Source: Paragordius varius
Taxonomy: Eukaryota > Animalia > Nematomorpha
Length of the DNA stretch: 64,000 nt
Direction: 5' to 3'
Assembly (NCBI GenBank): GCA_964247055.1
Contig: OZ176052.1
Coordinates: 9,548,001 to 9,612,000 of the forward strand
Positions 1 to 64,000 of the stretch are shown in pieces. Under the pieces are notes generated by a model. The model saw only the letters and a program-made list of their open reading frames with translations, was not told where the DNA came from and did not search any database. Both the position numbers and the translations under genes were made by a program. Numbering within the stretch: the stretch's first letter is position 1; every line of letters starts with the position of its first letter.

Positions 1-659
1 AGGAAAAAAACATTTAAGGGAAAATAAATTAGTAGGGCATTCTTTGATAAAACTTCATTTTTAATTTTATAGATATTCACATTTATAAAACATTTCCTGC
101 ATGCGAACAAAATCAGAAATATAAAAATAAGATAATTAAATAAAATCATTAATTTTATGGTGCTTTTGTTTTTAGGCTATACAAACCTAAAAAAAGCTAT
201 TTGTTTTTTTGCGATAATTTTGTTGTATAAAAATATAAATATATAACTTTGAGAACCTTTAAAATATCTTTTACTAATATTTAATTTTAATGTAAGCTTT
301 TTAATTCTGTTTGGCGGCTAGCTAAATTTCTTGAAAGTAAAATCTGTAAAAAATATGTACAGGAGTAAGGGTTTAAAATTTTTATATCATTAGTTTATGA
401 CAAATAAAAAAGTAATGAGATTCACTTCGATGTAAATGGTACCCCAGACTATATTTTAAAAAATATTTTTAGAAAACTACTGAAAGAAACGGTCCCAATT
501 TCATCTATCATCGTAACCTATATATATATATATATTATATATATATTACAAAAAAATTGTCCACAAAAATAATTTTTTAAATATATATTTTGCCCAAGGT
601 ATGAGACCGTAAAAATTCAATAGGGTTCCAGGTATTTTATGATAAGCAAAAATTTTAGT

Positions 660-2700
660 GGTGCGTTTTTTTATATTGGCTGCTGGGTAAGAAGAGATAC
701 ACTCTAAAACTGCGCCATCCTTTCGAAATAGCGAGCCTCTGGGGCAAAATTAAGCAATCCTATCAGGCCATAGTTCAATAGATGCTTACGTAACAAAACA
801 AAAATTTAGGTCGTGCAATATTTTAAAATTAGCCGTTAATTAGGTCCTTGACCACCTGTAAATGCTTTACCATAGAATAATTTTTTAGTTTTCATACAAA
901 TCCAAAAACTTTGAGAGCATATGGAATGTATCATGATTCCAGGTAATCTCCGTAAAAGGCAAAGATTTTAATCAAACGCTTTTTTATATCAGCCTCTGGG
1001 TGAGCTCCGCCTAAAACTGCCACCATATCGAAATTGCCTTGTTTAGGAGTTAATTTTCAGAAAATCAGGCCACATAAGTTTAATAAGGTCCTGAAAAAGT
1101 AGCCGTAAAAAAACAAAATTATAAGTCCGATTTTGAATAAGACGTTAATTGGCCCTTCTCTCTAAATGCGATATCATTGTACTATTATTTAATTTTGAAA
1201 CATTTTTCCAAAACTATTAGGAACATTTTTTCTCTAACGTATTTTTTATATTAGCTTCTGGGTAGGGGGCTATCCGCCTACAACTGCGCCACCATATCGA
1301 TACAGCGTGACTTTAAAGGCATATTTTAGAAAATATATCAGGCCATATTAGTTCAATAAGGGCTTGAAATATCACCCGTAAAAAGGCAAAATTTTAAAGG
1401 AGCGGTTTTATTAAAATACCCCTTATTTAGTCCTTTGTCCTTAAAAATGCGCCACCATATACTTTTTTGAGGCAATTTTTTGAAAATCCCAGAGCACATA
1501 GAATTAATCATGATTTCAGGTATTACCCAAATTAAGGTAAAGGTTTTACTTGGATACAACACACTCATTTTAGTCCTTCGATACAAATTGGGGTAGTTGG
1601 ATACCCCAGGCCTGTTTAAAATCAAAGACTTTAGTATGGAAGGAATCGAAACCATGGCAAAATTTTGCGATTATTTAACATTAATAAACCAAAATATATA
1701 AAAAAATTTATTCAAAAATACTTGATATTACTTATTTTAAGCTAAAACCGAAACGTAAAAATTTCGTCAACGTGACATGTGTCAAATTGTTAAATTAAAA
1801 ATACAAAATAAACCGCTTTTTTTTATTTCTATCAATGTTATATATGATTTATATAAAAAATTGCTTTAGTTTTACCCTTAAAATTAAATGAAAACGATAT
1901 TTTTGCAAAATTTTGTAAAATAAAAATGGCGTCGGAGTAGTTTGATATGGAACTTTTTTTCAAAACAAAATTGTATCAAGATATTTTGGCATATTTATAT
2001 AATATTTATTAGGATAGAAGCATAAATTTAAATTGGGACCGTTTCCTTCAGTATTTTAATAAAAATATTAATTTAAATTTAGTCTGGGGTATTTAGATAC
2101 CCCAATTTTAATCGAAGTGTTAATCTAGAATTTTTTTATAGCCACTGGTTAGGGGGCTACCCGCGTAAAATTGCGTCACCTATATCGATACAGCCTGGCT
2201 TTGGTGCCAAATGTTAGAAAACTCATGAGATAGAAAAATATGGGTTCCATGATAATTCAGATATTAAAAGCAAAAATTTTGCCCAACTTTTTTATACCTC
2301 CCCGCCTAAGGAGCTACCCGCAAAAATCCGCCACTAAATAAAAATTGCGCTGTTTTGGAACTAATTTACAGAAAATCATGAAGCCATATAAACTTATTAA
2401 AAGCTTCCGTAACTAGGTAAAAATTTAGGTCAGACGTTTTTTATTAGCCGTTAATTTGTGGCCATTATGCTAAAACGACGCCATCATATAACGATTATTT
2501 GAGATATTTTTTCGAATAACCCACAAGATGGTATTTATGATGCTAAATTTTTATCCTATAAAGGCACAGGATTTAACTCAGCGCTCTTTCCATATAGGCT
2601 ATGGGAAGGTCCACCTGTTTAACTGAGACGCCATACAAAAATGGCGTGGTTTTGGAGAATTTTCAAAAAATAAGAAGCCATACGAGTTCCAAACACATTT
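660..2700. repeat. Degenerate tandem array of about 150-310 bp units, interrupted by a MITE
   Basis: A motif like TTTTTATATYAGC...CTGGG...CCGCCTAAAACTGCGCCA...TATCGA...TCAGGCCAT recurs near 668, 982, 1244, 2133, 2289 and 2585. The units are highly diverged. Confidence 0.5.
1548..2119 (+). mobile_element. Family A non-autonomous TTAA-targeting (piggyBac-like) MITE
   Basis: Ends (CA)CTTGGATACAAC... and ...ATCGAAGTG followed by TTAA. Subterminal GGGGTAnnnnnnTACCCC hairpins. Collinear with the copies at 35732-36311 and 53372-53917. Confidence 0.8.
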
Positions 2701-3809
2701 CTAAAGAATTCTTATAACATCATTCTTTCCTTTGAAAGGGAACCACAATTAATTTTTTTATATCCCTTGATCGCAGGTGTGTGAACACAATTTCAAAATA
2801 AAATTTTTAAGGATTTTGTAAAACGAAAAATAATAGCTGAATATTCATTTAAATAAGGGATAGTTTAAATATGGTCAGTAAACTATATTGAAGCCTATCC
2901 AAAAACCGGTAAAAAAATAATTAAAGACATTCTTTCTAATAAATATGTTTTTATTTTTTTCTAATCTCCATAACCTCTATTAATTGCAAATTATTAATAA
3001 TGGTGGGTGCTACGTCTCAGTGAAGCGTGACAGTAGAATTTATATAAACATTGCAAATTATCGTGTTTATTTAATTTTAAAGCTAAAATCGGAGCTAATT
3101 TTTTATTTAAATCAATCTAAAATTTATAGAAACAGAAGAAGTGGTTTATTTGTATTATTTCTAAATTTAGCTAAAACACATCATAGACTAAATTTATACA
3201 CTTAGGTTTTACCTTAAAATAAATTTTATCAAGTATTTTTGAATGATTTTTTCTATATTTTGGTTATTTATGTTATAAAAGTGTCAACTTTTGCTATTGT
3301 TTTAATTCTTTCTATTTTTTTGAAGTAATTTTGTACAGTTCTGGTCAACTACCCCAATTTGAACGAAAGACTTAATAAAGTGCAGTATCCTGGTGTTTGT
3401 GTATTTTCAAATATAAAAAAATATTATTAAAAGTCATTCACTAATGCGCAATATTGGACCTAAAAATTAAAAAGAGCCATTGATAAATGTCCTGTCAAAA
3501 AATATCCCTATAATATGTTAATAATAATTATAGGTTTGTTTTTATTTTTCCCATTAATCATCATAAAGCCGTTTTAATTTATGGAAAAGTGTTTTGTTGA
3601 TTGGGAAAATGCACCGATTGACTGAAAAATTGTTTCAACTGTCTGGAACAATCCCTCTATTTATTGGAAAAGTTTTGTTTGATCGGAATAACATTTTAAT
3701 ATGGAATAAGGTTTTGACTGACTGAAAATATTTGGGATTGGTATATATTTATTACTAATTTTGAGAACTATTGTATAAAAATACATTGTTAAAATCATAA
3801 GATGTACAT

Positions 3810-4977
3810 ATGGTCAAAAAATTAAATATTTTTAGCAGCAGATTTTATCAACAAAGTAATAATTCAATTTAATTAGGGTTTTTTTCATGGAAAGATCCAT
3901 TGAAACTTGAAGAACAATTAAATACAGAAGAAATTGCTATCAGAGATAATTTTAGGAAATATTGTAAGGAAAAATTATTTCCAAATGTTATACTTGCTTA
4001 TCGCAATGAATGTATAGTTCTTATTAAATATAGGTTTCAACAAAGATATATTTAGAGAGATGGGTGATTTAGGGGTGTTGGGAGCAAGTCTCAAAGGTTA
4101 CGGGTTACCAGGTATATCATCCGTTGCACATGGACTATTGATGAAAGAAATTGAAAGGTTTTCTTTTTTTAGTTTTGAAATATTTTATCAATGCTTACTA
4201 TATTAAATAGAGTGGATAGTGGATATCGTTCTTGCATGAGTGTCCAATCGTCTTTGGTTATGTACCCTATACATGCTTTTGGAAGCGAAGATCAAAAAAA
4301 TGAATACTTGCCCAAATTATGTATAAATAAATTTAGACAGTTTCATTTTTATATTTATGTATAATAAACTCAGTAAAAACGAAAAAATAAAGAATCGAAA
4401 TAATGCAATTAACATTAAAGGGTTATTAAAGTATTTGATTTAAAAGATATAAATAGATTATGTACCTAAAAGTATGTACTGTTTCTAAATTAACCAATAT
4501 TACTGATTAAATTTGAAGTATTAATAAGTCGAAACTCAATTACAATCTAGTCTTTAATGATTTTGTTTTTTCTATTTATAAAATTACTCCCAAAATAATC
4601 ATTGATTGATTCAATAATTTATTAAAATTTTATATGTGATTGACCTATTCCAAAAAATTAAAAATTACAATACCTATATTATATATATATATATATATAT
4701 ATTATCAAACTAAAATTTTTTTCCCCAAACTATAATATAGCCAAAGGTCATTTAATTGGTTGTTTTGGGTTAACGGAACCCAATCATGGAAGCGATCCGG
4801 GATCAATGGAAACAACGGCTCGTACGATAAAACGAAATGGAAAAACATTTTATCTTTTAAACGGGACCAAATCATGGTATCCTAATTTAAATATATACAT
4901 AGGCAGTTTATAAGAATGGTTTCGATTTTTTTTTAGATAATAATATAATAATTGTTTTCTAGAACTCGATTATAAAT

Positions 4978-5037
<60 letters not shown>

Positions 5038-8000
5038 AGTAATGGAAATATATTATTGTGCGAAAATGGGGATCGAAAATTAATATTTAGAATCATATGG
5101 TATTCGATAGGTAGAAGTTTTAGGATGTGTATTTAAATATTAATGCTGTTAGAATAGATAAAGGTTAATAGCCAGAATTAAAAAATTATATTTAATATAA
5201 AATAAAATTAGGGTGTTACCCCTTTGCAAATTATGATAAAATATTTATATAACATTGATATATTGATTAAACTATGTATATATATTTGTGTATATATGAT
5301 AGTTAAAATAAGAAATTAAATCTTTAACCACCAATAACAAGGTTTTATGTTTTAAAATTGACGTCAAACAGCGGTATTTTAAATTAAATTTAAATCCTGT
5401 TAGAGGTCCAAGAATCCCTTGAAAAAATGTAATATCGATAATATTTTGCGTTTATGATAACAAAAAAATTAAATAAACACATTTTCATCTATAATATTTA
5501 ATTTTTTTCAAATGCTAGCATTAATTTTGGTTAATAGCAGAAAAATTAATAAACAGTACATTTTTCATTTTAATATATTATATCCTAAAACTTTTAGTTA
5601 TCGAATGATAGATATATTTATAAAATTTATTTGCTCGGCACCGTGTTTTGAAAATATGTGGTAGACTTTGTTGATTATGAAGTAATTAATATGACAATAT
5701 TTTAAACAAAATATTGATTGGTCCGTAGAACTAATTAATTTACTCTTATACCACTTTTAATTTTAATATAAAGGATCACAAATTCTCCCATTGCTGATTT
5801 ATGTTTGGTGTGGGCCCGTGTCATTCCAGAAAACGAAAATTCAAATAAAACTAATGACCCCAGGATCAAAAGTAAATTTCATTTTTTTAAAAAAACGGTT
5901 ATGGATCAAATGTATGGTTATTCAGTCAGATGGTTCTAATTTCGGATTCCCTTTTTTAAATTTATGAATAACCTTTTTTTATTACAATGAAGATTTCGCC
6001 AAATATAAGCAAATAACCTTTCAAAACTTTTATCTGGATATCAAAAAACATGATTCAAAGAAAACAGAAAAAAATAAAATTAAAATTTAATGCGCCCATT
6101 AATAATTTGGATCATTTTCAAAAACGGTATAAACCGTTTATAAAATTATTTTGGCTTTTAGAAAAGCTAGTTGGACCAGTATGACAAAAACGGTTTTTGT
6201 TCCGTCTTTAAACTTAGCATTTCCACATAAACTACACAATCCTAACTGGATAAATATTAATATTTTTTAATAATTTTGGTAAAAAAATGCTTTTTTCCTA
6301 TATAGAATCAAACACTCTACGCGGTTTTCTTATTCCCAAAGGAACGGTCGGTTTATCCTGTCCTGAAATAAAAGGAAAATTATCCCTCAGAGCATCTACC
6401 ACCGGTCAAATCGTTATGGAACATGTTGAACTTAGTGAAGACGCTATGTTACCTGGTGTTGAAGGGTTTAAAGTAAGCGGTAATTTCAATTAACTTTTTT
6501 CATAAATTTACCCATATTTCTTAAAAACAAACAATCTAACTCAAAAACGTGTTAACATATCTCCTAAATATAATAATATCATAATTGAATATTACCTACG
6601 ACAAAAAATTTTTGCCAAAATTTTTAAATATGGATAAACTTGCCTTTTTATGTTTAATAATGGTTTTATTTTAGGTGTTGAAATGCTTTTGTAATAAAAA
6701 TAGTTTTGTTTTAAATAATGGGTTAAATACGTTAGTTCTGCAATGTAAAGTAATTTCACTACAACATTTTTCATATTATTTATTTCTTTTCAGGGTCCTT
6801 TTAGTTGTTTAAATAACGCAAGATACGGAATAGCATGGGGTGTCATGGGTTCAGCCGAATTTTGTTTTGAAAAAGCTCGCGAATATGTTTTAGATAGGTA
6901 AGTTGGTTTAATAAAATTATATTTTCTATATTTTTTATACTTTATAAATTATAGGTAATTAATAAATTATAACCATATAAATATATATATATATTAATAT
7001 GAAGTGTAATTAAAATATTAAAATATAAATTGGTTAAAATTAATATACATGGGGGGATAGTAACTTCTTGATTATTTGTTTAATTTACAAATTAGGTTAA
7101 ATTTTTAGCATTGGAAGCTTAGACAATGTTTTTTGTATGGTTCTCTCTGGAAATTAAATCTCGACACACAGTTGCATATTATTTTTTCGTGGCAATTTAA
7201 TTTTAGGAAATATCATTATAAAAAAAGCTTTTAAATTTATTATTTTGATAAAAGATAATAATTTATAATAATAAACATATAGATCACAATTTGGTAAACC
7301 CTTGGCCTCATATCAATTAATACAGAAAAAATTGGCCGATATGATGACTGACATAGCTCTTAATTCTCAAGCCTGCCTACGCGTAGGTCGATTGAAGGAT
7401 GAAAACAAGTAATAAAATATTTCAAATCATATGCAATCATAAAAAGATTATTTTAATTTTTGTGATCGGTTTTTTTGAAAAATAGCGTTATAATATGTTT
7501 AACATACAAATGTCTGTTCTAAAATCTGTAAAGATTGTTCTACTCGAAAAATCACCCACACAGTTTTTACAGTATTTTCCTGTATCCAGGGATTAATAAA
7601 TTTTAAATTTGAAACCAATGATGATCCATCATCATTTTATAAATTGGCATTTTTATATCACTAAATGTCAGAAACAATTTAGCTACATTTTTATTTAAAA
7701 ATTAATTTTATTAATGTTTTTATAATCCTTTTTCACATAAGAGCTACACCAGAGATGATATCTTTAATCAAGCGTAGCTGTTGTGGCGCAGCTATAAACA
7801 TAGCGCGAACTGCAAGAGACATGTTGGGTGCTAATGGAATTAGTGATGAATACCATGTTTTAAGACACGCTATGAATTTGGAAGCGGTTAATACGTATGA
7901 AGGTAAATTGGTTTTAGTATCCGTTTCTGATATAGTGCCCACTTAATTGTTGGCCTATTTGCATTACAGTAACGTATGTTAAAAACAAAGGTTATTTCAA

Positions 8001-8962
8001 TAATTAATGAAACACATTTATTGTTGTAAGATAAAAAAAATTATTTTCACACATTTGTTGTTTTTTATCTATACTGTATGAAAATTAGCCAACAATAACG
8101 TGTAGGCCAGCAATGTGCATATACTGTAATTTTCACCGAAAACCTTTACCGTTTTAAATGATAGGTGTAGCCATAAGTCATTATCGATTTAACAAAGACG
8201 GGTCATACGATTTATTTGATACAAACCCCATTCCTTTTAATCAAAAGACCATATCAATACTTTAATTAAATTAATAATTTGTTTCTTTACAAAATAACGT
8301 GTTTTTTAGCAAAAAAAACCGGTATAGACTTATGACTACACCTAGTAGATAATTTTTGTAATGGTAAAAAATATTGATGAAAAAATTTTAATGGAACTAA
8401 TAAATTTATATTTAACAATTTATAAACCATTTTCACGCAAAATATTGCGATATCAAAATGACAAGTTTTTATAAATTTTCTATATTTTATGTTTGTAAAA
8501 TATTATTTATGGCCTTTTAGGCGTATGTTTAAAAAAAATTCAAACATAGTATGATTAAATTTAAAATACTTTGAATGCATTTATTTTCGTTTTGACAGCA
8601 GTTGATATTTAAAATTAGCTATTAGTTTAAATCCGTAAGAGATTCAAATTTTAAATTAGAGAGTACAATTATTTTTTTTACAAATAATTTATATTTTGGA
8701 CGAAATATCATTTATTTTTTGCTTTTGTGAACTGTAAAATAGCAAATATTTCGTATCCTTTAATATTGGTTCTTAAAAACTTTTGAAAATTTAAATCACA
8801 TAAAATATTAAACTCAATTAATTTAAACATTTTTTTAAGATAATAGTATAAATGTTATATAAATAATATATGAAAACAATTTTATTTGAATATACAGGTA
8901 CTCAAGATGTGCACGCGTTGATTTTGGGAAAGGCGATTACAAATATATCAGCATTTTCTTAA
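3810..8962 (+). CDS. GCDH: Glutaryl-CoA dehydrogenase, mitochondrial (11 exons)
   Basis: Exons 3810-3855, 3877-4011, 4034-4157, 4211-4320, 4741-4876, 5774-5871, 6306-6472, 6794-6897, 7283-7408, 7742-7902, 8898-8962 splice at GT-AG into one frame. Motifs: [76 protein letters not shown]. Confidence 0.96.
4981..5033. repeat. (TA)n microsatellite, the longest of several
   Basis: About 26 TA units in a GCDH intron. Shorter tracts lie near 519, 4677, 14708, 37905, 58582 and 58883. Confidence 0.95.
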
Positions 8963-8975
8963 TAAATTTATTTAT

Positions 8976-9250
8976 TTATTTGGCTATTTGTCTCATTAAA
9001 TTATTATTTAATTTTTCAAATTTTTTGAATTCCTGCATGTATCGCGTTTTATATTGCCAGCACTATATTATAAATTTATAATAAACCTTAACATTATCAG
9101 TAACTTTGAAATAAACTTTCCCAAGTTTGTGATTATGCTTTATACAAAATCTCGTCTTAAATTTACAAATGTAATTACCTTATTCGGATTATTTTGAAAA
9201 AGCGTTTCAGTTTCCTTTTCAAATTCTTCCCAAGTGTGGACATAAACCAT
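8976..9250 (-). CDS. SRP9: Signal recognition particle 9 kDa subunit (3 exons)
   Basis: Exons 9250-9179, 9155-9087, 9062-8976 give MVYVHTWEEFEKETETLFQNNPNKTRFCIKHNHKLGKVYFKVTDNVKCWQYKTRYMQEFKKFEKLNNNLMRQIAK*. This matches the SRP9 pattern TWEEF..., KVTDD..C..YKT..Q..KK.EK....LMR. Confidence 0.9.
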
Positions 9251-9302
9251 GTGTTTACGATATGTAATATAAACTATTTGAAGAAAGGTGTTAAGCCGGG
9301 AA
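9251..9302. promoter_or_regulatory. Putative 52-bp bidirectional promoter/5'UTR region between SRP9 and MSH6
   Basis: It is the only sequence between two divergent start codons. Promoter function is inferred. Confidence 0.55.
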
Positions 9303-12300
9303 ATGCAAACAAGTTTATTAAAATTTTTCACCAAATCCAATAAAGCTTCTTGTGGCACACCACCAAGTTTAAATTATTCTATAGTTTTAGCCGATTCTAA
9401 AAAATTTGAATTGCACGACGTTATAATTATAAAAGATAAAAATTGGCCAGCCCTTGTTACCAAGTCGAATGATGGTATATTTTTTAATGGAAACGAATAT
9501 TACGTTCAATTTTTAATTAAAAACGAATGCAAATGGGTTTTACAAAGGTAAAATATGTATTTTAATATTAGCCACATTATAAAGTTTGCAGTAAATTGTT
9601 TCCCGACTATTTTAACGGTTGATTCGAAATTAGCTTTTGATTTAGCGGAACGATTGGCTAAAACTCCAAATAATAATAGATTAAACTTGTTATTGAATTC
9701 TGATAAAGAAAATAAAGTAAATAATTTAATTTTAATATTTTAGATTGCAACACCAAAAAGGTAAAAGATATTTTTTAATCATAGCAAAAAACCCGTTATA
9801 TATTCCTCCGATGAAGATGAATCTTTTAATATAAAAGTTTTTTATTAATAAAATATATTTCAGAAAAGAAAAAAAGCTCTCTCACCTTCGGAAAATCGTT
9901 TAAATAATTTTAAGTTTGAAAAAGAAGTTGTCACATCTCCTCTACAAAGTAGTCAATTACTTAATAAAAATGATGAAAAATTGGACTTGTACCGAACAAT
10001 GTTTGCCACGCCTAAAAATAAAAAAATAGTAATAATAATTTTATTTTCGGCATTTTTTGCAATTATTAAGTATCTGAAATAATAATGTTTTTCAATGATG
10101 TAACAACCAGTAAAATATTTTATAAATGGTATAAACAGTTTTTTATCCGCTGCAATTATGCTGCTAATTTACGTATTTTCACGATACTTTCGCAATCATT
10201 TGTTAAGATTATTAATCATTAAACTAGCTCTAGTTTCAAAATATCATACTGATAAATCTTAAAAATTTTTTACTCGTGGTATTTTTTAGTTTAAAAAAAT
10301 AATAGCTTTAAAGATATCATATATATCAAGACGCCGTTTGTTAATTTTATATTGGAGATATGTATCGACAAGGAAAATCTATTATATACATAATAAAAAG
10401 TTATTTTTTCTTAATTAGAATTATTTGAATTTTAAAAGCTTTACAGACTTATCTCAGTATTTACAAACTCATTGGGAAGTTCTTTAAAAAATTCATCATA
10501 TTCTTTTGAGTTTTGTGTATAAGATAAATTTTAGGGCGTAATTTTACTATGTGTAAGATCTATTTAATTTAAGACCTCTAAATAATATGTTATTTTTCTA
10601 AATATAATTTCTTTGACATATATCATAAAAATGCATCCTAAACATTTAACCATTTATAATTAGGCTTTGAATAATTGCCTAAATTTAAACAGGTTGGAAA
10701 GCGCTTTATAAAATAAAAATCAGTTTAAAATTGTATCTTTGCTAATAACAGAAAACAGTAATAATCAAATCAATATATTTATAAAACCAAGATTTGAATA
10801 TCTAAATTACATCGCTAATTTATTTAAAGCTAGGTGAATTTTAATGCGGGTAGTGATTCTTAATTAAAAACTGGCCCCACAATTTCGATTCAATCAAATG
10901 GGTATACCAAAACGCTTTTTAATAAGTTGACTGACACTGGTTTTAAGGTTTTAAACAATAGAGGTTTCCCAAATTATTCCAAATTCCATTTTTCTGTTTT
11001 AGTAAATTTTCAAAACGAAATAGAATAATAAAAAAGAAGCAATGATAATTTATGCCAAAAAAAATAATTTATTTTGATTGTGATCTAATACCTTAAAAAA
11101 CATAACCTTTTAAGGATGAAATTAAAATACTCAAATCTAAATATATTTTTTATTGACTCGTGTTCAAGTGTAATTTTTTGTTTTAAGGAGACAATGAAAT
11201 CTACACCTTCGCTTACGCCCACTCGAACTAAGCAGGATTGCAAATTCGTCCATCAAACATTGGATTGGTTGAAACCGGACAAACGAAGGTTTTAAAGGAT
11301 TATTAAGAATACTACTATTTTTTGGAATCAAAATTATTTCGTTTTACTATTGTTTAAATCTTTATAAACATAAAATATTGTCACCAATCAATAACTTCTT
11401 AAGTATAATTATTTCAAAATCATATTTCAACATCCTCCCCTACATAAAATTGTTTATAAATATATGTTTTCCCAAATAAATGATTAGAGATGCACAAGGA
11501 AGACTTATGTCACACCCAGATCACGATACACGGACACTCCTTGTTCCTACAGATTATTTACGAAAAGTAACGCCGGCCTTAAAACAATGGTGGAATATAA
11601 AATCTCAACGATTTGATTGCGTGCTCTTTTTTAAGATTGGAAAATTTTATGAACTTTATCATATGGACGCTTTGCTTGGAATTAAAGAGTTAGGCTTAAG
11701 CTTGATGGGTTCAAAAGATGTTGAAGACAGTGGTTTAAATAATTCGATAAGGTAAAAATTATGTGTGAATTCTGGTTTTTCTTTTACTTTTATGGCAAAC
11801 CAAACATTTATTCTAATCTATTATTTATTAGTTCAAATCTAGATGATAGTATTGTAGGCTTAGAAAAGGTGAATACTACGCCTGGTTCAAACGCCGGTCC
11901 TGTTAATGCTCATTCTGGATTCCCTGAAATCGTTTGTGAAAAATATATGGAAATGTTAGTTGAGAAGGGATACAAGGTATTGTAGGGAATAAAATTTGGG
12001 TTTTGCGTTTTAAGCGTAAGTTAGCGTTGGATTTTGGAGTTTTAAATAACAATTGGTCTGACAGCTTATGATGCAGTTATTGGTCATACATCGACGTTAA
12101 ATAAATGTAATATCAAATAAATAATATTAACTGTTCTTGATTAAATTGTTAAACAAGTATATATTAATAAGTAATAGTAACAATTTAGTTATTTTAATAA
12201 CGGTCATCGTAAATCTAATAAATATATTTTAAACTTTTAATGTGTCATTTAGGTATGTCGCGTTGAACAAACTGAAACGGTTCATGCAATGGGGCAAAGA

Positions 12301-14703
12301 ACATCAAAGGGTATAGGTTGTATCAAAAAATTTCAGTTATTAATTAAACTAATGCTATATTATTTATCGACTAACTCATATTTCATTTTTTTAATCAATC
12401 CAAATCCTCCTACTGAAATTACACCATTTATTTTTTTATCAAATAAAAAAGGAATTATACCATTTTTTATTGCCTCTCAAAAGATATCGAATCAAGCTAC
12501 ATTTCAACTTCATTTTGTGTGTAATTTGATTTTAGACATTTAGCGTCTGTTAATACTGTTGAGATAAAAACATCTTAATACATTCAATATAATTATAGCT
12601 ATATAATTATGAAACCTCAAATTTAACATTTAATAATCGTATTAAAATGTTTAATCATTTAATAATATTTTTATCGCAAAACTTTACCAATTTACAAGTG
12701 CCCAAATCTCCATCATAACATAAGTAAAAAAGACTTGTTTCAAACTACGGCACACGCATTATGGTATATACAAATATTATAATATCGTATAGGTTCACAA
12801 AAATCATGCGATACATCATCTGCTAATAACTCCTTTTCTAAACGCATCTCATTTTCTGATGACAACAATCCCGTGAACAATAGTAAAGCGAAATTGGTTA
12901 CAAGAGAGGTGTGTCGCGTTATGTCACGCGGTACACGCACACTTGGCCAATGTCCGGAAGGTATGAGTTTTGAAAGTTTAAATCGATCTGATACGCATTA
13001 TCTAATGGCCGTATATGAAAGGAGTACTAATGTATCTTCAACAACCAATACTAATAAAGGTAATAACTATTTTTGAGCATAAAATTATTATGTATTTTTG
13101 CGGTGAACTGAAAATATTTGGTAAAATAAGCTTGCCCACTTCTCATCATAAAAATCGTATAACAATGTGCAGAAGCCTAAAATTTATTTTATACATTAAA
13201 AAGATGCATCTGGTATTAAATTAAATTACGTTTTGTGATTATTGGTTAAGAAGCCCTGCTTTGCTCTATTAAATTGGTTGAGTATTTAATTCCAATACAT
13301 TATCTATTTTTTAGTTAAGTTTTTTCCAAAAAGTTGTTTTTATTAGTTTTTTTATGATTTGATGTAACTGAATGTTAATTTTTCAATATATATATATATA
13401 TGTATATGTTATATGATTAGGTTTAATTTATGGAGTATGTTGTATTGATATAACGATTGGAACCTTTAACATTGCGCAGATATGTGGAAGTATTGATACG
13501 GTCCGGGCAGATTTAAAAAATTTGTTAACACAATTTCCACCAACCGAAGTTTTTTATAATTTTGTTATGATAAACCTTTTAATATCAATTTCAAATTAAC
13601 TTTATATTACCTTTAAGCTAATAAAAAAATACAGAACTTTTATCTACATCATCACATTTTTTCACATATAACACCAAATGTATTAAGATTCTTTTTCTAA
13701 TATCATTCAATTATCTGTAAAAATTTGTAAAATATTGTATTGTGTTTTAAATTATAGGGTCCATAAATGCCCAATTAATTTGGTGGAAAATTAAATTAAT
13801 AATATTTAAAAATGCATGATGTTATGAGTTAAGCATTTTACTCTGTTTTACATTATAGGGGGGGTGAGAATCTGTTGGAAAGCCTTTCAAACATCTAATA
13901 AAATATATATTTAGATTCTTTATGAACGAGGAAATTTATCAAAATCATCATTGCAACTTATTGAGACTCTATGCCCAGGAGTAATTAAACAAACCTTAAT
14001 ACCCCAAAAAGAGTTTTGGTCTGCGGCAGATACTTTAATGTACATTAAAGATATGAAAACTGACAATCATAAAACGATTTTGATGCAATCCACTGATATA
14101 GAATATACCCAAATTACAGAAAATTTAAATACGGTTCAACTTGGTTCAATCCCCACAAACTCTCAAATAATTGATGGAGGTACTTATTTCAATATAAAAA
14201 ATACCGATTGAGGTATTGAACACGCCTATTTTGATAAACTAAATTTTTTAAATTAGTCAAAACTTTAAAGTAGTTATTAGAAATATTGCATTCTACAAAT
14301 TATATTGTTTTTACATTTTAGATGATTTGCTATGTCTAACGGCCAAATCAGAATGGGTTTTAGCTATAAGGTGTTTAGGAGCGTGTATTTGGTATTTAAC
14401 CGATTCCCTAATTGAATCCGAAATAGTTATGCCTGAAAGTTTGGTCAACATCTGTTTACCCGTTTCAACTCATAACATTGAAAAATGTACAGGTATTTAA
14501 ATTTTAGTAATTTTATTATTTATAAATGAATATAAAATTAATTAATATATCCTTTTAACTTTAATAAACGAAAGTAAACATAAGGTAGTAAATCAAAGAA
14601 TCAGAAAATATTGATGATATGTTACGCTTTTCGTCAATAATCGCAACTAGTTTCGTGCTTGTTTGCATTTATCAGTATGATGCGACTATTTGACATAGAT
14701 TTA

Positions 14704-14739
<36 letters not shown>

Positions 14740-17700
14740 AACTTTGCAATTTCGATATAAATAAGTGTAAAACGATAAATTTAATTTAACTTAATTAAAC
14801 GGACACAAACTGAAAATTTGACCCTAATTACATTGAACAAGCTCACTTAGGGATTTCAAAGAAATCCATATAATAACTGAATTAAACACTCTTTATCAAA
14901 TAAATATAAGCTTTTAACTAAATCTTATCATATCCGTAAATTAAAATATTAAATTATTTTAATTTTGTAGATCCTTGTGTTCGGCCAAAATGTATGATAA
15001 TTGATGACATAACTATTGCGAATCTGGAAGTTTTCCCACCATTTTCTGCTAAAACTTATCATTCTACAGTTCTGGCAAAAGGGGTAATTTTTAATACGAA
15101 TTTCTAAAAATATAATCAATATTAAATTATCGAAAATTAGGTTCAAAATTGTTTTTATATAATGAGTCTTTTAAAGAATATTTATGGAAGAATTCTTAAA
15201 TTGCTTATGATATATAATTTTTAGACCGCCTAGGTCAGATAATTAAATATATTTATTTTAAAATGTTAAATAAGGAATCTATTAATGATAAACTCTAAAA
15301 TTAATATTTTATCCAGCGATTAAAGTTATGATATAATGATTCCAACTATTTTGGGCTTAATCTTGTTTAACACGCATTGGTCACACACCAACACAAATGG
15401 CTTCACGAGCCGTGTTGTGGATTAAAAAATCCGACAGGCCGCATTTGCAAAATATATGGGCATTAATAAATATTGCATTAGATTTTAAACATAAGACTGT
15501 AAAAACTACTATTTGCTGTTAAAATTTTTGCTTTTGATTGCTGAAATTTGGAAGACATATTAAGATAACAGGTTTAAGATCTGATTTAAATGATTTAAAA
15601 TATAATGTGCGATTTCTCGCGAACTACATAAATATTTCTTGAGTGCCACTGTTCTGACAAAGATATAATACAAATATATTTATTTCAAAACTAGCACTCC
15701 TTATATCAAAAATTATCCCATCACACGACAACTAATATGGGTAAACGATTGCTTAAATCATGGCTTACTTGTCCCACCCTTCAAATTGGCGTTATAAATG
15801 CAAGGCTTGATGTCGTTGAATATTTTGGTCAGATTGGAGTTATTCAATTCAATGATATAGACGCCACGCTTAAATTGATTCCTACTGATCTTGAACGCAT
15901 GGTTCAAAAAATAGTTGGATTGAGTATATTTATATGATTTATTATTTTGTTATCAAAAAGTTAAGGATGCGTACATAGCCATGACTCTTTATATTGAGAA
16001 AAAGCAAGATTAATTAATTACAGTATATCTATCCTTTTTTAACAGTTAAAAATATTTTAAATTTATACCTAATAAATGGAAAAATGATAAAATTTTACTT
16101 GTTTTAGGCTCAATGTGAGGGCTCCGAAATCCCAGGCATATTCAATTTTAACCGTTTATTTATAATTAGGTTTAAAAATCGAAAAATAGGGATCACATGA
16201 GCTAAATATTTTAAAGGGGCTTTTTATTTTTTAGGGGGCGATTCATCATGCTAAAAATTGGAATTTTTAGATATGTTAAAGAATAATAACCGGTTTCACC
16301 GTTTTACAATGCAGTTATGATCAGTGAATTAAGACTGCAAGTGAATATATATGTTGTAATGTAATTAATGGGGAAAAATTCACTCGGGAATAATTTTGCC
16401 TACTATCTAGATAAGCTTGATTATTTTTGACAATATATTAATATATACCATTTTTTGTTTATACCATCATATTTTTAACGGGTTCCTTTTTAAAAGTTAT
16501 TATAATGCATAATATGATTTACTTAAAATAAACTTATTTTAAAATATAAATTATGAAAATTTTTAGGCCGAGAAAAATCGTCAGATCATCCCGAGACCCG
16601 CGCAGTTTTGTTTGAAGAAATTCAATATAGTCGGAAAAAAATAACTGATTTTGTTTCCGTCTTAAGTGGAATAACTTATGTGAGCGAAATAATGCTCTCA
16701 CTCAAAAAGATGTTGGAAAGGTAAAATATATATTCTTTTATTTTATTCAATAAGATTATTACTTGACATCTAAAAACCCGATTTCTTTATTGAAATAACT
16801 ATATTCGCAAGCACATTTAATATTTTTTAGTAGCAATGAAAACTGTCCCGCAATATTGTCATCTATGTGCAATCCACAATTAAAAGATTCGAATAATAAT
16901 CAAAATGTTAACGTTTGGATCTATGCCAAACAATTTGTTCAAACTTTCCAAAACGATTATGATTTCGAGCAAGCAAAGAAGGATGGTTTATTATCTCCTC
17001 AACCAGGTAATTTCCACATTTATCGCATAAAATAATGAATATATTTCAAATTTTTGAATATAATTACCCCCCCCCCCTCCTCCACATAAAGTGTATAAAA
17101 TAATTTAACACTGAGTTATTAAATATATTTAAGAAATACGTATCTAAATATTATAATTATTCAAATAACGCTAAATTAATTGAAATTTTGTTATATTTTT
17201 TTTCATGCCGGATATTGAGCCTTTTATTTTTTCCATCATCAGACAGGCTCATAAAATGTAATTAATTATTTTATTGCAGGATTAATCCCTGATTATGATT
17301 CGGCTCAAACAGTGTGTCATACGCTAGAGGCTTGGTTTGATGATTACATGAAAAATGTTGCAAAAGATTTTGATATACCCATAAAGGCTCTTTCCTATTG
17401 GGGAACTGGTAAAAACAGATATCAAATACAGATTGCGGATGAATACACTCATTTGGTACCAGATCATTTTGAGTTACGGAGTCAGGTATAGGCAAAAACA
17501 TATAATAATTTTCTATTGCATTAATACAGTGGTCTCCAACACACTTTGTTTGGTAGGCAAAAGTGCTTTCAAAAATGTTAAATAATAAATACATAAGAAA
17601 TTGGATTTCAATCAAAAATTTACGATTACTTAGAAGATATATTATCCAAAATTGAGCTCAAAATATATAAATAAAGCAAAAATTGTTAAAGCAGCCCGTG

Positions 17701-20700
17701 CGCTAAATATCTGTGTTGGGCACTCTTTAATATATTTTTGATCCCAAAATAACTTTGACCGCTTTAAAATGCGGTTATTTAAGATAAGCGGTCATCATTA
17801 ATAAAAATGTAAAATTAATGTTGTAATAACGAAACTACATAATTAAGTAACCGTTTGAATGTTTTAATAGTAATACTTTAATGATTCATTAAAATTTAAA
17901 AAATTTCGAGACGCCACAATTTTTAATACTAGATTTAGGCATATTACCTATTAATTTTAAGGTGAAAAACATACTTTAACCGTACAATCACGCTCATACA
18001 TTTATAACTGGGCACACTTAACACAAAATCTATTTTTAATACCATAAACAAAAATATATAATTATTAATTTATTGGATGAAACCTTTTCTTAGAAATATT
18101 TGTCAAAACGTCCGGACAAATTTATTATGTTCTTTAATATTATTGACGAAATGCATTCAGCTGTAAATTTTCGTGCAATCAAATATCTGTGCGTCTAAAA
18201 CTTATGGATACCAATTAGAAAATGATATAGCACTTATCATTTTAAATAAATGTTTTGATTCATAATTAATAGAATGCGTTTGTTACTTAATTTGGGCAAA
18301 TAAATTAATATTAAATTTTTTATAGAAAAAAGGAGCCCGTCGCTACAAAACTAAAGAAATGGATGAAAAGTTATTACAATTACAAGATGCGGAATACCAA
18401 CGCGATCAAGGATTGGCTCAATCTGTCCGACACATCTTTGCGAATTTCGTTAAACAGTAAAAATTTAGTTATATTATACAAAGATGGATATTATTTAATA
18501 TAGTAAAATTAAAATTTAAAAAAAACCGTATTTTATATTTTTCATCAAAACTATATGATTACATTAAAATGAGGTATCATTTTGCATTTTTAATCCGCTT
18601 TTAAACTCAAAACGATAAGTTATATAAAAAATTTAGGTTTAAAAATTAGCCTTATACGTTTTATGTTTTTTCTTTTTGCAACGCTTTGTAGTAAAGATAT
18701 TTGGAATTTCACTACTCAATGTATTGCAAAATTGGATGTCTTGATGGGTTTTGCAAAATATGCGTTTTATTCCGGAAGTTCACTCTACAAGTTAATTTTT
18801 ATACCCATAATTATGAGTTTACGATTTAGCTTACCATTTTTCATTCAAAAACAATTTAAACAATATTTTATTTATTTTAAAGCAATATTTTTGATTAAAT
18901 TGCCTTAAATTAAAACTTTCAGCGTATATAAACTCTAAAAATTGTGAACCGAGAATAGTAAGAATTATTTTTTAAGTTCGTATAAAATGACATTCACATA
19001 ATTTTTCTTTTTTATATTAACTTGAGCATATCAAAATGTAAATTATAATGAAGATTCAACTTTATTATGGAGAGAGCCATTTTAACACAAGCTAAATAAA
19101 GTAATATTTCGGGCTCTTGTTACGATATCCGCAATATTTTTCTTGGATCCGCCCTTCTATCTTGTTTGAATGAAGTGTAAGTTATCCTATATCATCTTAA
19201 TAATTTTTCAGTTAAAATGAAATTTTTCAATCAAAGACAACGTTTAAATCAAGTGCAACTTCAATCAAAAGGTTCATATGTAAAAGAGACCAAAATATCT
19301 TTTTGATTTCAGTCGTGTTTCAAAATGTTCATGTTTTTAATAATGTTAAAGCGCTTTAAAATTTTAGGAGAAATTTTAATTTTTATGGACAATGCACCCA
19401 TACTCAAAAAAGGAAAAATTGAACGATATAATTTTCAATTTTGTATAAGAGAACTATATTCACACCAATTCATCATTCATATTACATCCTTACGTTTCCT
19501 TACCAAATAATAAATTTTTGTCGACGAGATCGTTTAGCTAATCTAATAATCATGATTGTATAAGCGTTTCCTTAAAAAAAGCTATCACCATTCTTATGAT
19601 TGAAACCAATATTTCAATTGAATGGTCAACACTGTAATGAACTTGGCCTGCCTCACTATAAAGGAATTTGTTTTTATAATAATAAATTGATATTGGTATA
19701 TGCGTAATTAAAAATCGTCATTACTACTAGTAATCGTAAATTCATGTTTAAAATGAATTCAATTATCGCTGAATTCAAATAACTCCAATTTATTCTAAAA
19801 CAATTTATTCTGATTTAAACAGTTAAAAAACCTAATGAATAGTTAAAATATAAAAATGTAATCTTTTTACAAAATGAAAAATGTTGTATTTGAGTAAAAA
19901 TGGTGATATCAAATGAAAAATGTAAACATGTATTTTTTTTAAAGGTGCCGACCCATCATCTATGCATTTAACAATAAAAATTCTTTCCTAAAATTTATGA
20001 ATTGCACGCATCCATGTATGGATAAAAATACATATGCCGATGGTGATTTTATACCTAACGATATTGTGATGTATAAAATGCCTAATAGCGATTCCAATAC
20101 CGATGGAGACACTACAAATGACACCTTTGAGAAAATAATTATTTTAACTGGTATTTATTTAGGAAACAAATTGAAAATATAAAATTTTGCAATATATTTT
20201 GAAAATTTTCAAGCATATAGTTAACAGTATTTTTAATAAATCTCAAAGAATTTTATATTTTTGTACCATATATATTAAATTATTTAACAGGTCCTAATAT
20301 GGGAGGTAAATCGACCTTGTTACGCCAGGTCGGATTGATTACCATAATGGCCCACATAGTAACTTTTTTATCATTATTTATTTTTTTGAAAAACTGTTTG
20401 ATAAAATATTTTTGACCTTGATATAATTTAATATTAGAAATAATTTTTTTTTCATAATTAATATTTTTCGAATGTTTTGAATTTGATTTGTATATATATA
20501 GGGTTGTTATGTACCAGCTCAACATTGTGAAATAAGTCTTGTAGATAGAATTTTCACCCGATTAGGGGCCAAAGATAACATTATGGGTGGGGAGAGCACA
20601 TTTTACATTGAACTTAAAGAAACATCAAACATTCTACATTATGCAACATCGAACTCACTTGTACTCATCGATGAACTAGGTAAAAACTTGTAAAAAAGGA

Positions 20701-21904
20701 AAGTTATTTAATTTTATATAACAATCAATGTGTACATGCACAAATTAATACAAAACGCTATATATAACACAGGCCTGTATTATGTAAAGGGCTTAAATTG
20801 TATTAATTTTGTTCCTACCTTTGCAAAGTAAAAGCTTCTAAGGAATTTTTATAAATAATAAAATTAATTTTTTTAAGGAAGAGGCACGGCCACATTCGAT
20901 GGAGTCGCTATAGCTGATGCTGTTATCAAGTACATCCAAAACGAAATAAAATGCCGCACTATATTTTCTACACATTACCACATGCTCGTGAAAGATATTC
21001 AAGATTTACCATCCATATCTTTGGCTCACATGGTTTATTTTAAGCGCACATTTTTCGAAAAGATATTTCAAAATTTGTTCAAGAGTGTCCTTGAACACTT
21101 CAAGTTGGTCCTTGAACATTTCAAGTTGGTCATTGAACACTTCAAGTTGGTCCTTTGACTTTTTTGTTTTATTTTTAACTTTTATCAATCAAATCGTAAA
21201 TAATTCATCTATTTTATTGTTTTTAACCTATTTTCTAATATTTAACATAAATTTAATCGATATCAACTTTTAATCTTTAAGAAACCGTATATCTTTATTA
21301 ATTTCTTAAAATAATTTTGATTTATAAGATTTTAACACGAAATCAAAAAATATATAAGTTTTCTGGGTTATTAATTAAAATTTTTCATTAAAAACATTTA
21401 AAAGTCAAATAATTTTGTTCAATTGAAAAAAAATAGTTTGAAACAAAAAAGTGGTTTTTCAATAAAAAATTTTAATAAAAGATTATATATAATAAATAAA
21501 GAAAATTAGGTTAAAAAATAGTAAAATAAAAAAATAAATGCAAAAATTATTAAATCAAAATTTGTAAATTTTAAGGACCAACTTGAAGTGTTCAAGGACA
21601 CTCTTGAAGTGCAAATGGTATATATTGATAAATATCAATCTTTAAGGCATGTTACGTTGATACACAAGAAGACACGTTAGAGGAAAATGGTAATAATAAT
21701 AATAATAATAATCAAAACGATCATAAAACAGTAGATGATAACAAAGCAATAACCTTTTTATATAAATTAAAACCTAACGCATGTCCAAATAGTTATGGTT
21801 TTCATGCGGCACTCCTGGCCGGTATGCCCAAAACTATCGTTCAAAAAGCATTTAAGCGGGCTAAAGAATTTGAATCACAATTCCAAAGTATGGCAATCCA
21901 ATAA
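9303..21904 (+). CDS. MSH6: DNA mismatch repair protein MSH6 (25 exons)
   Basis: N-terminal PIP-box-like QTSLLKFF and a PWWP-like segment. Mut[13 protein letters not shown] and AHSGFPE; [10 protein letters not shown]; [12 protein letters not shown]; Walker [10 protein letters not shown]; Walker [16 protein letters not shown]; FSTHYH; CPNSYGF. 24 GT-AG introns with donors at 9548, 9717, 9761, 9837, 10029, 11289, 11752, 11977, 12311, 13060, 13549, 14180, 14493, 15084, 15924, 16721, 17007, 17486, 18457, 18791, 20151, 20359, 20680, 21033. Confidence 0.95.
21081..21620. mobile_element. Foldback MITE FB-1 in the last MSH6 intron (left end degraded)
   Basis: 21-bp unit TTCAAGTTGGTCCTTGAACAC repeated at 21081-21155, with an inverted copy at 21574-21620 ending AAATGGTA followed by TA. 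Same family as 51741-52150. Confidence 0.75.
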
Positions 21905-22002
21905 AAATTGCGACAACAATAAATGCCTTAATTGCAAAAGCAATAAATTTATTAAGATATGATCTCACATAAATGTGTACACTAAAGTGTGTAATTCCTA
22001 AA

Positions 22003-25000
22003 TCAAAATTTATGTTTCCTTTTCCTTCCACTGTATTTTGAATCTCTTGCAACTTTTCTATTGTTATAACAAAAATATTTTGAATGATAATATTTTTAAA
22101 GATATTAATAAACAAATAAATGAATATACTTTCCACGTTTCATCCAAACTATTTTTTTTGCTTGAATCCATGATTTGTCATGTTTTTTATTGTTTTTATG
22201 TTTTCTGAGATGTTTGTTTTTGTTCTTTGTCCATTTGTTCGCTAAAATGCTAAAAAGTCGAAAGTATGATATCAATGTATGATAAGTTAATAGTGTAATG
22301 GTTCAAAATATAATAACCGCTGTGACAACTTATTAATTAAAAATTAGTATTCTATATATTATTATAAAAATAAAAATTTACCAATAAAATCGCTATATAG
22401 CAAACAATTAATAAATGATTGAGTAAATTTAATAAATAAGTTTAACAGTAAATATTCAGTTATAAAATGTGCAAAAAAATTGGATGATAGAAGGTAACGT
22501 AGAAAAATCTGGGGGGGAGATTAGAAACGACTAAAAATTATGTTAAAATACATAATGTTTATTATTATGATCTGATATAAAATTTAAATAATAACGCAGT
22601 ATTGGGAATAATCATTGCTTTATATTCACACATATTGTATCTAATTATTATTTTTTGATATATTATGATGTATAGCGTTAAAAAGCTAAAAATACAAAAA
22701 ATTTATAATAAATTTTATATTTTTATCTTTGTTTTTTTTAGGGAGGAGTGGGGGAGGGAACGCAAGATTTTTTTTAATTTGGTGGGCTGTGAAAATAAAA
22801 AAAGGTTGGGAACCACTGGGTTTAAACTCAAAATTTAATATGATGGAATATATTTAAAAAAATAATTTTACCATTTTGGTTTAGCGCCATCATCTTCCTC
22901 TAAATATAGTATAAAGTTTGTTGGTTATATAAAATAAAAAAATTTTTGAGAGATAAAAAATATATAATAATGATAAACCTGATTCCGATGATTCCTGTGA
23001 ATCAATAGCAGAGTTATTACTATCAACACTAAATTTATAAAGTAAATAAAAACATTTTGTAACAAAAAAATATTTAATTTTTTTGTTTCAATATCTGCCT
23101 AAAGTATAACCTATACTTAAATTATCAATCAAAAATGATAATTTGCAGATGTAATTAATAAAATACCCAAAAGTAAAATTATATAAAATGGTTTCTGAAC
23201 ATTTTAAAACTATATTAAATACTTCATATCATCGTTCATTTCGTTAGCGGAGCTTGAAGAATTATCCATATCGTAATTAGGCATTTCACCTAAATTTTTC
23301 GTTTGTTTCTTATGTTTGGATGAAAATTTTGTTTTTGGCATGGGTAATTTAAAATGTAGGTTTGTACCAGCAGATAAACACAAATATATTCTATAAGGTA
23401 TTAATGTGAATATTGTTTAACAAAATATAGCATTTCGGATAACATACACCAAAAAGGGTCTTTATTAAACATTTATTTAAAAACCTTTGTACACATATAC
23501 AGTCATGTATCCTTTATTTTATCAAAAATTTATTTATTTTCGTTAAATGGGTCTAAATATTTGGTAAAGAATGGAAAAAACAAAAGCTCTATGGTAATTC
23601 TTATACTTTTTTGATGAATATGATATTATTAATACCATAACGTTCCTTTTTTTCATTCTTTAACAAAATATATACCCATTTAAAGAAAGAAAATAATTTT
23701 TGATAAAATAAAGGATACATGACTGTATATTTATAGATGGCTTTGTATTGAGTTTTGTGAATTATTTACAGCAATAAATATTTTGTTTTCTATAGTTCGA
23801 GGTTAAATTAAGTTAATAATTTCAAACAAAACATAACCGTCTTGAAATTAAAACAACTTAAAATAATGCAACTTTTATTGAAACTATAATAAACAATATC
23901 AAATAAAGCACGTAATTATTAACCGAAGTTACCTGACAATTAAATTATTTACAGAACGTAAACATTCACGTAAAGTATAAATAAAAATATAAGAAAATAA
24001 AGTATACTTTTTAGCCTTATTACTGTTTGGATAATCTATGACTAGGCCACCCGTGAACCCCGCTTTCATGGCGCTTTTAGTAATTAATTCCATCTAATAC
24101 ATTTAATATGTATATATAAATTCACAATATAAAAATCAATTATAAATATATAAGTTTATAAGATTATATACTTGTGTGTCACTCTCTGGATATATTTGGA
24201 ATACTGCTCTTGCATTACGCTTCTAATATTAAATTTATGTTTATATATAAATATTATTAGTTATGATTATAGAGTTTAAAAATTGAATTAATAACTAAAA
24301 ATTACCAATGACGAATAAAGTGTCATAAAAAATTTGTATAATCTTTTGTGGATGGATTCATCTTTTCGGTTTGAACAACATAACCATTGTAAAGCTGAGA
24401 TACTAATATTGATGAAAAAATATACCCTTAACTTGTATTTAAGTACTTAATTTAATAAACACATCTCCAAAAAATTTCTTAATTAATAAAAACGCCGATT
24501 TGTCTTCTGTAGAAAATTAATAAATATAAATTTTTACCTGATAACACCATCAAATGTTCCAGGTTTAAAAGGTATCCCATCACCCATATCACTGAGTATT
24601 AAATCACCTTCAACACCCCGCTCTCTTGATACATCTATACAACAATATTAAATTAGTATATTGTCTAAAAAGACGTAATGCAAAGTTGACATGGTCCTAC
24701 TATAAAAGGTGTGTAAATAGAGCTATAAAGAAATTTATTTAAATAAATGCAACAAATGTGTTAAAATGGAAATTCGCATAATTTTAGCAAACAAATTTTA
24801 ATATTGACCTTTTCTAATGTAATTGAACAACAACCCATTTAAATAATATATTCTCCTTTTTGACTGTGATTAATATATTATAATAACACAGTTTTAAAGC
24901 ATTAAAATGTTGTTTCTATATACCTAACATATTTTGGCTTATATCCATTCCAATCCAACTGTGTCCGGCTTCGGTTAAAACTGCTCCGCTTAATCCAGTA

Positions 25001-25229
25001 CCACATCTTACATTTAATATTAAATTAAACCCAATATCCAGAATAAATGAAGGTTTAGCCAAAGATAACAGTTCGATTGCACGTTCACTCATTTCAGTTT
25101 GTATTTGAATGATACGAGAACTAACTTTTAAAATAAGTAATAAAACCTATTAGAATATTTAATAGATTCTCTTTCGTCATAAAAATTTTCGGGAGGACCA
25201 GCATATTCGGGCCTTTTAATTTTAGGCAT
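22003..25229 (-). CDS. BUD23: 18S rRNA m7G methyltransferase BUD23/WBSCR22 (12 exons)
   Basis: Exons 25229-25147, 25120-25031, 25006-24924, 24634-24538, 24402-24306, 24222-24172, 24093-24008, 23390-23223, 23028-22979, 22899-22872, 22249-22130, 22057-22003. Motifs: [80 protein letters not shown]-terminal [13 protein letters not shown]. Missed by the ORF track. Confidence 0.94.
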
Positions 25230-25258
25230 GCTATTTTTAATGTGTGCGTGAATAACAC
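25230..25258. promoter_or_regulatory. 29-bp divergent intergenic region between BUD23 and ELOF1
   Basis: GCTATTTTTAATGTGTGCGTGAATAACAC lies between the two ATGs. Regulatory role is inferred. Confidence 0.55.
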
Positions 25259-25546
25259 ATGGGTCGAAAAAAGAGCAAAAGAAAACCTCCCGCTAAACAA
25301 AAGGCGATTCAACCTTTGGAAAGCCAATTTGACTGTCCTTTTTGTAATCATGAAAAATCTTGTGATGTAAAAATGTAAGTTTGTCTATTTTATATTAGGG
25401 ATCGTGCTAGAAATACGGCTGTAATAACATGCAGGGTTTGTTTAGAAGAATTTTCTACTACTATAAACTATTTATCAGAACCAATGGATGTTTATTGTGA
25501 TTGGGTTGATGCTTGTGAACAAGCTAATCAAGTGGATAAAGAATAA
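25259..25546 (+). CDS. ELOF1: Transcription elongation factor 1 homolog (2 exons)
   Basis: Exons 25259-25374 and 25399-25546 give [87 protein letters not shown]. It has the Elf1 zinc ribbon CPFCNH..CRVC. Confidence 0.96.
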
Positions 25547-25562
25547 ATATTTATTTAAAATA

Positions 25563-26173
25563 TTATAAATCTTCACGATTATTTAATAATTTTTTGATAT
25601 GCGGAACCAGTTCTATTGGGTTTGTTGTTGGTCCCCAGCTTCCTACAATTTGTCCATTTTGATTTATTAAATATTTCCAAAAGTTCCACGTTGGTGGTTG
25701 TGAATGTTCTAAATATTAAATTTAAATACCAGCTAAATACAACCACAGTGGCTCTACGTTTTCCCAACCGCGAGATATTATGTCAACTTTTTCACATAGC
25801 GGAAAATTAATATGATATTTGGAAGTTGCAAAGGATTTAATCATTTCATTTGAGTCAGGTTCCTATAATTATCAAAAATATACTTGCTCCCAAAATTGAT
25901 TGCATGGAAACGCCAAAATTATAAAACCATCTTTAAACTGATCTTGCAAAGAAACCAATTCTCTATAATGGGTATCCGTATAACCGCATTTACTAGCAAC
26001 ATTTACTATGAGCAAAACCTATAGTAATTTAAGTCCGATACTTTTCCTTTGTAAACATCCAATTTTACCGAGTTCCCGTCTATATCTTTCACTGTATAAT
26101 CATAAACAGATTTATTTCCCGATATTGTAGGACAATGGATTATTATATGCAAAAAAAATATTTTCAACAACAT
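25563..26173 (-). CDS. GPX7: Cysteine-type ER glutathione peroxidase, GPX7-like (4 exons)
   Basis: Exons 26173-26042, 26018-25884, 25862-25730, 25708-25563. Signal-peptide-like N-terminus; VNVASKCG with a TGC (Cys, not Sec) codon; AFPCNQF; PTWNFWKYL; C-terminal REDL ER-retention signal. The GPX7 versus GPX8 call rests on the signal peptide and REDL. Confidence 0.88.
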
Positions 26174-28421
26174 AATAGCTAGCTTGAAAGTAAGCTCAAA
26201 CTTTTTTAACCATTTTGTGCCTGCATTCATTCAAATTAGCCTGTATCCATCATTTCACATAATGAAAACATGCTTTCGTCAACAATGGATTCACTTTTAT
26301 CTATTATATAGACCACACATTTAGATTCACCTATATAAGGATCACTCAGGCGTAGTAAACCCTTCATCCTTCCATACTCGATACTTATAAGTGGTAGTCA
26401 TCAAAAATTTTAAAGGGTCGAATTCATGTCATAAGCGCTGTGCGTTATAAAATACCGACAAATATTTACTGGCAGTTTGACACATATCAAGATATTTATA
26501 AATAAGTTGATTAAAGAATTAAATCCATTAAAAGCAATTTAAGGCCCGCAGTTCAAATACCACAGGCGGAAGGAAGGAACGAACGACCTTAAAATAGGTA
26601 AAAGATAGGAGAACTAGAGTGCAATTCTTTTATTAACTTATTATAATAATGTGTGTCAAGGGAGACTTAAGTATAATAATTACTGACTCTACGTAGTTTA
26701 GTCTATGAATTAATTAACTTACATTGTGTCCAGATTATTAGATCCGATGTGATTACAAAATTAAGAAAATCCGTGTTGGATTGATAAAACAATATAAATA
26801 TAAAAGTCCCTAAAGCAGTGGTACTAACCAATTTTTTATAATATCTTAAGAGGTTTTTTAACCCATTCTATAACGCCTCAATCAAGTACGTTTCAACAAA
26901 ATTTTGCTAAAAAATTAAATTTTTAAAAAATTGCATTTTATTAAATTTTCAATTGATATCAATATTTAGAATAAAGTTATTATCGCACAATCCCGACATT
27001 TTTGTGTTAATATAAAGAACTAGCCCATTTTAGACGAGCGAAAAAAATTGTCACCTTTAAGGCGTCCATCTAAAAATAAAAAAATTATGCTTTTAATAGA
27101 TTCATTATATATTTTAGTGTAGTTATATTTTTTGGAATGAAGCACATAGCTTACACCAAATGAATTTTATTTAAAAAGTGCGCTAATTTTGCCATTTTCT
27201 GATATCGATCAGTTACCTGAAAAGTTTAAAAACTTTTTTATATAATTTTTAAGGCTAAAACCAAACGCACCATAATAATCCTGTTTTTGTGGACACTGTG
27301 GTATAAATGATATAATATTTTTAATTTATAAAATGTCCACCTAAATTACTAACAAAATGGGTGGTGTCAATTTATATTAAATAATTCATTACCATTTCAT
27401 TTTTTACAGACAATTACATTTTGGAGTAATTTATTACTCCATTACCTAGGGTAGTTTTATATATACCAGAGCGATTTGAAATTCGAATTGTAAGGTATTA
27501 TTAGGCCGAATTTAAAAATCTGCTTTCTTTAGTCTTTTGAGTGCATCATACTAAGAAATTTATTAAAAAATATAATATTGTAAAAAATTTTTCATCTAAA
27601 ACTTTTGCCGCCATTTTTTCCTAAAATTTTTTAAATCGCTAATGCAACACACAAAAGGTAGAGGACAAAAAAATGTAAGTAAATGTTAATAACCAATTGT
27701 AGAAAGCCACCTTAATTGTTATATTTCAATTATCAAACCATGTTTTCTTGTTTGAAAAACAAAAACTTAAAAAAATTAAAGAGTTATAAATTAGAGCCGC
27801 AACACCATTGAAATAAACAGTTTATATTATAATTTTTATCAAAAATTAGTAGGTAAAATGTAATTCAAAAGCTTTCCATCAAATATTTTCATTATTATTT
27901 ATTTGCCTGTTGTATTAGTGAATTATAAATCAAAGAAAAAAATGGGAAGAAAAATTTTGAGGTAAGGATAATTCTAAAAATTAAAAAAAATTATACATGC
28001 TCTTAATAGGTTAAAGAAATAAACAATACTTTTAAAGATATTTATATTTAAAATGGCTCGTATATATATCGCAGTAAGTAATATAGTGTTATATTATATA
28101 AATAGCCTATTAAGTAAATAAATTAGTTTTCAATACCATATGAACTTTGACTCTATGCTTTTTTTCACAACTTCTTAGTTGAATCGTTAGAATTGTACCG
28201 CTTATAAAATATATACATGTTAATAATATAAAAAGGAACAATGGTTTTAGCATACTTTTTTGGCTAACACATGTCATGTAAAATTTTGTGTTCAGGTTTA
28301 TTCATATATTAAAGTAATATAAAGTGACTTTGGATAAATCATTTTATTTATGTTGCTTACATTCCTGTTATGACAGGTTAACTACCTAAATTGGGAAACT
28401 TGTAAACATGATTAGTATTAA

Positions 28422-28650
28422 CACTTGGATACAGCACATTCATTTCCGTCCTCCGGCTTGAATTGGGGTTTTTGGGGACCCCAGGCCTGTTTAAAAATAA
28501 AATATTTTTTATAGAACAAATTGAAACCATTGCAAAAGTTTGCACTTCAATAACATTGATGAAACGAGATAAAAAGAGAGTGATTTAAAAAACTTGAAAA
28601 TACTTATTTTATGGATGAACTCCAAGGTAAAATTTAGTCAATATGACATA
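28422..28650 (+). mobile_element. Family A MITE, left-end fragment
   Basis: TTAA followed by CACTTGGATACAGCAC...TTGAATTGGGG...CCCCAGGCCTGTTTAAAA, collinear with the 1548 copy. Confidence 0.65.
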
Positions 28651-29151
28651 TGTGCATTATGTGTAATAAATAAAGGGGTAAAAAATAATCTGATGAATAA
28701 TATAATTCTGATATGAAATGTATCGAGATTATCAAGATACTTTTGTTAATTACGAGTGATTTAAGAAAATTGTTTAGACTTTTGTGGTAAGTGACCCACA
28801 TTAAAAAATGGCGAATTTCGCACACATTTTTTAAATAAAATTTTTTGGGAGAGTTATAGGCTTCATTCCAAAAAACTAAAATATAATCACATAAAAAGAA
28901 TATTTTTAAAAAATTAATTTTAGATGTGGGCTACAAAAGTCCCATTTTTGCTCTATTAAAATCGAATAGTCCTCTTTGAATTAAGCAAAAATGCCGGGAT
29001 TGCGGGATAAAAATATTGAATATGTGCTAAATTTTCATATCAACTAAAAATATTTTTTATTATCCATACATTTAAAAAATTTAAATTTTAGCAAAAAAAT
29101 TTTTAAGCCTACTTCTTACTACTTTAGTACTCCAAAGGGTTAAAGCCTTAA

Positions 29152-29310
29152 CACTTCAAATTGGGGTATCTAAATACTCCAGACAATATATAATTTGATA
29201 TTTTTAAAACCTACTGACAGAAACGGTCCCAATTTAAATTTATCCTTCTATTATCCTAAAAATTATATAAAAAAGCCGAAATATCTTAATAAAATTTAGT
29301 TAAAAAAAGC
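29152..29310 (-). mobile_element. Family A MITE, right-end fragment
   Basis: TTAA followed by CACTTCAAATTGGGGTATCTAAATAC...GAAACGGTCCCAATTTAAATTTAT, collinear with 35732 onward. Confidence 0.65.
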
Positions 29311-29323
29311 TTTATATCTAGAA

Positions 29324-31995
29324 CAGGGGTGTCCAACAGGGTACTCGCGAGCCACTAGTGGCTCTTGAAAATTTTGAGTGGCTCTTTGAAAATTTTGAAA
29401 TTATTTATATGTAAATTATGCATTTTTATTTTGACATTTAAATTATTTTTAGAAACTTTCAATAAAATTCTTTATTATAAATATCTATATTCGCATTCAT
29501 TTAATCATTTATAAAACACATTTTTTCCTGCATGTTATTTCCAACTTCAAGATGATAACTTTCTTAAATTAAAACATTATACTTGCAAAAATTAGGTATT
29601 TAATATAATTTATATAGCTTTCATACCAATACTGGGAATTATAATTTGGGTCCATTAAAACATTGAATACTTGCAAAAATAGGTATTTAAAATAATTTAT
29701 TTAGCTTTCATACCAATACTGGGAATTATAATTTGGGTCCATTGAAACATTGAAATACTTGCAAAAAATAGGTATTTATAATAATATATTTAGCTTTATA
29801 CCAATACTGGGAATTATAATTTGGGTCCATTGAAAAATTAAATTACTTGCAAAAAATAAGTATTTAAAATAATTTATTTAGCTTTCAATATGCATAAATC
29901 TAAAAAAGTAACTAGAAAATACAATCCCGACTGGGAATTAAAATATGGGTTTACAAATTTTCAACAAAGCGGAGTGCGTTATTTGCAAATTTACGACAAA
30001 CGGGTTTCGCGAATATAATTTAAAAAGGCATGCCAATACCATGCATTTGGATTTTATTAATATGATTACAGAAATGAAAATAATAAAAAAAATTATCTTT
30101 AAAAAATATTAATAATATCCAACCAACAATTTCATTCACGCAACCTTATCCGATAATAAAGGCAAGTTATATTGTTGCCAATTTACTCGCCAAAAAAATT
30201 ATGCCTTATTCTGATGGTAGTTTGTAAAGGAATGCGTACTGGAAATTATAAAATGTGTTTTGCCTAATAAAGTTGAATTAATATCCAGTATAAGTCTTTC
30301 GCGCAATACTATGTGTCGAAGAATTACAGACATCGCAGAAGAAATTCAACTCCCTAAAAAGAATTCAAAATTTTGTGGCGTTTTCCTTGTCAATTGATGA
30401 AAGCACAGATATAAGCAACATATCACAATTGGTAGTCTTTATTCGAGGGATAGATGAATTTTTTAATATAACAGAAGATATGTTAGGCTTACTTCCGATG
30501 AAAAATACAACTAAGGGAGATGATATGTTTCATGCAATTTTAAAATGTGGACAATTTATTAAATATGAGGGCGCTATCTTGTTTGACAACAGATGGTGCC
30601 CCAGCTATGATGGAAAAAAACCAGGGAACCGTGAAATTATTGTTAAATAAGATGGAATCCGATGCTATTAATATTGACCATATATATATAATGCATTGCA
30701 TGATTTACCGTGAAAATCTTTGCGCACATGCTCTGAGAATGGACAATGTTATGACCGTTGTTATTATAATAGTTTATTTATAAAATCTCATGCTTTGAAG
30801 CATGGGCAGTTTAAGGAGTTATTAAAAGAAATTCATGAATATGGAGATCTTATATTTTTTCAAATGTAAGGTGGCTTAGTTGAGGGAAATGTCTAAAAAG
30901 GTTTTATTATTTATTAAAGAAATAAATATTTTTCTATTGCAGAATAATTATTTGGTAGAGGAATTAACCAATGAAGATTGGTTGTCAGATTTATGCTTTT
31001 CCGTAGATATTACAGAAAAACTAAATCAATTAAATGAATCCTTGCAAAAGCAAGATAATTTATTTGTTGATGCGAATAACCATATTAAAGCGTTTTGTAA
31101 AAAATTGACGTTATTTGAATGCCATTTAAAAAAAATAATGCTGAACATTTTCCAGAATCGAATAGATTTAAAGCAGGTAAAACTAACGATTTTTCAAAAT
31201 ATGTAGATCAAATTAACACATTATCAAAAGCTTTTAATAATCGATACGGGGATATGACAAAATATGAAAAAATATTGGATTTATTTTGTTGTCCATTCTA
31301 CGTTGAAGCTATCAACGCTCCTATTAATTACAAATGGATTACTAGATTTGCAATTCAATAATGAATAAAAATTATCATTTGGGCAAACAAATAAAATTGA
31401 ATTTTATAAAAAATATATAACGTTTGACCTAATTTAAGAATTTTTGCACAAAGATTAATTTGTGCTTTTGGGTCCACTTATCTTTGTGAAAGTTTTTTTT
31501 TCTAAAATGAAATACACAAAATCTCTTTCACGTTCTTTATCTGATGAAAACTTAAAGATTGAATTGAAATGTGCTATATCAATTGATATATATTTGAATA
31601 AATTAAGCAAAAAAATTACAAAACAAATATCCCATTAAAATTTAATTGTACAATGAAAAATATTTATTTCTTTTATTTTTATTAGATAAAAAAGGGTTAC
31701 ATTTTGGCGATTTAATTCGCCACAGTCTACTCTAGTCATACTATCGTATTGCAATAAGTTTACCATATCCATGTATTTTTATCTTATTTTTACACATTGA
31801 TATAATTTAATTAGCAAAGAATTATTATATTTATACTGTTTATTTTCTTTTTGATATGAAAATTAGCACATCTATATGTTAATATAATAAATTTATTTGT
31901 TACCAATGTCTTGATATATATAAATAAAAAGTGGCTCTTTGGAATTTTGAGGTCGAAATGGTGGCTCTTCAAGCCATTTCTGTTGGACACCCCTG
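29324..31995 (+). mobile_element. Full-length hAT (Buster/Charlie-type) transposon with a frameshifted transposase
   Basis: Perfect 16-bp TIR CAGGGGTGTCCAACAG and identical 8-bp TSD ATCTAGAA (29316-29323, 31996-32003). Subterminal GTGGCTC motifs. Fragments FSLSIDESTD, LTTDGAPAM, HCMIYRENLCA, WLSDLCFSVDI and FGSTYLCES are broken by stops and frameshifts. Confidence 0.93.
29580..29890 (+). repeat. Tandem repeat of an 88-bp unit (3.5 copies) inside the hAT element
   Basis: The unit starts TACTTGCAAAAA at 29580, 29668, 29756 and 29844. Confidence 0.9.
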
Positions 31996-31998
31996 ATC

Positions 31999-33140
31999 TA
32001 GAATGACCAGATTTTTTCAAGGAAAAAGCGGGACAAATCTGAGAAAAGGGGAGGGCATGGGGGGGTGGGGGGTTTAACCAAAAATTTTTATACAATAGTG
32101 TAATATTTATCTATTTTTAGCACAAATACATTATAAATATAAAAAAATATTTTATTCCTGGGTCGTAGGTTATTTGTACCTTAATAATAAATTTCCATGT
32201 GCACGAACAAAGGGTGAAGCGATTGTATGCAATGTCATTTCAACAATGCATTTTCTAAAATAGAAAAAGATTTACAGAAAATAAATTTCATATCGCTATA
32301 TTCTGATGCACATAATTATTTCCCACTCTCATTCTCTACCAGTGAAATTCTGACATAAATTTTACTTCAATAATGAATATTCTGGAAAAAAATAATTTAA
32401 AAGACAAAATCATCGCAAAGTGCGTTGGGTGGAAATGCAAGGAGCGGCACAAAAAAATATTTTTAATAATTTAGCGAATAATCTTAATCAAAACATTATT
32501 GGCGGATACACAACGCTATTCAAACAGCTGATGATTTACTTCTGGATGTGGAAAATTTAGTTGTTAAAATGCTTGGAAGTGTAGAACTCGTTGGTTAGCT
32601 CTTTTGCCAGCTATTAAAAAAATTTAAAAATGTATGATCACCTAGATTCCTATTTTTTATCGTAGGACAAATGTCTAAAATTCCAAATCAAAAAAAGTTA
32701 GAAAATAATTTTATACCATTACCTAATCACATAATTATAAATCATCCAAAAAAACAAGGCTCAATGAATAGCCAGGATATAAAAATGTTTTATACAAACT
32801 GAAAAATTTGGAATACAAGACGGTGCAATTTAATGACTTTTTCTGAAGTATCATTATCATAAATATATTGATGATGAAAACTTAAATTATGGACAACAGA
32901 AAAAAATACAGTAGAATAGGAATGGTTTGAAATAATTATTTTTAAACAAACTATATTCCATACAATAATAAAAATTGTAGAATTAGCATTATCTTTACCT
33001 GTGACCACTGCTATTGAACGCGTTTTTCCACAGCACATGTTTGGACACGGAAAAATCAAATTTAAATGTTGAAACTTTACTAGCCATTTTATGTGTTCAA
33101 ATATAATTTGACAAATTATTATGAAGACTTATACAATATT
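31999..33140 (+). pseudogene. Degenerate Blackjack-type hAT fragment (TIR plus deleted transposase)
   Basis: Begins TAGAATGACCAGAT...CGGGACA, resembling Blackjack-type termini. Contains a hATC-like KIVELALSLPVTTA.ERVF near 32970-33030 and is an inverted homolog of 33380-34640. Confidence 0.65.
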
Positions 33141-34900
33141 TTAAGTAATTTTTTTATTTTTTAACACAAAAACTTTATAAATGTAAGAAAATATTTTATT
33201 TTTTGGTATATTTTTATTTAAGTGAATGCATTTTATCAGATTGTCATCATTTTTTAAAATATTGTAGAAGTCTTCAGAATTTGTAAAACTATATTTGACA
33301 AATAAAATGGCCTTTAAAGTTCCAACATTTATGATTTTTCCGATGTCCACACTTGATTTACTGTGGAAAAAACGCGCTCAGTAGCAGCGTTGGTTCCAGG
33401 TAAAGATAGTGCGAATTCCAGAATTTTAAAAATATTATTGTATGGAACATAGTTTGTTTCAAAATGATAAAATATTTCTTACCATTTTTTTTTCTACTGT
33501 ATTTTTTCTGTTGTCCATAATTTAAATTTTTATTATTAATATATTTTTTAACTAATGATACTTAAGAAAGATTATTTTCTGAAAGATTACTTTTTGGGAA
33601 TTTTTGGGATATGCAGATGTAATCAAATGATTTTTGATCGCACCAGTTAAATTCTGGTTTTAATGTTATCCAATAATGATCAATTTCATTGAATTGTACC
33701 GTCCGGTCTTCCAAATAATCTTTACAGTTTGTATAAAACATTTTTATATGTAGCAGGATATCTTGACGATTTATTGAGCTTTGTTTTTCTAAATTATTTA
33801 TAATGCGGATGATTAATGGTATAAAATTATTTTCTAATAGTTCTTGTTGGAATTTTAGGTTACTAACTTCATTGGCTACTTCGATTGCCGAAATTTTGTC
33901 ACCTTCTATCAATTTAATAACATTTTGAAAGAGAGAAGCTTGATTATTTAGGAACTCTAACCATATTTTTAAAGAATCACTTTCAAAAAACTTTTCCAAA
34001 GTTGTAGGACATTTGTCCTAAAAAATAGGATTTTAAAGGATCATACATATTTAAAATTTTTTTCACTGGCAGAAGAGCTAACCAATGAGTTTTACAATAT
34101 CCAAGCATTTTTTGATATGGAACTTCTGCATTTTCACAGAATTCCTTAAGCGTTTCAATGCGTACCGTGTATATATAAAAATAGGAATATATTTTAACAA
34201 TTACATTTTATACATCTAGGGGTAACATATCATCAGCTGTTTTAATAGCGTTGTGTTTTAAATGCGCTGCATACCCAACGCCAATTATGATTTGATTTAG
34301 ATTATCAGAATTTATGAAAAATATTTTTTGTTCCCCTCCTTGCTTTTCCACCGAAGTTCGTATTGGTGTTGTCAGCGCAATATGATTCTGTCTTTTAAAT
34401 TTTTTTTTCTATAATATTCATTATTGAAGTAAAAATTATGTCGGAATTTTCGCCAGGTTGAGAAATAAATCTATTTTAATTTCTCCGGTTTCTGGAACAA
34501 AATATTTTATTAAGGAAATAATTTTGTTTCCTTGTGATTTGATGCATCAGAGTATAGCGATATGAAATTAATTTTCAGCAAATGTTTTTGTATTTTAGAA
34601 AATGTATGTGGCGAAAAGACATTGCATAAAATGACAGCCTTTGTACGGGCACATGTAAATTTTTATTGTATAGGTACGAATAATCTGTGAGGTACAATCC
34701 ATAGATCTAAAGAAATGATTGTAATTAACGGCGTGAAAAGATAAAACGCCTTCGGCTAGTGCCAAATTCATTTCTTCCTCTCCAAAAGCTGTTTTTCGAT
34801 AAAAATCACTCATTTTGTAAGATGATGCCGCCATATCTAAACATTTTTTATGTTTCTGTGTTTTCATATGCTTTTGCCGCCATGTGCTAGGGTTTCCCTC
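33141..34900 (-). pseudogene. Degenerate hAT transposase (same family as 31999-33140)
   Basis: ORF pieces AEGVLSFHAVNYNHFFRSMDCTS and KIWLEFLNNQASLF, plus the hATC motif KILEFALSLPGTNAATERVFS, with stops and frameshifts. Confidence 0.78.
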
Positions 34901-35731
34901 GCATAAAGAACATTTAACAAATGATTCATTCTTCGTTTTTTTGATAAAAGGATATTCTTCATTAATTCATCGTTGAATTTACAACCTTTTGTGCCTATAT
35001 TTTTAAACTAATATTAGTATAAAAAAATATCAATTACCTTAATTTTCTAAACGTATAAGCTACCGATTTGTGGTATTAATTTGTCTTTTTGATAATGTTG
35101 GCAGGTAATATAACTAAAATATTAATATAAAAAAATTTTATTACCTTAATTTTCTGGAGTAAGTATGTAAGCTACCGATTTCGGTATTAACTTTTGTTTT
35201 TGATAAGTAGGAGTAGGAATCAAAGTGTATAATCATATGATACAAATTCGAATAAATTTAGAGTATTTTAAAAAAAAATTTTATAATCAAATTATTTCGC
35301 CGTCATTTTTATTTTACAACATTTATTCAAAATATCGTTTTAATTTAAAAGCGAAGATTACAATGTATTTTTATTCAAATTAATCTAAAATTGCTAGAAA
35401 CAGAAGTGATTTATTTTTTATATTTTGCTAATGCACACATGTCAGGTTGACTAAATTTTTACCTTTGGGTTTTACCTAATAAGTAATATCAAGCATTTTT
35501 GTATGATTTTTTTATATTTGGGTTCATGTTATATAAATGCACACTTTTGCCATGGTTTCAATTACTTAGATATTTTTTGAAGTATTTAATTTTAAACACT
35601 CTAGGGTATCCCCAATTAGAATCGACGGAATAGAATGAATATGTTGCATACAAGTGTTAATATAGTATAAAAACACCTTTTTTATTTATAGCTGATGCTG
35701 AACATTTTGATCGTTTCAGAATTATACTTAA

Positions 35732-36311
35732 AACTTCGATTCAAATTGGGGTATCTAAATACCCAAGACTAAATTTAAATATATATTTTAAAAAAACGAC
35801 TGAAGGAAATATGTCCCAATTTAAATTTATGCTTCTATCCTGATAAAAATTATATAAATATGCCAAAATATCTTGATAAAATTTTGTTTTGAATAAATAG
35901 TTCCATCTCAAACTACTTCGACGCCATTTTTATTTTACAAAATTTTTGCAAAATATCGTCTTCATTTAATTTTAAGGGTAAAACTAAAGCTAATTTTCAA
36001 TATAAATTACATCTAACAATGATAGAAATACAAAAAGCGGTTTATTTTGTATTATTTTTTAATTTCACCATTTGACACATGTCATGTTGACGAAATTTTT
36101 ATCTTTCGGTTTTAGCTTTAAAAAAGTAATATCAAGTATTTTTTAATAAATTTTTTTATATATTTTGGTTTATTAATGTTATATAAGTGCAAAATTTTGC
36201 CATGGTTTCGTTTCCTTCCAAATTTTTTTAAGTATTTGATTTCAAACAGGCCTGGGGTATCCAACCCCAATTTGAATCGAAGGACTAAAATGAGTGTGTT
36301 GTATCCAAGTG
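35732..36311 (-). mobile_element. Family A MITE, complete copy
   Basis: TTAA on both sides (35728-35731, 36312-36315). Termini AACTTCGATTCAAATTGGGG and GTATCCAAGTG. An older partial copy ends at 35656, also followed by TTAA. Confidence 0.85.
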
Positions 36312-37790
36312 TTAAAAGGCTCGTTTGCTTATAAAATAACATATTATTTATTTAACATAAATTTTAAGACAAACGATATTTTAATAAAATTTCTAAGGTT
36401 CTAGAAAGGATTGGTATCGTTATATACTTCATATATGTTAAAGTGTTTTATACCATTTATTGCCTTAAAATAGTATCAAGTATCTTCCAACAAAAATTTT
36501 CAAAAAAATTAAATTTTTTAAAATAATATGCATTTTTGCAAAAATAATTTTAGTTGATATTAAATTTTAGTATATATAAAAAATATTTAGCTCACGATAT
36601 CAGCATTTTTGGGTGTATTTAACTATCCTATGTTAGCAAGAGCAAAAAACTTGGGAACTTCATGGCCTACATTAAAAAATAAAATAATTGTTCGGATTAT
36701 AAAGAGTTTATTATATATTTTAATAAAATTTTTTGGAATGAAGCGTTTAGCTTTCACACAAAAAATTTATTAAAATAAAATGTCAAATTTTGTCATTTTC
36801 CGATACAGATCCACTTACTACACTAGTGTAAATTATTTTCTTATATCATTCGTAAGGACTAAAACCAAACGCGCTATGACCATAAAAAACCTACTATATT
36901 TTCCCAAAATATTTTATCAACTTATTTTTTGTGAACACTGTGTTGGCTAATATAAAAATAAAATACACCACTTTTTTGTTTATATCAATGTTAGATGCGA
37001 ATTTAGTCAAAAATTAACTTTAACATTAGCGTTATAATCAAATAAACCGATGATTTGTAAAAATGTTGTAAAAAAATGGCGTTGAAGAGATTTATACAAT
37101 TTTTTTCAAAACAACATTTTGTTTAGAAAATTTGGCTCATTTAAATTAATTTTAGGATAGAAGCATAAATTTAAATTAGGACCATTTGAATCGCTAGTGT
37201 TTATAACGATTTAAAAATTGTCTAACCTAAGCTATTTAAATATCCCAATTGGAATTAAAGTTTAAATTGGAGCGAATTTAATAAATGGACCTTTAGCGCA
37301 TTGCAAATGATAAATAATTGGTACTTTTAAATTAAAATCGACAAAAACGTTTTCGAGAAAATTAGTTTAATTTTTTTAAAATTACCAGTTTTAGAGGGCA
37401 AATTATTGAATAATCAATTGACTTACAAGTCAAGTGTGACTTTTTTATCACCCCACCCATCAGTCATATTCGGTACTTTCGTAAAAAAATCTATTGTTGA
37501 TACTGAATGGACTTAAAGTAGTTTTATTGTTTTAAACCAGTTTACTGGGATTGGGTCGAAACTGTGATATAAAATCCTTGGACCTTAGCGCATTTTTTAT
37601 TTTTTCACCACACGTTTACTAGGATTGGGTCAAAACTGTGAAATAAAATCCTTAACCCTAGCGCATTTATTAATTAAAAATATGAGCTTTACGGTCCATA
37701 AAGTTTAATAACTTTGGAAAAATATCTAAAAATAATTATATTATTTTGTCATGTACCCAAAAAATCCATAGGTAATTTTTGGTCCAAAAT

Positions 37791-37906
37791 TAATGTGACC
37801 AGATATTTTGAACTTGGACGCAGTACAAAATTAAAACATACTTTGCCTGTTTTTACAGCATAGGTGTGGTATATAAAGTTACCACAAAAAAAATTCCACA
37901 TGAAAT

Positions 37907-37937
<31 letters not shown>

Positions 37938-39108
37938 CTGATAGGAAAATATCACATGGTCCTTTTGGTTTAAGTTTTTAGATGTGGGCCCTGCAGGTCC
38001 TAATTTTTTGGCTCTTCTACGATCTGAGATTATACAATAGTTTTAAATATATGTTGCTTTGATATCAACCAAATATATTTTTAAAAAATGCATACTTTCA
38101 AAAATTTGATATTTAGCAAATTTTGTTGAAGCATATTTCATACTAATTTCAGCATGATGGAAACGATATAAACGGTTGTTATAACATTTTTATATCATTC
38201 GATAATACTAATTTCTCAAACAGAATTTTGATTAAAATATTCGTTCGTTTTCAATTTTATGTTAAATAAAAATTTTGTTTTTTTACGAAAATTTACCAAA
38301 ATTTGAAAGCAAACAAACCTTTAAATTAAAACTCTATGTTCAACATCATCGAATTATTTAAAAAATGGTTAGGGTTATATATCTTAAAGCGAACCATTTC
38401 CATCATGCTTTAAAATCGTAACTATTCAACAAAATATCTCGCATTTGTTGCAAAAAATAAGAAAACTAATGAACATAAAGTTTAGGAAAAAAGTAAATAT
38501 TATACACACCTAATGAGAATAAAAAACGTATACCAAATAAAGGTTATTTCGAAATCATATGCCATAATAATAAATTTTAAATAATAGTTACGAAAATAAC
38601 AATTTTCTATAAAATTTTTCGTTTGATAATTTTAACAAAAAATTAACTCTCTAACCTTATTCAAACATTTATTAAAATATAATAAATTAATTTTGTTAAT
38701 TTTAAATTTTGAGGCACCTCTATTTGCAGAAGCCTATGCTGAATCTTACGGTGGAGTCGGAGATTTATAGTTTTGCCACTGCGCGAAAGGCTGCAATTAT
38801 AAGTGGTTTGACCGATTCTTAATCCAATTTTATGTATAATTCGAGCAAAAAATAAAATATCAACCAATTAAAAATAGGCCAATGTTAGTTTTTTACCGCA
38901 AAATAATTTTTACAAATTATGGGTTTATTTTTGCAGAGCGTACTATATCAAATTCTAAAATAATTTTCTCGAAAAAAGGTAATCAATATATATTCATAAA
39001 TAATTAATTTAATTTCAAAAAGCAGTACAAAAGTGGGCGCAGTACAATCGCAGTTTTTTCTGAAAATCCAGTACTGTACTGCGAAAAACAGCCTATCTGG
39101 TCACATTA
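37791..39108 (+). mobile_element. Family B non-autonomous hAT element (Blackjack-like TIR)
   Basis: 14-bp TIR TAATGTGACCAGAT/ATCTGGTCACATTA with a perfect 8-bp TSD TCCAAAAT. No ORF. Confidence 0.9.
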
Positions 39109-39354
39109 TCCAAAATATAATGGGAGAATTTTTATATTACTAGAAATGGGTGTCTGAAAAATATAATACAAAGGTAGAGCTTGAACCATAAAATTTTAAT
39201 ATATCTTCATAGAAAGCTCTGGTATTTATCACTATTATGCGGGCACAGTCCTTTAGACAAGGTAGACTTTTTTAGCTGCCTACCATTTTACCACTGATTT
39301 ATCTCTGATTTCATACATTGTTATAAGAGAGTGTTATAACATCTGCATATATTA

Positions 39355-40517
39355 ATGCAAGAAAACGGTCCCTTAGATGTTGTGAATATTCCCGCAAATG
39401 AAATGAGTAATGAAGATAATAACAAAATTGGTATTGATGTTAAGATTTCGAATATAAATGGCAAAACAAATGCATCAAACGAGCATTTAAGCAAAAGGAA
39501 GAGAAAGCATAATAGTATAAATATAATTAATAAATAGAACGTCAATGGAATCAAGAAAAAATTAAAAAGGCCTATCAATTATTAACAAAGAACACAAAAA
39601 AATCACTTAGAGAACTTGAAAATGAATTAGATATAAATCCACAAAGTATCGCTAAATTTCGTAAGAACATGGCAAATGGACAAGAGTTTATTGTGAGAAA
39701 AAAAGGACCTAAAAGTATATTAAACAATATAGAATTTCAACAATCTCTAATTGAAATAATATCATCAGAAAATAGCTTAAATCATCACCAAATTCATGAT
39801 CTGCTTTCCCCAAAATTTAAATTCTCACATAAGATTATTCCCAAATGTTTGGCCAGTCTGGGCTATGTTGACAAAAAGTTTTTCGGGAATTATGTTAATA
39901 TAAACACCCCAGAAATTATCGAAAAACGTTTTCAATATGCATATCGCGTTAAAGATATACAGATAGATAAATTGATTTTTCTAGACTTTAGAGAGGTCAC
40001 TCCCAAAAAGAGTATTAGTCACATATGGGTTCGTGAGAATGAAGAAGCCCGTTTAAAAAGCAAAGATTGCATACGATATACATGTTTAATTGACTGCAAC
40101 GGTATTGTTGCGCAAGATCTTAAACAATATCCTTATGATTCATCTTTTTATGAATTATTTATTTCAAAGTTTTTATCACAAACTACCGATGTTTTTGTAG
40201 TTTGTGATATAAATTCTATTCATCTTGATATGAGCTCAAAGTTACTTGCCAAATATATCAATCAAATAATTATATTACCGCCATATAGTCGGCAACTTAA
40301 CCCAGCGCACACATTTCTTGACAAGGTTCTTAGCAAGTTTGACGAATATAAAAGCAAGGATAGCATCGACGCTATTTCCAACGTCATGTCCGCAACGCAA
40401 TCTGTTGACACCTCTAGAATGAAAGATTTTTATAATTATTCAAACAGTATTTTGCATGATTTTGCATTACAGAAAAGAGATTTGTTGAATCATATGCGTT
40501 TCATTGATACAATATAA
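39355..40517 (+). CDS. IS630/Tc1/mariner-derived protein of 379 aa, probably a domesticated transposase (2 exons)
   Basis: A 23-nt GT-AG intron (39515-39537) joins the 60-aa and 282-aa ORFs in frame. It has NLS-like KRKRK, two HTH-like segments, and a DDE_3-like core LIFLD...VVCDINSIH...LPPYSRQLNPAH. No TIRs seen. Confidence 0.8.
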
Positions 40518-42236
40518 TAATTAATATATGCATGCCTAAATATTGTTTTGCATGTTTATTTAACTGTAAATAAATTAAATATCTAATTTTTACCATTTGA
40601 ATCAATGAATTTAAACCACCGCCTTATAAATGCTTTTTAATGGCCCTAATTATTAATAAAAAAATCTCTTTATTTTTAGTATAAATATCTGCAAATGTGT
40701 CAAACAGGTATAAAATTTTTATCGGTATTTTATGGTGATGGCTCTTCTGATAAAATTAATCTTTTTGCGGTTCCTTAAAATTTTTTTGTGACTAACACTG
40801 AGAAGTTTTAGTATAAAAGAAGCAGCCTTTATAGCTACCCTTCTAAATATCAGTTTTTTAAACCAGGCCAAATATTGTGGTATCCGAAACCAAGTTGGTT
40901 TTCAAAAAGTTGAAAACCGCAAGGGTGGTTTTGAAATTTAGAATTCTGGATCAAGTTGACTCTTGGAAATATGAAGCGAGGTACTTCAAAAATATTAAGA
41001 TGTTTCGACACTTGTTTGAAATTTGAAGCCGGTATCTAAATTGGTTTCTGATTTCTTATATTTTATGGTCAAAACATATTTTGTTTATGACATTTAGGAG
41101 CAAGTAAGAATAGTTTTTGGAAGGTATGAAAGAATCGCTTGTAAATCAACACAAATATTTTAATAGATATAAGAAATTTTTATGTTTATAAGTTAATGGC
41201 CTAACCATTATAAAAATATACGTATATATTATATTTTAATATTGAGTTTTAAAAATTTTATTTAAGTCGGTTTTATAAAATCTGAATATAAAATTAAGAG
41301 TGAAGAGCTCGGTTGAATATATACCTCCGAATAAAGAATAAAAAATATTCATCCTGCCAACATCATAATTTTGACCAAATTTTAAAATTAAGTGTAATCT
41401 CGTATATCCACAACTCATTAAAATATTGGCAGACGTAGAAACAGCGTCGCAACTATTTACTTCGTATATAAATTAAAAAATAAATTTTTGTTGTACGCAT
41501 ATTAAAATTTAGTTATTACAAATCTCAAATCTAATCTATGCTGCGATATTTTTTCAACATTTTTACAATTTTTTTTTTGAAAGAAGGCAGAAGGGAATAC
41601 CCACATATTTTGAAACAGGAAGCAAATCGGTTCTACTCGGCTGGGACCAGATTTTCAAAAAGTAGAAAACGAAACTCCGGTGGGTTTTTATAGTTTTGGA
41701 AAACCCAATATGTCGTGGTGTCAATCTCTTAGTTGAAATCCAACCGGCTCCTGATTCCAGGTGGTTCTTTTCAAAGCTCTGCTAAATATCGAATTTCTTA
41801 TAGCGACTCTTATGGGGATCAAAAAATCTCCAGCTGATAAGAGTTTCAAAATGTTTTATTGGAGCTAGTTCACATTGTAACGGTTTTAGCAGCGGTTCCT
41901 TAGAAATTAAATCCACATCTTAAAACAATAGCTTAATGCATGTAAGTCAAGAAATTTTATAATTAATCTACATGTTTTCCAATTTAAATATAATACTCCC
42001 TTTTCCATTAGAACTTTTTACCAAAACTTTAAAAAATATACCTTTTGGTCGAATTCCTGGATATAATTTAAATTTAATAAATCATGGAAACGACTTATAA
42101 CTCATAATGATTCCTAACTGCAAGAGCCGTATTTTGTGTTAGGTCATTCGGTCCTGTGCGATTTGCGAATATAAAACCGATGTTCGGTGCAGTTTGAGCG
42201 CGTTCCGATCATACACCCGATTATTATAGTATAATA

Positions 42237-43614
42237 TAATGTGACCAGATATTTTGAACTTAAACGCAATACAAAATTAGAATACTTTCCCTGTTTTTCC
42301 ACCATCGGTGTGGTGTATTATACAGTCTCCTCAAAAAAATATCCTGATGTATGATATATATTATGATAGGAAAATATCAGGATTATCATGGTGCTTTCGG
42401 TTTTAACCTTTACGAGTTATTAAAGAAAGTTATTTACGCTTTTGTGGCAAGTGCTCCGTATATTGCAAAGGGTGCGCAATTTTTTTAAATATATTTTTTG
42501 GTAGGTGATAAATATTTTATTTCAAAAAATATTACTTAAATATAATATAAATACTACATATCAAAAGCAATATTTTTAAAAATTATCAATTTTTAGATTT
42601 GGGGTCTGAAAGTACCAAGTTTTTTGACTTTTTTAAAATGGACTGTTCTCTTAAAAACGCGAAATTCCGACATTGTGCAATAATTTTAAATATATGCTAA
42701 ACGGTTGAGATATTATAACACTTTATATATAATTCGATGATGCTAATTTCATCAGAATTTTGATTAAAATATTCGTTAGTTTTCAAATTTATGTTAAATA
42801 AAAATTGTGTTTTTTTAATTCACCAAAATTTGCAAGCAAACAATCCTTTGAATAAATTCAAAAGGGTTTTATTATATTTTGAAGCGATACCGTTTCCATC
42901 ATGCATCAAAATCGTTTGAAGAGCGCTTCAACAAAATATCTCAAATTTGTTTATGTAAAATAAGAAAAAAAACTAATAAAAATTAAAGTAGGAAAATAAA
43001 AAAGAAATATCATACCTCCCACCTAATGAGTATAGAAAACGTAAAAAACTCTTAATTTTTAAATACGAAAACAGGTTATTTCGAAATCATATGCCATATA
43101 TAATAAATTTTAAATAATATGTTACGGGAATAACATCTATATAATTTTCCGTTTGATAATTATAACAAAAAATGAACAAACCTGATCAAACATTTATTAA
43201 ACTATCTTCAATTAATTTTGTAAATTTTAAATTTTGGGGCACTCTTTTTGCAGAAGCCTGAGTGAAAGAGCCTTTATCCTGAATACGTTGTGGAGTCCGA
43301 GATTAATAATTTCACTGCGCGAAAAGCTGCAATCCTAAGTTTTATGTATAATTCGAGCAGAAAATAAAATATTCACCAATTAAAAATAAACCAATCCTAG
43401 TTTTTTACCGCAAAAGAAACCATTTCTCTACAGATTATGGGGTTATTTTTACAGAGGGTACTATATCACTAAAATATTTTTTGAATAAATAAAAGGTACT
43501 TTCATAAGTTTTTTTTTAATTCAAAAAGCAGTACAAAAGTTGCAGTACAGCCGCAGTTTTATTCTGAAAATCCAGTACTGTATACTGCGAAAAACAGCCC
43601 ATCTGGTCACATTA
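42237..43614 (+). mobile_element. Family B non-autonomous hAT element, second copy
   Basis: Same TIR as 37791-39108 and collinear interior. TTATAGTA occurs on both flanks, with 5 extra bases (TAATA) on the left. Confidence 0.85.
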
Positions 43615-43709
43615 TTATAGTAAAAACATAATATAATAATTGTTTCATTTTAAGGCCTTATTTATTTGCTATATACACGAGGACTATATTAAATAATAAT
43701 TAACATATA

Positions 43710-43790
43710 TACCATTTGCACTTCCAGAGTTTCCTTAAACAGTTCAAGTTAGTACTTAAAAATTTTTGGGTTTGAGTATTACCGATTTTT
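43710..43790 (+). mobile_element. FB-1 left-terminus fragment
   Basis: TA followed by TACCATTTGCACTTCCAGAGTTTCCTTAAACAGTTCAAGTTAGT, matching the 51741 terminus. Confidence 0.55.
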
Positions 43791-43909
43791 TATATTTTGA
43801 TCTTTTATCTTTATTATATTTAGTTTTTTCATTCCAAATTAGTTTCCATTAAAAACAATTTTTTGTTTTGAACTATTTTTTTCCAAAACATTATTAACCT
43901 ATTAATATA

Positions 43910-46752
43910 TACCATTTTTCATGCAAAAACATCATTTTTTCAACCAAATGCAACATTTTTTCAACCAAACTCAACATTTTTTCAAGCAAACGCAACATTT
44001 TTTCAAGCAAAGACAACATTTTTTTGAGCAAACGCAACATTTTTTCAAGCAAAGACAACAATTTTTCAAGCAAACGCAACATTTTTTCAAGCAAAAGCAA
44101 CATTTTTTTATCCAAACACAACATTTTTTCAACCAAAGACAACATTTTTTCAAGCAAACGCAACATTTTTTCAAGCAAAGACAACTTTTTTCGAGCAAAC
44201 GCAACATTTTTTCAAGCAAAGACAACAATTTTTCAAGCAAACGCAACATTTTTTCAAGAAAAGCAACATTTTTTTATCCAAACACAACATTTTTTCAAGC
44301 AAAGACAACAATTTTTCAAGCAAACGCAACATTTTTTCAAGCAAAAGCAACATTTTTTTTATCCAAACACAACATTTTTTCAACCAAAGACAACATTTTT
44401 TCAAGCAAAAACAACAATTTTTAAAAAAATAAAAACCCTTTTTTTTATTTTAAGACATATTAAATTAAAGTTAATGTAAATTAATTTTAACGTAGAATTA
44501 TGATTTTTATTGTTTTATCATCAATAGATGGTGTGATTGATTTTCAAACATTTTAATTTAGCCCAAAAATTGCATTATTTATTTATATTATTTATTTTTT
44601 TCTTTTACAATTTAAGTTTCACCTAATCAGTCTATACTGCGCTTCAAGATTGTTCTTTCACATTTAAACTTAGTCCTAGAACACTTCAAGTTGATCCTTC
44701 AATATTTAATTTTGATTTTAACGTTTATTAATGAGGCAATAAAATATTCATTATTCAATCATTTAAACCTATTTTTTTATTTAACCTAAACCTTTAAGTG
44801 ATTACATTTCTTTCATAAGAACCGTAAATCCTTATTATTTTTCTATAAATTAATATCAAAAAATATCTATTATTGATGGTAATATTTAGTTTAAAACAAT
44901 AATAAATTTATAATATTGATAAATTAAAGAAAATTTTCAAACAAAGTTGTTTTACTATGAAAATATTAATTTTGATTCAAAAACTAATAAATAGAGATAT
45001 TAGTTTAAATTTAAAAAATAGATAATTACACACAAAAATAACGGTTGTATGGAAACTGCTATGTATTTTAAGCGAAGGATAACTTTAAATTTTTAAAGAG
45101 AGTCTTAAAGTGCAAATTGTATTGATTGATAAAAAAAATATTTATAAATAAACAATGCAATTTATGGGCTAAAAAATGTAAATCAATCATACCATCAAAT
45201 ATTGATGATATTACAATAAAATTCATAATTCTACGCTAGAATTAATTTACACTAACTTTAAATTTAATATGTCTTAAAATAAATAAATGGTTTTTTATTT
45301 TAAAAAAATTGTTGTTTTTGCTTGAAAAAATGTTGTCGTTGGTTGAAAAAATGTTGCGTTTGGATGAAATAATGTTGCCTTTGGTTGAAAAAATGTTGCG
45401 TTTGCTTGAAAAAATGTTGCGTTTGCTTGAAAAATTGTTGTTTTTGCTTGAAAAAATGTTGCGTTTGCTCGAAAAAATGTTGTCTTTGCTTGAAAAAATG
45501 TTGCGTTTGCTTGAAAAATGTTGAGTTTGGTTAAAAAAATGTTGCATTTGGTTGAAAAAAAGATGTTTTTGCATAAAATTTTCAACCAAACTCAAAATTT
45601 TTACCAAACTCAAATTTTTTTCAAGCAAACGCAACATTTTTTCAACCAAAGACAACATTTTTTCAAGCAAAAACAACATTTTTTTAAGATAAAACCATTT
45701 TTTTTTATTTTAAGACATATTAAATTTAAAGTTAATGTAAATTAATTTTAGCGTAGAATTATGAATTTTATTGTTTTATCATCAATATTTGATGGTATGA
45801 TTGATTTCAAACATTTTAATTTAGCCCATAAATTGCATTATTTATTTATAAATATTTTTTTATCAATCAATACAATTTGCCCTTTAAGACTCTCTTTAAA
45901 AATTAAAGTTATCCTTCGCCTAAAATTCCTTACATTTTTTGCAGTTTCCATACAACCGTTATTTTTGTTAATTATCTATTTTTTAAATTTAAACTAATAT
46001 CTCTATTTATTAGTATTTTTTGAATCAAAATTAATATTTTCATAGTAAAACAACTTTGTTTTATTTTTTTTATCAATATTACAAATTTATTATTGTTTTT
46101 AACCAAATATTACCATCAATAACCCACACGTAGATATTTTTTAATATTAATTTATAGAATATAATAAGGATATACGGTTCTTATGAAAGAAATGTATTCA
46201 CTTAAAGGTAAAGGTTAAATAAAAAAATAGGTTTAAATGATTGAATAATGAATATTTTATTGCCTCATTAATAAGCGTTAGAATCAAAATTAAGATATTG
46301 AAGGATCTACTTTAAGTGTTCTGGGACTAAGTTAAAATTTAAAAGAACAATCTTGAAGCGCAGTAGAGATTGATTAGGTGACTTAAGTTGTAAAAGAAAA
46401 AAATTATTATAATAAATAAATAATGCATTTTATGGGCTAAATTAAAATGTTTAAAAATCAATCATACCATCAAATATTGATGATAAAACAATAAAAATCA
46501 TAATACTACGCTGAAATTAATTTACATTAACTTTAAATTTAATGTCTTAAAATAAAAAAAATGGTTTTTTATTTTAAAAAAATGTTGTTTTTGCTTGAAA
46601 AAATGTTGTCTTTGGTTAAAAAAATGTTGCGTTTGGATGAAAAAATTTTGTCTTTGGTTAAAAAATGTTGCATTTGCTTGAAATAATGTTGAGTTTGGTT
46701 GAATAAATGTTGCATTTGGTTGAAAATATGATGTTTTGCATGAAAAATGGTA
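43910..46752. mobile_element. Compound foldback element FB-3: a 2.84-kb palindrome with four 21-bp tandem arrays
   Basis: Termini TACCATTTTTCATGCAAAA/TTTTGCATGAAAAATGGTA flanked by TA. Unit TTTTTTCAAGCAAACGCAACA (variant AAAGACAACA). 44420-45300 is the reverse complement of 45680-46560. Confidence 0.85.
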
Positions 46753-46884
46753 TATTAATGACGAATTGAAATAATTAACCCACAATTAAATATTTATTAA
46801 TTAATTTTAAAAAAAATAAAAAATACGGTTTTTTTTATGAAAAGTTGATACTGATTTAAAAGTGGCTAAGTTGATAGGATAGAT

Positions 46885-49318
46885 CAGTGATACTCAAACC
46901 GCGGCCCTAAGAGTGCCTCAAAATTGCCCTATGACCATATTGATACTTATATTATTTTTTAACACACAAACGAATTTTCGATTATTTTAATATTAATTTA
47001 TTTTTTTAGATTTAATTTTGGTAATTTTTATTTTTTACCCAATTCGAAATGTAGAAAAATTTCCCTACATTAAAATAATTTCATAATTTTGGCACACGTT
47101 GTTTCTGTTTCTGTATTCTATTTTCTTTTCTATAAATTTTTATTGCATTCCTTTTTTGTATTTAAGCAAGCCTTTCACCCAAACTTGCATATACATAATC
47201 TTTTCATAGCTATCCTGCCTCATTTTTTATAACTCATTCCCATAAAATTTTCAAATAAACATCATTAAATTTCAACTTGTTTTTTTATAGCGTAATTCAA
47301 ATTATATTTCTATGTTTTGAAAAAATTTACATAATATTTAAACATAAATTTAAAGGATGACATCTAATGCTCAAAAACGTAAATTATCCGATAAAAATCG
47401 CCCTTTAAAAAAGAATGGGAAGAAATATTCTTTGTCGTTGAAAATAAAAATGTTGTTACCTGCCTTTGTAAGGACAACATAATTATAAAAAAATACAATA
47501 TTGAAAGAATTCAACCATTTTTCTCATAAATTACCAGAAAATCATGAGGAAAAACGACAAATATAAAAAGATTAAGGAATTATACCAGAAAGGAAAATCT
47601 ATTATGTCCATAGCTTTCACCAAGGAAAAAGTTGTATAATTAGCTTCGTATAAAATATGTTATATTTTAGGAAAAAATATGAAATCGTTTACTGATTTCC
47701 AACTAAGAGAATGTTTAATAAATGGTTGCACTTTATATAAAATAAATCATGAGGCAAATTAAAAAACTTCAACTTTCTGGAACATGTGCTCGACGCATTG
47801 AAGATATGTCTAAATATATTTTTAACAATACATTATTGGCTCTGAAAAACTGCAAATATTTTAGTAACGCTATTGATTTTAGCACTGATATTAGTACAAC
47901 ACCTCAATGTGTGCTCTTCGTAAGATTTTGCAACGACAACATAAGCAACGATAAATAATAAAAATTTTTATCAATGAATAATACCACGAAAGGAAGTGAT
48001 TTTCTCGAAATAATCAACACTTTTTTCGATAATAATGGTATATCTATGAAAAATTGGTTTCGATGTGCACAGATGGCTGTCCCTCTATGAATGGAATAAT
48101 CAAAGGATATATTCCTCTTTTGAAAAACAAATATAATTTACAAAATATTTTATCCTTTCACTGCTTTATTCACCAAACTTGGTTTCGCCTGTAAAAGATG
48201 AATCACTCAATTCAGTAATTAAAACGCTTGTGGATATAGTTAACCACATCCGTGGCAGATAATTCAACCGCCGTAAATTCAAAAACCTTCTAAAGGATTT
48301 CCACAGTGAGTTTGATTATATTCTTTTGTACACCGCTGTGAGATGGTTAAGCCTTAGCAAAGTATTAAATAGATTTTTTGTTTTAAGACATGAAATTCTA
48401 TTATTTAAAAAAGATAACAGAAAGTTTGACGAGGAAATTAATAATGACATATAGTGGGTTTTATTAGCCTATTTTGCGACATTACTTTTAAACTTTTTTA
48501 ATATGTCGTCAAGGAGGCAAAATAACCCAATTTGCTAATGAAATATCTTTAAAAAATTAATAATATAAACTAGATTTTATAAATAAACACTCCTATATTT
48601 TCCAACACTTAAAACGATTCATGAAGAAAATATGGAATTTACCGCGGAGATAAATTTAATAATAGATCAACTAACATTTTATCTAATGAGATGTAATTTA
48701 GATTATAATTAAGATATATTAAAAATTGCTTAAAACTCGTTATAAATCCTGGCATATGGATATATTCAATATTAAACAACTTGAGCATTTCGGTTTTGAT
48801 CAGACTTCGTAGGTTTTAGAAATTCCAATTTGGATATTCAAAGAGAATCGTAGAGAAGAAAGATATGTAGAGTTTTGGCAAGATGTGCCAAATAAATATG
48901 AAAATATAAAAAAATGTGCTCAAGTTATCCTAACTCTTTTTCCCTCAACTTATACGTGCGACACGTCATATTCAAAAATAAAATATGTCAAAATACATAC
49001 AGAACTGCTTAACCGATGATCATATGGATGACGTATTAAGATTGGCCTATCATGAGGTGAAACCAAATTTGTCAAAAAAATATTGGTTAATATCGAAATA
49101 AAAATTGTTATCAAAATATTTTAATTTTTTAAACTAAATGGTCCAGTTTTTAGCTGGATTTACATGCGATCCGCAAAAAATTCATTGTGCTGATTTGGAG
49201 TATAAATATGTGCTTATGTGTTCAATAGCTATGGAATATTTGCCATTATAAGATTCATGGCCCTCGAATAAAAATATATTTTATTTGGCCCGTCAAATTT
49301 TTTTGGTTAGTACCACTG
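46885..49318 (+). mobile_element. hAT (Buster/Charlie-type) transposon with a pseudogenised transposase
   Basis: TIRs CAGTGATACTCAAACC/GGTTAGTACCACTG and identical 8-bp TSD GGATAGAT. Fragments from about 47357-49050 (EWEEIFFVV, QCVLFVRF, TDGCPSM, HCFIHQ, VRWLS, FPSTYTCDTSYS) are broken. Confidence 0.92.
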
Positions 49319-49992
49319 GGATAGATATATAATACATGGTTTGATCAATAAATTTGAAATATTTGAAACAAAATAAATATGCTCATATCTTGAAAAATTA
49401 AGGGATTAGCAAGTTTTAAGGGGCTGCTTTGAAGTATTAAAGGATCTTCTTCAAGTGAAAATGGGATATTTTATAATAATATAGTTTTTATATCAGACTT
49501 AATTTTATAATTTTAAAGAGACAAAATCCTGTATTAAAACTCATAATTAAAGCTATAAACATTTTTTTACGAATGAAGTATGTTAAGCCATGTTTTTGTT
49601 TAAGTCCATGGGTTAACTCATGATATTTTTAAATTATGCTTCCAAGGCTTTCTCTAGGATAGATATATAATACATGGTTTGATCAATAAATTTGAAATAT
49701 TTGAAACAAAATAAATATGCTCATATCTTGAAAAATTAAGGGATTAGCAAGTTTTAAGGGGCTGCTTTGAAGTATTAAAGGATCTTCTTCAAGTGAAAAT
49801 GGGATATTTTATAATAATATAGTTTTTATATCAGATTTAATTTTATAATTTTAAAGATACAAATCCTGTATTAAAACTCATAATTAAAGCTATAAACATT
49901 TTTTATGAATGAAGTATGTTAAGCCATGTTTTTGTTTAAGTCCATGGGTTAACTCATGATATTTTTAAATTATGCTTCCAAGGCTTTCTCTA
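49319..49992 (+). repeat. Near-perfect tandem duplication of a 338-bp segment starting at the hAT TSD
   Basis: Copy 1 is 49319-49656 and copy 2 is 49657-49992. Both begin GGATAGAT and differ at about 5 positions. Confidence 0.92.
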
Positions 49993-50719
49993 ATTTTATC
50001 GCAAAAATTAATTCGACATTTTCTTTATATAATGACACGCGACAGGACACAACTAATTTGCTATTTTTTTAATTGTAATTTTTTAAGATAAATATTTATA
50101 TATAGATGAGTTTTGCAGGTCGTTTAAATCAATATCTATAATGGTTTAGAAATTTGTCATTAAAATTCATACTATTCGAATCAGCTCGATTATTAGATCC
50201 CATCTTTGTATGGCAAGCATCAAAATGAAAAAACCCCACTATTAATGTTCTGCAAAATGTTTGAAACCATTTGTATATTAAAATGTAGAATGCCTGGTTT
50301 TTAAAAATATTATAGTTACACTCAAAAAATAATATTTATTATTAATTTATAATAGGCGAGCGTAGTACCACTTTTTCATAAGGCTCATTCAGCTGCTTAC
50401 ACGTTAAATGACGTTTTTCTCAAAAAATAAAATAAATATCTTATAGGCATTTGTGAAAACTTGTGTGAACATACTAATTTAATTATAGACCTTTCTCGTA
50501 TGAATGCAACTTTGTTAACCTCTTTTTTAAATTAGCACATAGATAAAATCCCACCCTTATATAAATAACGTGGTTGGAAGCACCTTTTCAAAAACCTTTT
50601 GTAGATTTATTAATGATGATTTTTAACCCTTCTCACACACCGGGGGAGGGACGTGGCTATCTAGGTGGCTAATTCAAAAGTGCGATAACGCTCGAAGATT
50701 TGACTTTAAATTTGAAGGA

Positions 50720-52720
50720 AAATAGATAGCAAAGAATTTTAATGACCAAGGAAAGACTACAAGGAGTTGAATTAATAATGCTTGGAAGTTGAAAAAAAAC
50801 ATGATATTTTTTTACAGCCAATGTTTCAGAGACTGAAGCAAATAATTCACAAACCCCATATATCATCCCAAAGGAATACCGAATGGCATACTTTTGTGGA
50901 AACAAACAGAAGTAATTGAAAACTGGAGGGATTCACCCAAAAAATTTATCACACCTCAAACAATCAGTTTACTAAAAAAGGAACGTAATCCACATATAGT
51001 AAGAGAGTAGAAAGCTTTAAAACAAATTCATAACAATAAAGCAATAAATATCCCAAAAAAGTTTGTAACATCTATTCCTATAAAAACGTGATACTTATGC
51101 TAAAAAGTTTGGGGAACATGTGAGTGGCCGAAAAATTGGGCATCATCTTTATCTTCCAATATACAAAAATGGTGTATCACAGTGTGAAAATTAAATCATA
51201 GCATTATCCGTGATAGTAAGGTCGCGTTAAAACTATTACTAAACAGGATTCACAATATTATACTGTCAGAAATACCAGAAAATTAGGGCCGGATTTATGA
51301 AGGAAAAAAGCACAAGTCGTATATAAACATGAGAGTAATAGTGGAAGCATCTAGATAGTTTCAGAATGATTTATATTGTTTTACCAATTACAACAAGCTT
51401 TATATTCGATTTATGATTCGTTAGAAAGTGACAATTGACATCGTCGCAGTTAATAAGATTGATTATTTCATTATATACAGAACAAACAGCAATTATACGA
51501 ACAACAATAGAAGACACAAAAATATATCGAACAAGGGGTCAGACAAGGGTATTGCTTACCCCCTTATCTGTTCAAAATTGCACAGGAATGATTATGAGAA
51601 AGTTATATGATAAAAGTATTGGAGGAATAGGAAGAAGAACGATCAATAATTGAAGGTTTGCAGACGATACCACCCTTATAGCAGAAAGTGTAATCGATGA
51701 AAATTTGAGTTATAGTTTTATTTTACCTAAAACTTAAATATACCATTTGCAATTCAAGAGTGTCCTCAAGTTGGTCTTTGAAGACTTCAAGTTGGCCCTT
51801 GAACAATTCAAGTTGGTCCTTAAACATTTAAACTTGGTCCTTTGACTTTTTTGTTTTGCTTTTAACTTTTTCTATCAAATCGTATATCATTCATCTATTT
51901 TATCTTTTATAACCTATTTTCAATTATTTAACATTTTAATAATTGAAAATAGTTTATAAATGATAAAATAAATCAATGATTTAAGATTTAATTGATAAAA
52001 GTTAAAAACAAAACAAAAAAGTCAAATTACCAACTTGCAGTGTTCAAGGACCAACTCGGAGTGTTCAAGGATCAACTTGAAGTGTTTAAGGACCAACTTG
52101 AAATGTTCAAGGTCCAACTTGAAAAGGACACTCTTGAAGTGCAAATGGTATAAGCACCTCAGAGCATACGATTGTTAAAGATGGGGTTGAAACAGAACTA
52201 GTTAATCAATTAACATTTTTGGGTGATCGAATTTTCCAGGAATCGTCGACTTTAATAGGCGACGACCAAACTAGTAATTAAAGAGCAAAAGTATAGGAGT
52301 TAAAGCAAAAACAAAATTATTCAATTGTTTTGTTTTCCAGTTACCACATCAGGGCGTGAGAGCTGGTTTTTAAAAAAGAGACAATGAAAATATCCCTTTT
52401 TAAAGGAGGTGTTGGCCTAGGATACTTGGATAAACATGGAAATACAAAATTAATAATGAAAATTATAATACACACATAAATCCTAAAAACAAATACTTAG
52501 AGATAATTTAGAAAAGAATGTTATCTATTTTGGTCGTGTGTGGTCCAATTTTTTAGAGAAAGACAAAATAATTGGCAAGTGAAAAGAGAAAACAAGGCCG
52601 ACCACAGATGAAGTGGTTGGATATGTTAAAAGAGACTAAGATGTCATTGAAAGATTTGAATGTAGCGGTAAACGATAGAAGTGGATATCAATAGTGCAGA
52701 CCATATCCAAAAAGCATTAA
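50720..52720 (+). mobile_element. Degenerate RTE-clade LINE (non-LTR retrotransposon)
   Basis: Fragments QGVRQG..L.P.LF, GG..RTINN..FADDTTLIAES, KT.IS...IVKDGVETELVNQLTFLG, GRESW and C-terminal GRP..KWLD...NDRSG. Many stops. The 5' boundary is approximate. Confidence 0.8.
51741..52150. mobile_element. Foldback MITE FB-1, complete, inserted in the LINE
   Basis: TA|TACCATTTGC...GCAAATGGTA|TA with inverted arms of the 21-bp unit TTCAAGTTGGTCCTTGAACAC. Confidence 0.88.
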
Positions 52721-53112
52721 CTAAGGAATTAAAAAAGGTTTAAAGAGAAAAAAATGGGGCAAAAAATACTGAGGTGCGTTTTTCATACATTTTTATACAA
52801 AATATTGGGAAGCATGCGCCTAAAAAGCTAAAAAAGCCGCTTTTTAAATTTGGCCCACTCCCCTAAATACTTTTGGATATATCAATTTTAAATCATTTTG
52901 GGAAATGAAGATACTAAGGTAGTTGCATTGGCAAACTGGTCATAACTAGACAAGTTATTATCCATAAAGTTTGGAATATGTATTTAACATAATACTTGAC
53001 GAATAATGTAGATCAAGACTTTGGAAAGATATTTAAATAATAATCATGATTAAAATCAGGTTAAACAAATATTTGAAGCAGTTTGGTTACTAATTGCCAA
53101 AAAGGTTTAAAC

Positions 53113-54658
53113 CAGTGGTAATCACATGAAAAATTTGACGGGCCAAATAAAATATATTTTATTTTTGAGGGCCATGCTTATAATGGCAAATCTTCCATAA
53201 TTATTTGACGCATATGCACATATTTAACTCTAAATTAGCACAATGAATTTTTTGCGAATCGCATGTAAATCCAGCTAAAAACTTGTTTTACAATATTTAG
53301 TTTAAAATCAAATGTTTTAACAACATTTTTTTTATATTTATTATTTGGTTTCACCTCATGGGCCAATCTTACACTTGAATACAACACATTCATTTTAGTC
53401 CTTCGATTCAAATTGGGGTGGATAACCCAGGCCCGTTTAATAAATTCTTTAAAAAATACGGAAGGTATCGAAACCATGGCAAAATTTTGTACTTATATAA
53501 CATTAATAAACCGGAATATATAAAAAATATTTTTCAAAAATACTTGATATTACGTATTTTAGGCTAAAACCCAAAGGTGAAAATTTAGTCAACCTGACAT
53601 ATGAGCAATGGTAAAATAAAAAAATAATACAAATTAACCTCTTTTTCTATTTCTATCAATGTGATTTAAATTAATTTTACCCTTTTAATTAAATAAAGAC
53701 GATATTTTGCGAAAATTTTGGAAAATAAAAATGGGGCCGAAGTAGACACGAAACTCTTTTTCCAAAACGAAATTTTATTAGATATATTGGCATAAATATA
53801 TAATTTTCATAAGGATAGAAGCATAAAATTAAATTGGGACCATTTCCTTAAGTAGTTTTTTTAATAATTCTAACTATTTATTCTGGGAGATTTAGATACC
53901 CTAATTTAATTAAAGTCTTAATACGTCGTCCATATGATCATCGGTTAAGCGATTTCTGTATGTATTTTTGACAAACTTCATTTTCAAATATGCCGTCTCA
54001 CACATGTAAGTTGAGGAAAAATCAGTTAGGATACTTAAGCACATTTTTTATATTTTGTTATTTATTTGGCACTTGCCAAAACTTTATATTTTTCTTTTCC
54101 ACGATACTATTTGAATATAGCCTGCAAATTGGAATCATTTTTAAAATCTCTTAATTCTTCAATGATAAGCGCCTGATCAAAACCGAAAGCTCAAATTGCT
54201 TAAGATTGGAAATATCCATATGCCATGGATTTTCAACGAGTTTTAGGCAATTTTAATATTTATTATTTCTTAAAATCAATATTTCATTTTTCTTATGATG
54301 CAGGATAGCAATGAAAAGAATATGTATATGCAAGTTTGGGTGAAAGGCTTGCTTAAATACAAAAAGTAAATTTAAAAAAAATTTCAAAATAGAAAAGAAA
54401 ATAGAAACAGAAACAACGTATGCCAAAATTTTGAAATCACTTTAATGTAGGGAAATTTTCTGCATTTCAAAATGGGTAAAAAATAAAAATTAACAAAATT
54501 TAAAAAAAAATAAATAATATTAAAATACGCGAAAATTCGTTTATGTGTATTTTAAAAATTTATCAATAAAAAAAATTAAGTGTCAAGATGGTCATAGGGC
54601 AATTTAAAGGACTCTTAGGGCCGCATGCGGCCCGCGGGCCGCGCTTTGATTACCACTG
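53113..54658 (-). mobile_element. Internally deleted copy of the 46885 hAT family, carrying a nested Family A MITE
   Basis: TIR CAGTGGTAATCA at both ends and TSD GTTTAAAC/ATTTAAAC (7/8). Collinear in reverse with both ends of 46885-49318. Subterminal GGGCCGCATGCGGCCCGCGGGCCGC. Confidence 0.88.
53372..53917 (+). mobile_element. Family A MITE nested in the hAT derivative
   Basis: Interrupts GGCCAATC-TTAA-TACGTC, which is uninterrupted in the parent element near 49040. Confidence 0.88.
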
Positions 54659-54728
54659 ATTTAAACTATATATGTTTTTGTCTCTGAATCCATACACCAT
54701 GTGAAATTTAACATGTGTTAACAATTTT

Positions 54729-55958
54729 ATGTTGCCTGCTAAAATTTTAAATAATTTTTCTCCAGGTTCCATTTCTTTTTTTCATACTACGGCATTCACT
54801 CTAAAAAAGTTATGTTATTTATAATATATCAGAGATATTTATAAAAAATTTGGCAAAAAGGGAAATTGGCTTGATTACAATAAAGCCATTTTGCCACCAC
54901 CCGATAACAAAGATGACGATAAGGCACGATATGCGGTACATATAAAATAATTTTAGGAATTTTGCCATGAGCGGCGAAACATAAAATATAGTGCAGAAAA
55001 ATTGTGGTATCCTGCCAAAATGATTCGCGGTATGTCTATTGATGAAGCTATAAAACAATTGACATTTATTCAATATTATGGAGCTAAAGTCATAAGAGAT
55101 GTTTTGCTTGAAGCCCAAGATTTAGCAACTAAAAATCATTTTTTTGAATTCAAATCTAATATGTGGATCGGTATATTTTTTCTAAATTTAATCCTTTTTT
55201 AACCCTATATTTATTTAAGCCTAAATTTTATTAAGACTTAACCTAACCAATACGTTTATATTGTGGTTTCTAGCCCTATTAGTTATGCTCATAAATTAAA
55301 AAATATTTTATTTTTGAATTTATACACTTTTAATTTTCTGAATTATTTTTAATTCAATAATTATAAAATTATCAGATAGTGTTTATTTTTTTGTCCACCA
55401 ATATTTCAAAAAATATCTGCCGCCGTATAATTGAACGTCGCTTTAAAAAATGATTCAAACCGAATTATTTATAACAGTAAACCCATTCCTAATTTCGAGT
55501 AAAACGCCGAAAAATATTTTAAAGTTGTTAGTTAAAAAATAAGATCTTGTTTTTAACAAATTCATTCATTGGTTAAATTTTGAAAGTAACTAATTTTAAA
55601 CAATATGCACCATAAAAAATAATTTAGGACAATATTACATAATTTGTTTTGGTTATTAAGCTAATAAATAATAAATGGACATTAAACAGTGTTTTATTAT
55701 AATTACCAATAATTTTTTAATTTATTGTTTATGTAATTAGCCGAATCATTTTGCACGAAAGCTCTCATGATAAAAGGGATGAGAAAGCAGGCACGAGGTC
55801 GCGCTTCTATCGTAAAATATCGTTATTGTCATTACTTTGTCCGTTTGTTGGAAGGACAACCGCCCGATCTATATTATCCCAAACTTGCTGAAGGATTCGA
55901 ACAGATCAAAAAATATATGGATATACATAGAAATCAAAATATTGATCATGCTCTATAA
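54729..55958 (+). CDS. MRPL22: Mitochondrial ribosomal protein uL22m (4 exons)
   Basis: Exons 54729-54808, 54833-54935, 54957-55170, 55741-55958. Motifs: HERRNIKYSAEKLWYPAKMIRGMSIDEAIKQL, VLLEAQDLA, EFKSNMWIAES, YCHYFVRLLEGQPP. Confidence 0.93.
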
Positions 55959-56012
55959 TATAAATTTTTATTATATGCAACTAACATATTTTCATTACAC
56001 ATTCAATATCAT

Positions 56013-58878
56013 CTATGTGTCGATGTTGCGTTTCCATTTCGGTATGTAAACGCATGCATCATGTAATTCATCCTTCTTTTGAATCCAATACTTTTTTCCA
56101 ACCAAATAATAGGAATCGGGGTTTTGTGACTGATAAAAGAGAGATAATTAGATATAAAATATTTCAACATCCCAAAAATATATAAAGATGCAAAAAATGT
56201 TACCCTTTGTTCGCACATATAATCTTTATCGCGTTCCCATAGGAGCTTACATGTATTTTTACTGATATGAATTTTGAAAGCTATAAATTAACATATTTTG
56301 GCATACCTGATCCTGTTTGACAAAGTTTGATGGCTGTAGTAACTGTATCACCGAAGAGACAATATCTCGGTAATTTCATACCAATGACCCCTGCCACCAC
56401 GGATCCTAAAACAATATCAATTCATATATATATAGAAATGGATTATTATTGATTTTACTAATGTAAGTTTTTACCTTAAATTTGTTGCTATTATTTAGAT
56501 TGGACTTTGACAATAAGTTAAATTTTATAACGATTCGTTGAGTCTATAATTATTGACTAATTGATTAATTATTTTAATGATAATGTTATGACCTAAAATA
56601 TATCAGTTAAAATAAAATCCTTTCTTTGATAAATAGATATAAAAACCTGTATTAATTCCGATGCTTATCGTAATGTAAGTTGATTTCTTATGAGGAATTT
56701 CGGTGTTTTTACAAATGGTTAGCAAATCAATAGCTAACAAAGATATTTCTTCGACATGTCTAGTTCCATTGTTTGTGGTTATCCCGCTAGCTGCCACGTA
56801 ACTATCATTGACGGATTCAATTTTTTGCACATCATAATAATCCATTTTCTTATCGAATTCGGTAAAGAGTGTATTGAGTAAATTTAAAACCTGAAATTCA
56901 AGTAATAAAAACCATAGTTAGTTATGAAATTATAGCTAAAAGTGGCAATTTTGATAACGATAATATGATTCGTTCTATCGATCATGTATTTTTCGTACAA
57001 ATCGAAGTAAATATAAGAGTTGAGTAAGCTGTATATGTAGGGTAAAGTTTTCGTAAATACAGCCATAATCAGTAAAAAATTGATATATATAAAATCGAAA
57101 AGCAGTACAATGGCCAATGCAGCCTTTTTAATTGAAAGGAAAAGTATTGCACTATGAACGGCTTATTTACGTTGATTATTGCCATTTTATCCTGGTTTAC
57201 CAAAAAAAATTTACAGTTTATATTTGGACATAGTTTCTGAAATAACATCGAATTTAAGCAAATTAAATTGATACAAATTTGAATTTTGTGAGATTCATTA
57301 TTAAAATTGCCTCATAGGCCTTTCCTAGTAAACTGTACATATTTTTGCGATTGCAGAGTCGGTTTTTATTGATTCATGGCAAAGTAAAACGCTTTTTATA
57401 GATTCACAACTAATATAAAATTGATGATGTGTCTTACAAAAATACTCTCTGCCATTAATCATATATTTTCGATAGTGCATATACAGTTAACGAGTCCTCA
57501 CTGGGGTTTAAGTCTTATGGCAAAACGGATTGATTTAAGGCAAAACATAACTTGTCATTAAAATGTTGTACAAACATTTTTTTTTAACGCCAAACCAAAC
57601 ATTATATACATATATATATACTCCGACCAGTCAAAACCAACTTTAAATGATAAATCCCATGATTCTCAAAAATTAATCCAAACTATGTCAGCTAAATCTA
57701 CGAGGGTTAATACATATGCAGGACTTTACACCCAGTGATTTAATCTCGAGGGTAATTACTAATTTTCATTTATCCTCCTTTTAACCTAAAAAGGTCAAAT
57801 TTTTTAACTTAACTAATTATGCATTTTTAAACTATGGGTTCTGAAGTCACATAAATATTATAAAATCGACTTAAGGCCAATTACGATTGCAAACTTGTTA
57901 ATTATAATATCTAAAATATTTGATGCTAAGCTGATTATGTTATTATGGAATGAACCTCAATATATTTTGCACAGTTCTATTATGTAACCTGCTTTATACA
58001 GATATAATATACAACCATATCTATTTTTCTATGCCAAGACTAAAAGATTAAAAAAAGCTTTAAGGTAATTACTTATTTTGGCTTTAAATAATTCTATTAA
58101 TATTAATGCTTTTAGTATAGTTTAAGACGCTTACTCTGACCAAATATACGTATTTTTTATCAGACAACAAATATCAGAATGCGTTTTGTATACATGATTT
58201 TTGTTTGATTGAAACATCCTAGCCTTACCTTATTAACAATATAATAATTTTAATATATAATAGTATCACGACAATGCAAAATTTTAAGTCAATTTTACGA
58301 TGCTGCCAATTTTATTAATTTTCTGGGATTTAATTAAATTATAATACAGTAATATAATAATATATTTGGCTTTCACCAAATCAATGATTTGCTAGTATGA
58401 GAATATAGTTTTTAAATTATACACATATAAATGGCGATTGAAGGACAAATCTCAACTAACTTTGTTAAAATAGTGTAAAAAGGTTTTCAGCAAATTAATA
58501 TATTTTTACACCTATGGCAGATGTATAAGTTTATTCCCTCGAGGTTTGTAAGTAATAGGATAAAAATTTGTCTTTTCTGAATATATATATATATATATAT
58601 ATATATAATAATTTTAGATTGAAAGTCCTTTATGACTTGGCTCTTAAAACTGTAAACTTTTTGAATATATTGAGAGATATTCGCAGAAAAAATGAAATTA
58701 TATTAATCAAAAGCCCCAAATGTTATATTAAAAACTAAAGGATCAGATGCTTATATATTATGATTCATTTACATTACAATGTTATAAATTCAACAATAGC
58801 GTATGGTAAAAAATAACAAATTGTTGAAATTAAACATTTTCCCTATATTTTAAAATTAATTTTGTGTATAATTTTACA

Positions 58879-58913
<35 letters not shown>

Positions 58914-61122
58914 GGTATTGTAAGTTGCATCGACTATTGATCTCGTTCCCAATATGAGTTTTAACTTTGACATTGTTCGTGTTTATAAAATACCGATTTT
59001 ATCAGCTGAAACCACAATAACATTTATTAAAAGTATCGTTCTTTAAATTTGGAGTATTAAGCGTTTGAAAATTTAATTTTTTAACGCTATACGATAACTC
59101 TTATATTGGTTCAATGTAGTAAACCAAGGTACTTTATTCTGGCCTGTCTAGTCATGTATCCTCTTGTTTAATTGACACTATGACCTTTTTAATTTATAAA
59201 ATTTGATTGTGAAACATACCAATCAAAGATTTTTTAAACGAATTCTCAAGTAAAACAAAATAAAATTTTAATCTAATATTGGATACCCAACACAAATATC
59301 TTCCCCGACTTCTTTGATAATTTCGGTATGTTTTATTTATTTTAAGCCCAATTTTGAATGATATAATATCTTTAAATAATCGTTATAATATCCATTATTA
59401 TTTTTTTAATATTTTTAGAGGAGCACTTTTGCATACCGAACAAAACGTGTTGGACATTCCTGGTATAATATATACCATTTACAGTTCAAATTCACCCTTA
59501 AACAATTCAAATTCACCCTTGAACAATTCAAATTCACCCTCGAATAAATAAGATGTTTTTTAAGATTAAAAATTACCTATATTTTAATATATTTTTAAAA
59601 AATAAAATTTTGTTTTAAATTAAAATAATACTGAAAAAAATTATTAATTATGCCATAAAGATATATTTTATATTAATAATGAATTATATTAGTTCGAAAA
59701 CACATAATTTATTTTTAGGGTGAATTTGAATTGTTCGAGGGTGAATTTGAATTGTTCAAGGGTGAATTTGAACTGTAAATGGTATATAAAGCAATAAAGT
59801 AAAAAATGTTCTTACATCTAATGGGGAACACTGTGAGACGATTGTTTCGAATCCAATCACCGTACTAATCAGAACTGTAACACTTTCATAGAATTTGGGT
59901 GTAATTATTTTATTGTGCATCATTAAATTTGCCACATGCATCGGTAATAGTTTGTAAATGAATTTTAGATTCTGGCTCTGTTTCTCCACCAATGTGTCCC
60001 GACTTTGTTGCATTATGGCACAAAACGCATTGATTTGTTTAATCAATTCCATCATGTAACGATACAGGATATACGTATGAATGGTTAAAGTTACCATACA
60101 AATAATGATTATGACAAACAAAATGACCAGTTTAACCACATTTTGTCTCTTTTCCCGCACTATTTGCTTGTAATCAGAGAACGTTGCGTTTAGTAATGCA
60201 CCTTGGTAGCTATAGAAATAATTTTTTAACTATTTCAATTTGAAAATTCTTAAAAAATGGGATTTGCGTAATGCAAAAAGTTGCTATGAACTTAATATAT
60301 AGCAGCTTTCCGTCATAAAGACGCCCTGACCCGTGTACATTTTGTAAATTAAATAGGGCCAAAATAAACTAATTTGTATAAACTAATTAAACTACCGACC
60401 TATATCTAAAAAAGCTCATCTTTACATTATAAATGAGGCCATACCTTTAAAAAAGTATGTTGGATTATTTTAATTTATAAATTTTCTATACATTATAATA
60501 AAAAATATAATATAATATAATATATGTGTTTTTCCATGCGATTAAGGGTATTTATGGGGAAGTCCACTGTCATCTGCATAAAAAAATTAAAATAATCCAT
60601 TTTGGGACATAAAAATTTGTTGTAAACCAAAATAAAAGGACAAAATATCTATTCAATAGATGTGATAAATACAACAAAATATTACCGACTATACGTAGAT
60701 GGCTGTGAAATAAGAGCAAACCCAATGAAAGCTGATATACATGTAATTACGACTATAACTATATTGAAAATTAAAATGGTGTAGAAAAATCGTCTCTTTA
60801 TTGATATGCGTTGCTGATCATTAAGCTCCAAACAATGTAAAAATGGGAATTTGGCATCATGATTTTTTTGATGATGTCTTATACCATATTTTTTGATTGA
60901 TTTTAGTTCGGGATTTTTGCAACAGCAGTTCAATTGATTTGTCGCTACATCTACATTAGAGTCATATACATCAAAGGGTGGCGGTGAGGATTTTTCTTCA
61001 AAATTTACATTAACATGACTGTTATTGTGAGTTGGATATATTTGATTTTTGTTCAAACTTGTAACATTTTTCGAATAATAATTATTGTTCTGGACATGAG
61101 AATGATTAGACTTGTCTTGCAT
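56013..61122 (-). CDS. Two-TM class III guanylyl-cyclase-like protein of about 455 aa with degenerate catalytic residues (6 exons)
   Basis: Exons 61122-60686, 60209-59816, 56890-56647, 56405-56307, 56280-56204, 56129-56013. Two hydrophobic helices, then a coiled helix ending KLLPMHVA, then [68 protein letters not shown]. Confidence 0.88.
59473..59784. mobile_element. Foldback MITE FB-2 in the cyclase intron
   Basis: TA|TACCATTTACAG...CTGTAAATGGTA|TA, each arm with about 3 copies of the 21-bp unit TTCAAATTCACCCTTGAACAA. Confidence 0.88.
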
Positions 61123-63418
61123 CCTTTGTTATAGTAATCAAAAGAATTCGTATAGAAATTGGTTTAAAAACTAGGTGTATAAAATGTTTGGCAACGAAAG
61201 ATATTTATATATAATTAATAAAATAAAGTAAACTACACCATGTACATATACATAAGCAGTATATATATAATTAATTAATTTGCATTGATTTGTAGTACAA
61301 TGGATTTTAGCGGTGGTATATGTAGGTGATTGTTTTAGCTTTAGTATAATAAACAGTTAAAAATTTAACTTTGAACAAAGGTAAAATTCAATCTTATTAA
61401 TATGATTTGGATAGAATGAGAAGGCGATTTTTCAATTTGCCCCAACAATTGTCAAAATTCATTTGTTAGCAACAGATAAAATTGTTATCAGAGATGCGAT
61501 CACATTAATATTTAATGTACCTAACCTACCTTCCCACATATGCCGTTTTTTATATTGTTAATTTGGAAGTTATAGATGTTTAAATTATTCATTCTCCTCT
61601 ACCAAATAATATACGTACGTTTTTTTATTGATTTTATTAATTAAGTCAAAAAAAGGGGTGAAAATTTGACTCCGGAAGGATATCGTAGGTTGTAAGAAAA
61701 TAATTAATATGATAGAATATTAATTAAATTAGTTTTTCATGTTATTTTAATTAATGTAAGAAGAATAGCTGTAAATTTTGTGTTTTAAATTTTATTTTAA
61801 ATTAGTTGTTAAACAATGCGGGCAAATCTCGCCAAAATCCTTCACTATGTTAGTGTTTCTTTTACCTAGAACTAAGTTTTGACTACAAGTTGATTCGGAA
61901 TTTTACTAAAAATAAAGATTTTCTAATGATAGCGCGCTTGTGTATGTACATTCTTTCTGACTAGGAGAGGGAAACAACAGTTCTGTGAATTAAATATTAT
62001 TGATTTCGTTTCCGAAAATTAAAAATATAATTTCTATTTAACGTTGTTAAATAAAAAATTTTCGGAATGGTTTATTCTACTAATAATATATTTATCAAAA
62101 CATATATTTCTATATAAATCTTTAAATGGAACTAAATGTTAAATAAAATTATTGTAAAGGTTGGGTTAATTTTAAATACTAAGTTAATTAAGTATTAACG
62201 GTTAAAATTATTTATAAGAAATATTGAGCTTTATTACAGTATGAGTGAGTATACATAGCTAGAAAGTTATTAATTATTGGCAAAGAGCATATACAACAAA
62301 GGGTAGTATTATTGGCTTATAGTTATTTTTTCACTTTTTACTATTAATTGCCAATAATAATTCTCTTTGCTGCATATGGTATTCGGCAATATACTTACTC
62401 ACACTGTATTTACAAGTCTTTATAATGGTGAAAATTTAATAAAAAAATGAAAATTATTGGCAGGCTATTTTTTATCATCTTACCAAATTAAAACTATGAC
62501 CAAATTACTGTTCTTTAAATCAAAAGAAATTTTGAAAATAGCTACCTAACAAAAACATATTTTTAATATTTATATGCGATAATAACTTTAAAAAGTAAAA
62601 ATATGCTTGCATCACTATAAACATACAGGTGACATTAAACAGAAAGTCTCATTATATTATAAAGAAAAAACATTAAATTCTTTTTTGATAAAGGATAATT
62701 GTTTAAAGTTTGTTTAATGCTTGTTTGACGTTTCTTATAAAAAATAAAAGGATCAATAGATTTGCTGTTAATAACTTTAGTTTCAAATAAAAAATTGAAG
62801 CAATCAGCGTAACTTTGATAAGTATCAAAGATTTTTATAATTATTGTTGGACCAGGTGTTTTGAAAAGATGCCCTTTCGCTAGGATGATTAAAATGTCCA
62901 AAAATATTTTTAAGGCAATTTTTGGGTAAACGTACCGTCATTCAAATTCGATATGTATTATTCTTATAAAGGCACATATTAAAGCAGTTTCTAAGTTAAA
63001 AGTGTAGATTAAGAAGGAATGCTATGTCTAGTACCCTTGTAGGTGCACTCTATCGATTTATAAATACGCCTCCTGTAAAACCACGTGACTATTGGGTATT
63101 TTGGCGGATAACCATAATAATTCAGTTATATTGCCTTTAGATAAATGCTTAGAGTAATAAATATTATTTTGAAAACCGCTGTATTTGGTTCGACCCCTGT
63201 CAATTTAAGTTTTTAAAATAATTTATACCCCAATATGTTCAAATCAATTTGGAAAATGGCCTTTAATGTATACCTATGTTTAGCAACATTGCCTTTTAAA
63301 TGCGCCAATCATTGTTGAGCTGCTTATTAAAATTGTTCCCGTGTTACAGCCCCACATTTGGTAAAATACGCCGAATATTTCCGAACTTTGCACAATAAAA
63401 CATTAATTTAGAATAATA

Positions 63419-64000
63419 TAATGTGACCAGATAGGCTGTTTTTCGCAGTATAGTACTGCGTTTTTGGAAAAAAACTGCGCCTGTACTGCCCTGACTTTTG
63501 TACTGCTTTTAAAAATTTTTTGTAATATTAATTACCTTATATAAAAAATTAATGTAAAATTTTATAGAGTATCCGCTGTTAAAATAATAATTTGTAAAAA
63601 AAGGTTCATTCGGTAAATACTAATATTAATCTATTTTAATTGGTTAATATTTTATTTTCTGATTGAGTACATGGAATCGGGTTTCGGACCGGTAAAATCG
63701 CTTATGAAGGCAATCGCCCAGGGAACTATAATTCTTTCGACCGTAAGATTTAGGCTAAAGGCCCTTTAACTCAGGGCTTTCGCAAAAGCGGCCTCAAAAT
63801 ATAAAATAAACACAAAATGAATTTATGATGTTTTAGTAATTAAAAGTTCAATGTTTGTTTCATTTGTTTCAGTTAATTTAATGCATATGTTGGATATTTT
63901 TAATTGTTTCTAATAAGTTAATAAATAGTAAAGAACTATATCATCAGATAAACCGCAGCACTGGTGTAAAAATAGGCAATGTATGATTTAATTTTGCACT
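63419..64000 (-). mobile_element. Family B hAT element, third copy, running off the window
   Basis: TAATGTGACCAGATAGGCTGTTTTTCGCAGTA is the reverse complement of the right end of 37791-39108. Confidence 0.85.

Follow-up and report, generated by a model that had tools for sequence, protein, structure and literature searches.

How short can an intron be in an animal gene? In a stretch of 64,000 nucleotides from the nuclear genome of the horsehair worm Paragordius varius (the window in what follows), genes with ordinary housekeeping functions, set in an AT-rich genome, are interrupted, mostly close to the gene start, by segments of 21 to 27 nt that begin with GT and end with AG. A first, sequence-only reading took 18 of these segments to be spliceosomal introns in an animal-like genome. 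Introns shorter than 30 nt were long believed not to exist in animals. Are the segments introns at all, and in whose genome do they lie?

The second question has the simpler answer: the genome is that of a nematomorph. Dozens of perfect inverted repeats stand within nad, cox and other genes of the mitochondrial contig; their arms reach 208 nt, and their loops measure 0 to 14 nt. Long perfect inverted repeats in mitochondrial coding genes have been described only for Nematomorpha (PMC6649704). The same contig has about 22 tRNAs, atp6 and a gene order of the ecdysozoan type, and it is linked to the nuclear genome by a colinear stretch of mitochondrial DNA copied into a nuclear contig. These features speak against a ctenophore (Hormiphora californensis), an identity that was considered and rejected; so does a search for the spliced leader known from that species, in which a 29-mer with two mismatches allowed found nothing and a 17-mer with one mismatch no more than chance would give. 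Within the window, the ELOF1 gene finds its closest match in another hairworm, Gordionus. The closest relatives of a COX1 fragment stand at no more than 79% identity. An arthropod or a nematode was also considered and rejected: searches of the genome for R&R cuticle-protein domains and for the N domains of nematode cuticle collagens, both run without a positive control, found neither.

As for the segments themselves, the ends, strands and lengths first read from the sequence are correct in all 18 cases, and excision of each one regains an open frame, just one phase being open at each junction. Termini of this kind come cheaply. The window holds 1408 pairs of GT and AG spaced to give 21 to 27 nt, or about 11 per kb per strand. 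Because such pairs abound, the termini carry no weight by themselves, and support for the 18 segments therefore rests on homology. The same abundance feeds two suspicions. One is that the segments stay in the RNA, as marks of decaying pseudogenes or small insertions made in assembly, with GT and AG at their ends by chance. The other is that introns are indeed present but with boundaries drawn in the wrong place. A count that makes no use of homology, in which GT..AG pairs joining two long open frames in the 64-kb window were tallied by length and set against control dinucleotide pairs, gave no signal above noise. Homology was tested exon by exon, and joined translations were used for frame checks alone.

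The earlier claim that excision restores frames mostly through conserved motifs holds exactly for six segments, where Pfam profiles or solved structures continue from one flank to the other without loss or gain of a residue, and is well supported for another eight. The remaining four have ambiguous boundaries and are not uniquely delimited (Table 1).

Table 1. The 18 short GT-AG segments of the window and one putative micro-exon, with the homologous positions that flank them.
Gene and feature	Positions	Strand	Length, phase	Class	Flanks or junction
GCDH intron 1	3856..3876	+	21 nt, phase 1	well supported	presequence exon (ATG at 3810) to conserved exon 2
GCDH intron 2	4012..4033	+	22 nt, phase 1	exact	1sir_A residues 4-46 / 48-89, split codon = residue 47
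SRP9 intron 2	9063..9086	-	24 nt, phase 0	well supported	exon 3 = Pfam SRP9-21 positions 64-88
SRP9 intron 1	9156..9178	-	23 nt, phase 0	well supported	exon 1 = Pfam SRP9-21 positions 1-21, stops at donor
MSH6 intron 1	9548..9571	+	24 nt, phase 2	well supported	in PWWP-like N-terminal region; sole GT-AG solution between anchors
MSH6 candidate intron	9717..9743	+	27 nt	ambiguous	frame opens on removal
MSH6 putative micro-exon	9744..9760	+	17 nt		requires excision of both 9717-9743 and 9761-9784
MSH6 candidate intron	9761..9784	+	24 nt	ambiguous	frame opens on removal
MSH6 intron	9837..9863	+	27 nt, phase 0	well supported	in disordered N-terminal region; sole GT-AG solution between anchors
BUD23 intron 2	25007..25030	-	24 nt, phase 2	exact	splits DIGCGTG; human 7wtw_q residues 30-60 / 62-88
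BUD23 intron 1	25121..25146	-	26 nt, phase 2	exact	human 7wtw_q residues 6-26, then downstream exon from residue 30
ELOF1 sole intron	25375..25398	+	24 nt, phase 2	exact	Pfam Elf1 positions 1-37 / 39-79, split codon = position 38
Glutathione peroxidase (GPX) intron 3	25709..25729	-	21 nt, phase 1	well supported	TIGR02540 70-102 (exon runs further) / 116-152
GPX intron 2	25863..25883	-	21 nt, phase 0	exact	Pfam GSHPx 23-67 / 68-107
GPX intron 1	26019..26041	-	23 nt, phase 0	exact	Pfam GSHPx 1-22 / 23-67
Candidate intron before 327-codon ORF	39515..39537	+	23 nt	ambiguous, weak	six alternative solutions
MRPL22 candidate intron 1	54809..54832	+	24 nt	ambiguous	three frame-preserving solutions: 21, 24 and 69 nt
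MRPL22 intron 2	54936..54956	+	21 nt, phase 0	well supported	match to human uL22m (5ool_T residues 66-137) begins with the first residue of the acceptor exon
Guanylate cyclase intron, near gene 3' end	56281..56306	-	26 nt, phase 1	well supported	donor exon = Pfam Guanylate_cyc 106-140

The suspicion about boundaries is best met gene by gene. It supposes that the class is real but that several of the 18 segments are parts of ordinary introns of 40 to 70 nt, or represent alternative splice choices, and that the 17-nt exon of MSH6 does not exist. In 14 of the 18 there are either no alternatives or only longer ones that cost residues aligned to homologues. The first GCDH intron is the sole GT-AG solution linking the presequence ATG with the exon that reads FFSWKDPL, and this second exon aligns to human GCDH (1sir_A) starting at residue 4; the presequence exon itself has no support from homology. 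In BUD23, the exon upstream of 25121 continues two residues past its aligned stretch, to residue 28. At the third GPX junction (25709) there is slack of about two residues against TIGR02540, and a 60-nt alternative would remove residues aligned to Pfam GSHPx. An alternative of 36 nt at 54936 in MRPL22 would likewise remove residues aligned to uL22m, and one of 41 nt at 56281 would take aligned residues from the guanylate cyclase, where the Pfam match stops no more than one residue from the end of the donor exon. Longer alternatives at 9063 in SRP9 would cost coding residues. No tool, structure search included, matched the SRP9 middle exon, which at 23 residues is too short to score, or the guanylate cyclase exon downstream of 56281, and the structure search found no homologue of the MRPL22 exon upstream of 54809.

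In MSH6, the first exon shows weak similarity to homologues at their N-termini, in the region of the PIP box, and the best MSH6 matches are spread over various animal phyla. The top match, tried as a guide to the N-terminal junctions, was of no help there, for it turned out to be unrelated and to contain a tandem duplication. If the intron at 9837 were retained, a stop would follow after three codons.

It is the four ambiguous segments that give the suspicion its force. A single intron of 51 nt, 9717-9767, fits MSH6 as well as do two micro-introns with a 17-nt exon between them, and the first MRPL22 segment and the one at 39515 can each be drawn in several ways (Table 1). The 327-codon open reading frame at 39534-40514 has weak similarity to DDE_3, and a word-indexed protein search with it returned no relatives. 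With chance GT..AG pairs as dense as they are, I think it fairly probable that the boundaries of several among the 18 have been misplaced, the class itself being real.

ELOF1 has a counterpart in another hairworm. The Gordionus gene has an intron of 76 nt in the same codon and the same phase as the 24-nt intron of Paragordius varius, and the six exon bases on either side are identical in the two worms. At least this one micro-intron is the shrunken orthologue of the longer Gordionus intron. ELOF1 is the one gene for which intron positions were compared with those of a related species. Orthologues of BUD23 and GPX were sought in Gordionus by synteny, and the 10 kb on either side of ELOF1 hold neither, nothing but ELOF1 being found there.

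The suspicion that the segments are chance debris, retained in RNA, fares poorly against these results. It would have nine conserved genes all broken solely by AT-rich inserts of 21 to 27 nt, each exactly between homologous residues and each bounded by GT and AG, while the exons of these genes contain no other frameshift or stop. It would have an insert in ELOF1 fall on an intron position common to Gordionus. And it would leave the biases at intron positions +3 and -3 and at exon position -2, described below, to resemble those of real splice sites by accident. Retention would moreover be costly. It would bring a premature stop in 17 of the 18 cases, within the segment in 13 and soon downstream in four; the exception, 25007, would add eight residues to the DIGCGTG SAM-binding motif of BUD23 with no stop. 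Of the twelve micro-introns whose length is divisible by three, eleven contain an in-frame stop. That the segments are retained debris strikes me as very improbable.

If they are removed, might it be from the DNA instead of the RNA, in the manner of the internal eliminated sequences of ciliates or some other programmed DNA elimination? Their sizes do overlap those of the shortest eliminated sequences of Paramecium. But the ends are GT...AG, in an exon context of the AG/G type, and not TA...TA. What Gordionus has at the ELOF1 position is an ordinary GT-AG intron. Moreover, genes, genetic code and mitochondrial genome are all those of an animal. Paramecium uses a variant code and the genes of Paragordius the standard one. 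Excision at the level of DNA seems less probable still than retention.

For composition and signals, the 18 micro-introns were compared with all remaining GT..AG segments of 21 to 27 nt in the window. They contain 15% GC, about half the 31% of the exons beside them. At intron position +3, 13 have A and five have T, none has G or C, and conservation at the 5' end goes no further. At the other end, T occupies position -3 in 14 of the 18, compared with 31% of control segments, and 14 have A at exon position -2. The sequence TTAAT occurs in nine of the 18 (50%) and in 10% of controls, and the looser yTnAy in 15 as against 39%, figures to which composition may contribute, since the candidate motif consists of A and T and its surroundings are very AT-rich. 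Often a candidate branch site resembling TTAAT lies 6 to 10 nt upstream of the 3' end.

The machinery to read such signals appears to be conventional. The sequence-only reading had supposed a reduced spliceosome and had suggested an inventory of U1/U2 snRNP and SR proteins. The U1 and U2 snRNAs were both detected and both are canonical, U2 at 177.7 bits in many copies with its GTAGTA branch-site box, and U1, also multi-copy, at 124 bits with the 5' sequence ACTTACCTG. The genome also encodes SF1, recognized by its SF1-HH domain. The idea of a reduced spliceosome is not supported by this inventory. A search of the genome for U12 snRNA, run without a positive control, gave no match, and U12-type motifs (a long conserved 5' site, the TCCTTAAC branch box) occur in none of the 18 micro-introns.

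I propose that the ordinary major spliceosome recognizes each micro-intron as a whole unit. Each is very AT-rich, has a 5' site reduced to GT and a following A or T, and usually ends in TAG; in the same pre-mRNAs there are also ordinary introns, about 50 to 1200 nt long. Intron definition, also put forward in the first reading, would be the natural mode of recognition for units so small. It is inferred, as are the branch site and removal from RNA, the last of these from the frames and the homology. Frames, homology and signals agree in pointing to genuine ultra-short GT-AG introns in an animal genome. Direct observation covers the termini, the restored frames, the residue-exact fit to homologues, the single orthologous intron and the snRNAs; the segments are very probably genuine U2-type introns of horsehair worm nuclear genes, shrunk to 21 to 27 nt, or to 28 to 32 nt at two further loci.

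What of the other introns of these genes? The first reading held that kilobase-scale introns occur alongside the tiny ones, and so they do: homologous exons are separated by gaps of 110 to 1190 nt in MSH6 and of up to about 0.9 kb in GCDH. Taking the body of MSH6 together with GCDH and the myosin and HSP70 genes, introns range from 45 to 1200 nt. For myosin and HSP70, the distance from one exon match to the next is mostly about 45 to 500 nt, and the two tightest gaps, which were the pair examined, are short introns, one of 28 nt in BiP and one of 32 nt in myosin. The bulk of introns in the MSH6, myosin and HSP70 genes does not lie below 30 nt, as it does in dicyemids and myxobolids. The genome as a whole, 110.56 Mb in 44 contigs, is rich in transposons.

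The micro-introns are also unevenly placed. Seventeen of the 18 lie inside the first 460 nt or so of the coding sequence; they form a minority class that is concentrated in very small genes and in the opening few hundred coding bases. One may go further and imagine a distinct class that depends on position, in which introns of the first 0.5 kb or so of coding sequence have collapsed to the physical minimum of 21 to 27 nt while those downstream are long and filled with transposons. I offer this tentatively and think it rather doubtful. If true, it would point to intron recognition that is proximal to the cap or promoter, or to a deletion process biased towards the 5' end.

There are several systems with which Paragordius may be compared. 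The 'microintrons' of parasitic flatworms (Opisthorchis and its relatives) form a discrete short class beside long introns in the same genes, as in Paragordius, but that class is centred at about 30 to 40 nt, not 21 to 27, and belongs to a separate phylum. The ultra-short human introns (<66 nt), and the short introns spliced in dependence on SPF45, are also a short subset within genes with long introns, although at least about 43 nt in length (PMC4463651, PMC8363638). From this parallel, a dedicated 3'-site factor is possible in Paragordius. In size range the closer match is with ciliates (Paramecium at about 25 nt, Nyctotherus, and Stentor at 15 to 16 nt), for which intron definition is presumed as it is here, and in both, introns with a length divisible by three nearly always contain an in-frame stop; but ciliates are unicellular and have tiny introns almost exclusively, whereas in Paragordius long ones coexist with them (PMC5014332, PMC9505925).

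There remains the comparison with other animals. Among 51 animal genomes surveyed in a study of 2026, only those of myxobolid myxozoans and Dicyema had introns shorter than 30 nt, and the study tied them to parasitic genome reduction (PMC13644364). In Dicyema japonicum and the myxobolids (Henneguya, Thelohanellus, Myxobolus) the median intron is 22 to 27 nt long, and the genomes are described as reduced and compact (PMC13644364). Paragordius has in common with these animals GT-AG introns of about 20 to 27 nt, a 5' signal close to GTa, A residues that show weak conservation upstream of the AG, canonical U2 machinery and a parasitic way of life. In Dicyema and the myxobolids, however, the entire length distribution is shifted, while in Paragordius introns of 45 to 1200 nt outnumber the micro-introns, the genome of 110 Mb is transposon-rich, and the micro-introns are grouped towards the 5' ends of their genes. 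The sequence-only reading had likened these introns to those of dicyemids; the likeness extends to size range but not to the length distribution, which in Paragordius is not shifted as a whole. Introns of this size have been published, then, for two other animal groups only. Those of the hairworm, apparently real, lie in a genome that is not uniformly compact.

The horsehair worm would be the third independent animal lineage with such introns, and one that differs in kind. Its genome is rich in transposons and has kilobase introns, with micro-introns a subset that favours 5' ends, so that minimization of introns would be separable from compaction of the genome. A position-dependent class, if true, would mean that extreme shortening of introns is possible in an animal without genome compaction. 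There is a practical side. The smallest intron that standard gene finders and read aligners allow is at or above the range of 21 to 27 nt. Because these minima are too large, gene models of hairworms probably suffer systematic breaks near the 5' end. For the study of splicing, Paragordius may offer a natural system where introns of 21 nt and of 1 kb on the same transcript are processed by a single spliceosome.

The window (27% GC) holds ordinary animal genes, broken into numerous small exons. Some of them form dense clusters, whereas other stretches of the window are filled with transposons. SRP9 and MSH6 stand head-to-head with start codons about 52 nt apart (9250-9303), as do BUD23 and ELOF1, with about 29 nt between start codons (25229-25259), while ELOF1 and glutathione peroxidase (GPX) are tail to tail, their ends about 20 nt apart. 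GPX carries Cys (VASKCGYT, in 25884-26018 of the minus strand) where many animal GPX enzymes carry selenocysteine, and its first exon resembles a signal peptide. Decayed hAT-like transposase frames with weak DUF4371 similarity occur in opposite orientations at 29860-31360 (+) and 33000-35000 (-). One short repeat, whose translation gives units of a 12-residue type, is found both at 21000-21700, inside the last MSH6 intron, and 30 kb away at 51740-52180.

Genes of the window and their positions
Gene	Position	Strand
GCDH	~3810-7943	+
SRP9	8979-9250	-
MSH6	9303 to ~21910	+
BUD23	ATG at 25229	-
ELOF1	25259-25546	+
Glutathione peroxidase (GPX), Cys-type	25566-26230	-
MRPL22	from 54729	+
Guanylate cyclase	around 56012-56917	-

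The sequence-only reading had proposed 18 introns of 21-27 nt, each named here by its first position. All 18 do begin with GT and end with AG on the strand claimed, and for every one there is a phase that leaves the spliced frame open. The termini by themselves prove nothing, because GT..AG pairs spaced 21-27 nt are abundant in the window (1408, or about 11 per kb per strand). If the segments were retained, 17 of the 18 would bring a premature stop, and the remaining one, 25007, would add eight residues within the DIGCGTG SAM-binding motif of BUD23. Lengths divisible by three are in excess (12 of 18; binomial p = 0.005), and 11 of those 12 segments contain an in-frame stop. The excess may be biological, as it is in Paramecium, or may come from selective noticing, and it is to be taken with caution, since reading by eye may favour same-frame cases. 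A statistic free of homology, comparing GT..AG pairs that join long open frames with control dinucleotide pairs, gave no signal above noise in the 64-kb window. Long tandem arrays at 43870-46800, whose translation (FFQ/KQ-type peptides) is uninterrupted in several frames of the two strands, overwhelm any statistic based on ORF length.

Homology was sought exon by exon, against Pfam, TIGR02540 and solved human structures, with joined translations used solely for frame checks, and alternative delimitation was tested by enumerating all GT-AG solutions between coding anchors. The claim that reading continues through conserved sequence proved exact to the residue at six junctions and well supported at eight; the other four are ambiguous in their limits. 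In ELOF1 (25375), Pfam Elf1 positions 1-37 fall in one exon and 39-79 in the other, position 38 coming from the split codon. Across 26019 and 25863, three GPX exons cover in turn Pfam GSHPx positions 1-22, 23-67 and 68-107. The exons flanking GCDH 4012 match residues 4-46 and 48-89 of human GCDH (1sir_A), and those around BUD23 25121 and 25007 match residues 6-26, 30-60 and 62-88 of human BUD23 (7wtw_q), the first of them extending two residues further to its end.

Of the eight well-supported junctions, 3856, 9548 and 9837 each allow a single GT-AG solution. At 25709, 54936 and 56281, longer alternatives would delete residues aligned to homologues: at the first, the third GPX junction, continuity holds to within about two positions in a variable loop; at the second, alignment to human uL22m (5ool_T) begins at the first residue of the MRPL22 exon after 54956; and at the third, Pfam positions 106-140 align with the guanylate cyclase exon ahead of 56306 as far as the exon's end. 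The outer exons of SRP9 match Pfam positions 1-21 and 64-88. Its 23-codon middle exon, too short to score, matched nothing in any search; I take it to be colinear with human SRP9 residues 25-47, and on that assumption longer alternatives at 9063 and 9156 lose residues aligned to homologues or to the human protein. As for the other four, the MSH6 pair 9717 and 9761, which implies a 17-nt exon, has a rival in a single 51-nt intron at 9717-9767; MRPL22 54809 has three GT-AG solutions; and 39515 has six, in an ORF for which a protein search found no relatives.

The segments also differ from their surroundings. They are 15% GC, against 31% in the flanking exon (30 nt on each side). T occupies position -3 in 14 of 18, against 31% of the control segments (all other GT..AG segments of 21-27 nt in the window), and TTAAT is present in half, against 10% of controls, mostly with an A lying 6-10 nt ahead of the 3' end. 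At +3 there are 13 A and 5 T; in the exon, the base at -2 is A in 14 cases and the base at -1 a purine (G or A) in 16.

Kilobase-scale introns had been claimed alongside the tiny ones, and this is borne out. Beyond the N-terminal region of MSH6, homology identifies at least 17 exons, 110-1190 nt apart, and the GCDH introns measure, in order, 21, 22, about 54 and then about 300-900 nt. Outside the window there are a 28-nt intron in BiP and a 32-nt intron in a myosin gene, the remaining gaps between neighbouring exon matches in HSP70 and myosin genes being mostly about 45-500 nt. Because tiny introns coexist with such lengths, this is a two-class system and not a uniformly compacted genome. Judged from coordinates, 17 of the 18 are no more than about 460 coding nt away from the start codon; the exception, in guanylate cyclase, is close to a 3' end. 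SRP9, ELOF1 and GPX, which are the three smallest genes, contain introns of the tiny class exclusively.

The mitochondrial contig C44 (15,693 nt; subsequences L014 1-10000 and L015 1-5693) bears the marks of a hairworm. It carries atp6, a full bilaterian tRNA set and the ecdysozoan block cox1-cox2-K-D-atp8-atp6-cox3-G-nad3-A-R-N-S1. Its protein-coding genes are studded with perfect inverted repeats, which number in the dozens (arms of at most 208 nt, loops 0-14 nt) and in which the same peptide is encoded on both strands; the literature describes coding palindromes of this kind for Nematomorpha alone (PMC6649704, PMC10380579). An array of 72-nt units, every one itself a hairpin, lies at about 6740-7450, just upstream of cox1. 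The contig belongs to the Paragordius genome, because an old nuclear copy on contig C1 (L013, 10610780-10614097; 69-81% identity) is colinear with its nad1 end, control region, cox1 and cox2. Genome searches, run without positive controls, found neither arthropod cuticle domains nor nematode cuticle-collagen domains. The ctenophore Hormiphora californensis is rejected as an identity: its published spliced leader is missing from the genome, and the mitochondrial gene content and order, on a contig tied to this genome by the nuclear copy, speak against it. The assembly (110.56 Mb, 44 contigs) is smaller than published hairworm genomes, at 200-300 Mb (bioRxiv 10.1101/2024.06.11.598342).

A September 2026 survey covering 51 animal genomes restricts introns below 30 nt to myxobolid myxozoans and Dicyema, tying them to parasitic genome reduction (PMC13644364). 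The hairworm genome literature searched does not mention introns; ciliates and flatworms are partial analogues. The best match to the ELOF1 gene is that of Gordionus, whose locus is similarly AT-rich (26.8% GC). It has a single GT-AG intron, of 76 nt, in the same codon and phase as the 24-nt intron of Paragordius, with six identical exon bases on each side; the latter is therefore a shrunken form of an ordinary hairworm intron.

The proposal of a reduced spliceosome found no sign in its favor. U2 snRNA is present in many copies (best 177.7 bits) with a canonical branch-site box, U1 snRNA (124 bits) has the canonical 5' ACTTACCTG, and SF1 is found in the genome; a search for U12 snRNA, run without a positive control, gave no match. 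The U2 and U1 genes lie in large clusters holding many degraded copies (C3:257000-527000, with more than 25 U2 matches within 270 kb; C2:11.95-11.99 Mb; C6:565000-633000). The simplest reading is that a normal major spliceosome would recognize each tiny intron as a unit.
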